Part shown: positions 1-64,000 of the stretch, in pieces
Numbering within the stretch: the first letter of the stretch is position 1
Layout: each line of letters starts with the position of its first letter
NCBI GenBank assembly: GCA_965215515.1
Contig: OZ244057.1
Span: 608,001-672,000 of the forward strand
DNA length: 64,000 nt
Direction: 5' to 3'
Source of the DNA: Oligoflexales bacterium
Lineage (GTDB): Bacteria > Bdellovibrionota_B > Oligoflexia > Oligoflexales > JAPPIL01
Notes under the pieces: generated by a model
The model's database searches: none
Seen by the model: the letters and a program-made list of their open reading frames with translations, nothing else
Told to the model about the DNA's origin: nothing
Program-made: the position numbers and the translations under genes

Positions 1-306
1 GACATAATCAAGATTCGTAGTGTTGGCTGTGGCTACTATAACCGCGCTACCAACACTTACGAGCTACAGATCAACGGGTTTGCCCCGAACAGCCACATCC
101 TCAGGCCAGAGAAGGACATCGGAGCGAATAACGACTATGTGATCTATCACAAAAGTCCCTATGCCAGAGGCTTGCAGCAAGTCGGTGTCGGTCATCTCAT
201 GAGCGGAGACAACGCAGGTCTAGTGCAACTTGAGTGGGACATCTATGGCAACACACACATCTACCTCAACCTGTCACGGGGTAAAACAGAAAGGAGGACA
301 GCCTAG
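1..306 (+). CDS. Hypothetical protein, 5'-truncated by the window; paralog of the next ORF
   Basis: Frame +1 is open from base 1 to TAG at 304-306 (DIIKIRSVGCGYYNRATNTYELQING...VGVGHLMSGDNAGLVQLEWDIYGNTHIYLNL); not in the ORF track because it has no start in the window. Confidence 0.7.
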   Translation, partial: DIIKIRSVGCGYYNRATNTYELQINGFAPNSHILRPEKDIGANNDYVIYHKSPYARGLQQVGVGHLMSGDNAGLVQLEWDIYGNTHIYLNLSRGKTERRTA

Positions 307-371
307 TCTAAATCTACGCTGGGAAGATTGTAAGGGGAAGTTCAGCTTAAATCTTAACAGTGAGGTATCGT

Positions 372-716
372 ATGCAAAACAAAACCAAGAACGAAACTCT
401 TACTCTTGGTTGGCTTGATCCGAGAGACAACAGCGTCAATCACGCCGGAGTTAGCTTCTACAACCCTACCTACGGGGAGTATCTGCTGAAGATTGACGAA
501 GAACCAAGCGAAAAACAATACTTCCTTAAACCCTCCTCTAGTGAGGGCGAGCACATTACCTACCGCATGGAGCTTGTGCTTAAACGTAAAGACGGACGCT
601 TCCTAAAACGTCAACGTGTTGGCACTGGATATAGCAACGCAGAAACAGATGGCAATGTGCTTATCAACTACGGCTCGAAATTCAAAACTCTAGTGCTTTA
701 TCTGAGAAATAAGTGA
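372..716 (+). CDS. Hypothetical beta-rich protein (ICE-associated)
   Basis: GAGGT SD before ATG at 372; overlaps the start of the pilin-like gene; shares its pattern with ORF 1-306. Confidence 0.7.
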   Translation: MQNKTKNETLTLGWLDPRDNSVNHAGVSFYNPTYGEYLLKIDEEPSEKQYFLKPSSSEGEHITYRMELVLKRKDGRFLKRQRVGTGYSNAETDGNVLINYGSKFKTLVLYLRNK

Positions 717-1003
717 ACTCAAAAAAATTATGGGTAGTTTATCTTTCATGGTTTGCTGACACAGCTCTAGCGCAGTTTTGGGGTGGGAGTGGCTTTGAGG
801 GTAAGATTAGATCGTTTACCGACAACCTGATGTCAGTCATTTTACCGGCGGTTGCCATACTTGGCTTACTTTACGCAGCTATGCTCGCTATCAGCGGTGA
901 TGAAGGTGCAAAAAAACGCATGATCCTTGTGGTGGTGGCAAGTGTGATCGGATTTCTTGCTCCCCTGATCATTCGCTGGTTTCAATCAGCTGCTGTTGGA
1001 TGA
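713..1003 (+). CDS. VirB2/TrbC-like pilin
   Basis: 96 aa; signal-like N-terminus plus two hydrophobic helices joined by a short charged loop (GDEGAKKR); first in a virB2-B3-B4 order. Confidence 0.7.
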   Translation: MNSKKLWVVYLSWFADTALAQFWGGSGFEGKIRSFTDNLMSVILPAVAILGLLYAAMLAISGDEGAKKRMILVVVASVIGFLAPLIIRWFQSAAVG

Positions 1004-1004
1004 C

Positions 1005-1322
1005 ATGATGGGAATCAACACTTCAGAGGTGCAGCGAAACTTAGATGCAAGGTTTAAGATCGGGGGTATTGAAGCCCTCGATCTACTGATAGCTCTGATA
1101 TGCAGTGCGATTATGAATCTGTTCTTCGGTGGCACAGCACTAGAGATTCCTCTAGTGCTTGGTTGTCCAGCACTCATTCTTGCGGGTTTTTACTTCGGTA
1201 AAAGGGGAAAACCAGAAAAATTTATGGTTCATCTTATTCACTTTTATTTAGAAGCGGGATTTTTCTCAGCAGGAGCAGAGCCAACAAAGTCTCTGCAAAT
1301 GCGAAGGAAGATTTATGCGTAG
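1005..1322 (+). CDS. VirB3-like membrane protein
   Basis: About 105 aa, two TM helices, lies between the pilin and VirB4 and overlaps the VirB4 start. Confidence 0.65.
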   Translation: MMGINTSEVQRNLDARFKIGGIEALDLLIALICSAIMNLFFGGTALEIPLVLGCPALILAGFYFGKRGKPEKFMVHLIHFYLEAGFFSAGAEPTKSLQMRRKIYA

Positions 1323-3738
1323 CCTCGCTAGTGAATTGGAGTTCTGGCACTTCGATGAAGACCTAATGGTTTTTAAAGATGGCTCACTCGGTGCAGGTTT
1401 TAAGCTGGCAGGGTTTGATATTACCTGTGCTACAGAGCAGGCTATCAATCAGATGAACAGAGGGCTGGAAAATTTGTTGATCTCTGCTGATGAGGGAATG
1501 AGGCTGCAAGTGTTTTACAAGCTGACACCGAATGTAACTGATCTTATAGATCAGCATCAAAAACTGTCTGGTTCTGTTACTGGTAATTATCAGCGAATTG
1601 CTGCTGCTCGTGTTAGGTTTTATCTCCAAAATCAAACTGACAAGAAATACTTTGTGCCTAACATTTTCTTTTTCATCCGTAGTAGACCCTATGCACTGAA
1701 AAAACAAAGTTTATTCGCATCAGATAAACAGTTTCAGCGGATTTCAAGAGAAGAGTTTGCTCGAAGGAAAGAGAGATTTCTCCGCTCTGTAAAGGGTATA
1801 GAGTCAGGTCTTGCTTCAGCGGCACTTGCTCCTAGCAGACTTAAACACGAGGAATGGTTCAATCTCATATTTGAATACCTGAACCTTGATCGTACAGAAA
1901 GGATCGGAGCAAGTTGTTACAAAGAGCCGCAAAGCTTTCTCAATCCCTCGGTCAGTGAACAGCTCACATTGACTGATTTCATTTGGGATAAGGACGCGAT
2001 AACGCTCGGCACATACATGTTTCGCACCATCACCCTTGCCACGCTGCCTGAAGGGCAGACATATGCAGCAATGGCTAACATGTTCGCTGCCGTGCCGTTT
2101 CATTTTTGGCTGAGCCAGTCCGTTCATCTGCTAGATCAGGCAAAGGCAAGGTCATCGCTGGAGATGAAACGCAGGATAGCACACTCAATGGCTTCGGGTA
2201 GCAAAAATGTTAGTGACTTAGATTCAGAAAACAAACTCGGACAGATCGAAGGCTTACTGGAGAATTTACTAGAGGGTTCAGAAAAGCTCGTATCATCTGA
2301 TTTCAATGTCATCATCTGGGGAAGAACCAAAAGTGAGCTAGACGATAAGACAGATGAAATCCTAAAAACCTTTCGCACATTGAATCAGGCAGAAGGGTTA
2401 CAAGAAACACTAGCAGGTAAAGAAGCTTTTTTTAAATCTATCCCCGGTGCTTGTCTAGGGATGCGGCACAAGAAGATGAAGTCCAGCAATGCTGTGCATC
2501 TGATGCCTGTCTTTGCTAGCTGGGCAGGTAATCCTAAACCAGTGTGTCTGCTGCCGACAAGAGATGGGCGGTTATTCTCGCTCGATCCCTATGCAGACCA
2601 CTTACCAGCTTGGAACGGTATCGTATTCGGCAGCTCAGGCAGTGGTAAAAGCTACACGATCGTGCAGTTGATGGCGATGTTTTACGGTAAGGTAAGCAAA
2701 GAAAACAGACCACGTATTGTCTGGATTGATAACGGTGCATCTTCAAAAAGACTAGTTGAGATATTAGATGGTGAGTTTTTAGACCTCGATTTGAACTCAG
2801 GTCTGTGTCTTAACATGTTCGATTTGAAAGAAGGAGAGATAACACCAAGTCCAGAGCGGATTCGTACAGTCTTAGCTGTCCTTGAGATGATTCTAAAAGA
2901 CGAAGATAAAAAAGCTCTCGGTAAGCGGGAGAAAGCTTTACTGGAAGAGCAAGTGCATAAGGTCTATGAGGATGCAAGTGGAAAGATACCTACTTTGTCA
3001 GATTTGAAAGAGTTGTTGGATAAACACAAAGATGCACAGATACGAAAGTTCGGTGAAATACTCTACAGCTGGACAGGAACATCAGCTTATGGACAGATGC
3101 TCGATGGACAAACCAACGTCAAACTCTCTAAAGACCTTGTTTCTATAGAGGTGCAGCATCTGAGCAACTATTCAGATCTGAAAGATGTCCTATTACTTCT
3201 TCTGACCTCTTACATTCAAGATGTGGCATCGTCTGATATTGGCAGGGAGTATCTGCTGATCATTGATGAGGCGGAGCGTCTGTTTCAGTCAGAGTTAGCA
3301 AGGCAAGTGGTAATTACCTGTTATCGCACTTGGCGCAAGTTCAAAAGCGGCATCTGGTGTTTGAGTCAGAACTACAAAGACTTTATGGCAGATAAAGCTC
3401 TTCGTGATGCTCTGATGACCAACACGACTAGCGTTATCATTCTGCGGCAGAGCAAGATTGATTGGAGTGATTTCAAAAAGACGTTCGATTTTAACGACAC
3501 ACAAGTGGAGCGTATCAAAAATCTGACAATCAAAAAGGGAGAATACAGTGAATTTTATTATCTGCAAGATGAGAACGAAGCGATCTTACGGCTTGTTCCT
3601 GAACCATTGAGTCACTGGTTTTCTACCTCAGATGCTAACGACAAGACCATGATTGCTAGTACAGAAAAACAGAATCCGAGTATGAGTAAGTTAGATGTTC
3701 TTAAATTGCTGGCTTCTCAACCTAAAAACAGGGGGTAA
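1315..3738 (+). CDS. virB4: VirB4/TraC-family T4SS ATPase
   Basis: 807 aa; Walker A GSSGSGKS, IDNGAS motif, Walker B LLIIDEA, R..RK...G...LSQ motif. Confidence 0.9.
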   Translation: MRSLASELEFWHFDEDLMVFKDGSLGAGFKLAGFDITCATEQAINQMNRGLENLLISADEGMRLQVFYKLTPNVTDLIDQHQKLSGSVTGNYQRIAAARVRFYLQNQTDKKYFVPNIFFFIRSRPYALKKQSLFASDKQFQRISREEFARRKERFLRSVKGIESGLASAALAPSRLKHEEWFNLIFEYLNLDRTERIGASCYKEPQSFLNPSVSEQLTLTDFIWDKDAITLGTYMFRTITLATLPEGQTYAAMANMFAAVPFHFWLSQSVHLLDQAKARSSLEMKRRIAHSMASGSKNVSDLDSENKLGQIEGLLENLLEGSEKLVSSDFNVIIWGRTKSELDDKTDEILKTFRTLNQAEGLQETLAGKEAFFKSIPGACLGMRHKKMKSSNAVHLMPVFASWAGNPKPVCLLPTRDGRLFSLDPYADHLPAWNGIVFGSSGSGKSYTIVQLMAMFYGKVSKENRPRIVWIDNGASSKRLVEILDGEFLDLDLNSGLCLNMFDLKEGEITPSPERIRTVLAVLEMILKDEDKKALGKREKALLEEQVHKVYEDASGKIPTLSDLKELLDKHKDAQIRKFGEILYSWTGTSAYGQMLDGQTNVKLSKDLVSIEVQHLSNYSDLKDVLLLLLTSYIQDVASSDIGREYLLIIDEAERLFQSELARQVVITCYRTWRKFKSGIWCLSQNYKDFMADKALRDALMTNTTSVIILRQSKIDWSDFKKTFDFNDTQVERIKNLTIKKGEYSEFYYLQDENEAILRLVPEPLSHWFSTSDANDKTMIASTEKQNPSMSKLDVLKLLASQPKNRG

Positions 3739-3740
3739 CA

Positions 3741-4436
3741 CTGCAAAAGAAAGCTATTGGATTGTTACTAGTCTTTTCTCTTACTTCCTCTCCTGCACAT
3801 AGTTTCTGGGGAGATGGGGGTGCAGGGTGGGTACAGATACCATATCTGGTGAAAATTCTACTTGAGAACTACAAACGCTATCAGCAACTCAAGCTGATGA
3901 TGCAGCAAGCAAGAAGATCGGGTGATTATTTTAGGACAGTTCATCAAGGGTTAGAAAACATCACAGGTCTTTTAGACAGCTTGCCAATCACTGATCAGGG
4001 GGTACTTAAGGATTTACGAAGTTTTAACGGGTCACTCAAAACCATATCGCAAATCTACGGAAAAATACCCAGATCACCGGAAGAAGCACTGCATAGGCTG
4101 CATGACCAAACCGCGGCTGAATCACTACAGATGGTGAATTCATTTAAGGATTACTCGAAGGCACAGGAAAGCAACTCGCAATCGCTCAGGATTCAGAGCC
4201 AATCAGCTTCACCTAAAGGAGCTGCAAGGGCTACCGCGGTTTCCAATGCGATGATTTTGGAAAGTATCAATCAACTGATCCGCTTGCAAAGTCAAAGCCT
4301 GAAAATGCAAAGTGAGCAGCTAGCTATGTTGAATAGGCAGGATAAGAAAACTATCGCCTCCTATCAGGAGGTTGATAAAAGTATAGGCAGTGCCTTCAAG
4401 AATTTCAAACGCCAAGAAAAATTCGTAAAATTTTAG
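3741..4436 (+). CDS. VirB5/TrbJ-like secreted helical protein
   Basis: Signal peptide followed by a Gln-rich helical body; sits between virB4 and virB6. Start is uncertain (in-frame CTG 3741 or TTG 3762). Confidence 0.55.
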   Translation: MQKKAIGLLLVFSLTSSPAHSFWGDGGAGWVQIPYLVKILLENYKRYQQLKLMMQQARRSGDYFRTVHQGLENITGLLDSLPITDQGVLKDLRSFNGSLKTISQIYGKIPRSPEEALHRLHDQTAAESLQMVNSFKDYSKAQESNSQSLRIQSQSASPKGAARATAVSNAMILESINQLIRLQSQSLKMQSEQLAMLNRQDKKTIASYQEVDKSIGSAFKNFKRQEKFVKF

Positions 4437-5303
4437 ATGTTCGACCAGTTGGTAGGGGTAGCAAAAGATATTCGGGGGGAGACACTCGAACTTTACTGGT
4501 TACTTTTAACTCCGTTGGTGCTGTTACTCATCATACTGGAGTTTTTCAAGTATCAGAAAGACAGTATAGATGTTTTTGATATTATCAGACGAGTTGTCAT
4601 CTCGATGGTGCTGCTGTTTTCTTTTGAATATACGATCAATGCCCTTTCTACGATTGGGGATGGGATCGTTAGCAAAATAGATAAGACCGCTGATGTTTGG
4701 GATGTATTAAAAAATCTGGGGCCGAATTACCAAGACTCTTCCAGTGGGCTATTTGATATAAGAGGACACATTCTTTACACACTGGCACTGCTTTCTTATC
4801 TCATCGCCTACTTAGGATTTTTTGTCACCGATGCACTTGTTCACTTTGTCTGGATCGTTCTGTATACGGTATCACCCCTGATGATTTTAGCTTACGTTGC
4901 TAAAGCAACAGCTAACGTGACTGCGAACTTATACAAAGGGCTAGTTAAGGTAGTTATCTGGAAAATTATGTGGACGATTCTTGGTGCGCTGCTACTGAAA
5001 TTAGCCATGACCCCCCAGACAGGAGAGGACATGGAAGGCTACTTAGTAGCGATGATTACTAATCTGTGTATTGGACTCAGTATGCTTTTTATTCCTATCG
5101 CAACTCGTTCACTAATCAACGATGGATTGGAGAAGGCAGCATCAGCATTAGCCGTTGCTCCAGCAATAGCTGCGGTGAATACAGCAAAGGTCTACACCAA
5201 GAAAGCGGCTAGACGAGGTTCTGCGAAAGCATCGGGGACAGAACAACCAACTACTAAATCACAGGATAATCCTGTCAGAGAGAGTGTCGACAGGTTTAGG
5301 TAA
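4437..5303 (+). CDS. VirB6/TrbL-like polytopic membrane protein
   Basis: 288 aa, five to six TM segments, Ala/Lys-rich tail, operon position. Confidence 0.7.
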   Translation: MFDQLVGVAKDIRGETLELYWLLLTPLVLLLIILEFFKYQKDSIDVFDIIRRVVISMVLLFSFEYTINALSTIGDGIVSKIDKTADVWDVLKNLGPNYQDSSSGLFDIRGHILYTLALLSYLIAYLGFFVTDALVHFVWIVLYTVSPLMILAYVAKATANVTANLYKGLVKVVIWKIMWTILGALLLKLAMTPQTGEDMEGYLVAMITNLCIGLSMLFIPIATRSLINDGLEKAASALAVAPAIAAVNTAKVYTKKAARRGSAKASGTEQPTTKSQDNPVRESVDRFR

Positions 5304-5340
5304 GAGCACATAAATCAATTATTTTGGAGGAAACATTGCT

Positions 5341-5922
5341 GTGAAAAAAGACTCTACACTTCGTGTGTGGACTGACGTTAACTCATTATTAAGAACTCAT
5401 AAACTTCTCAATCTAGGACTTATTTCAGTTTGTATATTACAGCTGTTCATCATTGCTACGATGTATTTTGCTGATCCTATCGTGGTCATTAAAGAAGATG
5501 GTAAACAACGCTACTTTGCGGGACGTAAGACTAGCTTACCTATATCTGAGGAGGCTGTTGAAGAATTCGTTGAAGGTTTTTTGCGCGTCCGCTACGAGTG
5601 GAACAAACTCGACCCCAAGGCAAAGCAGAAGAGCTTATCGCCAATCGTTACAGATGGATTACAGAAGAAGATGTTCAAGCTATTGACCCACCTCAAGGAT
5701 AAGGAGTTTCAGGGCAAAGAGACTTCGCAGGCAATCGTCAATATCAAAGTTAACGTTACCAAAGAGAAGGTAGTGGCAAGTTTTGATAAGCTTTTACGGA
5801 TTGAAGGAGTGCCGATTCCAGTGCCGACAACAGTGTCACTCAACATAATCAAAGGCACTCCCAACATCTGGAATCCAATAGGCTTGCTTGTCAATGGGGT
5901 GATCGAACACCAGTCTAAATGA
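5341..5922 (+). CDS. VirB8-like protein
   Basis: Single N-terminal TM, periplasmic domain ending in the NPIGLLV motif typical of the VirB8/TrbF/TraK C-terminus. Confidence 0.75.
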   Translation: MKKDSTLRVWTDVNSLLRTHKLLNLGLISVCILQLFIIATMYFADPIVVIKEDGKQRYFAGRKTSLPISEEAVEEFVEGFLRVRYEWNKLDPKAKQKSLSPIVTDGLQKKMFKLLTHLKDKEFQGKETSQAIVNIKVNVTKEKVVASFDKLLRIEGVPIPVPTTVSLNIIKGTPNIWNPIGLLVNGVIEHQSK

Positions 5923-6653
5923 TGAAAAGCCTTATCTTGGTAAGCGTCTTGCTCTGTCACCATTCGGTGGCATGGGCAAGCGGGATCAGAACAGCTTATG
6001 TCAACGATACCAAGATGCAACCCATCTATCTAAAGATGGGTAAAGCATCGGTACTGAGGTTTGCAGAAAAACCCAAGAAAGTGGTTATCGGTAATCAAAA
6101 CTACTACTCGATTGAGTTTATCGACAACGATTTAACTATTCAACCACTAGGTAGAGTAGAAACGAATCTGTTTGTCTATACACCTTATCATACCTACGGG
6201 TTTATTCTGCGGGTTTGTCACAGCTGCCGTTATGACGATTTAGTTTATGTGAAGTGGAAGTCCAAGTATCAACCACCTCCTAAAATCAAAAAGGCGAAGA
6301 TCGTACCCGGATTTAAAGCAATTGGACTCAAGTTCAATGTGGGTGGAGGTATTTCAGCTACCGTTATCAAAACCACGGCTGATACTACTAGGCAGTTGCG
6401 GTTTGTTGATCTGCAATTGAAGAACAGTGGGAGAACGAAGATCAACATCACATCGGCAAGAATCGTAGCTACTCGCAGAAATGTTCCACTACCAAATCAA
6501 GGGTATGTTATCGAACAAGATTTTCTGAAGGCTGGTGAGATTACGAAGGCCAGATTATTTCTATCTGCAAAGGAGACAAGAGATTTTACCGTGAACGTAT
6601 TTGTAAATGCACACAAAGGAAGAGTCATCATTGCTCAAGGGTATCTGAGATGA
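5919..6653 (+). CDS. VirB9/TrbG-like outer-membrane core protein
   Basis: Signal peptide; N.L.IQP...TNLFVYT...YGF motif. Confidence 0.8.
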   Translation: MMKSLILVSVLLCHHSVAWASGIRTAYVNDTKMQPIYLKMGKASVLRFAEKPKKVVIGNQNYYSIEFIDNDLTIQPLGRVETNLFVYTPYHTYGFILRVCHSCRYDDLVYVKWKSKYQPPPKIKKAKIVPGFKAIGLKFNVGGGISATVIKTTADTTRQLRFVDLQLKNSGRTKINITSARIVATRRNVPLPNQGYVIEQDFLKAGEITKARLFLSAKETRDFTVNVFVNAHKGRVIIAQGYLR

Positions 6654-7585
6654 AGTATGCAAAGCAGATGCGGGCGTTTTTCCTCAAAAAAGAGGGTGGC
6701 AAGGAGGTTATCGACAGAAAAAGATTTTTTGGCGCGGTGAGTGTGATCTTGTTGCTTGGAGCTTTTTCTCTGCTCTTTCCCAAGACAGGTAGAGATTCCA
6801 GTGTTATTATTAACTCGGCAGAGCCGATAGATAGGGACAACTCTGAAGAGGTGGTAACACAGTCGTCTTCACCTAAAGTAACTGGGATGCTGCAAGCATC
6901 CCAGCAAAGGGGATATGAGAGTTTACATAGGATACATGCAAAGCCAGCCCCTAGAAAGGCGCAGAAGATAGAATACAAAGCTCCGCAAGTTATCGAGAGA
7001 AAAGGGACAGATAGTTTTACGGATAAACTGCCAGTAGGAACAAACCTCATAGGTAAACTCTTGACTGGCATAGATACCAGAGAGGTTAAACAATTCTACA
7101 AGGTGTTTCTTCCTTATGGAGGCAGAAGTAAACACGGTGGCAGTATACCGAAAAATTCAATTCTTTTTGGCACGGTTAGTTATCCCGGTAAAGGGAAGAA
7201 GGTGTTTATGCAATTCTCAAAAGCACTGTTGCCTGATGGAAGAGAGGTTGAATTGAAAGCACAAGCATTAAATGCAAAAGATTATTCGCCGGGATTAGTA
7301 GGAGAGTTTCACAGCAAGGCAATCGAAAGAGTTGCCTCGACTCTGGGTCTGACAATGGTATCGGCAATTACCGATACTCTCACCGAGAAACAAGTACTTG
7401 GCACAGAAGGGACTGTTACACCAAAAGCAACAACCAAGAATGCACTCTATCAGGGAATCTCTAAAGCAAGTGAGATGGAAGCACAGAGACAGATGGCAGA
7501 ACTCGGTGATGTGCAAGAATATGTCACGATCCCAGCAGGTCAAGAGCTGATCGTCAATCTTGTGACAACCTATCACAGTGAATAA
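6650..7585 (+). CDS. VirB10/TrbI-like protein
   Basis: N-terminal TM, low-complexity linker, C-terminal domain LPVGT..IGKLLTGID...LPDG...GLVG...TIPAGQELIV. Confidence 0.8.
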   Translation: MKYAKQMRAFFLKKEGGKEVIDRKRFFGAVSVILLLGAFSLLFPKTGRDSSVIINSAEPIDRDNSEEVVTQSSSPKVTGMLQASQQRGYESLHRIHAKPAPRKAQKIEYKAPQVIERKGTDSFTDKLPVGTNLIGKLLTGIDTREVKQFYKVFLPYGGRSKHGGSIPKNSILFGTVSYPGKGKKVFMQFSKALLPDGREVELKAQALNAKDYSPGLVGEFHSKAIERVASTLGLTMVSAITDTLTEKQVLGTEGTVTPKATTKNALYQGISKASEMEAQRQMAELGDVQEYVTIPAGQELIVNLVTTYHSE

Positions 7586-8265
7586 GGCCAAAAATGGTGA
7601 AGTGCTGGAGAACTTTGTTCTCATGCTGCTGTATTGCCCCTCTGTCTTTTTGCGGGTTTGTTTCTTCGGTCTGAGGCGTGTTGATTTCAAAGATTTAAAT
7701 ACGTGGTCATGGATATTTACTGTCACTGGAAGCCTTGCAATAGTGCTGTTCTTGACGTTGAGCTATCAGCAAGCGATGAACCTGTATTTGCTGCTGTTGG
7801 GTGCTCTCTCAGTGATTGGGCTATTCGTCTATGGCTTCAAACCTTTTAGAAAACACGTTCTGTTTCAAAAAGCCATAAAGCGATCTGGCTTAAAAAGTGC
7901 TATCGGGGAAATGCCAAAGATAAAAGCCATCATCCCTATCGGAGAAAATCGCTCTAAGGTGGTTGTGGAGACATTGGGTGTTGGCCTCAATAAGTTTAAA
8001 GCACAAAGTGATAGTTTAACCGCTGGTTTTCGTCAAAAAATCGAAAGTATTGCTCATGGCAAAGACATGGGCAAGGTTGAGATTGTTCTGTGTGAAGGTG
8101 ATCTGCCGAAGATGGTAGGGTTTCATGAGTTGTATGCCCACGTTAAAGAGCCGTATTCGTTCATCGTTGGGCAGAGCATAAAGGGTGTGGTAGTGCAGAA
8201 AATTCAATCTCTGCCTCACTTACTTATATCTGGAGCGACAGGTGGCGGTAAATCGGTATTCTTCC

Positions 8266-8314
8266 GCTTCCACTCGCTTTGCTTGTGGAAGCTGTTTTGC
8301 CGCTTTCTAGCTCC
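8266..8314 (+). repeat. Short inserted element: hairpin GCTTCCAC/GTGGAAGC plus the GCTGTTTTGCCGCTTTCTAGCTCC motif
   Basis: Perfect 8-bp stem with a TCGCTTTGCTT loop; tail matches the unit of the 51349-51514 array; adds non-FtsK residues right after Walker A. Confidence 0.75.
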
Positions 8315-8375
8315 TATGCTTTCACTGCTGAAAAGCTCGCCACACATTCAACTGTATCTCTTGGACTTGAAGCGT

Positions 8376-8419
8376 GGAGCGAGCAAGCGGCAGACAAGCC
8401 CCATGAGCGTAGCGAATGG
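8376..8419 (-). repeat. Short inserted element, inverted copy: CCAT-TCGCTACGCTC-ATGG plus GGCTTGTCTGCCGCTTGCTCGCTCC
   Basis: Reverse complement has 2 mismatches over 25 nt to the array unit; causes the frameshift. Confidence 0.8.
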
Positions 8420-9028
8420 AGGTCAAGGAATTTGGAGCACTGCTCAACGTCAGGATAGCAGCAGATGAGACGGAGGCGACGAACATTCTGGAGTCTCTTG
8501 TTGCTGAGATGCACCGCCGCTATGAAATCTTGGAGCAAAGTGGACACAAGTCGATCGACCCTGCGAGGGACAAGCTAGATTTGATCGTGGTGGGTATAGA
8601 TGAAGCGGCAGCGTTGTTTGGCAAAGGAGCAAGCAAATCTGCTCGTGAGTGCATGGGCGAGCTAGCTCGTTTGGCTAGAGCGGCTGGAATTCACCTTATA
8701 CTCTCCACACAAAAGCCAGTGAAAGAAGCCATTAGCACAGAGATATTGGATAACTTATCGGGACGAATGACCTTCAGGATGGTTTCAACTGCGGCTTCAA
8801 ACGTGGCGATGGGCGGAAGCTACGCTCAGAAGTTACCCGCAATCAAAGGACGCGGCATGTGGAGCAATGGCAGCGAACAGAAGCAGGTGCAAGCACCTTA
8901 TGTTGATGACGAATTGATTGAAGTAGAACTGGAGGTGATTAATCAAGAGTTTGCAGATGGCATCAGGAAAAATTTCAATTCACTTTTGGAGGTAACGGAT
9001 GATGACAAAATATCAGAGACAGCTAACC

Positions 9029-9796
9029 ATGTTTGATACTGAAACGATCCCGACAAAGGTTGTCTTAAGTGAACGTGATCTCAAATTGATGTGTTCTTTG
9101 TTTGAGAACAAGATCGCTAGCAGAAATCAGATAAACGAGCAGTTTTTTCATGGTGTCTCTATCCACACCGTGAACAGACGGCTGCGCAAGCTCGTATGTC
9201 TTGGGTTGATAACGAGAGTTACAGCGATGGTGAGTAGCAGGGTAATTTGTGGCTACTGCTTGAGCCGAAAGGGTCTCACCAAAATTAAACCGATATTGCC
9301 GTATAAGGTAAAAACCAAGACAACCTTAAGTGAATGCCCGTTACATGACATCGCCTTGAACGACATCCGCCAAGCATTTGAGGCGAAGGACGCAGTGCAA
9401 CGCTACTACACCGAGAATGTTCTGCAAACATGCACGGGCTTCAAATCAGACAGGCAGTTTAGGCCCTTTGTGGAACTGAACAGTGACGCAATGGCTGAAG
9501 TAAATACAAGAATCGGGGTGCTGAACTTGGCCATTGAGTTTGATACGACGGTCAAAAGTAAAGATCGTTACCGCCAAAAGGTTAATGCTTACTATGGCAA
9601 GCGAGGGATTGACGGGGTGTTATACATCTGTGCAAGCAAGCACATTTTAAACATCTTGCTCAAGATAGATAAGGAGGTAGCAGATCGCCATCGTCGTAAA
9701 CCGAAAGTGTATTTAGCTATGTTGAGCGATGTCATTTGTGCGCTGGACGAAATGACATTTACGAATGCCATCGGGTACATCTTCCGTGTTCGCTAG
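9029..9796 (+). CDS. Replication-relaxation family (Replic_Relax-like) relaxase
   Basis: N-terminal wHTH (LSERD...RRLRKL...GLI), HD motif (PLHDI), (P/S)DA...AIEFDTT.KS..RY..K...Y nuclease-like motif; overlaps the FtsK stop. Confidence 0.75.
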   Translation: MFDTETIPTKVVLSERDLKLMCSLFENKIASRNQINEQFFHGVSIHTVNRRLRKLVCLGLITRVTAMVSSRVICGYCLSRKGLTKIKPILPYKVKTKTTLSECPLHDIALNDIRQAFEAKDAVQRYYTENVLQTCTGFKSDRQFRPFVELNSDAMAEVNTRIGVLNLAIEFDTTVKSKDRYRQKVNAYYGKRGIDGVLYICASKHILNILLKIDKEVADRHRRKPKVYLAMLSDVICALDEMTFTNAIGYIFRVR

Positions 9797-9965
9797 GAAC
9801 ATGCAGGGTGCTTTTACTATATGCCCCCTATATCGTCTAAGTTGGGGCAGGAGGTGTGATTTAATATGTTGAATTTACTTGATTTAATGAGATGAGGTGT
9901 CTAGCGGTCAATAATTCGGGGGTTATTTTTCAGAGATCATTTTTAACAACCTATTAGGAGGTTTC

Positions 9966-10412
9966 ATGAAACAGAAGGTGATGGTGATGTGCTTGGTGTT
10001 GAGTGCCGCGTTAGCGGCTGGATGTGCAACGTTGCACAGGTCTATGTCTGTGGGTGTGGGCATAGGCATAGGGACAGGAGTAGCGGCAAACATGGCAGCA
10101 ACGGGGGGCAAGGGTGCGATGAAGGGCGCACTCTTCGGCGCGGTGATCGGTGCTGCTAGCAGCTACCTGATTCACAGTGCTTTGGAGAAGAGAGATGCCA
10201 AGACGAGGAAGCAGACGCTACTTAACCTCGATAAGTTCTCTGTCTCCACACCAACAGGCAGGCGAGGCGTGCAGGACTTTCGGCTGTCCGCTCCTGACGT
10301 TGACAAAGAATGTTTCGATTGGGAGGTGCGAGGCAATCAGCTAGTGCAACAACATTGCGTGTGGACGATCAGGGGTAACGCCACATGGCAACTAAACACA
10401 AGGAGGCGATGA
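9966..10412 (+). CDS. Lipoprotein with glycine-zipper region
   Basis: AGGAGG SD; lipobox LAAGC; GVGIGIGTGVAA...GALFGAVIGA. Confidence 0.75.
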   Translation: MKQKVMVMCLVLSAALAAGCATLHRSMSVGVGIGIGTGVAANMAATGGKGAMKGALFGAVIGAASSYLIHSALEKRDAKTRKQTLLNLDKFSVSTPTGRRGVQDFRLSAPDVDKECFDWEVRGNQLVQQHCVWTIRGNATWQLNTRRR

Positions 10413-10727
10413 ATGAGTGCAAAACAGAAGGAAATGTGTAGGGTGCTGTTGGACAAGGAGCAGGCTAGCCTCGTTAGCGGGCTAGTCGCCAAGTTGCGAG
10501 GTGACTACTGCAAGGTAGACAGCTCGAAGCTGCTGAACCAGATCGTGGCGATCTTCTTTCAGAAGTACGCGGCGCAGGAGTATGACAGCATCGCCACAAC
10601 GTTCTTCGACAAACGCGGCTACCTGCGCAACCTCATCAACACCGCCCCGATCGAGGACATAGACAAGTCTATCAAGACTTACTTAGGCAAGGGGCGCACG
10701 GTGAAGGTGCGAAAGCAACAGCCTTGA
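10413..10727 (+). CDS. Hypothetical protein
   Basis: AGGAGG SD; directly follows the lipoprotein stop; 104 aa. Confidence 0.65.
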   Translation: MSAKQKEMCRVLLDKEQASLVSGLVAKLRGDYCKVDSSKLLNQIVAIFFQKYAAQEYDSIATTFFDKRGYLRNLINTAPIEDIDKSIKTYLGKGRTVKVRKQQP

Positions 10728-10767
10728 ATTCAAATGTGTTGCGCTGTAACATTGAAAGGAGCGTGCT

Positions 10768-11076
10768 ATAACAAATGAAAATTCGGGAAGGTTTTGTAAA
10801 AAATGCGGCAAATTTAAACTCTGGGATTGTTTCAGCAAGAAGCCTGGTGGTCGGAACGGGCGGGACAGTGCTTGTAAAGACTGCCGCAAGCGGGCACAGG
10901 TCAGCAGGAGAAAGAAATTGCGTGCTAACAAGCACATGGTGATTGATGGTGAGAATTTGGTAATTAAACACCGTATCGTTGGCGACCCATTGAAAGTAGA
11001 TATAGATGGCATCGCCATGATTATCGCTAACGCCTACCACAACAGGAGTGAGGACTTATGTATAAAAAGCGCATGA
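10768..11076 (+). CDS. CxxC-CxxC zinc-finger protein with an ATA start (non-canonical or mutated)
   Basis: 102-codon open frame after an AAAGGAG SD: TNENSGRFCKKCGKFKLWDCFSKKPGGRNGRDSACKDCRKR...; overlaps the recombinase start; missed by the ORF track. Confidence 0.65.
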   Translation: MTNENSGRFCKKCGKFKLWDCFSKKPGGRNGRDSACKDCRKRAQVSRRKKLRANKHMVIDGENLVIKHRIVGDPLKVDIDGIAMIIANAYHNRSEDLCIKSA

Positions 11077-12482
11077 ACCATAAGGAGATGAAGGCTCTGG
11101 TTTTGAAGGTCGTGGCGGATTGCCGCGGCCTTGCTGAACAGCATATCAAGAGCTGGCAGCCGTTCAATAAGGAGTGGCCAACGATTGAAGGAGCGGTTTA
11201 TTTGCGACTGTCTGATGATACACAAGTAGCCGTTGAGCGTGGATCGTTGGAGCAGCAAATTCACATCGCCATCTCTGAAGCACAGTATCGTTCGGAACAG
11301 GAGCGGATGAACTACAGGATTACCGAGTTCTACATTGAGCCAGGCATCACGGGCACGCATGGCAATCGCCCTCTGTTGCCGCTTTCTCGCTCCACATCAG
11401 GCTACAGCACAACATCAGCCTCAAAAAACATGGCAATAGCAATTACACCAGCGAACAAGAAGCGAGCTAGCAAGCGAGCGTTACAAAAAGGCGGCGTAGC
11501 GGTTCTTCAGGCTGTGCCAGAAATACGATTGCGAGATATGCATCAGAGGACTGCCGTTCAACCCTAACGATCCTGCTTCGATCCTACAACTTGATCAGCT
11601 AGCAGCTTTTGCTGAGTTCGAGTCTCGAACAACCTCAAAGCGTATCAGGGAAAGCAACCACTCTGCGTTGCTAACTTCAGGGAAATTCAACAGTCACTAT
11701 CCGCTGTTGGGGTTTGATGCGGTAAAAAACGAGCATGGTGAACATACTGGCATTTACAAGCCCAACAAGGCAGAACTGAAGCAGGTTGAGTGGATTATGT
11801 CATCGTTCCTGCGAGTGGACAGATACAAGACTCTACTTGATTGGTGTAGGGGGAAGAATATCAAGAGTAAGCGAGGTAGAGACTTTACATTAGTTAGCAT
11901 CAGGGGTCTGCTGACAAACCCTCGCTATATCGGCAAGTGGTATCGCAACAAGCACAACGCTGGCAAGAGACAGAGCAAGCTCATGCCCTATGAGCGTTAT
12001 ACTGAGGTTAAGTTGGATCATGGCTGCGTCATATTGACACGCGTTTGAGCTTCCTACTCGAAGGCGATAAAATGGAGATAGCACAGTCTTTCAGAGATGA
12101 GTATGAGAGACAGTTTTTAGACCTGAAAGACGAAGAGAGGGAGCTTATCGACAGGAAGAGGCAGCTTCAGTTACTGCAAAGACAGCTCGATGAAGCACAA
12201 GATGCTAGTAAGAGTGGGTGGTTAGATCATGCCAACAAGGCCATCAGCTGCATTAGGAAGAAGGATTTGATCTCGCTCAAATCTGCCTACAAGCAGCTCT
12301 TTCAGAAGATCATCGTTCACCCTCTGGATAGCACAAGATTGCAGTTGGAGTTTATCTTTAAGAGTGCGTCCACATCCATCCGCATGGGTGTGGACAAATT
12401 CTGTCCCTCGGTAGATTTGGTGGAGCATATCGGAATCGAACCGATGACCTCGGCAATGCCATTGCCGCGCTCTACCAACTGA
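11058..12482 (+). pseudogene. Large serine recombinase (integrase), fragmented
   Basis: YLRLS catalytic motif and EPGITGT..NRP; in other frames IRLQHNISLKKHG and DPASILQLDQLAAFAEFESRTTSKRIRE, recombinase domain LLTNPRYIG, and a C-terminal coiled coil; frameshifts near 11372-11499 and about 12032. Confidence 0.85.
12368..12395. repeat. Inverted repeat GTCCACATCCAT-CCGC-ATGGGTGTGGAC (tRNA terminator or att-site arm)
   Basis: 12-bp stem with one non-Watson-Crick position, about 22 nt beyond the tRNA CCA end. Confidence 0.5.
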
Positions 12483-12493
12483 GCTAATGCCCC
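12418..12493 (-). tRNA. tRNA-Ala (GGC)
   Basis: Reverse complement GGGGCATTAGCTCAGTTGGTAGAGCGCGGCAATGGCATTGCCGAGGTCATCGGTTCGATTCCGATATGCTCCACCA; 76 nt, G3:U70 pair, encoded CCA. Confidence 0.97.
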
Positions 12494-12554
12494 GTCATTC
12501 TTCTGTTACTGCCTTAACTGCACGCTCGCGACGTAATTCTTCTGTTACTACTAA

Positions 12555-13526
12555 CTAAATTCCTCTGCGAAAGAGCTGCAGAAACTTTGAATCCAACGAT
12601 AACAGTAGATTTGAGCGTTTTGTCAAAGTTTTTTTATAAGCTTCTAGAGTGCGAGAAAATTCGTAGAACTCAGGGTCTTTGCCGAGCTGTTTGGCATAGA
12701 TGTCGATCGCTTGAGCCTCGGCTTTACCCATAATTATCTCGCTGCGACGCAAGGCATCGGATTCAATGGCTTTGAGGTCTTTGTTTATCTTACCCGTGAT
12801 TTTTGCACTTTCACCCTTGCCAATCGATTTAATTTTTTCGGCAATACGCAAACGCTCAGAAATCATGCGTTGATAAACTTTCTCCTGCACACTTTCAACG
12901 TAAGCAATACGGCGGAGCTGTACGTCCACTAACTCAATACCAAAAACTTCCAACTCTTCTTGTGCACGCTTGATGATAATGCGACTGAGCTCCTCCCGCC
13001 CGACTTCGATGGCTTCAATCTCACCCATAATTTCTTCGTCGATGTTTTCTTCGCCCTCTTCCTCCCGCTGCCGCTGCTCAGCACTGCGTTTGACCCGCTC
13101 TTCAAGAATTTGATTGTCGTTGCGTACCGACTCAACCAGATTATGACTGGAAATTGTGTCACGGGTAATACCATCGATAATACCGTTGAGCTTGTTCTGT
13201 GCCCCATATTCGTTGATAACAATCTGCGCATACTTAACGGCATCAGCAATCCTCCACCGCGCCGTGGTATCGACAAGAATATACTTTTTGTCTTTAGTCG
13301 GAATCTGCTCAGGATCGCCATCCCAGGTCAACAAACGCTTCTCGTAAAAACGCACATCCTGAATAAACGGCAGTTTCCAATGCAAACCAGACTCGGTGAT
13401 CGGGGCACTGACAATACGCCCGAACTGCACAATCAAAGCCTGATGCTCCTCCCGCACCCGATAACTGGCACTGTAAACAACTATTACCACCAACAGCGCG
13501 GCAACCATATACACACTACTTTTCAC
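12555..13526 (-). CDS. hflC: FtsH protease modulator HflC
   Basis: SPFH domain, GLHWKLPFIQ, TKDKK, RMISER, DPEFYEFSRTLEAY; GTG start after a GGAG SD. Confidence 0.93.
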   Translation of the reverse strand: MKSSVYMVAALLVVIVVYSASYRVREEHQALIVQFGRIVSAPITESGLHWKLPFIQDVRFYEKRLLTWDGDPEQIPTKDKKYILVDTTARWRIADAVKYAQIVINEYGAQNKLNGIIDGITRDTISSHNLVESVRNDNQILEERVKRSAEQRQREEEGEENIDEEIMGEIEAIEVGREELSRIIIKRAQEELEVFGIELVDVQLRRIAYVESVQEKVYQRMISERLRIAEKIKSIGKGESAKITGKINKDLKAIESDALRRSEIIMGKAEAQAIDIYAKQLGKDPEFYEFSRTLEAYKKTLTKRSNLLLSLDSKFLQLFRRGI

Positions 13527-14649
13527 CGATTCGCTCCTTCCTGTCATCGCCGAGGAAATTTTGCAGATCGTCAGGTTTTTGATAAAGCGGCAGTATACCC
13601 TTCAAACTGCTATCCACAACAGTAATACGTGACAACGAAGTCATGACATCTTCCACGGTCTCTAGATAAAGACGCTTCTTGGTGACCTCAGGTGACTTGC
13701 GATACGAAGCATAAACTGAAGCAAAACGTTGCGACTCACCCCGTGCCTTGTTTAAAATAGAAACAGCATAACCCTGAGCATCAGCAATCTGCTTGTCAGC
13801 CTTACCACGAGCCTCAGGGATGATGCGATTGTACTCCTTCTCGGCATTGTTGATCGTCTCCTCCTGCTCCTGCTTGGCAACGTTAACCTCGTTGAAAGCA
13901 GGTTTCACCTCGTCAGGCGGATTGACATCCTGCAACTTGATCGTCACAATAGTGACCCCCAACTTGTACTTGTCGATAAGCTCTTGCGTAAGCTTCTTCG
14001 CTTCGACAGCAATGGCGATACGATCGGTAGTCAAGACACTGCTCACCGAACGATTGCCAACCACACGGCGCATAATAGACAACGATAAGTCGTTGATGTT
14101 GCGCACAGGATCTCTGGCACTGAACAAAAACAAACGCGGATCGCTGACACGATACTCAATCTTCCACTCGACGTTAGCCACATTGAGATCACCCGTGAGC
14201 ATAATACTCTCTTCGTTGATCTTATCCCTAGAAGTGCGCGTGACACGTCGCTCCATCGCCCGCTCCCGATAACCAAAACTCATCGGCTGACTGCTGATCG
14301 GAACCTTAACCACATCATCAACCCCAAAAGGAATTTTGAAATGTAGCCCATTATCCACCGTCTTGACGTACTCACCGAAACGAGTAACCACCCCACGCTC
14401 GTGAGGCTGGACAGTATAAAAAGACGAGAACGCCCCGTAGCCAACCAGAATAACAAGAACTATCAGCAACACCGACACAAAACTGCTGTCACCGCCACCC
14501 TGCCCACGCCCACTACCATTACCGCCGCGCCGCCGACCGCCACCCACCCTACCAAACCCCAGCTCGCTCAAAAAACTGTTGATCTCATCCATAATTTTAT
14601 CGCCAGAACCACGCGGGCGATTGAGCGGACGCACATTATCGTCATCCAT
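13516..14649 (-). CDS. hflK: FtsH protease modulator HflK
   Basis: Gly-rich N-terminus, TM, GVVTRFG, MLTGDLN, PPDEVKPAF, RLYLET; ATG at 14649 after GAAGGAG. Confidence 0.93.
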   Translation of the reverse strand: MDDDNVRPLNRPRGSGDKIMDEINSFLSELGFGRVGGGRRRGGNGSGRGQGGGDSSFVSVLLIVLVILVGYGAFSSFYTVQPHERGVVTRFGEYVKTVDNGLHFKIPFGVDDVVKVPISSQPMSFGYRERAMERRVTRTSRDKINEESIMLTGDLNVANVEWKIEYRVSDPRLFLFSARDPVRNINDLSLSIMRRVVGNRSVSSVLTTDRIAIAVEAKKLTQELIDKYKLGVTIVTIKLQDVNPPDEVKPAFNEVNVAKQEQEETINNAEKEYNRIIPEARGKADKQIADAQGYAVSILNKARGESQRFASVYASYRKSPEVTKKRLYLETVEDVMTSLSRITVVDSSLKGILPLYQKPDDLQNFLGDDRKERIGEK

Positions 14650-14878
14650 GCACTGCACTCCTTCGCGACGAAACCACACACCCGCCACCGACAAGGCGAG
14701 CACCCCGTTTAAACAAAACACAGCAAGCTTGGCAAGCTCCAAATACTCGCGGACGAGATTCAACTTCCCACCGACCTACACCCCGATGCACACCGCTACC
14801 CCACAATTGCAACAACAGATTGCCATACAGAACGCAACGCTTTAGAATGACAACAGGCAGTGCGGTGAACACAGAGCG

Positions 14879-15796
14879 ATGCAATGTCCGCAACTACTGA
14901 CAATACCATTACTGCTGTCACTAACGACAGCGACAGAGGCGGGAACATTGACCGACTACCTCAGCAAAACATGGCAGAGCTGGCGCGCTAAACTGACCGC
15001 ACCCGCGATGCGCCTTTTCTACTACCCCGAGCGAGCAGAAATCCCCCCGCCGCCAAGCTCGCAAGAACTCAACACACAAGAGATTTTTCTGCACACCGCC
15101 GACGGAGTGCGCTTACACGGGCGTTTTTATCAACATAACACCACCCCCGCACGCGGCACAGTAGTGCAGTTCCACGGCAACGCAGGTAACATTACCAACC
15201 ACGTCGGTCTCCTGCTGTGGCTGGTGGAACACGGCTACAACCTCTTCGTTTTCGACTATCGCGGCTACGGACGTTCAGAATCAACACCATCGCCCGCAGG
15301 CCTGCACCAAGATGCCCTCGCCGCCCTCCACGAAACCGAACGCCTGCACCGTACCTACGCCGACAAAGGATTGCTGATCATCGTCGGACAATCACTCGGC
15401 GGAGCAGTGGTGCTGAAAGCACTAGAAAACTTTACCGCCACCCTGCCCGTCGCCCTGCTAGTGCTCGACTCGACCTTCGCCTCGTACCGCGACGTCGCCC
15501 TGCGTATCACCAGCACCAACTTTCCTGGCCTGCTGCTCGCCCCATTCGCCTGGCTGCTGGTGTCCGATGCCTACGCCGCAGACCTTAAACACTGTTGCCC
15601 ACAACACCTGCTAGTCCTGCACTCCAAACACGACCAAACCGTGCCCTTCAGCTGCGGTCAACACATCTACGAACAAGCTAACTCCAAACATAAAAACTTC
15701 TGGACCGACAACACCATGACACACCTGCTACTCACCCACGACAGACCCGATATCCAACAACGCTTTTTGAGATTACTCCAAAACCTAAACCCCTAA
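14879..15796 (+). CDS. Alpha/beta hydrolase (ABHD/YfhR-like)
   Basis: FHGNAGN, DYRGYGRS, GQSLGG nucleophile elbow, HSKHDQTVPF. Confidence 0.85.
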   Translation: MQCPQLLTIPLLLSLTTATEAGTLTDYLSKTWQSWRAKLTAPAMRLFYYPERAEIPPPPSSQELNTQEIFLHTADGVRLHGRFYQHNTTPARGTVVQFHGNAGNITNHVGLLLWLVEHGYNLFVFDYRGYGRSESTPSPAGLHQDALAALHETERLHRTYADKGLLIIVGQSLGGAVVLKALENFTATLPVALLVLDSTFASYRDVALRITSTNFPGLLLAPFAWLLVSDAYAADLKHCCPQHLLVLHSKHDQTVPFSCGQHIYEQANSKHKNFWTDNTMTHLLLTHDRPDIQQRFLRLLQNLNP

Positions 15797-15917
15797 GCAA
15801 ACCAAAGCTATTTGTTTGACACACAAGACACCGCCGTCCAATTGTGAAATTACTCCAAAACCTAAACCCCTAAGCAAACCAAAGCTATCGCTTGACATAC
15901 AAGATGTCGCTGTCCAA
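15772..15917. repeat. Tandem duplication (77-bp period) spanning convergent gene ends
   Basis: 40 identical bp at 15772-15811 and 15849-15888, followed by about 30 bp of diverged similarity. Confidence 0.85.
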
Positions 15918-18900
15918 GTTAGGCAGAGATTGCAAACGCAACAACACCTCATCATTCATCTCTATTCTCGTGGACGAAGTTAGCGTAAATTTAATCTTGG
16001 GGTAGCACAACACAAAATATAACGGCGTATCGCCGATGTTGTCGGCACATATTTGGGCAAGATGTTGCAGTGCGAGGGGATGTTCATGAGCCAGTTGTAC
16101 ACCGCGCAACCGCAAGTAAACCTTGCCAACCTGCTGACGACGCGCAACGCTGAGTGCTTGGATGTCCCTGACGGTTAGATTTATTCTCTCGTTGTACGCC
16201 TTGTCTACCCGCAGTCTAACCAACACCGCGGTGTAGATGGGAGGGACAGGTATATCACGCTCGAACATAGCAACCTCACGGAGGGCAGTTTCATCTTCGA
16301 GAGTTAACCACAAGACACGGCGTTGCTTTTTACTCAGGCGTTCACTGACACCCGTCAAGATAGCCACCACCACCACCTCTGACTGGCTGACAGACAAGGA
16401 TTCTAGCCGCGTCGTGCGAAAAAAAGCACGATCGCTACCATAAAAAGACAGCGGATGCTTGGACAGATACGCACCCAATTGCTTTCTCTCTGCTGTTAAC
16501 GAAGCGAAGCTGGCGGTAAGCACACCTTCAGTGGTGAACCCGTCTTGCAAAGCATGCAGATCATGATCATCATTGTCAAACAAGGTCATCTGACGCTGCC
16601 TTTTGCGGCGATGGATTTCCTCGCTGTACTTAACCAACCTGCTGCTGTTTTTATGCACATAGACACGATCAACATTGAGCACATCGAAACAACCACTGAG
16701 CGCGAGTAATTCCAAGTTTCTCTTGCCCACCTTGCCGAGATCAACACGCTTAACAAACGCAATCATGCTCTCAAACGCCCCACGAGCAACACGCTCCTGC
16801 TCGATAACCTTGATCGCATTGCCGCTCATGCCCTTGATCGCAGACAGACCGAACACAATCGCATGCGGCTGCGCTACCCGCGGGAGAAACCGCGCCTCGC
16901 TATCGTTAATCGAAAGAGGTACAAGCGTAATACCTAGCCGCCGACACTCGTTGACATAACGCAAAGTTTTTTCACCATAATCACAATCGCAAGTCATCAC
17001 CGCAGCCATGAATTGGGCGGGGTAATTAACTTTCAAATACGCGGTCTGATAACTCAACAAGCCATACGCCGTCGAGTGACTTTTGTTGAAACCATACTCG
17101 GCGAAACTTGCCATCAAGTTAAACAAAGCAACGGCTTTCTGCTGTGCGATCCCATTGCCCACACAACCTGCGACAAAACGCGACTGCTGTTGTGCCATCT
17201 CCTGCGGTTTTTTCTTGCCCATCGCCCGTCGTAACAGATCGGCTTCGCCTAGGCTATAATTAGCAAGCATCGCCGCGATCTGCTGTACCTGTTCCTGATA
17301 GACGATAACCCCGTAAGTATCTTTTAGCACCGTGACAAGTTGCGGTAAAAGATGCACGATGGCTTTCTTGCCGTGTTTGCGGTCGATAAAATCATCGACC
17401 ATGCCTGAAGCAAGCGGCCCTGGTCTGAACAAAGCGATCGTCGCAACAATGTCTTCGAAGGTTGACGGTTGTAATTTTTGTAACAACCGTATCATGCCGT
17501 GACTTTCCAACTGAAATATGCCCGTGGTATACCCCGCACTGATTTCTGCATAAACTTTGCGATCGTCGCGAGGAATAATGTCGAGATCAAAATTTTTATC
17601 ACACTGCTGGCGAATGAAGTTTACCGCCAAGGAAATGATGGTCAAGGTCTTCAGGCCAAGAAAATCAAATTTTACTAAACCCGTCTGCTCGGCGTTTTTC
17701 ATCTCATACTGGGTAATGAGATGGCCATCTTCCGAGCGGTAGACAGGCACATAGTCAGTAATAGGAGCATCGGAAATCATAATACCCGCGGCATGCACAG
17801 AAGTGTGACGGTTAAGCCCTTCAAGCTTGTGAGCGAAATCCATCAGTTCACGATAATCATCATCCTGTGCTATCGCTTCCTGCAAACGCGGTTCTTTTTG
17901 CAATGCAGTAGCAAGCGTGATACCGAGTTCGTTAGGCACGAGACGGGCAAGACGATCGACTTTTTGATAACTGATTTCCAACACACGTCCGACATCGCGG
18001 ATGGCAGCCTTGGCATTCATTTTACCGAAAGTCGTTATCTGGGCAACGTTATCCTTTCCGTAACGTTCGATAACATATTTGATAACCTCATCTCTGCGCC
18101 ACTGACAAAAATCTATATCAAAATCAGGCATCGATACCCGCTCAGGATTTAAAAATCTTTCGAAAAATAAACCGTGCACTACAGGGTCAATATCCGTAAT
18201 CCGCAGAGCATAAGCGACCAACGACCCCGCTCCTGAGCCGCGCCCAGGGCCGACAGGGATGTTGCGCTTTTTCGCCCAAGCGATGAAATCATGTACGATT
18301 AAAAAGTAGCCAGGAAATTTCATCGCGGCAATAACACGCAATTCATAAGCGAGACGCTCGCGATAGGTCTGCTGCGCATCATCCGTCAAGTCAGTGTACT
18401 TGGCCAAACGTTGTTGCAAACCGTCATGTGCGTAACGTGCCAACTCCTGCGCAGGATCGCCAGCCAAAGTAGGGAGATGATACGTGCCAAACTGCAAGAC
18501 CACGTTGCAACGTGCCGCGATCTTAACAGTATTGGCTATTGCGTCGGGAAAGTGAGCATAACGCTGGACAACTTCTTCGTTGTCGAGCAGATGAAAATGT
18601 GCGTCACGATTACCGCGCTCGATGTCGCTGAAAGTTAAGTCGTTCTTGATCGCCAAGAATATATCGTGTGCACCGCGAAAATCACGGGAGATGTAGTGAG
18701 CATCGGCAGAGCAGACCAGCGGTAAATTGAAATGGCGTGCCACTTTTACCTGCGTCGCCAGTAAAGCACGCTGTTTAGGTAAACCGTTGTCGATCATCTC
18801 GACGAAGTAGCCATCCTTCCCGAACAAACGTCGCATGGCAGCAACATGTGCGGCCAGCAGTCGGTAGACAGACTGACAGCTGGGCGGTAAATTGTCCAAA

Positions 18901-19376
18901 ACCAGATCTCGCCCCGCGTGCCTTTGCAACTGCTGCACCAGAAAACCCAACTCGCCTAGCTGACAGCTGGAGAGTGCGATCAGCCCTTCACTGTGCGCGG
19001 CGAGCAACTCCTCTGGCACAACGGGCACGGCAGCCGTGGTCGCCAGATAACCGCCGCTGCTGATCTTGATGAGATTGTGGTAACCGACGTTGTCCGCGGC
19101 CAACAACACGAGATGAAACGGGCGCGGTTTGGGATTGCTGAGCTCAGCCGTCGCGGGTTGGCCGCACCAAAAAATTTCGCAACCGATGATCGGCTTGATG
19201 CCCGCGGTGCATGCCTTCTCGTAAAAATCTAGCGCAGCATGCATGTTGCCATGGTCGGTAACCGCAACCGCCTCATGCCCCAAACTCTCCACCCTCTCCA
19301 GCAGTTGCTCAATCTTGATCGAGCCATCGAACAAGGAGTATTCGGTATGTACATGCAAATGGGCGAAATCAGCCAC
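15885..19376 (-). CDS. dnaE: DNA polymerase III alpha subunit
   Basis: PHP HLHVHTEYS, GPGRGSGAGS, FERFLNPERVSMPDFDIDF, YGFNKSHS. Confidence 0.97.
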   Translation of the reverse strand: MADFAHLHVHTEYSLFDGSIKIEQLLERVESLGHEAVAVTDHGNMHAALDFYEKACTAGIKPIIGCEIFWCGQPATAELSNPKPRPFHLVLLAADNVGYHNLIKISSGGYLATTAAVPVVPEELLAAHSEGLIALSSCQLGELGFLVQQLQRHAGRDLVLDNLPPSCQSVYRLLAAHVAAMRRLFGKDGYFVEMIDNGLPKQRALLATQVKVARHFNLPLVCSADAHYISRDFRGAHDIFLAIKNDLTFSDIERGNRDAHFHLLDNEEVVQRYAHFPDAIANTVKIAARCNVVLQFGTYHLPTLAGDPAQELARYAHDGLQQRLAKYTDLTDDAQQTYRERLAYELRVIAAMKFPGYFLIVHDFIAWAKKRNIPVGPGRGSGAGSLVAYALRITDIDPVVHGLFFERFLNPERVSMPDFDIDFCQWRRDEVIKYVIERYGKDNVAQITTFGKMNAKAAIRDVGRVLEISYQKVDRLARLVPNELGITLATALQKEPRLQEAIAQDDDYRELMDFAHKLEGLNRHTSVHAAGIMISDAPITDYVPVYRSEDGHLITQYEMKNAEQTGLVKFDFLGLKTLTIISLAVNFIRQQCDKNFDLDIIPRDDRKVYAEISAGYTTGIFQLESHGMIRLLQKLQPSTFEDIVATIALFRPGPLASGMVDDFIDRKHGKKAIVHLLPQLVTVLKDTYGVIVYQEQVQQIAAMLANYSLGEADLLRRAMGKKKPQEMAQQQSRFVAGCVGNGIAQQKAVALFNLMASFAEYGFNKSHSTAYGLLSYQTAYLKVNYPAQFMAAVMTCDCDYGEKTLRYVNECRRLGITLVPLSINDSEARFLPRVAQPHAIVFGLSAIKGMSGNAIKVIEQERVARGAFESMIAFVKRVDLGKVGKRNLELLALSGCFDVLNVDRVYVHKNSSRLVKYSEEIHRRKRQRQMTLFDNDDHDLHALQDGFTTEGVLTASFASLTAERKQLGAYLSKHPLSFYGSDRAFFRTTRLESLSVSQSEVVVVAILTGVSERLSKKQRRVLWLTLEDETALREVAMFERDIPVPPIYTAVLVRLRVDKAYNERINLTVRDIQALSVARRQQVGKVYLRLRGVQLAHEHPLALQHLAQICADNIGDTPLYFVLCYPKIKFTLTSSTRIEMNDEVLLRLQSLPNLDSDILYVKR

Positions 19377-19403
19377 GACACCTTTTCCTCAAAAAATCAC
19401 TCG

Positions 19404-20513
19404 CTAATTTTTACCCCAAACTTTGGCGAGACAGATTTCGCTGGAACTCTCGAACTCGATTGTTGTGTAAAACTTTCCCGCCCCCAGTTCTGCAAGGATG
19501 TCGCGTATGCTATGTTTGATCTCCGTCATCTTATCGATGCTGGTATTCTCCTCGACGACGACGTGCGAGCTGAACACGTGCGAAGTGCCGTCGAGCGACC
19601 AAATACGCACATCGTGCATATCGACCACACCTGCGACGCGTTTTTTGACTTCGGTATAGAGGTCGCCCAAATCCACGCCATGAGGAACAGCTTGCAAAAA
19701 GAGTTTGATCGCTCCCCACAGATTAGTGCCTACCACGTGCAAAATGAAGACGATGATACAGACTGATAGGATAGGGTCGAGCAACGGCAGATCGAAGAAC
19801 ATCAACACCACCGCAACCACCAGAATCGATACCCAGCTGAGTATATGGGCGATCATGCGCCAGATGAGCATTTTTTCGTTAGCGGTGCGCCCTTGCTTCA
19901 ACACGAGTGCGGCCGCGACGTTGACGGCGATACCGAGTAAGGCGAGGGCAAACATCCCGCCGCTGTGGGGTGAGTGGTCGTGGCCGTGCTGCTCCCGCTC
20001 GCCACCTGCAAAAATTTCAATACCGATCAGGTCAGGGATAATGTGCAGCAGTATCCAAACACTACCCACGACGATAATTATTCCGCTGAGGACCGCGGAC
20101 AACAACGAGAAGCGACGGTAACCGTAGGAATAGTGGGCGTTGGATCGGCGCAGAGCAATGCGTTCGAGTAGCCAAGCCAAGGCCAGCGTAATGCTATCGC
20201 CGATAGCATGCAGCGCGGCGGAAATGATGGCCGTGCTACCAGCCGCTACCCCGCCGACTAATTCCACTACGGCATAGATAAGCGTCAGTGCAAAAGCGAT
20301 GCCGATATTTTTAAACGCCGAAGCATCGGGCTCAAAACCGTCGAGCGCAGCACGCCGAACACCTCCGTCGTGTGTGTGCTGGGTGTGGTCGCGCTGCGAG
20401 AGTACACTCACGCCCTCTTCTCCGTCGAGGCTATCCGCGGCGAAGCTAGCACAGCACACCGCGACCGTCAATGACACGCCCTGCTCGGCATTAACGATTA
20501 GTATTTTGGGCAA
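19404..20513 (-). CDS. Cation diffusion facilitator (CzcD/ZitB-like) transporter
   Basis: Six TMs, HAIGD, YSYGYRR, His-rich loops, DPILS, HDVRIWSLDG; start uncertain. Confidence 0.85.
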   Translation of the reverse strand: MPKILIVNAEQGVSLTVAVCCASFAADSLDGEEGVSVLSQRDHTQHTHDGGVRRAALDGFEPDASAFKNIGIAFALTLIYAVVELVGGVAAGSTAIISAALHAIGDSITLALAWLLERIALRRSNAHYSYGYRRFSLLSAVLSGIIIVVGSVWILLHIIPDLIGIEIFAGGEREQHGHDHSPHSGGMFALALLGIAVNVAAALVLKQGRTANEKMLIWRMIAHILSWVSILVVAVVLMFFDLPLLDPILSVCIIVFILHVVGTNLWGAIKLFLQAVPHGVDLGDLYTEVKKRVAGVVDMHDVRIWSLDGTSHVFSSHVVVEENTSIDKMTEIKHSIRDILAELGAGKFYTTIEFESSSEICLAKVWGKN

Positions 20514-20525
20514 AAATAACTTAGG

Positions 20526-21323
20526 ATGGCAGACATGTTTTTCCTGCCGTTGCTGTTATTTCTCCTGTTGTTCGTGTTGACAAGCGATTATCAGCGACGT
20601 GACGGGCAAGCGTTGCAAACGTTAATGGGAACGGCCCGTGCTATCGGCGAAGCTGTATTGAGCAACGACTTGGTGCGGCTCAGTGCCCCACCGTCCGACA
20701 GCACCAAAGCTTGCCGTTTCCTGCACGACTTAGCCCACCGCCACCTCTATCGCGGTGAACTGCGGGTCGATGCTCTGCGTCTTGTGCAACAAGCGATCGA
20801 CGCGGCACGCGCACAGCAGCGTGTGCGTGGGCAGCTGCGCTTGTTGTTTATGACCCGCGTCGGCGGGGTGATTGTCTTCAGTATGCTGGGTAATTTTCTG
20901 CTGAGCCACTTGCTTACTGCCACACCACCTTCGTACCTCATGCCCTGTCTGGGGAGTGCGGTGTTGCTAGTGGGGACGGTGATTCTGGAGAAGGGCATGC
21001 CCAGGTCGTGGTTCTGGCAACAGCACGACATCAGCCTGCCTGGACGCAGGTGGGCGGCCGCACTGTTCGATCGCGGTGACCACACCTTCCATCCCACTCT
21101 ACGACAGATGCAGATACGTGAAATCACTCTCGGCATCGACCTCAGTGCAGAAAAAACCGCCTTTCTTACCCACTGGCAACATACGCAACAGGATGCCGAG
21201 AAAACAGCTTTGCGCAAGCGTCAGGATTTTTTCCCTCTCTTCGAACTGTTGATCTTCGCAGCACTCGCCGCCCTGCACCTGTCGCCTGTTCTACACAGCC
21301 TGTTCGCCTTGCTTCACCCCTAG
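20526..21323 (+). CDS. Hypothetical membrane protein
   Basis: 265-aa ORF with about four hydrophobic segments filling the gap between convergent and divergent neighbours. Confidence 0.55.
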   Translation: MADMFFLPLLLFLLLFVLTSDYQRRDGQALQTLMGTARAIGEAVLSNDLVRLSAPPSDSTKACRFLHDLAHRHLYRGELRVDALRLVQQAIDAARAQQRVRGQLRLLFMTRVGGVIVFSMLGNFLLSHLLTATPPSYLMPCLGSAVLLVGTVILEKGMPRSWFWQQHDISLPGRRWAAALFDRGDHTFHPTLRQMQIREITLGIDLSAEKTAFLTHWQHTQQDAEKTALRKRQDFFPLFELLIFAALAALHLSPVLHSLFALLHP

Positions 21324-21357
21324 GGTGTCTGGCGCGCAACCCCACTCGAGCGCAGTC

Positions 21358-23082
21358 TCACATCTTGGCGGGCGGCTCGATGCCGAGCAGTTGCAACCCC
21401 TGCGTTAGCACGTGGGCACAGCAACCGACGAGGGCGAGGCGTGCACCCCGCCGCGCAGGCGGGCTTGCCCGCAGCACCGAGTGTGCGCGGTAGTACCTGC
21501 TGAAAGTTTTTGCCAGTGTGTACAGGTAGGTAGTTAGCACGGAGGGTTTCAACGACGTGGCGGCGAACTGCACCGTATGGTTAAAACGATAGAGCTGGTG
21601 AATTAAACTCTGCTCCTCCTCCTCGCACAGTAAGTGCAAGTCTTCGCAAGACGCCGCGGTGCTGGCTTTAGCTAGAATAGAGTTGATCCGTGCGCAAGCG
21701 TACATGAGATAGAGACCCGTATTGCCGTCGAAACGTAACCAGGCGGGAAGATCGAAAATAATTTCTTTCTGCGGGTCGGATTGCAGCATGCCGTATTTTA
21801 TCGTGCCGAGGGCGAGACGATGCAGGGTTTCGGTGATTAATTCAGCATCCCAGCGGTCGCGATACTTGTCGAGATGCGGGGCAAGCTCGCAGCTCAGCTG
21901 TTCCCGCAGCGCGCTGAAGGGCACAATGTTGCCACGCCGCGACGACATTTTACCCTCTCGCAAACGCACCAAACCATAGCTGAGATGGGTGTTCTTCTCC
22001 TGTCCGCCGAATCCCATCAATGCCAACGTCTTAAACAGTTGCTGAAAGTAATGCGCTTGCTCCGCACCTACCACGTAAAGCGAACGATCGAGCGGGTATT
22101 GTTGAAATTTGCGATAGGCGAGGGCGAGGTCTTTGGTGGCATACAGCGTGTTACCGTCTGACTTCAGCACCATAAAAAAACCTAGCTCCCCTAGCTCAGC
22201 ACCATAAGCACCCTCCGACAAGGTGAATGTGCCGCGGTCGATATACTTTTGCAAAATCGTCTTAGCCTGTGGCGTAACTTCCGACTCGTAGTAGCAGACA
22301 TCAAACTTTATCCCTAGCCATCGATAGATAGCGTCAAAGTCGGCGAGGCAGTATTGTCGTGTCTCCTGCCATAACTGGTAAAACTTGCCTTGCCGTGTCT
22401 CCATCTGCCGTAGGATGTGGGACAACTGTCGTTGCTGTTCCGCATCGTCCTGACGCAGCTGCTGCGTGGCCAGGACATAGTGCCGTCCCAGCCACTCGGC
22501 ACGATGTTGCGGGGGTGCCGCCTCGCGGCTGCGTTCCAGATGCCAAAGACATTTGGCGATGTGTGCTCCCTCATCGCCGACATAGTTGGCGGCGATAACC
22601 CGATGGCCGAGATAACGCAGCATGCGGGCAAGAGCATCGCCGAGACAGACGTTGCGGGTGTGACCGACGTGGAAGATCTTGTGTGTGTTAGGCTGGGAAA
22701 ATTCCACCATGATCGTCTGTACTGCTGCGACTTTCGCCGCGGCAAAGTAATCGCCGCGTAAAATTGGCGGCAAAGTCAGTTCCGCAAAATGCGTCGGGTC
22801 GATAAAAAAATTGAGATAACCGCCCTTCACCTCCGTCCTGTGCAGCCACGCCAACTGTGCAGGCACAACATGACGAGCGATGCTGGCGGCAATCTGCGCA
22901 GGCGCACACCGTAACTGCGCGGCAAAACGAAAACAGGGGAAAGCATAGTGCCCCAGCTTTCTGTTGGGCGGTAAGTCGAGCAGTGCGGCAGTTGCATCAA
23001 CGCTGAGCACCACACCAAGCTGTGCCAACACAGGCTGCAGTGTCTCCGCCAGCGTGAGGCGTAAAGGATCAGACGTTGCCAT
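21358..23082 (-). CDS. argS: Arginine--tRNA ligase
   Basis: VEFSQPNTHK.FHVGH (HIGH), KSDG..LY.TKDLA, KMSSR, GNTGLYLMY..ARI.SIL, LLGI. Confidence 0.95.
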   Translation of the reverse strand: MATSDPLRLTLAETLQPVLAQLGVVLSVDATAALLDLPPNRKLGHYAFPCFRFAAQLRCAPAQIAASIARHVVPAQLAWLHRTEVKGGYLNFFIDPTHFAELTLPPILRGDYFAAAKVAAVQTIMVEFSQPNTHKIFHVGHTRNVCLGDALARMLRYLGHRVIAANYVGDEGAHIAKCLWHLERSREAAPPQHRAEWLGRHYVLATQQLRQDDAEQQRQLSHILRQMETRQGKFYQLWQETRQYCLADFDAIYRWLGIKFDVCYYESEVTPQAKTILQKYIDRGTFTLSEGAYGAELGELGFFMVLKSDGNTLYATKDLALAYRKFQQYPLDRSLYVVGAEQAHYFQQLFKTLALMGFGGQEKNTHLSYGLVRLREGKMSSRRGNIVPFSALREQLSCELAPHLDKYRDRWDAELITETLHRLALGTIKYGMLQSDPQKEIIFDLPAWLRFDGNTGLYLMYACARINSILAKASTAASCEDLHLLCEEEEQSLIHQLYRFNHTVQFAATSLKPSVLTTYLYTLAKTFSRYYRAHSVLRASPPARRGARLALVGCCAHVLTQGLQLLGIEPPAKM

Positions 23083-23224
23083 GCTACAGACTACGGTAGC
23101 AAAGTCGCTGTCTCTTCGCAAGTCAGAGGAATTGGAGGACGCAGCGTTAAATATCTTGCTGATTTTTTTTCAGTAGCTTAACATTATAGATAGTGAAGCT
23201 AATCATTACTGCGGAAGAGTTCAT

Positions 23225-24418
23225 ATGCGTGGTTGTACGTGTAGCTTGTTGGCGGGGCTTGTCCTCGTGGCATGTGGTTTCGCGGAGAGGGCTGACAGGT
23301 CGCTCCTTATCATCGACCCTAGTGCGGGGGAGAAGCTTGCTGATGCCTTCGTCACCGAATGGCAGGTGCAGGCGGGCGAGGAGTTGGTGTTGCCGTTGCC
23401 CGAGGGTTTTGCCTACCGCTTCACGGTCGATTGGGGTGACGGCAGCGAGGGGCAGGTTAGTGCCTACAACGATCCCGCCGCCCGTCATGTCTACGCCGAA
23501 GAAGGCCGCTACGTGGTGGCCATCAGCGGTATGTTGGAGGCCTGGAGTTTTTGGCGTATTTCGGACAGCAGGGATAGTTTGTGGACGGTACGCAATCTCG
23601 GTGATGTCGGCTGGAAAAGCCTCTTCGGAGCTTTTGCCTCTTGCCCCAATTTGACCACCGTCGTCGGTGGTCACGTCGCCGCGGTGACCGACATGGGATC
23701 GATGTTCGACAGTGCCGTGCAAGCGTTACCCGATGGGCGGGATTGGGACACCGCACAGGTCATCGACATGAGCTACATGTTTGCAGGGGCGAGTTCGGCA
23801 CAGCCACTGGTAGGAGAGTGGGACACGGCCGCAGTGCAGGACATGAGTCGCATGTTTGCGAAGACTAGGGAGGTTGACCCCGACGTGAGCAGTTGGGTTA
23901 CCTCGGATGTCATGCGCATGGCTGGGATGTTCTACGAGGCGGCGGCGGCACAACCCGCGACGGGGACTTGGAATACCGTCAGTGTAACCGACATGAGCGA
24001 CATGTTCCACAATGCCCCGCGCGCCAACCCCGATGTCAGCTGTTGGAACACGACGAACGTCACCGACATGAGCAACATGTTCTACGGGGCAGTCAAGGCC
24101 AACCCCGATGTCAGCTGTTGGGATGTGGCACAGGTCATCAGCATGCAGAACATGTTTCACACTGCGGTGTCCGCCATCCCCGACATGTCGAGGTGGGAAA
24201 TCCCCGCGGTGACGACGATGGAAGGCATGTTCCACGGGGTCAGTTTGCCGAGCCAAAACTGGAGCGACCTGCTTATCCGCGCCGCACATACTTCCGCACA
24301 GCAAGGGGTAGTGCTGGATGGAGGTGACTCACGTTGGCATGCCGCGGCCGCGGCGGAACGCGCCGAACTGCTGACACGCGGCTGGCACATCAGCGATCTC
24401 GGTCAGGACACGGGCTGA
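23225..24418 (+). CDS. Surface lipoprotein, PKD-like domain plus DUF285/BspA-type 25-aa repeats
   Basis: Lipobox LVAC; VDWGDG...HVY...G.Y.V.I.G; repeats W(D/N)T..VTDMS.MF..A..ANPDVS. Confidence 0.85.
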   Translation: MRGCTCSLLAGLVLVACGFAERADRSLLIIDPSAGEKLADAFVTEWQVQAGEELVLPLPEGFAYRFTVDWGDGSEGQVSAYNDPAARHVYAEEGRYVVAISGMLEAWSFWRISDSRDSLWTVRNLGDVGWKSLFGAFASCPNLTTVVGGHVAAVTDMGSMFDSAVQALPDGRDWDTAQVIDMSYMFAGASSAQPLVGEWDTAAVQDMSRMFAKTREVDPDVSSWVTSDVMRMAGMFYEAAAAQPATGTWNTVSVTDMSDMFHNAPRANPDVSCWNTTNVTDMSNMFYGAVKANPDVSCWDVAQVISMQNMFHTAVSAIPDMSRWEIPAVTTMEGMFHGVSLPSQNWSDLLIRAAHTSAQQGVVLDGGDSRWHAAAAAERAELLTRGWHISDLGQDTG

Positions 24419-24508
24419 GCGCATCGCGCTTGTCAACGTACGTGATCTGCCTTAACATAGTTAGCAGGGCTACTGGTACTAATACTAAATAAAGTATAGG
24501 GATTCGTT

Positions 24509-25897
24509 ATGCGCATGCTGGTTTTTCTTCTCTCGTTTTTGTTTTTGGTTTTTGGCAGTGCCTGTGGTTTCGACGGCAATGGCAAGCGGGGGGCAGCTCT
24601 TCCTGATGATGGAGATAACGGCGAGGAACAGCTTTCCGATGCCTTCGTTTCCAAATGGCGGGTAAGTGCCGAGGGCGGCATTGTGAATCTCCCTCTGCTG
24701 GGTGGTTTCAACTACGATTTTACCGTCGATTGGGGTGATGGTCAGGTGACCGAGCACGACGGCGCGATGGTTTCTCATGCCTACGAAGAGGCAGGCATCT
24801 ATACAGTGAAAATTACAGGGTTGCTAGAAGCGTGGAGCTTCGCAGCAGAGCCGCGCAGCCGTGACATGTTGTTGAGTGTCGAGGATCTCGGTGATCTCGG
24901 TTGGCGTAGTCTGCAAGGTGCTTTTGCGGGGAGCGAGGAACTTACCGCGGTTAGCGGTGGCAATATGTCCAACGTTTACAGTATGCATGCGATGTTTGAA
25001 GGTGCTGCCGCGGTTATGCCCGATACAGGCGGTTGGGATACGCACCAGGTACGAACCATGACGGCGATGTTCATGGGGGCGATGGCGGCTGACCCCGATG
25101 TGGGTGGCTGGAACACGGAACAGGTAGCCAGCATGCACTCTATGTTTCGTGGGGCGAGGGCCGCCAACCCCGATGTCAGCAATTGGGATACGGGTGCGGT
25201 TACCAACATGAGCTACATGTTCATGAACGCGTTTTCTGCCATGCCTGAGGTCAGCAACTGGAATACCGCCAAAGTGACCGACATGAGCAATATGTTTCGA
25301 GGGGCGATTGCGGCTGACCCCGATGTCAGCAATTGGGACGTGTCCGCGGTGGCAGACATGAGTTACATGTTTGCGGAGGCGGTGTCCGCCAATCCGCCTG
25401 TCAGCAAGTGGCTTACAGGTGCGGTAACCAACATGCGGGGGATGTTTACACGGGCGACGAGTGCGAACCCTGTGGTCAACGGCTGGGATACGAGTGCGGT
25501 GACCGACATGTCGGGGATGTTTCTCGATGCCATTTCCGCCAACCCTAGCCTCGACTGCTGGGATGTCGGCAAAGTAAGCGATATGCGTCACATGTTCAGC
25601 GGTGCGGCCAAGGCCGATGTCAACCTGTCGAAGTGGGATTTCGGTGCGGTGATCTTCATGCACAACTTGTTTCACGGTGTGACCCTATCTACTGACAACT
25701 ACGACGGTCTGTTGACGAGAGTGAATGAGACCTCGTCCCGTACCAACCTCATCCTCGACGCGGGCAACTCCCAGTACAGTGCCGACGGGGCTGTGGCGCA
25801 TCACAGCCTAACCGATAGGGGCTGGCATATCCGCGATGCTGGTATCGCTCCCGACGCGAGCAGCGAAGAAGGAGACGCTGAAGAAGGCGGCGAGTAA
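24509..25897 (+). CDS. Surface lipoprotein, PKD-like domain plus DUF285/BspA-type repeats
   Basis: Lipobox GSAC; VDWGDG; about ten 25-aa repeats; acidic tail. Confidence 0.85.
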   Translation: MRMLVFLLSFLFLVFGSACGFDGNGKRGAALPDDGDNGEEQLSDAFVSKWRVSAEGGIVNLPLLGGFNYDFTVDWGDGQVTEHDGAMVSHAYEEAGIYTVKITGLLEAWSFAAEPRSRDMLLSVEDLGDLGWRSLQGAFAGSEELTAVSGGNMSNVYSMHAMFEGAAAVMPDTGGWDTHQVRTMTAMFMGAMAADPDVGGWNTEQVASMHSMFRGARAANPDVSNWDTGAVTNMSYMFMNAFSAMPEVSNWNTAKVTDMSNMFRGAIAADPDVSNWDVSAVADMSYMFAEAVSANPPVSKWLTGAVTNMRGMFTRATSANPVVNGWDTSAVTDMSGMFLDAISANPSLDCWDVGKVSDMRHMFSGAAKADVNLSKWDFGAVIFMHNLFHGVTLSTDNYDGLLTRVNETSSRTNLILDAGNSQYSADGAVAHHSLTDRGWHIRDAGIAPDASSEEGDAEEGGE

Positions 25898-25907
25898 TCC
25901 GATGAGT

Positions 25908-25932
25908 CCACCCCCTGAACGCGGGGTGGTTT
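25908..25932 (+). terminator. Hairpin CCACCCC/GGGGTGG followed by TTT
   Basis: 7-bp GC stem about 10 nt after the stop; T-tract is short. Confidence 0.4.
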
Positions 25933-25959
25933 AGGCTTGTGCTTGACTGGGAGTTACCG

Positions 25960-26883
25960 ATGAGAAACTTGCTGTTAGGGATGTTATTTTTTGTGACTGC
26001 TGGCACGCTGTGCGCGGCGGCTGACTTTGTTTCCGTCTGGAGGGTGGCGGAGGATGACTTACAGGTGGTGCTACCTGTACCACAAGGATTTGATTACGAT
26101 TTTCAAGTAGATTGGGGTGACGGCGCCAGTGGGCAGGTGACCGCTTGGGATGACGAGGATGCGGCGCATACCTATGCACAGGCAGGTACTTACACGGTTA
26201 CGCTGCGCGGGCGGGTGGAAGCGTGGAGTTTTTGGAAAATACCCCACAGCAAGGATAAGATCATCGCGGTCAACAATCTCGGCAGTGTCGGTTGGCGGAG
26301 TTTTTTCGGAGCCTTTCTAGCCTGTGAGAACCTCAAGGAAGTTGCGGGGGGCGATACGGCACAGGTGACAGACATGCGCTACATGTTTTATCTCGCACCC
26401 CTGGCTGTACCTGACACGACTGGCTGGGACACGAGTGCAGTCACGAACATGGCGGGCATGTTTTGGTTTGCGAAGGCGGCGAACCCCGAGGTCAGCAACT
26501 GGAACACGGCCGCGGTGACGGATATGAGTTTCATGTTTGCCAGCGCACGCGCGGCGAACCCCGAGGTCAGCAACTGGAACACGGCACAGGTGCGAAGCAT
26601 GCGGAGTATGTTTTACCGTGCCGTCGCGGCAACTCCGAACATGGGTACTTGGAATTTTGCGCAGATCGGAGATATGCATCGCATGTTTTGGGGAGTGACA
26701 TTACCGACGGCTATCTACAGCAACATGCTGGTGCAGTTGGCCTCCACCGCGGGGTCGCACAACGTAATTTTGCACGGTGGTTACTCCAAATACAACGCGG
26801 CGGGTGCAACGGCCCGCCAGGAGTTGACCACCAGGGCATGGGTGTTGATCGATGGCGGGCGCGCCCTTGACCCCTCCTCTTGA
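25960..26883 (+). CDS. Secreted PKD-like plus DUF285/BspA-type repeat protein
   Basis: Signal peptide; VDWGDG; about five repeats; same C-cap (LHGGYSKY...W.LIDGG). Confidence 0.85.
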   Translation: MRNLLLGMLFFVTAGTLCAAADFVSVWRVAEDDLQVVLPVPQGFDYDFQVDWGDGASGQVTAWDDEDAAHTYAQAGTYTVTLRGRVEAWSFWKIPHSKDKIIAVNNLGSVGWRSFFGAFLACENLKEVAGGDTAQVTDMRYMFYLAPLAVPDTTGWDTSAVTNMAGMFWFAKAANPEVSNWNTAAVTDMSFMFASARAANPEVSNWNTAQVRSMRSMFYRAVAATPNMGTWNFAQIGDMHRMFWGVTLPTAIYSNMLVQLASTAGSHNVILHGGYSKYNAAGATARQELTTRAWVLIDGGRALDPSS

Positions 26884-26900
26884 TCTCGGTACACGTGGCG

Positions 26901-29900
26901 ATGAACACGAACAGGAAGCTCGTGCTGGGTGTCGCTGCCACGTTCCTCTTTTTTGTCGGCTGTGCGTGGCAGCCGAACGCACGGATACGGACTAGTGCCA
27001 CCGATGCTGCCCTTGTTATCGAGTTTCTCGTGCGCAATTCTGACCCGACCATTCGCTTGCCGTTACCGAAGGGTTTCACTTATGATTTTGTGGTAGATTG
27101 GAATGACGGCACTGAATCTTACATCGATTCTCACGACGATCCCGATACCCTGCATAGATATGAGAGGGTAAAGTCCTACCGTGTCAGCATTACTGGTCAG
27201 GTAGGTTCTTGGAGTTTTTGGAAAGTTCCTCACAGCAAAGATCGCATCGTTGCGGTGGAAGATTTGGGTGATGTCGGCTGGCATAGTCTGGCGGGGGCGT
27301 TTTACGATTGTAATTTGCTGGAGAGCACCGCGGGAGGGGACACCTCGGCTGTCACCGACATGAGCTACATGTATCACCGCTCGCCTTTGGTCGTGCCAGA
27401 TACCAGTGCCTTCGATACCAGCAGTGTCACCACGATGCGGGCGATGTTCGATAGGGCTGCCAGTGCCGATCCCGATGTGCGTGTTTGGGACACGAGCAAG
27501 GTCAGAGACATGTCGGGGATGTTTGCCAAGACAAGCGAAGCTCGTCCTCAAACAGACAGGTGGGACACTTCGAAGGTGGTGTTGATGTCGGACATGTTTC
27601 GTGCCGCGCTGGTTGCCAACCCTACGGTCACGCGCTGGAACACGAGCGACGTGAAAGACATGTCGTCGATGTTTGCGGGGGCGGTGGTTGCCGATCCTCA
27701 CGTAAACGACTGGGATACGGGATCGGTTGTTTCCATGTACGGGATGTTCAAGAATGCCACCTCCGCGCGTCCTGACATGTCACGCTGGGATTTCGCTGAG
27801 GTCAAGTTCATGGATGACATGTTCGCGGGTGTGGTGTTGCCGACCTCTACGTACAGCCAGATGCTGACACGAGCTGCACTTACCGCTCGTCAGCAGGAAG
27901 TGGTATTGCACGCGGGGGAAAAGACCCGCTACCACCCTGAGGTTGTGGATTCTCGCGAACTTCTCGTCGAAACCATGCGGTGGGAAATCACCGACGGTGG
28001 CCTGGACACCTCTGCGCAAGAATTTTCCACCCGTTGGGAGGTACGCGGTAGCGATCTGACCGTTAAGCTCCCGCTGGTGTGTGCCGATGGCCGCGGCGGG
28101 CAGTACGATTACAACTTCAAAGTTAACTGGGGTGATGGAGTTGAGTCACAGGTGGTCAGGTGTGATGACAACCTCCGTACGCATACCTACTCGCAGGAGG
28201 GGGTGTACACGGTTACCATCACGGGGTTGTTGGAAGCGTGGAGTTTCAAGGAAGAACCGCACAGCCGTGCTAAACTCACCGATGTCTGGAATCTGGGGTC
28301 GGTGGGCTGGAAAAGTTTACGCGGTGCGTTTGCAGGGTGTAGCAATCTGAACACGGTGGCGGGGGGAGACACTGCGTTGGTAACGGACATGAGCTATATG
28401 TTCCACGACTCTCCCCAGGTCGATGTCGAGGTCGGCGAGTGGGACACCCGTAGGGTCACCGACATGGGGCACATGTTTAAGGATGCGACGGTGGCGCGTC
28501 CTGAGGTCAGTAACTGGGATGTGTCTTCCGTGCTCAACATGACGCAGATGTTCAAAAACGCGACGCGTGCCGAGCCTGACATGTCGGGGTGGAATTTTGC
28601 TCAAGTCGGAAACATGGATGAGATGTTTGTCGGAGTCAAGTTACCTACTACTAACTACGACAAGATGTTGTTATGTCTTTGTGCAACGTCGCAGCGCAAG
28701 GACACGGAGATCAATCTGCACGGGGGGCAGTCGAAGTATAGTTTGCGTGCCTACAGCGCACACGATTTACCATGCAGTGCTGATTCTATGTGTGTCGATG
28801 CTGACGGGAGTGCCATCACTACGGCTGAGGCGGCGCGAGATCAACTCGACAAGAACGAAAATGGCAATTGGGTTATCGACGACGGGGGGCTGGAGCGCAT
28901 TCCTGCACCGTTTGTGACGCGTTGGTATCTGCCGCGCGGCGGTCAGATCACACTGCCCTTGCTGCGGCGGGCAGGATTGTCTTACGCTCTAGAGGTGGAG
29001 TGGTGTGACGGCACGAGAGAAAGCATCAGCGGCGATGAATGGGATGTGGCTGCTGCCACCCACACCTGCCCTCCTCCCGCGTCGAGCGATCTGGAAGACC
29101 TGCCGACGGTCATCATCAGCGGGGATATCGGTACGGGGCGTTGGAGTTGTCGTGATTTTGCGGTTGAAAACAGATGCGACAAGCTCTATGCCGTCGATGA
29201 TCTCGGTGATCTCGGCTGGAAGAATCTCAGCGGGGCGTTTGCTTTTGCCGAGTCGCTGGTGGTTTTTGCAGGGGGGAACACCTCGCAAGTTACCGATATG
29301 AGTTTTATGTTTTTTAGATCCGAGAGGGTACGACCTGAGGTCTCGAATTTCGACGTGAGCAAGGTTGAAAACATGTGGGGGATGTTTCAGGGTGCGTTGT
29401 CCGCTGACCCTGATGTCAGTATGTGGAATACGTCTAGAGTGAAGGATATGGGTTGGATGTTTGCCCAGACTAGGCTGGCCAACCCTGATGTCAGTGATTG
29501 GCGCACGTCCCTTGTGACTAGCACTCAGCGTATGTTTTCTCAGGCGGAGCTGGCTGATCCTGATCTCAGCAATTGGGACATGCAGCAGGTTACAGACATC
29601 AGTTATATGTTTTACCAGGCGCGTCAGGCGACCCCTGATGTTGCGCAGTGGAACACTGCACGGGTGGAGGATATGGCGGGGGTTTTTCGCCGTGCCGACA
29701 AGGCTGATCCCGATGTCGGCAGCTGGGACACATCACGAGTGACGAATATGCACCATATGTTTGCCGATACCAGAAGCGCGACACCAGATGTTAGTCGTTG
29801 GGATGTCGGTCGTGTTACTAATATGCGTGGCATGTTTAGAAATGCGGTCAGTGCTAGACCAGATGTCAGTGACTGGAATGTTGCTAGTGTTGAGGATATG

Positions 29901-30182
29901 AGTTTTATGTTTGCGGGGGCGACGAAAGTTGCGAATAGTTTAAATGTTGCACAGTGGGATTTCCGTGCTGTTGCCAAAATGGGGTCGATGTTCAAGAGCA
30001 TAGCTCTCCGCAGCGACATTTATAGCAAAATGCTGATGAGGATTGAGGAAACGACCACCAAGAAAAACGTAACTCTGCACGCGGGTGGGTCACGGTACAA
30101 TTCACAAGCCGCGGCTGTACGTCAGCGACTCATCGATGACAGGGGGTGGAAAATAACCGACGGCGGTCTGGAGCAAGATTAG
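26901..30182 (+). CDS. Large lipoprotein with three tandem PKD + DUF285/BspA modules
   Basis: Lipobox FVGC; three blocks, each starting VDWNDG / VNWGDG / VEWCDG and ending W.I.DGGL. Confidence 0.85.
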   Translation: MNTNRKLVLGVAATFLFFVGCAWQPNARIRTSATDAALVIEFLVRNSDPTIRLPLPKGFTYDFVVDWNDGTESYIDSHDDPDTLHRYERVKSYRVSITGQVGSWSFWKVPHSKDRIVAVEDLGDVGWHSLAGAFYDCNLLESTAGGDTSAVTDMSYMYHRSPLVVPDTSAFDTSSVTTMRAMFDRAASADPDVRVWDTSKVRDMSGMFAKTSEARPQTDRWDTSKVVLMSDMFRAALVANPTVTRWNTSDVKDMSSMFAGAVVADPHVNDWDTGSVVSMYGMFKNATSARPDMSRWDFAEVKFMDDMFAGVVLPTSTYSQMLTRAALTARQQEVVLHAGEKTRYHPEVVDSRELLVETMRWEITDGGLDTSAQEFSTRWEVRGSDLTVKLPLVCADGRGGQYDYNFKVNWGDGVESQVVRCDDNLRTHTYSQEGVYTVTITGLLEAWSFKEEPHSRAKLTDVWNLGSVGWKSLRGAFAGCSNLNTVAGGDTALVTDMSYMFHDSPQVDVEVGEWDTRRVTDMGHMFKDATVARPEVSNWDVSSVLNMTQMFKNATRAEPDMSGWNFAQVGNMDEMFVGVKLPTTNYDKMLLCLCATSQRKDTEINLHGGQSKYSLRAYSAHDLPCSADSMCVDADGSAITTAEAARDQLDKNENGNWVIDDGGLERIPAPFVTRWYLPRGGQITLPLLRRAGLSYALEVEWCDGTRESISGDEWDVAAATHTCPPPASSDLEDLPTVIISGDIGTGRWSCRDFAVENRCDKLYAVDDLGDLGWKNLSGAFAFAESLVVFAGGNTSQVTDMSFMFFRSERVRPEVSNFDVSKVENMWGMFQGALSADPDVSMWNTSRVKDMGWMFAQTRLANPDVSDWRTSLVTSTQRMFSQAELADPDLSNWDMQQVTDISYMFYQARQATPDVAQWNTARVEDMAGVFRRADKADPDVGSWDTSRVTNMHHMFADTRSATPDVSRWDVGRVTNMRGMFRNAVSARPDVSDWNVASVEDMSFMFAGATKVANSLNVAQWDFRAVAKMGSMFKSIALRSDIYSKMLMRIEETTTKKNVTLHAGGSRYNSQAAAVRQRLIDDRGWKITDGGLEQD

Positions 30183-30370
30183 GTGTTGGTTTCCAGTAAC
30201 CAAGAAGAAAAACTTTCTCGTCGATCTTGTCCACGTTAACTGTTTGAGCGAGCACGAGTTTTTTGCGGCTCTGGCGGAGTCGGACATCGCTGCGAACAAC
30301 TCTGGCGAGAACACGAAAACGCTCTGGCGGCAGAAAACGCAGGGTTGGCGGGGGACAATGCTTTTTTTGC

Positions 30371-31024
30371 TCAGGGGGAGAACACGATCTCCAGCCTGTC
30401 ATCGTGAATGATGTCCTCGAGGTGAATAAACACCGCACCGCTCGCGACCGCCGTGCCAGAGCCAGTGCTGATCAACAAGCCTGTCACCTCCACCTCAAGA
30501 TAGCCATCGCTGTAAAAAGCGATAACCGTGTTCGGGTAACCAGCGCGCAGCATCGCGGCGGGGTTATCTGGTAAGGGCGAGGAGTGCATTGCCGCGTCGT
30601 CGCGGTATTTAATCCTCGCACCGATGTATCTGCTCGCTTCTTTCCTGAGGCCACTGACCTGTTCGAGAGGAATAGTTGCCCTGTCATCGAAGTCCACCCG
30701 TGCATCACCCTTGTCCCCCATGCCTGAGGCAGACTCGACGGTAAGTTCGATTTGCCGCGCCCTCTTAGCGTCGGCGGACGGAGGCAGTACTGTGACATCC
30801 ACCACCTTCCCGCTCCAACTATGCTCGTCCCGCACATAGTGCACATACTTGCCCCGCAGCTGGTCGGCGAGCACACGCTTGACCCAACGCTCCGACGCAC
30901 CTTGTTCGCCCACAAGAGTGAACAGCAGGCCTGTGCCAGCCACACCCCCTCCGCCATGCCGTAGCAACGGCGCACGCGCCGCCAACAGCGACAAGGCCAC
31001 CAGCACCGACCACCTCAACCACAT
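30371..31024 (-). CDS. Hypothetical secreted protein
   Basis: GGGAGAG SD, signal peptide, 217 aa. Confidence 0.6.
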   Translation of the reverse strand: MWLRWSVLVALSLLAARAPLLRHGGGGVAGTGLLFTLVGEQGASERWVKRVLADQLRGKYVHYVRDEHSWSGKVVDVTVLPPSADAKRARQIELTVESASGMGDKGDARVDFDDRATIPLEQVSGLRKEASRYIGARIKYRDDAAMHSSPLPDNPAAMLRAGYPNTVIAFYSDGYLEVEVTGLLISTGSGTAVASGAVFIHLEDIIHDDRLEIVFSP

Positions 31025-31163
31025 AGCTCTCTCCCAGATGTACGACGACGGACAACACCCTTACAACTGCGAGGGAAAGGATGTCAAGACTCCAAGAGAG
31101 CCAGTCAGGCCGTGTTGCTGCTCGCTGAGAACGCGAACAGCAACACGCACACAACCTGTTTAA

Positions 31164-32099
31164 TCACTGATCACTGCTGGAGTCTGTACAAATGCCCTGA
31201 TAGATGTGTTCATTCCCTTCGAAACTGCGGCGGGCAAATACACTCTGCCCGTCACGGCAGGGGGTGCCATCCGCATTAAAATATACTAGGAACACATTAT
31301 CGTTATCGTCCTTATTCTCACCCCGACCTGTTGGCGTATTCTGAGAGAGTACCCTGCCCTCGTCATCGACAGTGATAAAGTCAACTTCGCCTTCCTGCCA
31401 GCCAGACGTTGGCGTAGCTAAGGTAAACCTATACCTGGTAAAACTAGTGCCAGCATCGTCGCTACCACCTGGCTCAGCGGACAATATCAGATCGTCATCG
31501 GGTGCGGCAGTAACAGTAACCTCGACATCATCGACACGGGTATCGCCCATGTAATAGACCAACTTGCTGATGCCCTTGTCCGCGGCACCGTCGGTGAAGA
31601 ACAAGCCATCGATACCCCGAAAGCTGTCTCTCGCCTCGGTAACATGGATGTTGCCGCGGCTCCAGCGAGCCAAGGCGTGCTCCACTAACTCACCTTCAGC
31701 GTTGTACACCTCTACCCGTAGCGGCTGATCTTGCAACTCACGCTCTACCTCGTCATACTCGAGCGTGAGTTCCGAGTTAGATAAGCCCTGCGGAGTGACA
31801 GCTACGGAGAAGAAAGTCCTCTCCGCCAGCGTACCTGAGCTGCCATACCTCTCGCCGCGCGGAGCAAACTGGCCCTGATAGGAATAACGCAACCCCGTCA
31901 CCTTCTCTCCGAGATGACAAGAGATGGATCTGAGATCCAGAATGTTAACCACCCCATCTTGATTGACATCGGCACGCCCGAGCGGAATACCCCCACAAGA
32001 CACCTCCGCGTCCGCCGCCGCCGTGGAAGACGTTTCCTCCTCGGTGGTACACGACAACGACAATAGCAAACCGCTAAAAAACAACAGATACCTCATCAC
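31164..32099 (-). CDS. Lipoprotein with dockerin-like Ca-binding motif
   Basis: GGAGGT SD; lipobox LSLSC; ADVNQDGVVNILDL. Confidence 0.7.
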   Translation of the reverse strand: MMRYLLFFSGLLLSLSCTTEEETSSTAAADAEVSCGGIPLGRADVNQDGVVNILDLRSISCHLGEKVTGLRYSYQGQFAPRGERYGSSGTLAERTFFSVAVTPQGLSNSELTLEYDEVERELQDQPLRVEVYNAEGELVEHALARWSRGNIHVTEARDSFRGIDGLFFTDGAADKGISKLVYYMGDTRVDDVEVTVTAAPDDDLILSAEPGGSDDAGTSFTRYRFTLATPTSGWQEGEVDFITVDDEGRVLSQNTPTGRGENKDDNDNVFLVYFNADGTPCRDGQSVFARRSFEGNEHIYQGICTDSSSDQ

Positions 32100-32311
32100 C
32101 TCTACCTCCCCTAAAAAAAATGACCAAATCTGTACTGCTGTTCGGACAATTTTTGATTATACTAAGCCGTTGCTGGGATAAAATTTGCTATCCTGCGGGA
32201 TCTGCCGTGCAGATGCCCCCAAATCTCGTGTTATCATCACTATCATCTTGGAGCACAATCCAGTTGTGCGCGGGAGGCTCGTGGCAGAAGGCCGCGTCTC
32301 TTCGCTTAATC

Positions 32312-32707
32312 CTACTCACCTGCAGTGCGGATGGTGAAGGTGGTGATACCTCCTGCACGCAGTTTGTCGATCAGGGCAATCACCTTGCCGTGTGGGGTAT
32401 GTCGATCGGCAGCAACGGTGACCGCTTTGCCGCTGGCGGCGGTGCGGGCGATGGTTTCGGCTAGCTGGGAAACGGCGATCTGCTCGGCGTTGAAGTAGAC
32501 TTGGGCAGTGGCGGTGAGGCTGAAAGTGACGGTATCGACATCGCTGGTGGCGGTGGTCGCCTGTGGCAAGCGGATTTTGATCCCACGGTCGTCGATATAG
32601 CTGGTGGTAACCATAAAAATTACCAACAGCACCAGCATCACGTCTACCAGCGGGGTGATGTTGATCCCAGTAATCTCGTCCTCGTGAAAATTTTCCAGAG
32701 CAGCCAT
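32312..32707 (-). CDS. exbD: ExbD/TolR biopolymer transport protein
   Basis: INITPLVDVMLVLLVIFMVT, LPQA, AD...PHG.V....D....G. Confidence 0.88.
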   Translation of the reverse strand: MAALENFHEDEITGINITPLVDVMLVLLVIFMVTTSYIDDRGIKIRLPQATTATSDVDTVTFSLTATAQVYFNAEQIAVSQLAETIARTAASGKAVTVAADRHTPHGKVIALIDKLRAGGITTFTIRTAGE

Positions 32708-32790
32708 TACCTCCCACCTCATCTTTATGTTCGCCATTGGCACTAACCACGGGTATAATCGGCAGCCGTTGCTGCCTGGATGAGTTTTTT

Positions 32791-34452
32791 ATGTCCGTTG
32801 CTTTCGATGAATTCAAGGCTTTTGCCAAGAAAAATAAATTTTTTTATATCTTAGGCACCTGTGGCCTACTTCTGATTAACTTTAGCGAAGTTGCCACTCC
32901 TAAAATCATCCAGTGGCTGATCGACCTCTTGGTAAGACAGGATAACAGTATCATCCCAGAGTTGTTACGCGGGGCATCGGTCACCGCGTCACTCTATTTC
33001 CTATCTTTCCTGCTGTTGTGCAACTTCAGCGCGGGGGCGATCGGAGCCGTCGTCTGGCGGGAAGGGTTGGGGCGCATGACGCACCTGGCTGGTAAGGAAA
33101 CCCGCCTCAGGTTTTGGCACAGGCTGAAGGAAGTGCGTTACGATCGCTTTTTACAGCGGTTTACGGTTGGCGATCTGATCAATCGCATCTCGCAGGACTA
33201 CAACGTCACCCGCTTCATGCACGGCTTTAACATCGTAGAGACACTAGACATCTTGTTTTTTACGTCTTTGGGCTTGGTACTGATGTTTCTCATCGATGCT
33301 GAGCTGACTATTTATTGCTTGCTGTGTTTTGCGATCACGCCACCTCTTATCGCCCGTCTCGCACACCGCGAATATCGGCAGCATCTGCACGCACAAGAGG
33401 AGTTGTCACGACTGTCGGATTTGGTGGCACAAGCGACCGCGACTATCAAACTACAGCGATCGAGTGGGAGCGAATTCTTTTGGCAAGACAAGCTCGGTCT
33501 GTCGGCGAAAGAATATGCCCAGCGCAGTTATCGGGTGCAGAAGACAGAATGGCATATTTTCGCGTGCGGAGCACTGCCTGTTATTTGTTCTTATGCCCTA
33601 CTGTGTGGGCTGGGGATACAAAAAATTGTGACAGACAAATTGTCACTCGGTGAATTTTTTGCTTTGGCCTCGTATATTTCGATGCTGCAATCGCGACTCT
33701 ACATGTTGAGTAGCTGTATTTCGACCTGGCAACGTGGCTTGGCAAGCTACGGGCGGATACTAGAAATTATCAAAGCCAAGCTGACCAGACAGAAAAAACA
33801 AAACACGACAGACTTTAGCCAACCATTGTTGGAGATAAAATCTTTGTCTTTTGCTTATGGCAAGCATCAGGCCGTGAGTTTTTTTAATCTGCGGTTAATG
33901 GAGCGTGAATGGCTGGGAATCGCGGGGGCGTTAGGCACAGGCAAGACTACAATTTTGCGCTGTGTACTGGGTTTATTGCCCGTAGTGGACAAAAAGATTT
34001 TTCTATTCGGTGCAGACATCAACGGTGTGCCTGATAAAATGCGTAGCAAGTTAATTTCTTATGTTCCGCAGAAAGTTTTTTTGTTTTCAACCACAATCCG
34101 TGAGAATCTTTGCCTCGATCGTTATGAAGATGAAAAAAAACTTTGGCAAGTGCTTAAGATTGTGCAGTTACACGAGTTTGTTGCTAGTTTGCCCCAGCAG
34201 CTTGACACCAAAATCGGTGAATGGGGGGTGGATCTTTCCGGAGGGCAGAAACAACGTTTAGCAATTGGGCGGGCGATTTTATGCAACCCGAAGTTGCTGC
34301 TGTTCGATGATTGTTTCAGTGCTATCGACAGTATCACCGAGCACATGATTATGCGGCGGGTACGGGTTTTTCTCGCCCATACTGCGATTATCTGGGCATC
34401 GCATCGTGCATCTTCGTTACGCTTATGCACTAAAATTATTACTTTGTATTGA
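32791..34452 (+). CDS. ABC exporter, fused TMD-NBD (MdlA-like)
   Basis: TM domain, GALGTGKT, YVPQ, LSGGQKQR, LLFDDCFSAID. Confidence 0.88.
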   Translation: MSVAFDEFKAFAKKNKFFYILGTCGLLLINFSEVATPKIIQWLIDLLVRQDNSIIPELLRGASVTASLYFLSFLLLCNFSAGAIGAVVWREGLGRMTHLAGKETRLRFWHRLKEVRYDRFLQRFTVGDLINRISQDYNVTRFMHGFNIVETLDILFFTSLGLVLMFLIDAELTIYCLLCFAITPPLIARLAHREYRQHLHAQEELSRLSDLVAQATATIKLQRSSGSEFFWQDKLGLSAKEYAQRSYRVQKTEWHIFACGALPVICSYALLCGLGIQKIVTDKLSLGEFFALASYISMLQSRLYMLSSCISTWQRGLASYGRILEIIKAKLTRQKKQNTTDFSQPLLEIKSLSFAYGKHQAVSFFNLRLMEREWLGIAGALGTGKTTILRCVLGLLPVVDKKIFLFGADINGVPDKMRSKLISYVPQKVFLFSTTIRENLCLDRYEDEKKLWQVLKIVQLHEFVASLPQQLDTKIGEWGVDLSGGQKQRLAIGRAILCNPKLLLFDDCFSAIDSITEHMIMRRVRVFLAHTAIIWASHRASSLRLCTKIITLY

Positions 34453-34459
34453 GACAGAC

Positions 34460-36238
34460 ATGGGTCTTAAGGAACTTAAAAAACGTGTGAGAGCACTGGT
34501 CAGAGAAGATGAGGTTTACCAATCTTCTGATGTGAGTGGTGTTGCCTATCTGTTATCTTTGTCACGAGAAAATTATTACAGATTATTTTCTGCTATTGCA
34601 GTGCTGATGTTAAGTGTTGCTTGCTTAATGATCTCAGTGCGCCTGTTGGGCTGGCTGTTTGAAGATCTCGCGGGCAACAGAAATTTTATGTGGCAGTATG
34701 CCATGGTTTTCATCGTCTTCGAACTGCTGGCCGCGGCACTGCGTTATGGGGGGTCGATTTTTATGTCTTATACGACGACCTCTATTATTTTGGAGGTACG
34801 CAAAAAATTATTCCGAAAGCTAACTCTCTTGCCCATAACCTACTTCGATCGGCAGCCGCTAGGACGCACAGTTGCTCGTATTACTAATGATGTTGAGCGG
34901 GTTGAGTATTTCTTTTCTCGCGTTCTTGCCGACTCGCTATGTGCCCTGATTGAAATCGGCTTGATTTTAGTGGCCATGATTGTGACCGATGCCAAAATGG
35001 GCGTTATCATCGCCTGCACAAGCATTCCCGCCTTTGTTTTCGCCCTAGCAATGCGAGCACCTGTCAAGTATTGGATGCGCATGCACAAAAAACTCGATGC
35101 GTCGATAATTTCAAAGTTTGCTGAGTATACCAACGGCTTCGAAGTTTTGAAAAGCTTTAATCTTGAGCAGTGGAGCTCCCGTAAATTCGAGGATATCAAT
35201 ATTCTCAATTACTTAGTGCATCTCACGATCATGCACTGGAACTCGTTTATCCGTTCAACGATTATGCTGCTGTGTCAGTTACCAGTCTTTTTTGTTTGTT
35301 TACTATGTGGAGCGATGGTCATCGACAATACCCTAAGTCTAGCAATATTTATCAGCATGCTGCGTTTTAGCGAGCGTTTTATGTCACCTGTGCGCTCGCT
35401 CTCTCATGACATTCAAATCATTCAAGATGCCTTAACTTCAGCAGAGCGGGTGCGGCAGATGTTGCAGGAGATTGAAGAACCTCGCTACGAAGGTGCGCTT
35501 GCCAAACGAGTGTGGGGTGACATCACTTTTGATAACGTGAGTATGGATTATTTTCGCGATAAAGGCGTGTTGAAGGGAATAAGCTTTGCCATTAAAAAAG
35601 GGACGAAGGCTGGCCTGGTCGGTGAAACAGGCGCGGGCAAAACCTCGACCGTCAACCTCATTCCTGCCTTGTATAATTATACCGCAGGTGACATTAGCAT
35701 CGATGGTATCTCGCTGCGCAAATGGTCGAAGCAGTGGGTGCGTAGGCACATCGGCTACATCAACCAAGATGTGGTGATTTTCCGCGGCTCGTTACGCGAG
35801 AACATCGTTTGCGCACAAAAAAATGTCAGCGATCATGCTATCTATAGCCTCGCGGCACGGCTGGGTTTCAAGGAGCGGCTGGCGGCGTTCCCTGACGCTC
35901 TCAACACCTTAGTGCTAGAACACGGGCAGAACTTAAGTGCAGGCGAACGGCAGATAATCGCCTTCATGCGCATGATGATCAAAGAACCGAGTATTCTGAT
36001 TCTCGATGAAGCCACCGCTAACGTCGATCACGATTACGAAAAACTGCTACACCATGCCCTGTTTGAAATGATGGCGGACAAGACTTGTTTTATCATTGCG
36101 CATCGCCTACGCACCGTTAAGCAATGCGATACAATTCTCGTTTTCAAACACGGGCGTATCGTCGAACGCGGCGACCACGACAGCCTGGTGGCGGTGGAAA
36201 ACGGCTATTACCGCAACATGCATAAAGCTCTGCTGTGA
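34460..36238 (+). CDS. ABC exporter, fused TMD-NBD (MdlB-like); heterodimer partner
   Basis: YFDRQPLGR..R.TND, GETGAGKT, LSAGERQ, ILDEATANVD, IAHRL. Confidence 0.9.
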   Translation: MGLKELKKRVRALVREDEVYQSSDVSGVAYLLSLSRENYYRLFSAIAVLMLSVACLMISVRLLGWLFEDLAGNRNFMWQYAMVFIVFELLAAALRYGGSIFMSYTTTSIILEVRKKLFRKLTLLPITYFDRQPLGRTVARITNDVERVEYFFSRVLADSLCALIEIGLILVAMIVTDAKMGVIIACTSIPAFVFALAMRAPVKYWMRMHKKLDASIISKFAEYTNGFEVLKSFNLEQWSSRKFEDINILNYLVHLTIMHWNSFIRSTIMLLCQLPVFFVCLLCGAMVIDNTLSLAIFISMLRFSERFMSPVRSLSHDIQIIQDALTSAERVRQMLQEIEEPRYEGALAKRVWGDITFDNVSMDYFRDKGVLKGISFAIKKGTKAGLVGETGAGKTSTVNLIPALYNYTAGDISIDGISLRKWSKQWVRRHIGYINQDVVIFRGSLRENIVCAQKNVSDHAIYSLAARLGFKERLAAFPDALNTLVLEHGQNLSAGERQIIAFMRMMIKEPSILILDEATANVDHDYEKLLHHALFEMMADKTCFIIAHRLRTVKQCDTILVFKHGRIVERGDHDSLVAVENGYYRNMHKALL

Positions 36239-36409
36239 ACCTGACACACCGACCCTAGTCCAACACTTCCGCCACCACTCCCGCATAGCCGTCGGGCGTG
36301 GCAGACGCAAGCACTGCCCCTCGAGTACAGTGTAGCGAAGAAGCTTGCAAGTGTTCCTGTCTTTCCTGTATAGGTCGGGGCGGGGGAGGTTATCGGGTGG
36401 ATTACGCCA

Positions 36410-38059
36410 TTGGCTGGTGACAGCGTACGCATAACCCCTATCGGGGGTTGTGGTGAGTTCGGTAAGAACTTAACTCTCTACATCTATAGGGATGCCGTCT
36501 ACGTCGTTGACTGCGGAGTCAAGTTTGCGGAGGTATGGCAGCCAGGGATCATGGGCTTGATTCCTGACTGTGATCAAGTCTTTGCTGCCTACGGTGCGCC
36601 GACTGCTTATCTGTTGACCCACGGGCATGAAGACCACATCGGCGCGGTACCGCTGTTTTACGAGGACTGGCCTGCGCCGATCTATACGACGGCATGGACG
36701 ATGGAGCTTATCAAGATAAAATTTGAAAAATACGGGATGTCGTTCAAAGATAAAACGCATGTTGTCAAAGGGGGTGACATGCTAAAATTTGCCGACGGGT
36801 TAAGTGTCGAGTGGGTGGCGATGAATCATTCTATTCCGATGACCTGTTCGCTGGTTATCAGCACGCCGCGCTTGCGCATCTTTCATTCGGGTGATTTTAA
36901 ATTCGACCCTGATCCGCCTTACGAGTCCCCGACCGATGTTGAGGCTCTGCGTCGCTTGCGCCCCATCGATTTGATGCTGGTAGACAGTACTAACTCCGCG
37001 GTGGCGGGCGATTCGCCGAGCGAGAAAAGTGTGCGTGAGCCGCTGCGCAAGTATCTGCGTGGCGACCATCCTCGTATCTATCTTACCACTTTCGCCAGCA
37101 ATCTGTGGCGTTTGTTGCAGGTCATTGAGATTGCGCAGGAGTTGGGGAAGAAGGTTTATGCGTGCAGCAGAGCGATTGAAACTTCCCTCGCGATCGGTGC
37201 GCAGCTGGGACTTTACGATACCGAACGTTATAGGGTGACAATCATCACGCGCACGACGAGAGAAATTGCTGCTACCGATGCCGTGGTGCTGGTATCTGGT
37301 TGTCAGGGTGAGCGTTTCTCGACGCTGGCACGGGTGGCCAGTGATCGTCTTCGCGCTTGTGTGTTGGGGGAACGCGATCTTGTGTTGTTCTCTTCTCGCC
37401 CTATCCCTGGCAACGAACTGTCGATTATCAAGCTGTGCGAGCGTGTCAAAGAGCGTGGGGCGCAAGTCATCAGTGTGCGTGAAGATCGAGGTGTGCACGT
37501 CAGCGGGCATGCACACAGCAAAGACATCGAGAATTTAATCGCGGCACTTGCTCCCAAGACTCTCCTGCCAGTGCACGGCAACTACAGTCATCTTGACGGG
37601 GTACAAAAACTCAACCGTACCGCACAGTCCTTCGTGCCCACCAACGGCGATTTATTCGAACTTTCACCAGAAGGTTTGCAGCTACTTTCCTCTGAGCAGT
37701 TCGACGATCTTTACGTCGATGCGGAATCACTTGTGCCGCTGTCCTTTCACACCATGAAAGATAGAGTACGTTTGGGTGAAGGGGGGCTATGCGAAGTCGT
37801 CGGGGTTCTCGACAAACGCAATCGCAACTGGTTACTCTCCCCTCACATCAGCAACGTGACGGGTATTATCGATGGGGATGGGGTAGCGACTTTGCGACAA
37901 CGGGTCGGGGAAGCACTGCACAAGCGATTGCACAGTGCTGACTTTGCCGACCAAACCCTCGCGGAGATAAACAATACCGTGCGCATCATGTTTAGGCGAC
38001 AGGTAAACCTCTGTGTGGGCAAGAAAACCTTCGTCACCAGCAACATCGTAGAAGTTTAG
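36410..38059 (+). CDS. rnj: Ribonuclease J
   Basis: PIGGCGEFGKN, THGHEDHIGA, HSIP, GDFK, DSTN, HVSGH, PVHG. Confidence 0.92.
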   Translation: MAGDSVRITPIGGCGEFGKNLTLYIYRDAVYVVDCGVKFAEVWQPGIMGLIPDCDQVFAAYGAPTAYLLTHGHEDHIGAVPLFYEDWPAPIYTTAWTMELIKIKFEKYGMSFKDKTHVVKGGDMLKFADGLSVEWVAMNHSIPMTCSLVISTPRLRIFHSGDFKFDPDPPYESPTDVEALRRLRPIDLMLVDSTNSAVAGDSPSEKSVREPLRKYLRGDHPRIYLTTFASNLWRLLQVIEIAQELGKKVYACSRAIETSLAIGAQLGLYDTERYRVTIITRTTREIAATDAVVLVSGCQGERFSTLARVASDRLRACVLGERDLVLFSSRPIPGNELSIIKLCERVKERGAQVISVREDRGVHVSGHAHSKDIENLIAALAPKTLLPVHGNYSHLDGVQKLNRTAQSFVPTNGDLFELSPEGLQLLSSEQFDDLYVDAESLVPLSFHTMKDRVRLGEGGLCEVVGVLDKRNRNWLLSPHISNVTGIIDGDGVATLRQRVGEALHKRLHSADFADQTLAEINNTVRIMFRRQVNLCVGKKTFVTSNIVEV

Positions 38060-38230
38060 ACAGCAAAAAAGCTTGTGTGTGGCACTAGCGATCTCTTCAA
38101 AACCACCCATGCCGATAGGTACGCGACCTCGGGGTTCTGTCGTCGCACTGGTCAGGAAAAACTTGCATCTGGTGTAGGGTGCGGTATATTGGGTGGTAAC
38201 CATTTTTAATTATTTGCAGGAGTTATACGC

Positions 38231-39394
38231 ATGTTTAACCGATTCTTGGTAAGCCTAGTTTGTGCGATCGCTATGGTCTGTGCTGCGAGTCATGTGCTTG
38301 CCGCGGAGACGATTAAGATAGGGATTGCGGGGCCGTTCAGCGGTTTTGCCGCGTCTTTTGGTGCGCAGGTGTGGCAAGGCGGGAAGCTGGCGGTCGCGCA
38401 CATCAACGCACAGGGGGGCATCGACGGGCGCAAAGTTGCCCTGATCAAAGCGGACGACGCTTGTGAGCCGAAGCAGGCGGTTGCGGTGGCCAACAAACTG
38501 ACGGTGAAAGACAAGGTAAGTGCAGTAGTTGGCCACTTCTGTTCTTCTTCGACGATGCCTGCGTCGACCATTTATGCGGAGAACAACGTGTTGATGATTA
38601 CGCCCGCCTCGACCAACCCCAAGGTTACCACACGCGGGTTGAAGACGGTATTCAGGACGTGTGGACGTGACGATCAGCAGGGAGCAGTGGCGGCAAAGTT
38701 TATCGCCCAGCGTCTGCAAGCGAAGCGGATAGCTATCGTGCACGACAAGGATACTTACGGGCAGGGGTTCGCCGACGAGGTGCGTGCCAACTTGCAAAAA
38801 ATGCGCGGCACAGGTCTGCAAGAGGTCATGTATGAGGGCTTGACCAGAGGCGAGAAGAACTTCAGCGCGCTGGTGACCAAAATCAAGTCGGTCAAGGCGG
38901 ATGTGGTATTTTTCGGTGGCGTGCACAGCGAAGCGGGGCCGTTGGTGCGGCAGATGCGGCAGCAGGGGTTGAAGGCACACTTCGTTTCGGGCGACGGTAT
39001 TGTTAGCGATGATATGGTGGTTACCGCAGGTGGGCAGAAATTCGTCAGGGGTATTTACATGACTTTTGCCCGTGACCCGCGCAATCGTCCTGCGGGCGAA
39101 AAAATCGTAGCGGAATACCGCAAGATGGGGTTTGAACCCGAAGGCTACACGCTTTACACCTATGCTGCGGTGCAGGCGGTCGTGGCGGCGATGAAAGGAA
39201 CACTGGGGAAAAACCCCCGTCCCGATGGTTTGAAGATGGCCAAGTGGTTGAAGAGCAACACGGTGAAGACGGTGATGGGACCGCGGGCCTGGGATAAAAA
39301 CGGCGACCTGACCACCATAGACTATGTCGTTTACAAATGGACGTTCGACAGCAAAGATCGCAAGTATCGTGAGTTGAAGGCAAACGAGTTATAG
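38231..39394 (+). CDS. livK: Branched-chain amino acid ABC transporter substrate-binding protein
   Basis: Signal peptide; DDACEPKQAVAVANK, VVGHFCSSST, FRTCGRDDQQG, HDKDTYGQG. Confidence 0.92.
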   Translation: MFNRFLVSLVCAIAMVCAASHVLAAETIKIGIAGPFSGFAASFGAQVWQGGKLAVAHINAQGGIDGRKVALIKADDACEPKQAVAVANKLTVKDKVSAVVGHFCSSSTMPASTIYAENNVLMITPASTNPKVTTRGLKTVFRTCGRDDQQGAVAAKFIAQRLQAKRIAIVHDKDTYGQGFADEVRANLQKMRGTGLQEVMYEGLTRGEKNFSALVTKIKSVKADVVFFGGVHSEAGPLVRQMRQQGLKAHFVSGDGIVSDDMVVTAGGQKFVRGIYMTFARDPRNRPAGEKIVAEYRKMGFEPEGYTLYTYAAVQAVVAAMKGTLGKNPRPDGLKMAKWLKSNTVKTVMGPRAWDKNGDLTTIDYVVYKWTFDSKDRKYRELKANEL

Positions 39395-39409
39395 TTTGCT
39401 GCGGGTGTC

Positions 39410-40351
39410 GTGGCGTGCGCAGGAGGGGCGAAAATCGACCTGTATATTTTAGCTCAGCAGGTTCTTAACGGTGTTGTTCTGGGATCTGTCTACGGATTGA
39501 TTGCGGTTGGCTATACGATGGTCTACGGGATTGTCGGGATGGTCAACTTCGCCCACGGCGATGTCTACATGATTTCTGCTTACGTGGCGGCCGTCGTCTT
39601 GGCGGTTTTTTTTGCTTTTGGCTTCAATTCTGTGTTCATGGCTTTGTCGGTCGCCATGCTGTTGGCGGTGGTCATTACCGCGTTGTATGGCTGGGCGATC
39701 GAGCGCGTTGCTTATCGTCCGCTGCGCGGGGCGGGGCGGCTAGCACCGATGATTTCGGCTATCGGTATGTCGTTGGTGTTGCAAAATTATGTCAGAATCA
39801 GTCAAGGGGCACGTCCGCAGGGTGTACCGACTTTGTTCGATGGCAATCTCACTTTTGGTCAGGGAGAGAACATCGTACAGATATCGCATACGCAATTTTT
39901 CATCGTTATCGTTGCCCTGCTTAGTATGGCGGTATTGACTTTGATTATCGCGAAAACTCGGCTGGGTCGTGCTTGTCGTGCCGTGCAGCAGGACGTGACG
40001 ATGGCAGCTATCTTGGGAGTCAACGTCAATCGTACTGTCGCGTGGGTGTTTGTTATCGGTGCGGCGATGGCGGCCATTGCAGGCGTGTTGGTAACTTTTA
40101 ATTACGGCACGTTTGATTTTTACATCGGGTTTGTCACGGGCATCAAGGCGTTCACCGCCGCGGTGTTGGGTGGTATCGGCTCGTTGCCAGGGGCGATGTT
40201 GGGAGGCATTGTGCTGGGTTTGTGCGAAGCATTGTTTTCGGGATTGATCAACACCGACTACAAGGATGTATTTGCTTTCTCTATTCTGGTGTTGGTGTTG
40301 ATCTTCAAACCCAGCGGTTTGTTGGGCAAGCCCGCGGTGGAGAAAGTCTAA
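39410..40351 (+). CDS. livH: Branched-chain amino acid ABC transporter permease
   Basis: YGLIAVGYTMVYGI.GMVNFAHG, KAFTAAVLGGIGSLPGAMLGG; true start may be at 39434. Confidence 0.93.
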   Translation: MACAGGAKIDLYILAQQVLNGVVLGSVYGLIAVGYTMVYGIVGMVNFAHGDVYMISAYVAAVVLAVFFAFGFNSVFMALSVAMLLAVVITALYGWAIERVAYRPLRGAGRLAPMISAIGMSLVLQNYVRISQGARPQGVPTLFDGNLTFGQGENIVQISHTQFFIVIVALLSMAVLTLIIAKTRLGRACRAVQQDVTMAAILGVNVNRTVAWVFVIGAAMAAIAGVLVTFNYGTFDFYIGFVTGIKAFTAAVLGGIGSLPGAMLGGIVLGLCEALFSGLINTDYKDVFAFSILVLVLIFKPSGLLGKPAVEKV

Positions 40352-40354
40352 GCC

Positions 40355-41593
40355 ATGCCGCGTGCGTTGTGCAAAGATGTTCTGCTGACTTTTTGTCTTG
40401 CTCTGATAATTTTTCTACCTATCACGGGTGTTATCTTGCAGGGGTACAGCTATCAGCTTGCCTTACATCGTCCCTTGTTACTGGCTTTCATCGTTGTCTG
40501 CGGCAAATTGCTGTTGCTATGGTGGCGAGGGAGGAAAACGAGAGCGAGCACTTGGGGGGAAGGAATAAAGCGACGAGTTGTTACGTCGTGGCCATCGTGG
40601 ACGTGGCGGCCGCGACGGTTGTTTTCTGTTTTGGCGGGGGTGTTGTTGCTGATGCCGTTGCTGGTCAACGAATACTGGTTGACGGTGCTCATTGCGGTCT
40701 TCATTTATATTTTGCTAGGGCTGGGCTTGAACATCGTCGTCGGGTTGGCGGGGCTCTTGGATCTGGGTTTTGTCGCTTTTTATGCCGTCGGTGCGTACAG
40801 TTATGCGCTGGGGGCACAGTATTTGGGGTTGGGGTTTTGGACGGCATTGCCGTTTGCGATGGTGTTGGCAGCCTGTTGCGGGGTGTTGCTGGGGTTTCCT
40901 GTCTTGCGTATGCACGGCGATTATCTTGCCATTGTGACTCTTGGTTTCGGCGAAATAATTCGTTTGGTACTCAATAACTGGCTGGAATTTACGGGCGGGC
41001 CGAATGGGGTACAAGCCCCCGCCCCGACTTTCTTGGGTCTAGAGTTTGCTCCCACGGCGACGCAAGGTGGACAACCGCTGCATGAGTTTTTGGGCATAGA
41101 TTATGCGATCTCCTATCGTTATACTTTCATTTACTTGCTGTTGTTGCTGGTGGTGTGTGGCGCAATTTTTTTTGTTAGTCGCCTCAAACACACACCGCTC
41201 GGTCGTTCGTGGGAGGCGCTGCGGGAGGACGAGGTTGCTTGCCGTTCGTTAGGGTTAAATCACGTGACCATCAAGCTGTCGGCGTTCAGCATGGGGGCGA
41301 CGATCGGTGGCTTGGCGGGGGTGTTTTTCGCCGCCCAGCAGGGGTTTATCAATCCGACTTCGTTTACTTTTTTCGAGTCGGCGTTGATTTTATGTATCGT
41401 TGTCCTCGGTGGAGGAGGATCGATAGGCGGGGTGATTGCCGCGGCGGTGGTGATTACGCTGTTACCAGAAATTCTGCGGGAGTTTTCTGATTTTCGCATT
41501 ATTTTGTTTGGCGGGCTAATGGTGGTGATGATGATATGGAAACCACGCGGTTTTGTCGTCGCTAAGCGGCAGCAGTTTGAGCAGACTGAATGA
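40355..41593 (+). CDS. livM: Branched-chain amino acid ABC transporter permease
   Basis: [42 protein letters not shown]. Confidence 0.93.
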
Positions 41594-42468
41594 CGCGGGA
41601 GGCGGAAGAACCGCTGCTCAGGGTCGAAGGGCTAGGGATGAGCTTTGGCGGCTTGGTGGCGTTGGATAACATCAATTTCCGTGTGCCGCGCGATGCGGTA
41701 ACGGCACTGATCGGGCCGAACGGTGCGGGCAAGACGACGGTATTTAATTGTTTGACAGGCTTTTATCGTCCCACGCACGGTAAGGTTATGTTGTGCGGCA
41801 AAGATGGGGTGGTCGATGTCGTGGAGTTGTTGGGCAAGTCGTTTGCCCCCGCGGATATTTTTGCGCCTTCGCACTTGGCACGCAAGTTGTATTACAAGAT
41901 ATTTGGTGGCACGCATCAGATAATTCGGCGTGGTATTGCTCGCACCTTTCAGAATACGCGGTTATTCACGGCGATGACAGTGATGGAAAACCTGCTGGTG
42001 GCGCAGCATCAGGCGACGCACCGCAATTTGCTGGCGGGAGTGTTCGAGTCACCTTCCTATCTGCGCACCGAGAAACAGCTCGTCACACGGGCACGAGACT
42101 GGCTGCGAGAGTTTGGTTTAGAAAAGGAGAGTAATCGTTTGGCGGGTGAACTGCCTTACGGTCAACAAAAAAAACTGGAGATTGTACGTGCTCTATGCAC
42201 TGAGCCGACGCTGATCTGTTTTGACGAGCCTGCGGCGGGGTTGAATAATTCCGAGACACGGGAACTGGCTGCGTTGATTCGCAATATCTGTCGTGGTTAC
42301 GGTATCGCGGTGCTCATCATCGAGCACGACATGATGTTAGTGATGCAGATTTCCGATCATGTTGTCGTGCTGGATTCAGGGCAGGTCATTGCGGATGGCA
42401 CACCTGCGCAGGTCAGAAACGACCCGCGTGTGTTGTCCGCTTATCTCGGTACGGAAGAGAGCGGTTGA
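41590..42468 (+). CDS. livG: Branched-chain amino acid ABC transporter ATP-binding protein
   Basis: [39 protein letters not shown]. Confidence 0.93.
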
Positions 42469-43172
42469 TGTTGCGCATCGACAAGGCCAGTGTTTGGTAT
42501 GGGCAGATACAAGCTTTGCGGCAGGTATCGCTGCGTGTTGAGCAACGCGAGATTGTGACTTTGATCGGCGCAAACGGTGCGGGCAAATCGACCCTGATGA
42601 TGGCGGTGTTTGGGCAGCCACCGTTACGCAGTGGCAGTGTTGTGTTTGAAGGGCATGACTTGACACGTGTGCCGTCCCATAAGGTATCGAGTTATGGCAT
42701 TACGTTGGTACCCGAGGGACGCAGGGTTTTTCCGCAGATGACGGTAGGGGAGAATTTGCTCACAGGAACGATGCAACGTCGTGACCGCAGCATCGACGAG
42801 GACATGGCACGGGTGTATACGACTTTTCCCGTGCTCAAGAAACGGCATGGACAGCGGGCGGGCACGTTGTCGGGTGGTGAACAGCAGATGCTGGCTATCG
42901 GACGTGGTTTAATGGCACGTCCTAAGTTATTGTTGCTCGATGAACCTTCGCTCGGTCTAGCGCCGTTGATTATGCGGCAGATATTCCAAATTTTGCACAA
43001 AATAGCCGCCGAGGGCACGACGATTTTTCTGGTGGAGCAGAACGCCAACCTGGCCTTGCAGTTTGCGCAACGCGGCTATGTGCTAGTCAACGGCGAGGTT
43101 GCTTTGTCGGGCACGAGTGCCGCGTTGATGGCTAACGACGATGTGCAACGTGCTTATCTCGGCGGGCACTAG
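42468..43172 (+). CDS. livF: Branched-chain amino acid ABC transporter ATP-binding protein
   Basis: GANGAGKST, VPEGRRVF, LSGGEQQMLAIGR, DEPSLGLAP. Confidence 0.95.
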   Translation: MLRIDKASVWYGQIQALRQVSLRVEQREIVTLIGANGAGKSTLMMAVFGQPPLRSGSVVFEGHDLTRVPSHKVSSYGITLVPEGRRVFPQMTVGENLLTGTMQRRDRSIDEDMARVYTTFPVLKKRHGQRAGTLSGGEQQMLAIGRGLMARPKLLLLDEPSLGLAPLIMRQIFQILHKIAAEGTTIFLVEQNANLALQFAQRGYVLVNGEVALSGTSAALMANDDVQRAYLGGH

Positions 43173-43219
43173 ACGGCAAGTGCGGAGGCTGGAGAGAAAA
43201 TCGGCACACCGTCTCGAGC

Positions 43220-46200
43220 TCAGTGCATGCTCTGCACACCCACCAACTTCTGCACCTGAGCGAGAGGCAACTCCAAAAAAGCCGCGATAGTCTCAACCAG
43301 TGCAGGATTGCCGCGCAACAAAGTTGACTGCGCGGGCACGGTGCTGCGCTCGAATTCGTGATAATTCTGCGTGTGCTTGATCCCAAGCTCCTGCGCCACT
43401 TCCTCCAGAGACATTTTCAAATCGAAACGTTTACGGAACAGAAGCTTGCCACATTCCGAGTAAGTCGCTTTGATAATTTGCGTAACACGGTTCAGAGGAT
43501 CTTTTATCCCTTCAGGAAGAGGCAACGCACCGAGTTCGGAAATTTTTTGCATATAAAAGTTAACCACCTCTTCGATATCGATAACCTTTTGTAAGGCAAC
43601 GTGATCGCTGAGCGCAAAAGCCGTACAAATTCTTTGTAGCTCGTGCTCATCACGCGGCAAACGCTCGCCGTGTAGATACGGTGCAACACTCTCCACCTCC
43701 GCATCGACACGCACGGCCGCGGTGTGTGGTGCAATCCCTGTCGCCCGCAGGCGCGCCGCAAAAGTCTGTTCAAACCCCGCCAAATCTTCTGGCGTAATGT
43801 CTTTCTCCCGCAACCGCTTGACAATCTCGGCGCTCGCCTCCCGCAAGATCGAGGTTTGCTCATCTACCGCGGACGGCTGTTCACCCCCGTCATCCACACT
43901 GGCAGCGGCAATCAACTCCCGCAAGCGTTCGACACTGATCTGTAAAAACTCCGCCATCCGCACCATCGTGTCGGGGCTACCCCGTAACGCCCCCATCGGC
44001 AACGCATCGATGGTGCGTTCTAACTTGCGATAATACTCGTGAGTTTTGATCCCGAGCAGTTTTGCCGCAGCCTCCATCGACATTTGCAGCTCACCACGGC
44101 GCTGCGTCAACAACCGACTGAGTTCGCAGTAGTCCGACATGATAGTCGCTACCCCGCGCTCCAGCACCTCTAGCACCTCCTGAGGCAAAGCGAGTTTCCC
44201 ATAACGGATGGTCTTGGTTATGTAATCACGTAACGCACGTTCGATATCGAGTTGTCGCTTGACTTGCTCGTAAGCACCCAAAGAAAAGTCGCTGCAAAAC
44301 TGCATCAGCTCATGTTTGCCCGTCGGCAAATGCTGGCCCTCAAAACAAGGTTTTATCTTGCTGCGGGACAAGACCGTGCGCCGACAAGCTTCCGCTAAAC
44401 TCACACCCGATGCCCGCAAACGCCCTGCAAACGACTGCCGAAAACTACGCAGCTCAGTCACGCCCAAATTACATCGCTGCAAACTAGCCAGCACACGCTC
44501 CGCGGCAACTCGGCGCGCATAGGCACCGCCATGCTTGTGACGCGGCCGTTGCTCCGCAAACAAGCCCTGCAACTCGTCTTGGGACACCTGCAAGAATGCC
44601 GCTAGGTTAGCCATAATGTGCGGATCTTTCCGTAGATTACGACCGAGCACGGAGGTCGTGGATTGCTCCAACTTGCGATAACTGTTGGAGTTGTGGAGGC
44701 CAAGGCGTTCCGCGGCCTCTCGCTGCGTAATCCGCAATGCACGTCTGCGCCGATAGAGACGCGCCGCAAACTCGGAATACTCGGCCACCACCACCTCTGC
44801 CGCCTGCGCCAATGCCGTACGTATTGCCACGGGGAGAGGCAAATCCCCGACACGGGAAGTGTCCGTCACATAACGGCGCACAATTTTCTCCACCCCGACT
44901 AGCTTCTCCATCTGCGCCACATCCTGCTTGAAAGCACGGCAAACTCTTTTCAGACTGGCGCGATCGACGGGAAACCCTTCCCCCGCGAGATACTGCCGTA
45001 ACCTCGTGCCATCTAATGCACACCGCGCACTGGCTTCTCCGAGACTGACCCCCGCCGCACAAAGATGGGCGGCAAAAGTTTTGTCAAACGCACGCAAGGT
45101 CGCGGCGGTGATACCCTGCTCGGCGAGCAGACGAAGAATATGCTGTGCAGCAAGTTTGGGAGTCTCCGCGGAGACCTTACCTGCCCGTTCCCTTTCCGCC
45201 GCGACAGCCGCCAACTGTGCGGCACGAGCGCGCGGGGCATCGCGCGCCCGTCGTTCCCGTTCTTCATGGCGCTCCGTCGTGGCACTGAGCAAGTTTTCCA
45301 GCATCTGCGGAGTGATGTCGAGAAATTGTGCGAGACGACAGCGCAAACCACTCTCTTGCAAAACCGCCATCCGCCGCGGATACATGCACCATTCTAGTTC
45401 GAGATAATCGTCTGCATCGATCTGCACTGCCCGCGCCACCTGCGCCATCGATAACTGCAAAGCAACACGACGACGAAAAACAATCCGACTCAACTGTGAA
45501 TAGTCGGCCATAATCGTCTCCAACGCCGCGTTCAACACCCGTCGTGACAACATTATCGTGCGCCCTGAGCCACCCTGAAACATTTTGCGCATATACCTGC
45601 GGGTCTTCTCTTCCACCTGCAAAGAGGCACGCAGCTCTTGACCGTAGGTTAGACGAAACGCGCGGCAAACTTTTTTGATGATACCGACACGGAGTGCGGG
45701 TAAACTCAGGCCATGATAGTATAACTTCATGGTAAACGGACTGATTTTGCTAGCACGCACAGCACTTTGCAAACTTACCGCGGCATGTCTGAGGCGCGCC
45801 GCAAAAGTTAGCGGCAGAGCACTCGCGACGGTGTGCTGCGGTAGCCGCGCCAAGCAGGTGCTCAAGGCACGCCTGTCTTTTTTAGCCAACACCTCTTCCA
45901 CCCCCTCAAGGTCTTGACGCATGGTATTGGCGAACAAAAAATCGCCATATTTTTCTTTTTTGTTTTGGTAGATAGTAAGAATTGTTTCAATTTTTATTTT
46001 GGTGCACATGTCGGTCAAATTAAGCTGCAGCGCGGCGGAGATATTTTGCACTGCGGCGGCGGAAAACTGCCATCCGTGCTGTTTACCTCGCAGTTCTTTG
46101 CGCAACATCTTTGCTGTTGCGGGAGTTAGGTGCGATGCGTTGCTCAGCAACGCATCTTTGACACAGGTAAGCCAAGTCTTGTGTTCACGCCGAAAACTTT

Positions 46201-46531
46201 TTAGCGCGGAGCGCGTGATGTTATTTTTGTGCAGAGCCTGGGCAACCAATTCGTTACGTCTTTGGCGGCGAGCGCGTTTACACAACTGCGCAACTCTAGG
46301 GTAATCATTTGCCCACAAGCACGCAGCCAGCCTACGCCTTTCTGAGGCGGCAGGGAAAGCTATCCCTTTTTCCCAGCGGCGGTACACGACGCGCTCTACC
46401 TGTATCTTTTTTGCGACAGTACTGACACTTAGTCGCTTATTTTTGCGCCGTGCGCTAAGATCTCGAGAAAAACCACTGCCCGCGCTGACGGCGGTGCTTT
46501 GCGAGGTAAGAGGGATGAAGATCGACTGCAT
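43220..46531 (-). CDS. Repetitive multi-HTH (XRE-like) protein
   Basis: 1103 aa, AAGGAG SD; about four ~210-aa internal repeats, each with two HTH-like segments, plus an N-terminal HTH. Confidence 0.7.
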   Translation of the reverse strand: MQSIFIPLTSQSTAVSAGSGFSRDLSARRKNKRLSVSTVAKKIQVERVVYRRWEKGIAFPAASERRRLAACLWANDYPRVAQLCKRARRQRRNELVAQALHKNNITRSALKSFRREHKTWLTCVKDALLSNASHLTPATAKMLRKELRGKQHGWQFSAAAVQNISAALQLNLTDMCTKIKIETILTIYQNKKEKYGDFLFANTMRQDLEGVEEVLAKKDRRALSTCLARLPQHTVASALPLTFAARLRHAAVSLQSAVRASKISPFTMKLYYHGLSLPALRVGIIKKVCRAFRLTYGQELRASLQVEEKTRRYMRKMFQGGSGRTIMLSRRVLNAALETIMADYSQLSRIVFRRRVALQLSMAQVARAVQIDADDYLELEWCMYPRRMAVLQESGLRCRLAQFLDITPQMLENLLSATTERHEERERRARDAPRARAAQLAAVAAERERAGKVSAETPKLAAQHILRLLAEQGITAATLRAFDKTFAAHLCAAGVSLGEASARCALDGTRLRQYLAGEGFPVDRASLKRVCRAFKQDVAQMEKLVGVEKIVRRYVTDTSRVGDLPLPVAIRTALAQAAEVVVAEYSEFAARLYRRRRALRITQREAAERLGLHNSNSYRKLEQSTTSVLGRNLRKDPHIMANLAAFLQVSQDELQGLFAEQRPRHKHGGAYARRVAAERVLASLQRCNLGVTELRSFRQSFAGRLRASGVSLAEACRRTVLSRSKIKPCFEGQHLPTGKHELMQFCSDFSLGAYEQVKRQLDIERALRDYITKTIRYGKLALPQEVLEVLERGVATIMSDYCELSRLLTQRRGELQMSMEAAAKLLGIKTHEYYRKLERTIDALPMGALRGSPDTMVRMAEFLQISVERLRELIAAASVDDGGEQPSAVDEQTSILREASAEIVKRLREKDITPEDLAGFEQTFAARLRATGIAPHTAAVRVDAEVESVAPYLHGERLPRDEHELQRICTAFALSDHVALQKVIDIEEVVNFYMQKISELGALPLPEGIKDPLNRVTQIIKATYSECGKLLFRKRFDLKMSLEEVAQELGIKHTQNYHEFERSTVPAQSTLLRGNPALVETIAAFLELPLAQVQKLVGVQSMH

Positions 46532-46549
46532 GTCGTGCTCCTTGCTAGT

Positions 46550-47347
46550 TCACTCCGTGCACGGGCGATCACCGAAGACGGGGCGGCGTTTGGCGAGAAA
46601 GGCGGCGATGCCCTCGCGGCTGTCACGATTGCCGAAAACACGCATGAACGCTCGGCGCTCCTGTGCGAGAGCGGCGGTAGTCGTTTCCCCTAACGCGGCG
46701 TGAACGACACGTTTGCACACGGCGATAGCGGTCGGCGATGCAGGCATGGTTCGTTGTAAAAAATCACGTGCCGCGGCCATCATTTCTTCTTTGTTGCCGA
46801 AAACTTTGTCAACCAACCCTATTTTTTCTGCGGCACTAGCTGATATCTTCTGCCCGCTGAAGAGCAGCTCTTTGGCTTTGCTCAAACCGACACGATTGAC
46901 AAGCCGCACACAACCGCCGAACCCTGGGATCAAGCCGAGCAAAACTTCGGGCTGACCGAACACCGCACGGCGCGTGGCAAAGATCCGATCGCAGCTCAGT
47001 GCCATCTCACAACCACCGCCGAGAGCATAGCCCTGCACACAGGCGATGACGGGGAAGGGCATGGATTCCAATAGGGTGCTGACTTCCTGCCCAAGTCTGC
47101 AGAACGTGTCTCCTTCGTCCTTTGTCATTTTTTGCAACGCGGCGATGTCCGCACCAGAGATGAAGGCACGCTCACCCTCGCCTGTGAGTAGCAGGCCGCG
47201 TGTGCTGGGATTATCGCCTTCCGCCAGCAAGAGAGCGCGCAAATCACGCAGCACTGCAGGGGATAGCGAGTTCAACGACTTTTCCCGTGCCACTGCGACG
47301 GTAAGCGTTGCCTGTTCACGTGTCAGCTCTAGCGTTGCGTAGCTCAC
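46550..47347 (-). CDS. Enoyl-CoA hydratase/crotonase
   Basis: AFISGADI, GYALGGGCEMALSCD, FGQPEV.LGLIPGFGG; GTG start after GGAGG. Confidence 0.92.
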   Translation of the reverse strand: MSYATLELTREQATLTVAVAREKSLNSLSPAVLRDLRALLLAEGDNPSTRGLLLTGEGERAFISGADIAALQKMTKDEGDTFCRLGQEVSTLLESMPFPVIACVQGYALGGGCEMALSCDRIFATRRAVFGQPEVLLGLIPGFGGCVRLVNRVGLSKAKELLFSGQKISASAAEKIGLVDKVFGNKEEMMAAARDFLQRTMPASPTAIAVCKRVVHAALGETTTAALAQERRAFMRVFGNRDSREGIAAFLAKRRPVFGDRPCTE

Positions 47348-47406
47348 GGTACGTTCCTCCACCGATACTCGACAAGAGCCACCACTAGCAGTATGTGTTT
47401 GGCCTG

Positions 47407-48213
47407 TCAACCAGGCTTGGTGGCGACGATGTGCAGCAGGAGGGGGGAGGCGTAAAACACGGTGGGATCTGTCGCTAATCGCTCCAACGCCGTGCGGTAT
47501 TGGGCGACTTGCGCGGCGGGCAGATCACCGTCACGGGTGAAGCGGTCGAGAACGGAGTTGATGAACATCGCCATCCACTGCCAAGTGCGGTCGCCCAACC
47601 GCCCGACACGCATTTCGGGCACGATCGAGGTCGGTTGCAATCCCTGTGCGCTCAGTTTCCGCGGCAACTCTCGTCCGACCGCTATATCCGCACGACCCTG
47701 ATAGTGCTGGTGCAAAAACTCTAGCAGTTCGTTGAGAGGGGTGTCGGGGGGAGAAAAACTCCCACCCCCCGCGTAATCGCTGATCAACAACCGCCCGTGC
47801 GGTCGTAACACCCGATAAAACTCGCGCAGCACGCGGTCGAGGTCGGGGACAAAAAGCAAGACGAACTTAACAAAGACAACATCGCAAGACGCATCGGGCA
47901 AGGGCATACTCTGCAAGTCGCTCTCGATGACGGTGATGTTGGTAGAGGCAGCCGCAGTGATGCGTGTGCGCAGGTGTTGCAGATACTTGTCAGTAAAATC
48001 GACCGCGGTCACCTTGCCTGTCTTGCCGACCAGTTTAGCCAACTCCAGACTGGCGTAGCCAGGCCCGCAGCCTGCGTCGAGTACCTGCATCCCCGCGGTG
48101 ATTCCGCCACGCAACCACAGGGCACGAAACCCTTCCCCCAGCACCTCGTGCTGGAAACCGAGTCGTTCGATTTCGTTAGCTAAATCTCCCAGCACATAGC
48201 CACGTCCCGTCAT
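47407..48213 (-). CDS. Class I SAM-dependent methyltransferase
   Basis: VLDAGCGPG, RVLRPHG. Confidence 0.88.
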   Translation of the reverse strand: MTGRGYVLGDLANEIERLGFQHEVLGEGFRALWLRGGITAGMQVLDAGCGPGYASLELAKLVGKTGKVTAVDFTDKYLQHLRTRITAAASTNITVIESDLQSMPLPDASCDVVFVKFVLLFVPDLDRVLREFYRVLRPHGRLLISDYAGGGSFSPPDTPLNELLEFLHQHYQGRADIAVGRELPRKLSAQGLQPTSIVPEMRVGRLGDRTWQWMAMFINSVLDRFTRDGDLPAAQVAQYRTALERLATDPTVFYASPLLLHIVATKPG

Positions 48214-48261
48214 TCTCTCTCCCTCCTACGCGGTGGAGACACATATTTGCAACATAATCGA

Positions 48262-48693
48262 TCAAATCACCGCACCTGTCTGTGCCTGTCGCTCGAAACG
48301 CCCTCGCACCGCCTGAAGGCGTTCTTGAATGGCGGACATGATTTTTTCCATCATTTCTACCTCCCACTTATCGCCTTTGAGATTACTCATGTCTCCGTTC
48401 AGCCAGGTCAGCGTCTCGTCGAAGAAAGCGGCAGGGTTGTCGGCTAGGGAATCGTTAAAGGCGTTGAGGAGATGGTTAACCCACACGGCATCCGCGGCGG
48501 CAAGGAGATTAACCAGTCGGTTCAGCTTGCGTGTCGCATCGGCATCATGCCAGCCGCCCGTCACCTGAAAAGGAAACCACTCACGCTCGCGTCGATGCAA
48601 CCACAGCCTCATCTGTCCCGCCACATCGACGATAAAAAAGTCCGAGGGCACAGCACCGTGAAACCCGTCGGGGCGTTTCCAAACGACACGCAT
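48262..48693 (-). CDS. Hypothetical protein
   Basis: GGAGG SD, operon position between lysC-lysA and the methyltransferase; MRVVWKRPDGFHGA. Confidence 0.7.
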   Translation of the reverse strand: MRVVWKRPDGFHGAVPSDFFIVDVAGQMRLWLHRREREWFPFQVTGGWHDADATRKLNRLVNLLAAADAVWVNHLLNAFNDSLADNPAAFFDETLTWLNGDMSNLKGDKWEVEMMEKIMSAIQERLQAVRGRFERQAQTGAVI

Positions 48694-48769
48694 CACCCAC
48701 CTCCAGAAACCAGACACCGCCAGAACGTAGCACAGTGGGAAACAATCGGCAAGTTGGTGCTGACCCTAG

Positions 48770-51331
48770 CTAGGACAGCACGATCTCGGGAGCAGGCGGA
48801 CGCAAATTGTAGTGCGAAGCCATCACCGCCCCGTACGCACCCGCGTGTGCGATCAACAGCACATCCCCCTCCTGGCAAGCGGGCAAGCGACGAGCATGTC
48901 CGAAGTTATCTGCTGACTCACAGATCGGCCCTACTACCTCCACCGTTTCTTGTGCATCGTCTGCCGCGAGACGGGTAAGGTTGAAAATTTCGTGATAGGC
49001 ATCGTAAAGCGCGGGACGCAGTAACGAATTCATCCCTGTGTTGACACCGACGAAGTTTATCTGCGCCTTGTGCTTCAACTGTGTAACCTGTGCCAGCAAT
49101 ACCCCCGCGGCGGCGGTAAGATAACGCCCTGGTTCGATCCACAACTCATACCTCGCCGCGACATCTTGCAGGGAAGCATCGACCGCAGCAAAATCAAGCT
49201 CACGCTCCTGCGGGTGTTCTGGCACACCAAAACCGCCGCCGAGATTGAGGACTGTTACCTGTGCGAATTCCTCCGCCAGCTCTGCCAGCAACCGTGCCCG
49301 TCCTTGCCATTCGTAAGGCGCGAGGATTCCGCTGCCCGAATGAGCGTGCAGACCTCTGACGATAATACCATGCTGTCGCACCGCGGACGACATGCGTTCC
49401 CTGTCATGCGGGGCGATGCCGAACTTAGCCCCCACCCCACCTGTCATCACGTGCCGATGATGCCCCTTACTAAAACCAGGGTCAATTCGTAGCATTATCT
49501 CCCGCCCCGCAAACAGTTCTCCCCACCGTTCCAGCACGTAGAGGTTGTCGATCGTCACCATACAACCCCGCGCCAGCGCAAACTCGTACTCGTGCCGTGC
49601 GCAAAAATTAGGCGTGAACAACACCCTGTCCATCTTCAACCGCGGCAAAACCCGCACGATATGCTGTATTTCCTGCTGCGACACACATTCAAAATCGATC
49701 TGTTGCTCTGCCAAAAACTTCAGCAGCGCGGCGTGATGATTGGCTTTCACCGCGTAGAAGATCCGCTGGGCACAGTTCAGCGTGCGCAGTTTCTGCACCG
49801 CGGCATCCACCGCAGTCAGAGAATAAACATACAGCGCCGTATCGTGTTGCACCGCCAACTCCAGCAACTCGCCGCGCTGCCGCTGCCACCACGCGGGAGG
49901 GCGCGGCGGGAAAGCATCCGCACTGGTTTCTTGTAGTTGCAACCAACTGTCACCGAACACTTCCCCTGTCGTCTCCCCCCCAAACAACAGCTGATGTATC
50001 TTGTGCAGCAGACGCTCGCTCTGTTCTTGTGCGACGACGAAGGTTAAATTGAGATCGTTGGCCGACTGTGCGACGAGGTGCACCGTCTGCCGTTCGAAGA
50101 GAGCGAATAGGGGGCCGAGTGCGGGCAACATACTGCGGATATTTCTCCCGATCACGCTGAGGGTAGCGCAGTGCGCAATTTCGGTAACGGTGCAGAATTT
50201 TCGTAACGCCGCGAGCAGGGCAACCAGTTCTGGCTCACGTTCGGCGGTAATTTTGTCCAGCGAGACACTGACACTCGCCTCCGAAGTAGCGATAAGATCG
50301 ACCGAAAAGCGATGCTGCTTGAAACAGGTGAAAATGTCCGCCAGAAACCCCGCCTGCCGCCACATCTTCAAACTTGCCAGGTGCAGCAGCAGCACGTTGC
50401 TTTTTACCGTCACCGCCTTCACCCTACAGGTATCGGTGGTGGGGCGACTCACGACCCGAGTCCCTTGCACCTCAGGATTAGGCAACGAGCGCAGTTGCAA
50501 CTCAACTCCCGTCGCAACGAGCGGTGCGATCGCACGCGGGTGCAACACTTTTGCCCCCATCAACGCAATTTCCTGTGCTTCGGGGCCGCTGAGGGTCTTG
50601 ATTAACCTCGCCTGCGGAATACGACGCGGGTCGGTGGAGTAAAAACCTGGCACGTCGCTCCAAATTTCACAGCGCGTCGCCCCCAATCCTCCCGCCAACA
50701 GAGTGGCGGAAGTGTCAGACCCTCCGCGTCCCAGCAACACCGTCTCGCCTGCACGGTTGCGGGCGATAAAACCTTGCGTGATACACAGCGCGGCATGTGC
50801 AAGTTGTGCGCGTGCATCAGGTCGCGGGCTGAAACAACAATCGCTGTCGAGATAACTGTCGTCGCTGGCTAACAGCAGATCGGGGGCGTGTAACCAGACA
50901 ACCGCCAGTCCCTGCTGCCGTAAAAAACGGTGACCTAACCGCGACGCGATGATTTCTCCGCACGACATCGCCCGTGCCCACAAGGGCGGCGCAACGCGCT
51001 GGTGCGTGCCATGCAGCGACGCTAGCAGGGTGCGCAGGTGTTGCAGCTCCGCTTCGATGTCGGCGAGCTGTGTCACCCCTAGGTCTGTGGCCAAGTTGCG
51101 ATGTTGTGTACACAGACGCTCAAAACGTGTGTGTGGAAACTCCTGCCGCGCCGCACGCAGCAACCGCTCGATCGTGTTCGACACCTGCGACAAAGCCGAT
51201 ACCACCAGCACGATACGGTCAGCAGCGGCACGATGGCGCTGCACGACGGTGAGGATGCGCCGCCAGGAAGCCGCGTCGGCTACCGACGTACCGCCAAACT
51301 TCAACACCAAAGTCATGCGTGCTACTGACAT
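48770..51331 (-). CDS. lysAC: Bifunctional aspartate kinase / diaminopimelate decarboxylase (LysC-LysA fusion)
   Basis: KFGGTSV, LGRGGSDTSA, ACT domains; then FYAVKAN, KFGI, HAHSGSG, EPGRY, VGPICES, GAYG..MAS.YN. Confidence 0.93.
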   Translation of the reverse strand: MSVARMTLVLKFGGTSVADAASWRRILTVVQRHRAAADRIVLVVSALSQVSNTIERLLRAARQEFPHTRFERLCTQHRNLATDLGVTQLADIEAELQHLRTLLASLHGTHQRVAPPLWARAMSCGEIIASRLGHRFLRQQGLAVVWLHAPDLLLASDDSYLDSDCCFSPRPDARAQLAHAALCITQGFIARNRAGETVLLGRGGSDTSATLLAGGLGATRCEIWSDVPGFYSTDPRRIPQARLIKTLSGPEAQEIALMGAKVLHPRAIAPLVATGVELQLRSLPNPEVQGTRVVSRPTTDTCRVKAVTVKSNVLLLHLASLKMWRQAGFLADIFTCFKQHRFSVDLIATSEASVSVSLDKITAEREPELVALLAALRKFCTVTEIAHCATLSVIGRNIRSMLPALGPLFALFERQTVHLVAQSANDLNLTFVVAQEQSERLLHKIHQLLFGGETTGEVFGDSWLQLQETSADAFPPRPPAWWQRQRGELLELAVQHDTALYVYSLTAVDAAVQKLRTLNCAQRIFYAVKANHHAALLKFLAEQQIDFECVSQQEIQHIVRVLPRLKMDRVLFTPNFCARHEYEFALARGCMVTIDNLYVLERWGELFAGREIMLRIDPGFSKGHHRHVMTGGVGAKFGIAPHDRERMSSAVRQHGIIVRGLHAHSGSGILAPYEWQGRARLLAELAEEFAQVTVLNLGGGFGVPEHPQERELDFAAVDASLQDVAARYELWIEPGRYLTAAAGVLLAQVTQLKHKAQINFVGVNTGMNSLLRPALYDAYHEIFNLTRLAADDAQETVEVVGPICESADNFGHARRLPACQEGDVLLIAHAGAYGAVMASHYNLRPPAPEIVLS

Positions 51332-51348
51332 ACCCTGCGCGTCGCCCC

Positions 51349-51514
51349 GCTTGTTCGCTTGCTAGCTCCGCTAGGCTTGTTTGCCGCTTGCTAGCTCCGC
51401 TAGGCTTGTTTGCCGCTTGCTAGCTCCGCTAGGCTTGTTTGCCGCTTGCTAGCTCCGCTAGGCTTGTTTGCCGCTTGCTAGCTCCGCTAGGCTTGTTTGC
51501 CGCTTGCTAGCTCC
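51349..51514. repeat. Perfect tandem array of the 29-bp unit GCTAGCTCCGCTAGGCTTGTTTGCCGCTT
   Basis: Five identical full copies (51361-51505) plus partial copies on both sides; no spacers. Confidence 0.95.
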
Positions 51515-51578
51515 TTGCATATTTTACCCCGAAGACAAGCCTCTGCCTAGCGACAAAGGGCTTTTTCGGATAAATCTG

Positions 51579-51662
51579 GTTAGCTCTGTTATCCCGACAT
51601 TACCTCAGCGCGTTTGCACCCCTCGGCGGTGGCTGTCGGAGTTGCACCGACCTTTGGCAGGC
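51579..51662 (-). promoter_or_regulatory. Candidate structured leader RNA upstream of lysC-lysA
   Basis: Hairpin GTCGG-TGCAACT-CCGAC, then CGCCGAGGGGTGCAA...CGCTGAGG...ACAGAG; order resembles a glycine-aptamer layout but key bases differ. Confidence 0.3.
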
Positions 51663-51690
51663 AATAGCGACGGATATCGGCAAGGGTCAC

Positions 51691-52641
51691 TCAGCGCTCA
51701 CCGCGCGGCGTCTTAATCCTCCCCCACGTCGTGGCAACCTTCTCCGCACCGTCGGCCGCGAGCGCAGTGTTGCTGATTCTTACCAGTGCAGGCGGGGCGG
51801 CGACCGCGTAGGGCAGACCGTCGTCGTTGTAGCCGATGTGGAGGGCTACCAACGCGCCGCTTTCCTTCACGAAGATGGGGGAAGAAATACTGGAGGGCAT
51901 TTGGGGAACGACACAGCTGTGCATCGCAACTCCCTGCTTGACGAAAAAATTACCCGCGACACAGCTGCGCCGCATGGCAGGGTAGGCAAAGAAGCCGAGC
52001 TCGTTGTCGACAAGATCGGCACGATAGGTGAGCATTTCCAACTCGGTAAGCATCTTCATCGGCCAGAGCTCAACTTTGACTGGCTCGTACTCGCTCAGAT
52101 CAACATCAGCAACGCTCAGTACCAGCAGATCGAGAAAACTCCGCTCTGGATGCAGCAAGACTTTCTTCACCTCAATCGCAATTCCCTGCTCGATCAAACC
52201 ATCGTAGCCGACCAGTGAAACTTCCACCTCGTCGAGAATGTCGTGTGCCACCCCCTTGCCATCACGAACAACCGTGAAAGCACGCAACCCCGCCAACAGC
52301 GGCTCGTCATCCTCGTTCATACCGAGATACTCGACATGCATGACCCGCCACAGGTCTCCCGCGTCGAGTAGCAGATAAAAGGTAGACTTGAGATGGGAGG
52401 CAGAGCGGCTATTAACCCGTTGCCAATTCTCTTGCGCCACAACCGACGGCACAGGCGCAGACAACGATAGCGTCGCCGCCGCCAGCGCGGTAGCTAGAGC
52501 CTGCTTGCCACCCTGAGCGAACGTGGCCAGACCACCAGCCTCCGCTACCCGCTGCACGAGCTGAGGCAGCGAAGGGCGCGCAACACCCAACGCGACAGCC
52601 GATACGACGACCGACAGCAGCACGAAAACCCTGATCATCAC
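51691..52641 (-). CDS. Secreted protein, degenerate trypsin-like fold, C-terminal TTWGRIK tail
   Basis: GGAGG SD; signal peptide; HSC....SSISSPIF...G.LVALH.G resembles the GxSGSP region; ends EKVATTWGRIK. Confidence 0.6.
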   Translation of the reverse strand: MMIRVFVLLSVVVSAVALGVARPSLPQLVQRVAEAGGLATFAQGGKQALATALAAATLSLSAPVPSVVAQENWQRVNSRSASHLKSTFYLLLDAGDLWRVMHVEYLGMNEDDEPLLAGLRAFTVVRDGKGVAHDILDEVEVSLVGYDGLIEQGIAIEVKKVLLHPERSFLDLLVLSVADVDLSEYEPVKVELWPMKMLTELEMLTYRADLVDNELGFFAYPAMRRSCVAGNFFVKQGVAMHSCVVPQMPSSISSPIFVKESGALVALHIGYNDDGLPYAVAAPPALVRISNTALAADGAEKVATTWGRIKTPRGER

Positions 52642-52828
52642 CGCTCACCTCCCGATTAAAATTTATGGTTGCAGATCACGAGCGCGGTGCTACACCCAAT
52701 TTAGCCCCGCAGTCAAGGATCAATTTAGGCTCGGCAGAGATTGAGGCACGGCAAATAACTCTTCAGTTTCCGACGAGTGTCTGATAGCCTGGCATGGTGT
52801 TGGTACAACTGATCTGTGAGGCTATGCC

Positions 52829-53404
52829 ATGACTACCGTTACCGATGATGTGCTGCGACACTTTTCCGAACTCCGCCTACTGGAAGCACGGGCGATCTTT
52901 ATCTCCGAAGGTGTCGACGCGAGTGTCGCACAACGTGTCATCTCGAATTTGCTGGTTCTCGACGAACAAAGCAACGAGACCATCAGCGTTTACCTCAACA
53001 GCCCTGGAGGCGAGATCAACAGCGGGTTTGCCATCTTCGACACGCTGCGCTACGTTAACTCGCCTGTGAGAGTGATCAACACGGGGTTGTGTGCCAGTAT
53101 CGCGACGATCATCAATATCTCTGTGCCCAAAGAACAGCGTTACGCTCTACCTAATGCACGCTTCTTGATTCATCAACCACTGATCATGGGGCAGGTCGAA
53201 GGGCAAGCTTCCGATTTGGAAATCACCGCCAAAGAAATTCTCAAACTGCGGGAAAAGATCAACGAGCTACTCGCTGAAGCTTGCGGACAATCGATCGCAC
53301 GCATCGCTGAAGACACCGCCAGAGACTACTGGATGACGGCACGAGAAGCATTAGAGTACGGTCTCGTCAGCAAGATAGTTACACGCAAAGACGAGCTTGC
53401 ATGA
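52829..53404 (+). CDS. clpP: ATP-dependent Clp protease proteolytic subunit
   Basis: YLNSPGG, G.CAS (Ser), IHQP (His), RD.WM.A.EA.EYGLV (Asp). Confidence 0.92.
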   Translation: MTTVTDDVLRHFSELRLLEARAIFISEGVDASVAQRVISNLLVLDEQSNETISVYLNSPGGEINSGFAIFDTLRYVNSPVRVINTGLCASIATIINISVPKEQRYALPNARFLIHQPLIMGQVEGQASDLEITAKEILKLREKINELLAEACGQSIARIAEDTARDYWMTAREALEYGLVSKIVTRKDELA

Positions 53405-54756
53405 CCGCCCCGCACCTGAGTGTCAAGAGCGTGCTTGCCAGCACGATGATGGGGCAGCGTGTCGTCGTGCGCGGCTGGCTGCGGACACGACGTACCTCCA
53501 AAAACTTTTCCTTTCTCGTCGTCAACGACGGCTCGGCACAGGAAAGCTTGCAAATCATTGCCGACCGCAACACCCAAGGCTATGCACAAATCGAAGCTTT
53601 CGACACAGGGGTAGCGATGTGTGTCGAGGGCGAAATCAAAGCATCGCCAGGTCAACAGCGCGTTGAGGTGCTGGCCACCTCCCTAACCTTGCTCGGCGCA
53701 GCACCCGACTACCCCCTGCAAAAGAAAGGACATACGCTGGAGTTTTTGCGTGAACAGGCACACCTACGCGCCCGCACCAACACTTTCGGCGCGGTCCTGC
53801 GTCTCAGGGACAGCGCGGCACGAGCGACACATTCCTTTTTCCAGCGCGCGGGGTTCTACTGGCTACACGCACCGATCATTACGCCGAGCGATTGCGAAGG
53901 AGCGGGTGACCTGTTCTCCGTCACTGCGCCCGACACAGACGGCGAAGAGGGCCGACACTTCTTCGGCAAACCCGCCTATCTAGCAGTCAGCGGCCAACTG
54001 TACGCCGAAGCCGCGGCGTTGGCTCTAGGGAAGGTATACACCTTCGCCCCGACCTTTCGTGCCGAGAACTCCAACACCACCCGCCACCTCGCCGAATTCT
54101 GGATGATCGAACCCGAAGTCGCTTTCGCCGATCTCGACGACATCTGTGCGCTCGCGGCGGATTTCGTGCAGCAGGTCACGGCACAAGTACTGCGCGATAG
54201 CTCCGCCGAGCTGGAATTTTTACAACAACACTACCCCGTAAGCTTGCCCACCCTGGAAAAACTCAGCAACACTCCCAGTGCACGCATTACCTACACCGAA
54301 GCCATCGCCCTGCTGGACAAGGCAGGCAACGAAGGCCGACAGTTCGCCTATCCCCCCACCTGGGGAACGGGCTTGCAAACCGAACATGAAAAATATCTGG
54401 CAGGGGAAATCTTCGCAGGTGCGGTTATCATCACCGACTACCCCAAAGCGATCAAGCCATTCTATATGCGTAGCAACGACGATGACAAGACGGTCGCGGC
54501 AATGGACTTACTCTTGCCCGACATCGGTGAACTGATCGGCGGCAGCCAACGCGAGGAACGTCTTGACCTTATCACCGCCCGCTGTGCCGCACTGCAGGAG
54601 GACATGAGCTGGTATCTCGACTTGCGACGTTTCGGCTCCGCACCGCACGCGGGCTGGGGACTAGGTTTTGAACGCTTCGTGCAATATCTGACTGGCATGC
54701 AAAATATTCGCGACACGGTGTTCGCTCCCAGAACACCACAGTCGTTGTCCTTCTGA
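53401..54756 (+). CDS. asnS: Asparagine--tRNA ligase
   Basis: NDGS OB-fold, YPLQKK.HTLEFLR, SGQL, FRAENSNT.RHLAEFWMIEPE, IGGSQREER, GLGFER. Confidence 0.96.
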   Translation: MTAPHLSVKSVLASTMMGQRVVVRGWLRTRRTSKNFSFLVVNDGSAQESLQIIADRNTQGYAQIEAFDTGVAMCVEGEIKASPGQQRVEVLATSLTLLGAAPDYPLQKKGHTLEFLREQAHLRARTNTFGAVLRLRDSAARATHSFFQRAGFYWLHAPIITPSDCEGAGDLFSVTAPDTDGEEGRHFFGKPAYLAVSGQLYAEAAALALGKVYTFAPTFRAENSNTTRHLAEFWMIEPEVAFADLDDICALAADFVQQVTAQVLRDSSAELEFLQQHYPVSLPTLEKLSNTPSARITYTEAIALLDKAGNEGRQFAYPPTWGTGLQTEHEKYLAGEIFAGAVIITDYPKAIKPFYMRSNDDDKTVAAMDLLLPDIGELIGGSQREERLDLITARCAALQEDMSWYLDLRRFGSAPHAGWGLGFERFVQYLTGMQNIRDTVFAPRTPQSLSF

Positions 54757-54881
54757 CCCACGTACAGGTGTGTTTTTTGCCGCTTTCTTTCTCGTGTACT
54801 CAACGCATGTCATTGACTTTTCTGTACAGAGCGGAGAGAATGATCCACAGGCAATGACCGTCTCAGCAAGAGGCCCCAAGC

Positions 54882-56930
54882 ATGTCTGCCAACCCTTTAT
54901 TGCAAAACGCACCGTTCCCGCTTTTCGATGTGATAAAACCGAGCCACGTAGAAGAAGCGGTGACGCATCTAGCCGAGTTGGTGCAGAGTAAACTCCAGCA
55001 GATCGAAGCTAGCCCTGACGGTAGTTTTGACGATCTCTACCGCCATCTCGACACGATCGATGTGCACAAACAACGTATCTGGTCGCCCATCGCCCATCTG
55101 CAGATGGTGAACAATAGCACAGCACTGCGCACGGTTTTCCATAAGGTGTTGCCACAGGTGGTGAAGTTGGAGTTGCAGCTCAGTCAGAACGAAACAGTTT
55201 ATCGCAAGCTGCACAAACTGGCCAAGAGCAAGGATTTGACGGATGTGCAGCGACGCATCGTTGCTTTACGTTTGCAGCACATGGACTTGGAAGGTGTCGC
55301 GCTACGAGGCGAAGCCAAACAGCGCTTCACCGCCATCTCGCAAGAGTTGTCACAGCTGTCGGAACAGTTCGCCAACAACGACCTCGATGCCGTCAAGAAG
55401 TATCAACTGGTACTGGAGAAGCAAGAAGAAGTAGCTGGCTTGCCCCAGGGAACACGCCAGCTCGCAGCACAAGCCTACCATCAGGCTTACGAAAAAGAAG
55501 CGCATGCCGAGAGGGGGCCGTGGTTGATTACGTTGGAGCAGCCGAGTTTTGTTCCTTTCATGGAATACAGCGAGCGTCGAGATCTGCGTGAGAAACTCTA
55601 TCGGGCACAGATTGCTCGTGCTGCCCATGCACCACACGACAACACCGCGTTAATCGACAGGATTTTACGCTTGCGCAAAGAAGCAGCTGCTATTCTGCGT
55701 TTTCCCAATTTTGCGACGATGACTCTATCGACCAAGATGGCGGGGAACCCAGCCGCGGTGACGGAGTTACTCGACGAACTGGCGCATGTCTGCCACCCTA
55801 AGGGCAAAGAAGAACACGCCGCACTGGCGGCTTACGCCCAGGAACACGGCTGCGACGAGACAGTCAAGCAGTGGGATGTGGCCTACTGGGCACGACGCAT
55901 GAAAGAGGAACGTTTCGATCTCGACAAGGAGAAGCTGCGTCGTTATTTTCCGCTGCCGAAAGTGTTAGAAGGCATGTTTGCGCTGGCGTACAAGTTGTTT
56001 GGCATTACGGTGCAGCGTGATGACGGAGCGACCCCGCGCTGGCATGAGGATGTCTCCTTCTACAAAGTCTACGGCGAAGATAACAAGCAGATCGCCGCGT
56101 TTTTCCTCGACCCCTACAGTCGCCCCCAGAGCAAGATGGGTGGGGCATGGATGAACCGTGCCGTCAGTCGCCGCCGCTCAGCCGAGGGACTAGAGTTACC
56201 TGCTTGCTATATCGTCTGTAACTTCACTCCCCCCCTCGCAGACAAGCCTGCCATGCTCGATTTTTATGAGGTGATCACGCTTTTTCACGAGTTTGGACAT
56301 GGGTTGCACAACATGCTGACGACGATGGACTACGCCGCGGTCGCGGGGGGAAATGGCGTTGAGTGGGATGCGATCGAATTGCCCAGCCAGTTCATGGAAA
56401 ACTTCTGCTACCTGAAATCGGTCATCGAAGACATCTCGGCCCACGTCGACACTGGCGAGAGCCTGCCTGCCGCTATGCTAGCACAGCTGCAGAAAAGCAA
56501 AAACTTTCGTGTCGCCAGTGCCATGTTGCGGCAGTTAAGCTACAGTCGTGCCGACCTGCAGTTGCATGAAACCTTCGATCCTGCAGGCAAAGACGATCCA
56601 TTCGCCCTGATGCGACGGGTTTTGAGGGAGACGCAAATACTGCCACCTTTGGACGAAGACCGTTTTCTCTGTTCTTTCAGCCATATCTTTGCTGGTGGTT
56701 ATGCCGCGGGCTATTACAGCTACAAGTGGGCGGAGGTACTGAGTGCCGATGCCTTCGCCTTATTCAAGGAGCAGGGACTCGGCGAGGCACAGTTGCGCCG
56801 CAACGGCCGTCACTATCGAGACACTATCCTGGCTCCAGGCGGCAGTGCGCATCCCTCCGTACTGTTCAAACATTTCCGCGGTCGCCCACCCCGCACACAG
56901 GCGTTGCTAGAAGCCTGCGACTTGGCCTGA
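54882..56930 (+). CDS. prlC: Oligopeptidase A (M3 peptidase)
   Basis: NPLL, GGAWM, TLFHEFGHGLH, VEWDAIELPSQFMEN, FSHIFAGGYAAGYYSYKWAE. Confidence 0.95.
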   Translation: MSANPLLQNAPFPLFDVIKPSHVEEAVTHLAELVQSKLQQIEASPDGSFDDLYRHLDTIDVHKQRIWSPIAHLQMVNNSTALRTVFHKVLPQVVKLELQLSQNETVYRKLHKLAKSKDLTDVQRRIVALRLQHMDLEGVALRGEAKQRFTAISQELSQLSEQFANNDLDAVKKYQLVLEKQEEVAGLPQGTRQLAAQAYHQAYEKEAHAERGPWLITLEQPSFVPFMEYSERRDLREKLYRAQIARAAHAPHDNTALIDRILRLRKEAAAILRFPNFATMTLSTKMAGNPAAVTELLDELAHVCHPKGKEEHAALAAYAQEHGCDETVKQWDVAYWARRMKEERFDLDKEKLRRYFPLPKVLEGMFALAYKLFGITVQRDDGATPRWHEDVSFYKVYGEDNKQIAAFFLDPYSRPQSKMGGAWMNRAVSRRRSAEGLELPACYIVCNFTPPLADKPAMLDFYEVITLFHEFGHGLHNMLTTMDYAAVAGGNGVEWDAIELPSQFMENFCYLKSVIEDISAHVDTGESLPAAMLAQLQKSKNFRVASAMLRQLSYSRADLQLHETFDPAGKDDPFALMRRVLRETQILPPLDEDRFLCSFSHIFAGGYAAGYYSYKWAEVLSADAFALFKEQGLGEAQLRRNGRHYRDTILAPGGSAHPSVLFKHFRGRPPRTQALLEACDLA

Positions 56931-56973
56931 GCAGCCACTGCCGCTAACAGAACAGCCCCCACAATGCTTGCAA

Positions 56974-58026
56974 CTATTTGAACGCATCGATAGCATTGAG
57001 GTCAGCGAGATCTTTGTCTTTCATGGGGAGGGGGATACCGATCGGCGCATCGACTTCAAAAACATACATCTGCTTCGTCGGGGCGGACGCGACCATCTGC
57101 GTGACATATGCCTCCTTGTCCAGGTTCTTGACCTGCAGCTTCTGTTGCCGTTTGAGAGCATCCTGTACCGCGGGGGCGAAGGTGTCGTTGTTGAGCAATA
57201 TGCGCTTCTCCGTAATAAATACACCCGCGGCAATCATCTTTCCCTCCAGTAAGATAATGCCCAGCGAGGGCTTGACCTCTTCATTGATGAGGGTGTCCTG
57301 CACTATACCTGGCATGGCATCGATAAGTTGATCCACACTCTTGACCTCTTCAATGTTAGGCGACACCGTAAGGTATCTCACGCCTGGTATTTTGTCGATG
57401 CCAGGAACTTTCACAGCGGCGGGCAATAAATTGATCAGCAATATCAGCATGTAAGGAGGATAACAGATAATGGAAAGAGGTAACGGAGCAGGATTAGCGG
57501 GGTACCCGAACTGGTTCTGCAGCATTTCCCCTTTCTTGAAGGCGAGACAGAGAGCGGAAATGAAGTTTATGACAGGAATGAGACTAGTGAGGGCCCAGTA
57601 ACCGCTGAACCCAAAGTCATGGAAACGTTTCGCCTGGACAGCGAAAAAACTCCAGATCATCGCAGCAAGATAAACGAGGATGGCTATGAGTTTGATAAAC
57701 CCAGGCAAAAGTTTACATATCGGCCAAAGGGCAAAGACCCCAAAAGAATAAAAGATCATAATACCAAGTATGCCCACGACAAACTGCGACCTAGAAACAC
57801 GTCCATTGAAGCTGAATAAAAACTCTTGTATTCCCAGTGAATCAACAGGCGTCCCGCTCTGTGGTGGTGCGCTGCGACCGCCTTTGGCGTTGGACATTCT
57901 GCGCGGTGCGGGATCTAAACGCTGCTTGCCACGAGAAGGGTCCCTCACCCCTACGGGATGGAACTGCCCCGTCCCACGAGGAGGCTCACCCCTGTCGCCG
58001 TTACCATTATCCCCGCGGTAGACCAT
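56974..58026 (-). CDS. DUF805-domain membrane protein with extended termini
   Basis: FSFNGRVSR, KRFHD.G.SG, N.FG.P; GAGGAG SD. Confidence 0.8.
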   Translation of the reverse strand: MVYRGDNGNGDRGEPPRGTGQFHPVGVRDPSRGKQRLDPAPRRMSNAKGGRSAPPQSGTPVDSLGIQEFLFSFNGRVSRSQFVVGILGIMIFYSFGVFALWPICKLLPGFIKLIAILVYLAAMIWSFFAVQAKRFHDFGFSGYWALTSLIPVINFISALCLAFKKGEMLQNQFGYPANPAPLPLSIICYPPYMLILLINLLPAAVKVPGIDKIPGVRYLTVSPNIEEVKSVDQLIDAMPGIVQDTLINEEVKPSLGIILLEGKMIAAGVFITEKRILLNNDTFAPAVQDALKRQQKLQVKNLDKEAYVTQMVASAPTKQMYVFEVDAPIGIPLPMKDKDLADLNAIDAFK

Positions 58027-58180
58027 CGTCTCCTCAACCGATACGCACACACCCCAGTTATCGGAAATCTCCGCCAGGGAGTGTAGTGTTTCCGCAAAAA
58101 AACGTAAATATTAAACAGTTACTGCTACCTACCAAGCTGTTTGGGTCGCGTCGCGCCACCCAAACAGGATCGGCAAAAAA

Positions 58181-59542
58181 CTACCTGCGCTCAGCACCTT
58201 GCATTTTGAGAGAGAGGCTATCGGAGTAGAACCAGCTGTAGGAGATGATCAGTGACGCGAGTTGGTGATCATCGTTAACTCCGAACACACACAGCGTTTG
58301 CAGACCTTCACGACGCAGCACTGCCGTGATCGGTTTTTGGAAACTGCTGACATTACCTGGGTAGCTTCTCTCTGTGCTAGGGCACAGTCCCTCATCGCGC
58401 AGAATGCGGTAGCGATAGCCAGCCAGAGTACGATCGGAGGTCGTCACGCCGATTTCTACCTCCCTAGCAGTCGAGGTTGGCTGCGGCAAGCCACGGCTCA
58501 GGGTAATGGTCGGGGTGTTAGTTTTCTGCCAGCTCTGTGTTAGCACAGTGCTACCCAAGCCCATGTCCTTGAAAAGGGCGGTGAAAATCGTCGCGAACAA
58601 CTCTTCGTTTTCGGTCAAGCTTTTCATTACCTCCAGAATACTTACCTTGAGGCGCTCGGCATTTACCTCACCTTCAGCGGACATAATTTCGTTGGTTAAC
58701 CCATGTAGGTTGGTGACCAATTGTACAAATTTTTCATCATCTTCAGGGATAACCAGCGCTCGCATCAGCTCTTCGTTAGCTAGCAAGACTGCTACGATCT
58801 CTTCTATTTTCTGCAAAGCTAAAGGTATATCGATGATCTGGGAGAGAATTTTACCCTCGTCATACTTCATCAGCTCAGCGACAAAGTCTTTCTGCCCCAA
58901 AATACCCGTGATAAGATTTTCTTCGAGCAGCACTTGGGCAAGAAAATCTCCCTCTTTCGCCAAGGTACTCATGATTGCCGCCATCAGGTTGCGGTTGACA
59001 CTCAAGTCGTAGAGCGCGTTGTTCACCTTAATGCGGGCAGCATTTTCAGCGTTTGCGTCCTGAGCTGCATCCAACTCACCGATTGCTGCAACCAACGCGG
59101 TAACTTGTGTCATCACCTGCGACATATCTACCCCGTCGGCTTTGAGTAAACCATCGACGACATTCTTGTTGGACAACAGACGCATCCCCGCTTCTTGCAG
59201 TTTGCGGGTGGTGACAGGATTTTCCGCCAGCTTTGCAAATAACCTGCTACCCTCCTTCTCCAAGACCCTGAGCATGAACATCTGCTGCCCTAGAAGGGCA
59301 GAAGTTAGGCGCTGCTGTTCGGGTGTCTGCGTAAAGGAGACAGAGTAGTGATGCCCATCGACATTACCTCCCGTCAAGCCGATGTTGATGCCGTCGCTAC
59401 CTGTGTCAGCAACGTACAAAGACACTGGCTGCGACCCACTACTCTGTGATTGTTTCACCTGTGGTGGTGGTTCAGCGCTGTCGATGTCGATTTTACAACC
59501 AGCTACCGCTGACAGCAAAAAAATAAAACCCAGGCCTTTCAT
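58181..59542 (-). CDS. Hypothetical lipoprotein
   Basis: AAAGGAG SD; lipobox VAGC; long helical region and a beta-rich C-terminal domain. Confidence 0.7.
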   Translation of the reverse strand: MKGLGFIFLLSAVAGCKIDIDSAEPPPQVKQSQSSGSQPVSLYVADTGSDGINIGLTGGNVDGHHYSVSFTQTPEQQRLTSALLGQQMFMLRVLEKEGSRLFAKLAENPVTTRKLQEAGMRLLSNKNVVDGLLKADGVDMSQVMTQVTALVAAIGELDAAQDANAENAARIKVNNALYDLSVNRNLMAAIMSTLAKEGDFLAQVLLEENLITGILGQKDFVAELMKYDEGKILSQIIDIPLALQKIEEIVAVLLANEELMRALVIPEDDEKFVQLVTNLHGLTNEIMSAEGEVNAERLKVSILEVMKSLTENEELFATIFTALFKDMGLGSTVLTQSWQKTNTPTITLSRGLPQPTSTAREVEIGVTTSDRTLAGYRYRILRDEGLCPSTERSYPGNVSSFQKPITAVLRREGLQTLCVFGVNDDHQLASLIISYSWFYSDSLSLKMQGAERR

Positions 59543-59745
59543 CGCTATATCTCCTTTCTCAAAATTCCAAAACCGCGAACCTACCCGCTCATCGACAAAT
59601 TATTTTTTTCGTTGAGCGAAAAATTGCAAGAAATAATTTCATTTAAATATTAGCATGTTATCCCTACAGAAGGAGATGTCTCGACCGTATTCTGCTGAAG
59701 CGAGCGGGTTTATCTGCCGACAGGGCAGGCAGCAGGCTGCTGAGG

Positions 59746-61989
59746 TTGAGGTGCATATCCTTGTTCACTAAAAAAAATGTAGAAATTCTTTTATTTTTAG
59801 GGGGATGGACGGCAGCCGTGCTGCTCTTCCGCCTCAGCCCCGCCGCACAGTTCGTCGAGCAAAAATTGCTACGCCCGTTTGAATTCAAGACCCGTGAGTT
59901 ACTCCATCTTGCGCCGCCTCTCGATAGCAGAATAAAGCTTCTTACCTATCGTGCTGATCGTTTATTTCCTTCTAATGCTGCGTTGCTCAAGGTTTTAAAA
60001 AAAATTGCCGCGCGCAATCCACGTTCTATCTACATCGATAATGTCTGGTCATTTTTCGCTCCTGGCAGGTCGTCGCTTTTTGCTCAGCAGCTGGCACAAC
60101 TGAGTGTTCCATTGGTCATCAGCAGTCGTATTTCTGAATTTGGCCGACAGGATAGCTTGATGTCTAGTATTGACAGTGAAAAATTTTCCAGCGGGGTCAG
60201 CGGCATCGGTCTCCCTTATCGGGTAGGGATCCCTTATTCACTGGCTAATCAAGCGGTACAGAATTTATCTCGTATCGGTCAGGACGAAAGTTACGCTCCA
60301 GGGTATGTGTATCCGATGTTGAGTTTTGGCTCACATCTGGCCACCTCTTCTTCGTTTGTTGTGCCGCATGTTGCTTTGCTGGTCACGGGCGGTGAATTGA
60401 CGGTGCGTGAGGGACAGGCTTGGCTTGACGGGCAGAGGATACCTACTGACAAGCGTGGTCTGGCTTTAGTTAATTTCCCTCGACGACAAGATTTACGGAC
60501 GCGTGACCATGATTTTGCCGATTTGCTGCTTGATTTTGAGCGTGATTTTCTCACCAGTATTACCGCTGCGGATGTTGTGGCAATTTTGCCTGAAGTACCG
60601 TTGAGCGCCGAGTCGGAACGACCCAGTTATATCGGCACGATCAAAAGTTCGTGGTTGTCGATCGCTTTCCTGAACAGTGTTATGACTCGTGCTTGGCTTA
60701 CGCCACTGCCGTTTGACAATCTTATCGCTGTTCTGTGTTGTCTCGCGGGTCTGTTAGCTGTCCGTGTGGTGCGGCGTAAAATTTTTTATGCACTTATCTA
60801 TATAGGTATCGCGTGGGGAGGGGTAACAAGCTTTGTCCTGCTCGATACTCTGACTACTTGGCCGTTATGGATAGCGGGTTTTTATCTCGGGGTACGTGCT
60901 GATTATTTTTTACAAGTATTCACCATAGTGGAAGAAAATTTTATCACGGGGAAACAAATAACGGCTCACGACCAGCCAGAAGAACAATTGATCAGTGTGA
61001 TGTTCATCGACATGGTTGGTTTTTCTATGTCTTCCGAAGATCTTACGCCGCGTTTGGCACTGAGACGTTTGAGTTCTAATATAACTTACCTCAAAGAAAA
61101 AATTTATTGTCATGGCGGCGAGATTAACAAAACCCTGGGCGACGGTTTGCTCGCTTATTTTGGCTATCCAGTGACCAACGCCAACCGTAACCATGCCGAG
61201 GCTGCACTTAGCTGTGCCATTGAAATTCAGCAAGACTGCTTACAACGCTGCGTCGCCAAAAACGATAACCTCTACACCTATCCGCTTCGTATCGGGATTA
61301 ATACCGACTTGGTGTATATTGGGGTAATAGGGGATGACCGTGGCATCTCATTGGTAGGCAGCGCGGTGGTTTTCGCCGCACGTCTGGAAGCTTCTTGTGA
61401 GCCGTTTAGAATAATGTTGGGCAGCACAACAAGAAAATTTTTAGGCGAAAATTTTCTCGCCAACCATGCTGGTTTAAATAGACGTTGGGTAAAGATAAAA
61501 CACTACGAAAAGCTTTTTGAGGCCTATGAATTTAATCCTTTTCACGCGGATCTAGCCAAACAGTCGATGGCTAAAAGATCATATCGCACCTATCTCAATC
61601 TCGATAAAGATCGCAATTATCGTCGCTGGCCTATTCCCGAGCGCACGGCGCTCACTATGTGCTGGGAAGATAATCGCGCTGCGATCATCAATGTTTCCAA
61701 CTGTGGCTTTGCCATTGAAACAAGCCGTTATCTTGCCAAGGGCGTGACTATTGAGGTTGTCATGCATTCTAACGTCGATTTAGTGGAATATAGTTTGCAA
61801 AAGTCAGGACTGCTACCTTTTCGTATCGAAGTAAAATGGGGACAACCTGTCGAAAGTAGTAAAAAATTCAAACAAGGGGTGCGAATCGTGAGTCTCAATC
61901 ACGAACAAGGCGAAACACTCCTCAACATCTGTCTCGGTGTCCTACCCGCAACGTCAACCCTCCCCCCCCCACAAGGCGTTGTTGCCTAA
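59746..61989 (+). CDS. Class III nucleotidyl cyclase with CHASE2-like sensor, TMs and C-terminal PilZ-like domain
   Basis: VMFIDMVGFS, KTLGDG, LRIGINT, AARLE; RNYRR...NVSNCG; start uncertain. Confidence 0.8.
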   Translation: MRCISLFTKKNVEILLFLGGWTAAVLLFRLSPAAQFVEQKLLRPFEFKTRELLHLAPPLDSRIKLLTYRADRLFPSNAALLKVLKKIAARNPRSIYIDNVWSFFAPGRSSLFAQQLAQLSVPLVISSRISEFGRQDSLMSSIDSEKFSSGVSGIGLPYRVGIPYSLANQAVQNLSRIGQDESYAPGYVYPMLSFGSHLATSSSFVVPHVALLVTGGELTVREGQAWLDGQRIPTDKRGLALVNFPRRQDLRTRDHDFADLLLDFERDFLTSITAADVVAILPEVPLSAESERPSYIGTIKSSWLSIAFLNSVMTRAWLTPLPFDNLIAVLCCLAGLLAVRVVRRKIFYALIYIGIAWGGVTSFVLLDTLTTWPLWIAGFYLGVRADYFLQVFTIVEENFITGKQITAHDQPEEQLISVMFIDMVGFSMSSEDLTPRLALRRLSSNITYLKEKIYCHGGEINKTLGDGLLAYFGYPVTNANRNHAEAALSCAIEIQQDCLQRCVAKNDNLYTYPLRIGINTDLVYIGVIGDDRGISLVGSAVVFAARLEASCEPFRIMLGSTTRKFLGENFLANHAGLNRRWVKIKHYEKLFEAYEFNPFHADLAKQSMAKRSYRTYLNLDKDRNYRRWPIPERTALTMCWEDNRAAIINVSNCGFAIETSRYLAKGVTIEVVMHSNVDLVEYSLQKSGLLPFRIEVKWGQPVESSKKFKQGVRIVSLNHEQGETLLNICLGVLPATSTLPPPQGVVA

Positions 61990-62055
61990 ATCGTTTTGCC
62001 AGCCGCAGCTGTGCTATGATAGAGTGGTGGCGTGTGTAGATGAGGTTCTAGGTAC

Positions 62056-63210
62056 ATGTCCTCTACAGATTTTCTTGACCTCGACACCCTGTTCACCGCG
62101 GAACAAAAAATGCTGCGCGCCTCCGTCAGGGATTTTGTGCAACGAGAAGTCGAGCCGCGGCTGGTGGCCTGCTGGCGGCGAGAAGTGTTTCCCCAGGAAA
62201 TTATCACAGGTTTAGGTAAGTTGGGTGTGTTGGGGGCGAATCTTCACGGTTATGGTTTGCCGAACGTGGACGACATCGCCTACGGTGCGGTAATGCGTGA
62301 GCTGGAGCGAGCCGATTCGGGACTGAGGAGCTTTGTCTCGGTGCAAGGCGCACTGGTCATGTACCCCATTCACGCCTTCGGCAGCGAGGCACAGAAACAA
62401 CGATGGCTGCCACAACTGCACAGGGGCAAGGTTATCGGCTGTTTTGGTCTGACCGAGCAACACGGTGGTTCTGATCCAGAAGCGATGCAGACGAAAGCGG
62501 TGGCACAGCCAGACGGTTATCTGCTCAACGGCGCGAAGATGTGGATTACCAACGGCAGCTCAGCACACATAGCCATCGTCTGGGCAAAACTGGACGAGCG
62601 AGTGCGCGGTTTCATCGTTCCCTGCGACAGCGAAGGTATGACCGTCAAAACGATGCGAGGCAAACTATCGCTGCGTGCTTCGGTAACTTCCGAGCTTTAT
62701 TTCGACAACGTGCACGTCGCTAAAGACAACATCCTACCGCATGCGGTAGGCATGAAGGCAGCACTGCACTGCCTTACCCAAGCTCGCTACGGGATTGCCT
62801 GGGGTGCGGTAGGTGCGGCGGAGGCCTGCTACGAAGAAACACTCGCCTATGTGCGGGAACGCCAGCTGTTCGGTTCCGCCTTGGCCAGCAAACAACTGGT
62901 ACAACGCAAACTCGCCCTGATGCTGACCACCATCACGCAGGCGCAACTGCTGGCTCTGCGTATCGGACAACTGAAGAACGCGGGACAGTTGCGTTTCGCA
63001 CAAGTCAGCATGGCCAAGCAGGCAAACGTAGCCGCGGCACTGCAAGTCGCCCGCACCTGCCGCGCGCTGCTCGGAGCAAACGGCATTATGGACGAATACA
63101 AAACGATGCGGCACATGTGCAATCTCGAAACCGTCGCCACCTACGAAGGCACTAGCGATATCCACCTGCTCATCCTCGGTCAGGACATCACAGGGCAGGC
63201 GGCTTTCTGA
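62056..63210 (+). CDS. Acyl-CoA dehydrogenase (glutaryl-CoA dehydrogenase-like)
   Basis: ELERADSGLRSFVSVQGALVMYPI, GCFGLTE..GGSDP, KMWITNG, LRASVT, TYEGT.DIH.LILG. Confidence 0.92.
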   Translation: MSSTDFLDLDTLFTAEQKMLRASVRDFVQREVEPRLVACWRREVFPQEIITGLGKLGVLGANLHGYGLPNVDDIAYGAVMRELERADSGLRSFVSVQGALVMYPIHAFGSEAQKQRWLPQLHRGKVIGCFGLTEQHGGSDPEAMQTKAVAQPDGYLLNGAKMWITNGSSAHIAIVWAKLDERVRGFIVPCDSEGMTVKTMRGKLSLRASVTSELYFDNVHVAKDNILPHAVGMKAALHCLTQARYGIAWGAVGAAEACYEETLAYVRERQLFGSALASKQLVQRKLALMLTTITQAQLLALRIGQLKNAGQLRFAQVSMAKQANVAAALQVARTCRALLGANGIMDEYKTMRHMCNLETVATYEGTSDIHLLILGQDITGQAAF

Positions 63211-63352
63211 AACTACCGTTTACACTCGCTAAAAAAACTTCTCGCGCACATAGCACCCCTGGGCCACGGCATTTCTGGCTCGCCCCCAGCTGTTAGTGAG
63301 AAGGAAATTGTCCCGCTACCGACGCAACTCAGCCTCAATCGGAACTAATGGG

Positions 63353-64000
63353 TCAGTGTCGCACGATGGATAGGGTGCGGGCGGTGTCGGCTGCGATCCA
63401 ACCCTTCTTGCCGTCGGATAGTTTAATTTGCAGGTAATCGTTGCCTTCCTGCTCAACGATGAACGGTGCTCCTTCGTGTAACACGAACAGCTTTGTATTA
63501 TCCTCGCTCGGCCCTGAACGGACGGGAACACGTGTCGCGATGACCGCTCCCCAGTGTTCGGCAAGCATCGCCTTTGCCTGCAGGAAAACCACCGACAGCA
63601 TGGCGATGGCCAGCAGCAGCACGCCGAGTTTTAATAAAAACACAATTTGACGGTAAAATAGCCAAACAGTCAGCAACAACAACCCGACCCCTAAGGCCAA
63701 GAGAGCGGTGAAACTCAACTCACGGGCGGTAACAAAATCGGTGATAAAACCCAGAGCATCGTAAAAACGCCGCGGCATCTCGACTCCCAGCTTATCGGCG
63801 ATGTTATCCTGTACATGGGCGAGATTGAATTTTACGTCCGCATCACGCGGTAGATAGTGTCGCGCGGCCAGCAAGGCAGCCATCGCTTCCCCTTTGCGCT
63901 GCAAACGATACCAAGCAATTCCCATATTGTAGTAGACATGCCCGTTGACGTGCCCGCTGGCGACGACCTCCTGATAAAGATCGAGAGCACGACGGTACGC
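63353..64000 (-). CDS. TPR + TM + SH3b protein (BatE-like), 5' end outside the window
   Basis: Frame is open to the window end (AYRRALDLYQEVV...VYYNMG); RSGPSED..KLFVLHEG, I.LSDG.KGWI. Confidence 0.8.
   Translation of the reverse strand, partial: AYRRALDLYQEVVASGHVNGHVYYNMGIAWYRLQRKGEAMAALLAARHYLPRDADVKFNLAHVQDNIADKLGVEMPRRFYDALGFITDFVTARELSFTALLALGVGLLLLTVWLFYRQIVFLLKLGVLLLAIAMLSVVFLQAKAMLAEHWGAVIATRVPVRSGPSEDNTKLFVLHEGAPFIVEQEGNDYLQIKLSDGKKGWIAADTARTLSIVRH

Follow-up and report, generated by a model that had tools for sequence, protein, structure and literature searches.

According to passages of PMC3548315 and of the 2025 T4SS review PMC12857230, all Gram-negative T4SSs use VirD4-type coupling proteins, and the FtsK-like coupling proteins of the TcpA type occur in Firmicutes alone, in some of their MPF_FA systems. 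According to PMC5357655, relaxases of the MOB_C family correspond to PF13814 and, in streptococcal IMEs, are paired with VirD4 and never with TcpA. A passage of PMC12857230 links MOB_C to PD-(D/E)XK nucleases.

We analysed a stretch of 64,000 nt, hereafter the window, from Oligoflexales bacterium GCA_965215515.1 (contig OZ244057.1, 608,001-672,000). Our preferred reading, to which we assign a probability of roughly three in four, is that the genes at 713-9796 belong to a decayed copy of a Bdellovibrionota-type ICE family, of which they form the mating-pore and DNA-processing module, with a TcpA-like ATPase in the place of VirD4.

Gene content of the module

All ORFs of the row are on the + strand, and adjacent ORFs abut or share 4-8 nt (Table 1). 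A first-pass annotation had described a compact row virB2-B3-B4-B5-B6-B8-B9-B10-FtsK-relaxase with mostly overlapping or abutting genes, and both the ORF coordinates and the family assignments agree with that order. Two conserved ORFs precede the pilin gene. Ten related loci and two copies from the same genome have an orfA homologue upstream of the module, and profile searches with Pfam and NCBIfam returned no family match. The orfB gene occupied the same position in 25 related loci; Pfam matched 0/8 of its homologues and its Atlas search scores were below 0.8.

Table 1. Features of the module and its surroundings, in window coordinates
Feature	Coordinates	Strand	Remarks
orfA, small conserved ORF	1..306	+	5'-open; start left of the window
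orfB, 118 aa, conserved	360..716	+	immediately 5' of the pilin gene
VirB2/TrbC-type pilin	713..1003	+	PF18895, PF04956
Putative VirB3/TraL-like small membrane protein	996..1322	+	between pilin and VirB4 genes, overlapping stops/starts
VirB4 ATPase, 807 aa, intact ORF	1315..3738	+	PF19044, PF11130, TIGR02746
Putative VirB5/TrbJ-like protein	3762..4436	+	position in row
Putative VirB6/TrbL-like polytopic membrane protein	4437..5303	+	position in row
VirB8/TraE-like protein	5341..5922	+	language-model neighbours only
VirB9/TraK homologue, outer-membrane core complex	5919..6653	+	sub-threshold HMMs, AF2 and Foldseek
VirB10/TrbI homologue	6650..7585	+	PF03743
FtsK/TcpA-superfamily ATPase gene, broken	7578..9036	+	two ORFs, 7578-8468 and 8416-9036, in different frames
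MOB_C-type (Replic_Relax) putative relaxase	8999..9796	+	wHTH and putative C-terminal nuclease-like domain
Glycine-zipper lipoprotein	9966..10412	+	after relaxase gene, conserved position
o15, small conserved ORF	10413..10727	+	position kept in related loci
Large serine recombinase (LSR) pseudogene	11058..12482	+	three frames, internal part gone
tRNA-Ala(GGC)	12418..12493	-	ARAGORN; convergent with recombinase, overlapped by its 3' end

The pilin matched PF18895 T4SS_pilin (E 2.6e-6, 27.8 bits versus a cut-off of 26.6) and PF04956 TrbC (3.2e-5), and VirB4 matched PF19044, the TraG P-loop family (3.1e-20), and PF11130 (1.6e-14). Three smaller proteins were given putative identities from their position, their size and single weak matches. 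The VirB3-like ORF matched TIGR02762 TraL (0.004) and the VirB5-like ORF TIGR02780 TrbJ (2.2e-4), with Pfam matching 0/8 homologues of either, while PF04610 TrbL matched one of the eight homologues of the VirB6-like protein (2.2e-4). The nearest Atlas clusters of the VirB8-like protein were PF05309 TraE (48%) and PF04335 VirB8 (22%), with a score of 0.95. Its profile had a sole, marginal match in the PDB (PrgL, E 0.18), and Pfam matched none of eight homologues.

The first-pass annotation had also recognized a VirB9/VirB10 core of the diderm type, and this assignment held for both proteins. VirB10 matched PF03743 TrbI above the cut-off (8.8e-13, 49 bits versus 35); its profile matched only VirB10 of 6gyb in the PDB, marginally (E 0.15). 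For VirB9, CagX matches were obtained with all nine sequences, i.e. the window copy and eight homologues (3.5e-6 to 2.3e-3, all below the cut-off), and TIGR02781 matched at 1.6e-6. An AF2 model of this protein (pLDDT 87) was then compared with Foldseek, and the top eight matches were VirB9, TraK or DotH chains of T4SS outer-membrane cores (E 3e-11 to 8e-7; top structures 7spb, 6gyb, 7oko, 7muc, 8rt6 and 7o3t). The VirB9 alignment profile found no match in the PDB, and hhalign comparison of the VirB8, VirB9 and VirB10 profiles with single R388 proteins gave probabilities below 4%.

Beyond the relaxase gene, Gly-zipper families matched the lipoprotein in the window copy and in 6/6 homologues; our guess is that it might be VirB7-like or an exclusion factor. 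No credible family match was obtained for o15, either with the window copy or with its homologues.

The FtsK/TcpA-type ATPase

The ATPase gene of the window matched FtsK_SpoIIIE (2.2e-12). The FtsK-type family named in the first-pass annotation therefore stood; the split of the gene into two frames had been missed. DNA alignment with the two intact paralogs revealed a 42-nt in-frame insertion at 8269-8310 and a second insertion of 37 nt at 8380-8416 that shifts the frame. A programmed frameshift was rejected because a single ORF encodes the ATPase in the two paralogs and in 21/22 homologues, and because inserted repeats coincide with the break; no stop codon interrupts 21 of the 22 ATPase genes of related loci.

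The intact paralog P0121 matched PF01580 (8.3e-24, 84.7 bits) and retains its Walker A motif. Its top match in the PDB was pCW3 TcpA (6o1z, 1.8e-24), with FtsK at 7.5e-18. The alignment with TcpA covered residues 92-419, extending far past the ATPase core, and the N-terminal segments are hydrophobic. The best plasmid matches of the ATPase were tcpA genes of the pCW3 family, at ~25% identity across 90% of the length. Phylogenetic analysis separated the family from three VirD4 proteins (support 100/99). The Bdellovibrionota proteins formed a clade of their own (80/84) that was not nested in TcpA, the deep order being unsure in a tree with long branches, and TcpA, TcpB and an Enterocloster protein grouped apart from this clade. 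In this tree the ATPase lies on the FtsK/TcpA side and not with VirD4, probably as a sister-type clade to TcpA.

The module was compared with 30 related loci from Bdellovibrionota MAGs. A search for syntenic loci had been recommended in the earlier annotation, and its outcome was uniform: a TcpA-like gene follows VirB10 in 22/22 of the loci that extend that far (VirB4 identity down to 45%), the other eight being contigs that end earlier. A relaxase gene comes after the TcpA-like gene in 21 of the 22, and the 22nd contig stops inside the ATPase gene. The same order was kept in a further locus of a subfamily with a VirB4 identity of 31%. As the order is kept across all of these loci, including the 31% subfamily, we conclude that the hybrid architecture is conserved and is no accident of the window locus. 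The protein families, the ATPase tree and the conserved order thus agree with the proposed hybrid of a diderm VirB core and an FtsK/TcpA-type ATPase.

The operon had been described as having no virB11, virB1 or VirD4-type gene, and Pfam searches found none of these families among the 22 ORFs of the window. A virD4/MOB pair just to the left had been named as a result that would count against the hybrid; the 15 ORFs in the 20 kb left of the element contained no VirD4, VirB11, VirB1 or canonical relaxase, and the element itself has no canonical relaxase either. The conserved adjacency of the ATPase gene to VirB10 and to the relaxase gene, together with the absence of VirD4, suggests that the ATPase is the coupling protein. 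A different arrangement is conceivable in which a VirD4 supplied in trans serves the T4SS and the FtsK-like ATPase replaces VirB11, or segregates or resolves the excised element. The FtsK-like gene does stand exactly at the virB11 position of R388, and the genome has one VirD4-like gene (TrwB_AAD_bind, 1e-52), at 1.668 Mb. However, this sole VirD4 belongs to another cluster at a distance of ~1 Mb, which is F-like and decayed (TraE, TraK, TraF, T2SSE) and within which the window VirB4 found no match. In addition, T2SSE, T4SS-DNA_transf and TrwB_AAD_bind matched 0/75 cargo and flank ORFs of the related loci, which thus include neither VirD4 nor VirB11. The hydrophobic N-terminal segments, the long TcpA alignment and the constant pairing of the ATPase gene with a relaxase gene also argue against a supply in trans, which we consider improbable. 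We favor the TcpA-like ATPase itself as the coupling protein.

Relaxase candidate, recombinase and copies of the element

The relaxase candidate matched PF13814 above the Pfam gathering score (3.2e-7, 31.1 bits versus 25.3), which bears out the earlier assignment of a replication-relaxation relaxase after the FtsK-type gene. NCBIfam MobC_subf scored 20.9 against a cut-off of 200. The protein belongs to the known family MOB_C and not to a new one. Its AF2 model (pLDDT 91) contains alpha-beta-beta-beta-alpha-beta elements at residues 114-211, and the putative catalytic residues H116, D117, E139, D163, E180 and K194 are invariant across 18 sequences; D163, E180 and K194 would be the candidates for a PD-(D/E)XK-like site. 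With the whole model, the top Foldseek match was FokI, which was weak (E 5.6e-4, TM 0.24). Both a profile search of the PDB and a wide structural search matched the wHTH domain alone. No oriT was identified.

In the window copy of the LSR, piecewise matches cover positions 2-106, 140-317 and 444-591 of 598, and a Recombinase-domain fragment is the sole remaining family match. Two paralogous LSRs are intact (590 and 592 aa) and contain both Resolvase (PF00239) and Recombinase (PF07508) domains. On its right side the element is bordered by the tRNA-Ala(GGC) gene. The genome (2.18 Mb) contains one complete and one near-complete paralog of the module at other places, as well as several diverged copies and remnants of the element. 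Four copies each terminate at a different gene, namely tRNA-Ala (window), tRNA-Pro, tmRNA and tRNA-Val. The intact paralogous LSRs and these four ends support the earlier suggestion that the element may be an ICE moved by a large serine recombinase, the LSR of the window being fragmented. As both its integrase and its ATPase genes are pseudogenes, the window copy is not capable of moving on its own. A complete sister copy beside tRNA-Pro, at 1.63 Mb (1630.7-1647 kb), has intact genes for the integrase, relaxase, coupling ATPase and VirB4 and could do so.

The left end of the element and its att sites were not found. When the far ends of the four copies were searched for a direct repeat of the 3' part of the tRNA, chance-level matches alone were obtained (9-12.5 points). 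No empty tRNA-Ala site was present in three relatives, where AbiE-like genes as well as remnants of relaxases and recombinases occupy the site; the left flank had no DNA match and the left border was not fixed. Contigs of four runs contained no excision joint across the intact copy, and contigs drop rare circular forms. Contigs with loose ends, at the tRNA-Pro end and at L075:15904, correspond there to other repeats of the genome or to sequence that is absent from it. In an independent marine-metagenome run from another study (X1), the interior of the intact copy was present at 95-99% identity and its flanks were absent.

These observations bear on a non-conjugative interpretation, in which the T4SS would serve predation or competition by releasing protein or DNA, with the Replic_Relax protein acting as a wHTH regulator or a replication factor. 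Such a role would suit hosts from a largely predatory phylum, the cargo found between VirB4 and VirB5 in some related loci (LRR, trypsin-like and RHS-type proteins) and a relaxase candidate whose N-terminal half is a plain wHTH, but the PF13814 match exceeds the Pfam cut-off and the putative catalytic residues are invariant. Moreover, a serine integrase travels with the module to four different tRNA or tmRNA ends, diverged copies and remnants are multiple, and the interior occurs without its flanks in the run of another study. We regard the non-conjugative interpretation as very unlikely.

An undescribed ICE lineage is supported, with transfer predicted from sequence. The family encodes a minimal diderm T4SS (VirB2-B6 and B8-B10, with VirB3, VirB5 and VirB6 putative), a membrane-anchored FtsK/TcpA-superfamily ATPase and the MOB_C candidate with its wHTH and putative restriction-endonuclease-like domain, followed by the lipoprotein, a small ORF and an LSR abutting a tRNA or tmRNA gene. 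In the proposed mechanism, the recombinase would excise the element from the tRNA site, after which the MOB_C protein would bind and cut oriT. A hexamer of the TcpA-like ATPase would then act as both coupling protein and DNA pump, passing DNA to the inner-membrane complex of VirB4, VirB6 and VirB8 and to the VirB9/VirB10 outer-membrane core.

VirB4 placement and relation to described systems

A VirB4 phylogeny had been proposed in the first-pass annotation as a check on the hybrid. Our quick ML search with 26 sequences placed the family in its own clade (SH-aLRT 100), outside five MPF_F references (98) and the two MPF_T references TrwK and TrbE (99), in a tree whose backbone is unresolved and whose references do not include MPF_G or MPF_I. 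The best-scoring model was TIGR02746 TraC-F-type, which matched VirB4 over its full length (1.5e-85) with 287.7 bits versus a cut-off of 567.05. TIGR00929 scored 191.9 versus 643, and VirB4 was far below the cut-off of every class-specific NCBIfam model.

It could be argued that the locus is an ordinary member of MPF_T or MPF_F with an architecture that is already catalogued. Its gene order is that of MPF_T R388, yet VirB4 falls outside both sampled reference clades, a placement that has to be read with the unresolved backbone in mind. An F-type affiliation is suggested by the best HMM and by the plasmid matches, as most of the VirB4 matches listed, out of at least 5000 matching plasmid records, are F-type TraC; to our knowledge, F-type systems likewise lack VirB11. 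However, both HMM scores given above are well below their cut-offs, the closest plasmid VirB4 among the matches listed is only 24% identical, and Pfam found none of the F-specific families TraW, TraU, TraN, TraF, TraH and TrbC among the 22 ORFs of the window. TcpA is, in addition, restricted to Firmicutes MPF_FA in the passages of PMC3548315 and PMC12857230. Ordinary membership in either class therefore appears doubtful at best. Full-text searches of the literature that combined Bdellovibrio-type hosts with T4SS, VirB4 or TcpA listed no paper describing such a system.

The presence of an FtsK/TcpA-like ATPase in a conserved diderm T4SS of the VirB2-B10 kind contradicts the VirD4-only rule for Gram-negatives, and this pairing suggests that the coupling protein was replaced at least twice. 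We see about even odds that the family is a separate, unnamed diderm MPF lineage in which an FtsK/TcpA translocase and a MOB_C nuclease replaced VirD4 (and VirB11), independently of the TcpA/MOB_T switch in Firmicutes. If so, it would be the first natural double-membrane T4SS with an FtsK-like pump, and would raise the question of whether such a T4SS passes double-stranded DNA. It would also provide a test case for the docking of a coupling ATPase on VirB10, for an FtsK-like pump feeding a VirB9/VirB10 channel and for DNA hand-over by MOB_C nucleases. In the poorly studied Bdellovibrionota, the analysis points to an abundant ICE family whose serine integrases target tRNA and tmRNA genes.

Among described systems, R388 Trw and Agrobacterium VirB (MPF_T) share the order pilin-B3-B4-B5-B6-B8-B9-B10 (R388 annotation) and the VirB10/TrbI domain. 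The N-domain of the VirB9 model superposes on R388 TrwF with a TM of 0.73-0.78 and an rmsd of 1.5-1.6 A over 95-96 aligned columns. Unlike these systems, the window family has no VirB1, VirB11, VirD4 or MOB_F/MOB_P relaxase, and its FtsK-type ATPase stands after VirB10, where R388 has VirB11. F-type systems (MPF_F) resemble the family in TraC, which provides the best VirB4 model, and in a two-ATPase design that lacks VirB11, but the F-specific assembly genes are missing from the window family and its order differs from that of an F-like plasmid. The closest plasmid VirB4 proteins among the matches listed are those of Myxococcus pYRE and MxC21-1 unnamed1 (24% identity, length coverage 95-96%). 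These plasmids have a similar gene row of two small ORFs followed by VirB4, whereas pYRE encodes a VirD4-type protein (TraM-recognition domain) upstream and has no FtsK-like gene annotated in the stretches viewed.

The relaxase candidate resembles the MOB_C proteins CloDF13 MobC and pAD1 TraX in having PF13814, a wHTH and a C-terminal domain in which acidic residues and a lysine are conserved. In contrast to MOB_C of the streptococcal IMEs, it is paired with a TcpA-like ATPase. The same adjacent pair of FtsK-like and replication-relaxation genes is annotated on Firmicutes plasmids (B. subtilis NZ_CP035392.1 and Thermoanaerobacterium pMU3262), where both proteins are shorter and the short stretches viewed contain no VirB9/B10-type pore genes. 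Long branches in the tree leave the position of these Firmicutes ATPases with respect to the Bdellovibrionota clade unsure. The occurrence of the same pair on Firmicutes plasmids suggests that the two genes travel as a unit.

TcpA of pCW3 (Clostridium perfringens, MPF_FA) is both the closest solved structure and the closest plasmid-borne homologue of the ATPase. pCW3 differs in that its system is monoderm, its relaxase TcpM belongs to MOB_M and VirB9 and VirB10 are absent; its TcpA is ~25% identical and falls in another clade. The two ATPases are nevertheless alike in their similar size, hydrophobic N-terminus, FtsK/SpoIIIE domain and gene position beside a relaxase gene, and each is the sole coupling-protein candidate of its system.

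Gene order and conservation of the transfer module

The window spanned G000:C1:608001-672000 of the source genome, a single contig of 2.18 Mb with 52.6% G+C. All module ORFs (713–9796) were on the plus strand and neighbours abutted or shared 4–8 nt in the ORF map, which together with family scans confirmed the row of transfer genes with abutting or overlapping starts and stops described in the first-pass annotation (Table). CagX was matched by all eight VirB9 homologues scanned (3.5e-6 to 2.3e-3), each time under the cut-off. An AF2 model of VirB9 made from 15 sequences had a pLDDT of 87.1, and its top eight Foldseek matches were all parts of T4SS outer-membrane cores (E 3e-11 to 8e-7), the top matches being F TraK (7spb), Xanthomonas VirB9 (6gyb), pED208 (7oko), DotH (7muc) and R388 TrwF (8rt6/7o3t). 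The N-domain of the model superposed on TrwF with TM 0.73–0.78. In the language-model clusters nearest to the VirB8-like protein (score 0.95), 48% of members carried TraE and 22% carried VirB8, and the sole match of its sequence profile was PrgL (E 0.18). VirB9 occurred in two forms, a long one of ~244 aa whose C-terminal domain varies and a short one of ~137 aa consisting of the conserved N-terminal domain alone.

Features of the module, its surroundings and related loci (plain numbers, window positions; G000, source genome; L numbers, stretches of DNA from the source genome or related loci)
Feature	Position	Strand	Remarks
Pilin		+	PF18895, 27.8 bits vs cut-off 26.6 (family scan)
TraL/VirB3-like ORF		+	position and one weak match
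VirB4, 807 aa		+	TraG P-loop 3.1e-20; TIGR02746 TraC-F-type 1.5e-85, yet 287.7 bits vs cut-off 567
VirB4–VirB5 gap	3738-3762		no insert
TrbJ/VirB5-like ORF		+	position and one weak match
VirB6-like ORF		+	no family match in window copy; TrbL matched by 1 of 8 homologues
VirB8-like ORF		+	no family match in window copy
VirB9		+	weak CagX match
TrbI/VirB10		+	49 bits vs cut-off 35
FtsK_SpoIIIE		+	two fragments
ATPase-gene insertions	8269-8310; 8380-8416		42 nt; 37 nt
Same insertion pair, degraded copy	G000:C1:6187-6354		~6.2 kb
Replic_Relax (PF13814) protein		+	31.1 bits vs cut-off 25.3
Glycine-zipper lipoprotein, small ORF			after module
Large serine recombinase fragments	11058-12482		after module
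tRNA-Ala(GGC), element end	12418-12493	-	overlaps 3' end of recombinase
tRNA-Pro(TGG), element end	L009:5761-5836
tmRNA, element end	L010:5043-5395
tRNA-Val(TAC), element end	L011:2783-2859
Two SPFH/Band7 genes, alpha/beta hydrolase, DnaE	12555-19376		right of tRNA
75/150-nt tandem repeat	25141-25435		62-74% matches
29-nt x 5.5 tandem array	51356-51514		perfect; between two minus-strand genes
Arrays with shared motif	G000, near 350.4, 482.3, 993.4, 1759.1, 2091.8, 2099.1 kb
Cassette left of window	L008:8603-14413		G000 596.6-602.4 kb
Cassette in upstream region	L019, L021, L024, L025, L026, L028, L031, L033, L035, L045		related loci
Sigma-70 region-4 pair	L008:19082-19941		just left of window
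Short/long VirB9 forms	L010:11491-11850; L011:8000-8359; L016, L018, L023
Apparently decayed F-like cluster	G000:C1:1662-1676 kb (L014, L015)
Interior covered by run X1	L075 2379-14674		intact copy at 1.63 Mb

VirB4 homologues at 54–88% identity were metagenome-derived and, where the source names them, belonged to the TraC/VirB4 family of Bdellovibrionota, Bdellovibrionales, Halobacteriovoraceae and Bacteriovoracia. A scan of species genomes gave 30 loci, 27 in MAGs with Bdellovibrionota-type titles and three titled otherwise (Pseudomonadota, Robiginitomaculum, Rickettsiales). When the module proteins were mapped on these loci, an FtsK-type gene followed VirB10 in all 22 that reached that position, the other eight being contigs that ended before it. 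The relaxase gene came after the ATPase gene in 21 of the 22, and the last locus stopped within the ATPase gene; the proposed order recurs in syntenic loci. No stop codon interrupted the ATPase match in 21 of the 22. Among 131 species genomes of the window's GTDB phylum, the ATPase was present at E≤1e-30 in 24 genomes (17 of 55 genera) and VirB4 at E≤1e-60 in 16. A distant subfamily in one genome, with a VirB4 31% identical, had the same order on through the ATPase and relaxase genes.

The VirB4/VirB5 junction is a cargo hot spot: in related loci the gap was variable, with up to ~4 kb of unrelated cargo such as LRR, trypsin-like and DUF285 proteins or methyltransferase, aminotransferase and GNAT genes. 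In locus L040 an RHS-repeat protein was encoded in the upstream flank, outside this junction.

The operon had been described as devoid of VirD4 and VirB11, and this held beyond its borders. VirD4, VirB11 and canonical MOB proteins were found neither among the window ORFs (family scan) nor among the 15 ORFs of the 20 kb to the left, and none of 75 cargo and flank ORFs of related loci was a VirD4 or VirB11. Two of those 15 left-flank ORFs encode small sigma-70 region-4 proteins, and others AbiEi/AbiEii and a two-component cassette. The one VirD4 of the genome (TrwB_AAD_bind 1e-52) was at 1.668 Mb in a separate, apparently decayed F-like cluster, inside which the window VirB4 as query had no match. 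TraE, TraK_C, TraF and a T2SSE ATPase accompany this only VirD4-type gene, and an AbiE pair is near.

Of 15 loci examined, at least 10 had the two-component cassette ahead of their transfer genes. It encodes a histidine kinase and a sigma-54-dependent response regulator together with a family-5 solute-binding protein and an enzyme of the YcaO or radical-SAM type. In seven cases the regulator gene was directly preceded by a sigma-54-like promoter. The binding-protein gene of the window's element seems to be split, and the other three copies in the source genome lack the cassette. It may represent peptide-signal control of transfer. In most related loci, two small conserved ORFs (orfA, orfB) and the pilin gene are preceded by genes for the two small proteins consisting of sigma-70 region 4 only, which may be activators of the transfer operon.

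Identity of the ATPase, the relaxase candidate and VirB4

P0121, the intact paralog of the window's ATPase in the same genome, matched PF01580 at 8.3e-24. Its best solved relatives were three pCW3 TcpA entries, 'DNA translocase coupling protein' (6o1z and others; 1.8e-24, residues 92–419), followed by FtsK (7.5e-18) and then EccC. A search of 72,556 plasmids with the ATPase yielded 1013 with a match, the best being tcpA genes of the C. perfringens pCW3 family (~25–27% identity over 90–98% of the length); pCW3 itself matched at 2e-18. A careful ML tree (27 sequences) separated three VirD4 proteins (the genome's own, TrwB and TraD) from every FtsK-type protein with support of 100/99, a split that together with the pCW3 TcpA structure match bears out the FtsK/TcpA-type assignment. 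The 16 Bdellovibrionota-type ATPases formed one clade (80/84); TcpA, TcpB and an Enterocloster protein made up a second (100/99) and FtsK proper the last. The branching order of the three clades was poorly supported, with long branches. The ATPase is therefore an FtsK/TcpA-type protein with a TcpA-like architecture that lies outside the TcpA clade.

The predicted replication-relaxation relaxase was upheld as a MOB_C-type candidate by its PF13814 score, this family being MOB_C in CONJscan terms (PMC5357655). MOB_C relaxases are described as akin to PD-(D/E)XK restriction endonucleases (PMC12857230). An alignment of 18 family members contained invariant F50, R61, S111, H116, D117, E139, D163, E180 and K194. 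The AF2 model (pLDDT 91.2, pTM 0.86) consisted of an N-terminal winged helix and then an alpha/beta domain. Foldseek ranked FokI first, weakly (E 5.6e-4), amid many wHTH regulators, and the wide structural search covered only residues 19–104. A nuclease fold of the modelled alpha/beta domain is plausible. In two Firmicutes plasmids a 'replication-relaxation family' gene comes immediately after a gene annotated as FtsK/SpoIIIE, so the ATPase and relaxase genes may travel as a unit.

The best plasmid relatives of VirB4 were on two Myxococcus plasmids (24% identity); at least 5000 plasmid records matched, and F-type TraC and TrhC made up most of the other matches listed. In a quick ML tree (26 sequences, 841 columns, MPF_FA outgroup, without MPF_G, MPF_I and FATA references), the 12 family VirB4s formed their own clade (100) outside five MPF_F (98) and two MPF_T references (99). 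VirB4s of Myxococcus, Thermus, Gloeobacter and Hymenobacter were on an unresolved backbone.

Lesions, copies and integration sites

The genome contains four module copies with ~70–82% protein identity and at least seven remnants. In the 1.63-Mb copy all module genes are intact ORFs, and so they are in the 0.13-Mb copy apart from a short VirB9 (N-domain only) and an absent orfA; the 0.01-Mb and window copies are degraded. Aligned to two paralogs, each a single ORF of 459–460 aa, the window FtsK-type gene was two ORFs in different frames, carrying 42 inserted nt in frame directly behind its Walker A motif and, further on, 37 inserted nt that shift the frame. The window recombinase aligned piecewise to an intact 598-aa paralog (residues 2–106, 140–317 and 444–591, three frames); intact paralogs of 590 and 592 aa had Resolvase and Recombinase domains. 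We conclude that the window copy is a decaying, non-autonomous family member.

The two ATPase-gene insertions are imperfect inverted copies of one another with 69 nt of native gene sequence between them, and the region as single-stranded DNA formed a long hairpin (-33 kcal/mol). The pair is also in the degraded ~6.2-kb copy at 94.6% identity, the genes around being just ~72–80% identical. Its motif is shared with the 29-nt array and with many tandem arrays of 27–41-nt period genome-wide, and looks like a family of short repeats. The 75/150-nt repeat, in a G+C-rich region, probably belongs to a coding sequence with internal repeats.

In all four copies the recombinase gene ran convergently 39–65 nt into the 3' part of an RNA gene, a different one in each copy. 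It is unusual for serine integrases to target tRNA or tmRNA genes. G+C rose from ~43–46% inside the module to 52–57% right of the tRNA, where the chromosome resumes. In the search for the left border, a repeat of the tRNA end was not found at the far side of the element, and the tRNA-Ala site of relatives was also filled with remnants. At a minimum the two sigma-70-like genes belong to the element, and the AbiE pair, which goes with the window copy, with that at 1.63 Mb and with two remnants, probably does so too.

Contigs of four runs placed on the intact copy contained no excision joint; their loose ends were accounted for by repeats of the same genome or by sequence foreign to it. One metagenome run from another study (X1) covered the element interior at 95–99% identity and left the flanks uncovered, which hints that the element lives in another genomic background too.

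Comparison with known systems

Gene content and conserved order support the earlier reading of a hybrid module in a serine-recombinase ICE. The family appears to be a conserved, previously undescribed ICE lineage combining a diderm VirB2–B10 pore, an FtsK/TcpA-type ATPase and a MOB_C-type relaxase candidate, in which the ATPase would stand in place of VirD4 and VirB11. Judging from gene content and conservation, the lineage would move by means of serine recombinases that target tRNA and tmRNA genes. Among the papers listed by full-text searches for conjugation, T4SS, VirB4 or TcpA in Bdellovibrio, Bdellovibrionota or Oligoflexia, outside subscription journals and supplements, none described such a system, and 'conjug' and 'type IV secretion' are absent from a comparative-genomics study of the phylum published in 2024.

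One account places TcpA homologues only in Firmicutes (PMC3548315); another limits TcpA to a subset of MPF_FA and assigns the T4CPs of every Gram-negative T4SS to the VirD4 family (PMC12857230). TcpA of pCW3 provides the nearest solved structures and plasmid homologues of the family ATPase, although the clades are separate. R388 has the same order from the pilin gene through B3, B4, B5, B6, B8 and B9 to B10, but there VirB11 stands next. The Myxococcus plasmid pYRE has a similar gene row, but with a VirD4-type gene upstream. In the streptococcal IMEs described in PMC5357655, MOB_C partners VirD4 and TcpA was never seen with MOB_C, whereas the MOB_C-type candidate of the present family is found with a TcpA-like ATPase.

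Follow-up and report, generated by a model that had tools for sequence, protein, structure and literature searches.

This locus raises the question of why a motif of about 24 nt should break genes of an ICE and recur, 40 kb away, as a perfect tandem array. In the window - by which we mean the whole 64-kb stretch of Oligoflexales DNA that was analysed - GCTTGTTTGCCGCTTGCTAGCTCC has seven matches with up to 3 mismatches (8291-8314 on the plus strand, 8376-8399 on the minus strand and five perfect ones at 51375-51514); none is expected by chance (100 dinucleotide shuffles). The 12-mer TTGCCGCTTKCT, with 8 matches vs 0.02 expected, is also exact at 11376-11387, in a copy reported at 11374-11393 that is in fact a truncated core, and at 54777-54788, inside what had been reported as a partial copy. 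The latter is a decayed single copy (54772..54790, plus strand) between genes for a class II aminoacyl-tRNA synthetase and a peptidase M3, with the 12-mer TTGCCGCTTTCT exact. 'Permuted pieces' reported at 11451-11476 are a second family module (unit B), which recurs at genome positions 1528590, 2091748 and 2099027. All motif copies of the original prediction hence exist, and its distant array belongs to the same sequence family as the ICE junction copies. This intergenic array (51349..51514, plus strand) consists of one degenerate unit followed by 5.5 perfect 29-nt units (51356-51514; period 29, 100% matches by TRF), each of which, read in tandem, has TAG in every frame. It lies upstream of an aspartokinase-type/DAP-decarboxylase-type fusion gene (48770-51331) and is flanked by two minus-strand genes, the sense strand of both being the purine-rich one; its flanks are not adjacent to each other in sister genomes. 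We rejected a CRISPR assignment, as the whole 29-nt period is constant and there are no unique spacers.

Set against intact ICE paralogues, all four ICE copies do interrupt conserved coding sequence and, in a 4-way ICE alignment, three of the four window-specific insertions of at least 12 nt are family sequence. Two of the copies lie in a gene for an FtsK/SpoIIIE-type coupling ATPase (7578..9036, plus strand), which is a pseudogene in the window copy and has intact paralogues of 459 and 460 aa. Insert 1 (8266..8314, plus strand) is one unit of ~47 nt that replaced 5 native nt immediately 3' of the Walker A motif, giving a net gain of 42 nt (in frame, +14 aa) that appears as a 42-nt gap against the two intact paralogues and also in the protein alignment. 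Here, the sense strand of the gene is the pyrimidine-rich motif strand, and the insert contains an 8-bp hairpin (GCTTCCAC...GTGGAAGC, -9.4 kcal/mol, z -3.85). Insert 2 (8379..8415, minus strand) is a 37-nt unit (+37 nt) with the purine-rich strand as sense that resembles the 41-nt unit of an array at genome position 1759058; the frameshift that it causes breaks the gene up into two ORFs, 7578-8468 and 8416-9036. The absence of terminal inverted repeats originally noted therefore holds within a unit but not for the two FtsK copies, which form an inverted pair.

The other two copies are found in the large serine recombinase gene of the ICE (11058..12482, plus strand), which is in three frame pieces (intact paralogues: 597 and 602 aa), has lost ~380 nt near 12033 and abuts at its end the tRNA-Ala(ggc) gene of the ICE boundary (12421..12493, minus strand). 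A 17-nt truncated core - GCCGCTTTCTCGCTCC plus A, at 11378..11394 on the plus strand - follows the codons for GNRP and causes a frameshift; paralogues at 586 kb and 1758 kb share it, with a fuller unit in the 1758-kb one. Further on, unit B ('module C', ~65 nt, 11435..11499, given as minus strand in the same sense as FtsK insert 2, that is, with its purine-rich reading on the plus strand) replaces ~54 nt of native sequence, 18 codons that read FVIFKEIARLVRDLEIWK in intact paralogues; this module is abundant in sister genome G001. So, as had been proposed, some of the insertions cost native bases (5 nt for FtsK insert 1, ~54 nt for unit B in the recombinase gene), there is no transposase nearby, and none of the junctions examined (FtsK, recombinase, nuoCD, dapD, comEC, lptF/G, flavoprotein, G002) shows a target-site duplication. 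Each of the two ICE genes has 57-64 nt of its native sequence enclosed between one sense and one antisense unit, a pairing that chance is unlikely to produce and that our preferred reading below leaves unexplained. The ICE inserts also occur, diverged, in ICE paralogues ~82% identical and are therefore old.

Could the junctions be an artefact, namely adapter or primer sequence or a chimeric join? A perfect array and the junction placement could suggest so, and no public contig spans the array. However, copies have diverged between paralogues and species, the family is found in three species, and inserts sit in frame within long ORFs with domains on both sides. Moreover, in four runs of one study, short-read contigs reach into the array from either flank without a mismatch, none spanning it, and the unit contigs in these runs reach 3.3-6 times flank depth. 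As far as the present data allow, the artefact reading is thus refuted and its remaining probability negligible.

Scanning the genome of the window (G000) and its relatives revealed a dispersed family that, among the genomes scanned, is restricted to the genus. Genome-wide, the 24-mer has 58 matches in G000 with up to 3 mismatches and the core 97 matches at 31 loci, while exact 18-mer copies number 45, 291 and 223 in G000, G001 and G002, three genomes of the genus from three species. In 38 further genomes from the family and order, the exact 18-mer has 0 copies (as has the reversed-pattern control), 185,579 species genomes held one other record with the motif - an Oligoflexales MAG - and none outside the genus, and the metagenome and viral contig collections scanned gave 0 copies. 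These copies form a modular, genus-specific family of dispersed repeats, and the 24-base motif is the conserved core (22-25 nt) of that family. Its strands are asymmetric, one purine-rich and the other pyrimidine-rich, and the non-palindromic core is found by itself (17-25 nt), joined to a linker or hairpin module (~37-47 nt) or in a composite with an inverted second module. In all three species the core profile is conserved above 0.9 with a sharp 3' edge and a 5' side that fades gradually, and truncated copies (17, 18 and 25 nt) all retain the same core end. Core spacing is 18 nt in G001, and mosaic clusters of the family are present in G001 and G002.

Tandem arrays of the family occur at many loci, mostly intergenic within operons, that is, between co-oriented genes. 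TRF finds 12 of them in G000, with locus-specific unit lengths (27, 29, 39 and 41 nt; periods of 27-41 nt), private substitutions and an internal uniformity of 98-100%. Four genes - dapD, nuoCD, comEC and one for a flavoprotein - contain stop-free 39-nt arrays in frame, of up to ~127 aa; the 39-nt units of these genic arrays have no stop codons in all six frames, and stop-containing arrays are intergenic. The host ORFs are real genes whose domains flank the insert on both sides, and the frame is kept in all four as well as in lptF/G. Compared with G001 and G002 (and, except for lptF/G, also with G003), sites empty in the sister genomes are filled in G000 by +231-237 nt in nuoCD, +390-396 nt in dapD, about +252-255 nt in comEC and +18 nt in lptF/G. 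At the flavoprotein site, G003 has no insert, G002 a single 42-nt unit and G000 a composite and four units; conversely, a G002 gene with +108 nt is empty in G000.

Orientation is biased. By hand counts on crude longest-ORF gene maps, the purine strand is sense in 9/9 genic cases in G000 and 7/9 of a G002 sample (binomial p 0.0013), and at 20 of 22 non-ICE loci including intergenic operon arrays and 5' leaders (19/21 by a stricter count, binomial p 0.0002); copies in the ICE have mixed orientation. This bias, together with a core nearly invariant in three species and GGAG-type motifs in the unit, might point to a functional host signal - for instance a protein-binding site or an element acting at RNA level in the transcripts of operons - that is selected and spread passively by recombination. 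It is a reading we hold to be improbable: copies lie at unrelated coding positions, in pseudogenes and in an array of tRNA-Gly pseudo-copies, the species differ 6-fold in copy number, sites filled in one species are empty in the next, and no Rfam family matches. The bias itself could arise from selection against hydrophobic or stop-containing translations and may also reflect selection against C-rich, G-poor transcripts. Strong conservation of the core across species could nonetheless equally mean host function.

Enrichment of the motif in mobile-element genes had been put forward as a test. ICE DNA is indeed enriched, carrying 9 of the 31 loci in ~3% of the genome, a share roughly estimated by adding up BLAST hits (p about 2e-7; 1.6e-4 with paralogous copies counted once). 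It is not ICE-specific, though, as 22 of the 31 loci in G000 lie outside ICE copies, many in or beside housekeeping genes. Enrichment is plausibly due to relaxed selection; a process preferring single-stranded or transferred DNA would also fit. A process that disables mobile elements is not supported, given these 22 loci, the in-frame arrays in essential genes and the sister genome with most copies (291), which has one ICE relaxase match.

Likewise unsupported is the model in which a reverse transcriptase, primase or HUH enzyme writes a single fixed short template into DNA breaks, disabling mobile elements. We grant that lack of target duplication, lost native bases, head-to-tail concatemers and the excess of copies in ICE DNA would suit it, as would truncated copies that keep the same end and the sharp 3' yet decaying 5' edge, a polarity expected of primed synthesis. 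However, RVT_1 was found in 0/4 genomes (control genomes were positive), which also made us reject retron/DRT-like or telomerase-like RT-templated repeat synthesis, and Y1_Tnp (PF01797) in 1/3 motif-bearing genomes, namely G000 only, at a locus without family sequence. Together with periods and private substitutions that differ between loci, which one template would not be expected to produce, and with old ICE inserts and a majority of loci outside ICEs, this renders the model very unlikely. What stands of the original interpretation are real insertion or replacement junctions, its 'very small REP/MITE-like element' coming closest.

Along these lines, the family might be a non-autonomous transposable element (MITE, REPIN or IS200/IS605-like 'PATE') that depends for its movement on a so far unrecognised transposase acting in trans on the core or hairpin module - a possibility, if a minority one. 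Single units give a net +42 nt in three independent cases (FtsK insert 1, a small ORF of the 1632-kb ICE copy and the G002 flavoprotein gene), the hairpin stem varies between copies by paired changes (TTCCAC/GTGGAA vs CTCCAT/ATGGAG), inverted doublets occur and G002 has an element of ~450 bp with the motif in long inverted ends. Core conservation and enrichment in ICE DNA, which passes through a single-stranded stage, would fit as well. Yet insert lengths range from 17 to 47 nt and, despite the inverted ends of the larger G002 element, the unit has neither the terminal inverted repeats nor the target-site duplications of a MITE. Folding exceeds that of shuffles in insert 1's accessory module alone, not in the core itself (z about 0), the array unit or insert 2 (z +0.14 to +1.1), G001 and G002 have no Y1 transposase, and comparison by eye of 8 empty sites gave no target consensus.

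Somewhat less probable still, to our minds, is a sequence-specific micro-insertion system, in which a putative genus-specific enzyme copies a ~24-nt element on single-stranded or transcribed DNA without target duplication. It would account for ICE enrichment, for copies that are anchored at their 3' end but extend 5' to varying degrees, and for inverted insertions that come in pairs ~60 nt apart; canonical reverse transcriptase and RAYT are lacking, as is Ku (its gene was looked for and not found). If true, the element would be among the smallest mobile DNAs known, and the arrays arising from its seeds would add new disordered segments to essential proteins.

In our view, the motif probably belongs to a family of interspersed repeats that is specific to the genus, very short, non-palindromic and asymmetric between strands, and that is governed by seeding, array expansion and sorting by selection. 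Judged by presence and absence between genomes, with empty sites in paralogues or sister species, copies evidently entered new sites without target duplication, sometimes at the cost of a few to ~54 native bases; seeded sites became uniform tandem arrays with a locus-private unit, and composite blocks are common to unrelated genes. Arrays may have grown by replication slippage or unequal exchange, and ectopic gene conversion may exchange blocks between seeded sites. Selection would then sort copies: with 1-2 T per unit on the purine strand and 39-nt units free of stops, in-frame purine-sense copies would survive in essential genes as hydrophilic linkers, and out-of-frame or antisense ones would stay mainly in dispensable DNA, which is why they would mark breaks of the decaying ICE copy in the window. 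As for the first insertion step, our search has yielded no insertion enzyme. Our best guess, a tentative one, is a putative sequence-specific factor encoded elsewhere in the genus that leaves no target duplication, since the core has hardly changed among three species even though their intergenic DNA can no longer be aligned; our second, held with less confidence, is copy-in that needs no enzyme of its own and comes about by template switching as DNA is replicated or repaired.

How does this family compare with known systems? The small dispersed repeats (SDR) of heterocystous cyanobacteria (Elhai et al. 2008, Genome Res 18:1484), as described in PMC2884548, are ~20-27 nt long, dispersed and in variable-copy tandem, lie within larger mosaic repeats and are suspected to be mobile with no known enzyme. 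Their size and arrangement recur here (a conserved block of ~22-25 nt, dispersed, tandem and nested in mosaic clusters), but the phylum is unrelated and the sequence presumably so, the Oligoflexales core is non-palindromic and strongly strand-asymmetric, and long in-frame arrays inside essential genes are a striking Oligoflexales feature. REP/BIME and REPIN-RAYT repeats, too, are short, abundant and clustered in mosaics with inverted doublets, yet the account in PMC3116915 has REPs as extragenic palindromes tied to a RAYT gene. We rejected this assignment, as our unit is no hairpin-forming palindrome, its core is often intragenic and the one Y1 gene is not flanked by repeats.

Rickettsia palindromic elements (RPE; Ogata et al. 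2000, summarised in PMC10969869) share a selfish look, in-frame sites in unrelated metabolic genes, translation compatible with protein function and, in that summary, no known transposase, but are palindromic single copies of ~150 bp. The Oligoflexales unit of 17-47 nt is not palindromic and expands to arrays, so that it falls outside the palindromic ~100-150-bp definition of an RPE. MIRU units are longer as well, about 50-100 bp. MIRU-VNTR, as presented in PMC3635867, similarly form one family with variable tandem arrays at many loci, mostly between operon genes, co-transcribed and in some cases coding; sequence and host differ, and the resemblance rests on multi-locus arrays, not on strain-to-strain copy number. 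Borg repeats (Schoelmerich et al. 2023), in the description of PMC9879509, likewise form perfect, recently formed arrays, intergenic and in ORFs, with flanking partial repeats, coding-strand purine (A) enrichment and in-frame units that yield disordered protein segments. There, however, it is from local sequence that the repeats of a locus 'arise independently', whereas all Oligoflexales loci share one conserved core, so that a dispersal step precedes expansion.

Our findings show that the motif belongs to a genome-wide repeat family specific to its genus. All copies that the original prediction had placed in the window were found there: at up to 3 mismatches the 24-mer matches at 8291-8314 (+), at 8376-8399 (-) and, perfectly, five times within 51375-51514, with no match expected by chance in the window (100 shuffles), and the copies at 11376 and 54777 have in common the exact 12-mer TTGCCGCTTKCT (8 matches vs 0.02 expected). 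The ‘permuted pieces’ proposed for 11451-11476 are present too; they turned out to be a second family module, unit B, which was found again elsewhere in the genome. Throughout that genome (G000), a single 2.18-Mb contig with 52.6% GC in which the window covers G000:C1:608001-672000, the 24-mer (≤3 mismatches) has 58 matches and a 16-nt core (≤2 mismatches) 97 matches at 31 loci. The expected bias towards mobile-element DNA was borne out in so far as the conjugative element (ICE) and its copies are enriched, but most loci (22 of the 31) lie outside ICE copies. An 18-mer pattern occurs 45 times in G000 and 291 and 223 times in its sisters G001 and G002, the other two genomes of the genus; 38 further genomes from the family and order all lack it. 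The 24-mer pattern was seen in one other record only, an Oligoflexales MAG, out of 185,579 species genomes, and it is absent from JGI metagenome and IMG/VR contigs. In a position profile built on 155 distinct copies of all three species, about 22-25 nt are conserved above 0.9, and this block breaks off sharply after GCTCC. Long mosaic repeat clusters between genes of G001 and G002 include this core as one of their modules; G002 also has it in 20-bp hairpin doublets and in an element of roughly 450 bp, within its long inverted ends. Searches for DNA uptake sequences (DUS) of Neisseria and Pasteurellaceae gave no matches.

The window's distant array (51356-51514 by TRF; 29-nt unit, 5.5 copies, 100% identity) fits an intergenic expansion of this family. 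A known RNA family was rejected for the array, which has no Rfam match, the sole Rfam match in the window being a tRNA-Ala. Short contigs from four public runs (one study) enter the array from either flank with 0 mismatches, none spanning it, and unit contigs in these data reach 3.3-6 times flank depth. The genes flanking 51349-51514 are far apart in both sister genomes (1.42 and 2.31 Mb in G001, 0.81 and 1.53 Mb in G002), which places the array at a synteny breakpoint; in G001, too, the flanking 853-aa gene has repeat sequence upstream.

The ICE (window 1-12493, ending at tRNA-Ala) encodes a TrbC/VirB2-type pilin, a TraC/VirB4-type ATPase, TrbI, an FtsK-like coupling ATPase, a Replic_Relax protein and a large serine recombinase, and G000 holds at least four further copies or fragments of it at about 63-92% nucleotide identity. 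Two of these retain intact genes for the coupling ATPase (459 and 460 aa) and the recombinase (597 and 602 aa), and alignment of the disrupted genes to intact homologues confirmed family inserts at the ICE junctions, with native bases lost at some. In the coupling-ATPase gene, insert 1 puts 47 nt in the place of 5 nt (net +42 nt), which adds 14 residues in frame right behind the Walker A motif, and insert 2 (+37 nt), 61-64 nt downstream, shifts the frame and splits the gene. Both are mutually inverted, and diverged versions of both are found in the ICE copy at 6 kb. In the recombinase gene a truncated core of 17 nt causes a frameshift behind the codons GNRP; about 57 nt of native sequence follow, beyond which about 65 nt of unit B stand in place of 18 native codons, and both changes are common to two other paralogues. 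A four-way alignment over about 13 kb returned four window insertions of ≥12 nt that are absent from both intact paralogues, and three of the four (42, 37 and 17 nt) are family inserts. Of the other ICE copies, one has its own 42-nt in-frame unit in a small ORF and another a 25-nt core insert. Comparison with intact paralogues also upheld the claim that target-site duplications are missing, none being present at the ICE family junctions examined (coupling ATPase, recombinase, other ICE copies). These junctions fit unfiltered family copies in dispensable, decaying DNA. For annotation, the split ICE genes of the window are pseudogenes due to repeat insertion rather than sequencing errors, and the repeat helps the erosion of conjugative elements. 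Seven 41-nt family units at G000:C1:1759048-1759344 occupy an ICE attachment junction, with the 3' end of an ICE recombinase fragment on one side and tRNA-Val on the other.

Outside the ICE, several long ORFs that hold arrays are real genes by Pfam: dapD, a nuoC-nuoD fusion (nuoCD), comEC, bioD-bioA, lptF/G, a fusion of VTT domain and pyridine-nucleotide-disulphide oxidoreductase (the flavoprotein gene of the earlier part) and a giant DnaJ-domain protein. Five of them (nuoCD, dapD, comEC, lptF/G, oxidoreductase) were compared with the sister genomes. The nuoCD fusion is native in G001, G002 and G003, a further genome from outside the motif-bearing three, and only G000 carries 231-237 additional nt at the C-D linker; its dapD, comEC and lptF/G carry about 390 extra nt (ten 39-nt units), about 252-255 nt and 18 nt, respectively. 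All four sites are empty in the compared sister genomes (G003 lacks an lptF/G match), and each of the four inserts keeps the reading frame. At the oxidoreductase site G003 has no insert, G002 a single 42-nt unit, G001 a degenerate insert and G000 a composite of inverted unit B, spacer and four 39-nt units. A similar B-plus-spacer block is found in nuoCD, and in each of the two arrays all units bear two private substitutions. Conversely, a gene with no insert in G000 has a clean in-frame one of 108 nt in G002. In the G001 oxidoreductase orthologue (locus L035, G001:C1:1042107-1042177), a second match gap of about 69 nt at query residue 566 may be another insert. The repeat shapes proteins, DapD gaining up to about 127 residues and NuoCD 79.

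Units of 39 nt within genes are free of stop codons in all six frames; the stop-containing units (the window's 29-nt, a 27-nt and a 41-nt unit) form arrays that are not within intact genes. With one or two T per unit, the purine-rich strand is read in its three frames as the hydrophilic peptides GARKRQTGLAERS, AERESGKQAWRSE and SEKAANKPGEAEW. It is the sense strand in nine of nine genic cases in G000 and seven of nine in the first 400 kb of G002 (binomial p 0.0013), and, by hand reading on a crude ORF map, at 20 of 22 non-ICE loci (one opposite, one ambiguous; the binomial for these used the stricter 19/21). Orientation of the ICE copies is mixed. Replication strand as the cause of this bias was rejected, since both orientations occur in each GC-skew replichore and gene strand is followed instead. 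Against 1.84 billion representative proteins the repeat peptide gave nine matches at E≤0.001, and among the five examined, four are unrelated repeat proteins and one has the same repeat peptide and is presumably from this lineage; tblastn against G001 and G002 returned just five weak matches.

Taken together, our data fit a three-stage reading, in which a tiny interspersed repeat would seed new sites without target duplication, the seeded repeat would then grow and be homogenised at its site, and selection would filter the copies. As for seeding, the core has stayed conserved between species that no longer have alignable intergenic DNA, which speaks for some factor that recognises its sequence specifically; the variation in insert length and the missing native bases speak for a process of a repair-like or copy-in kind. 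A reverse transcriptase writing the repeat template into breaks, as originally proposed, is rejected by the lack of RVT_1 in all four genomes, and Ku-type end joining by the finding of Ku in 0 of 4. Nor did a template locus beside a RAYT/TnpA(Y1) gene emerge: Y1_Tnp is found solely in G000 and away from any repeat, so this transposase was dismissed as driver. The ICE relaxase fares no better, with homologues in 14 of 41 genomes vs the motif in 3 of 41, and G001 has the largest repeat number yet a single relaxase match. Microhomology with the target or similarity to it, persuasive by eye, was scored against unit trimers in 16 comparisons at eight empty sites. Scores of 6-10 are no closer to the unit than those of 3000 random CDS 40-mers (mean 7.61, sd 1.84; lowest background fraction attaining an empty site's score, 0.108), so extended target homology is unsupported. 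The core folds no better than shuffles, and a good hairpin exists solely in the accessory module of insert 1, its stem showing paired changes relative to that of another copy. Three features are not accounted for by the three-stage reading: two ICE genes each have a pair of mutually inverted units spaced by about 60 nt, ICE DNA is enriched (9 of the 31 loci on roughly 3% of the genome), and 42 nt recurs as net insert length.

Other repeats accompany the family in G000. One, with the conserved end ...GTGTCCGCTTTTTACGGGGGCATCTACA, looks like an IS or MITE terminus; it occurs genome-wide (e.g. G000:C1:3917, 28777, 821553, 1166720), with 53 copies its 12-mer GGGGGCATCTAC is the most frequent of the genome, an upstream stretch of roughly 70 nt is common to about a dozen or more copies, and in two other ICE copies short pieces of it are found at the junctions where the serine-recombinase gene has suffered deletions. 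Another small repeat of two hairpins (CCAACTTTTTTCAAAAAGTTGG, then GGGGTATGGGGCAGCACCCC) sits beside a family unit at G000:C1:1242035-1242090 and forms a specific insert in the ICE copy near 9 kb; a fourfold tandem duplication at G000:C1:1241562-1242001 (TRF period 110 nt) covers a gene 5' end plus a family unit. Between tRNA-Thr and the real tRNA-Gly, tandem tRNA-Gly(tcc) pseudo-copies (G000:C1:2012515-2012851; TRF period 95 nt, 3.5 copies) each apparently hold the family core inside the tRNA body. A CRISPR-like repeat is among the commonest genome words (12-mers such as GTGGATTGAAAC and CCGCATGGGGAG, 33-34 copies each). Within the window, four adjacent DUF285-repeat genes (23225-30182; up to 1100 aa) include a 75/150-nt tandem repeat at 25141-25435 as their coding repeat. 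Cumulative GC skew, with its maximum near 640 kb (window about 32000) and minimum near 2.13 Mb, suggests that the replication terminus is inside the window (about 30000-34000) and that the two replichores differ greatly in length (0.69 and 1.49 Mb).

How very short repeats such as RPEs, MIRUs and SDRs enter new sites without target duplication is a decades-old question. This genus, whose three complete or near-complete genomes have 45, 223 and 291 copies and many sites that are filled in one genome and empty in another, would allow insertion rules to be read directly by comparison. A literature search, not aimed at Oligoflexales, found no published account of the family, which joins traits of four known kinds of repeat. 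It resembles cyanobacterial SDRs in size and in tandem and nested occurrence (PMC2884548), MIRUs in its dispersed arrays within operons (PMC3635867) and RPEs in having copies in frame in metabolic genes (PMC10969869). Borg tandem repeats differ in that they arise independently at each locus, but are alike in forming perfect purine-rich arrays that give rise to disordered segments (PMC9879509).
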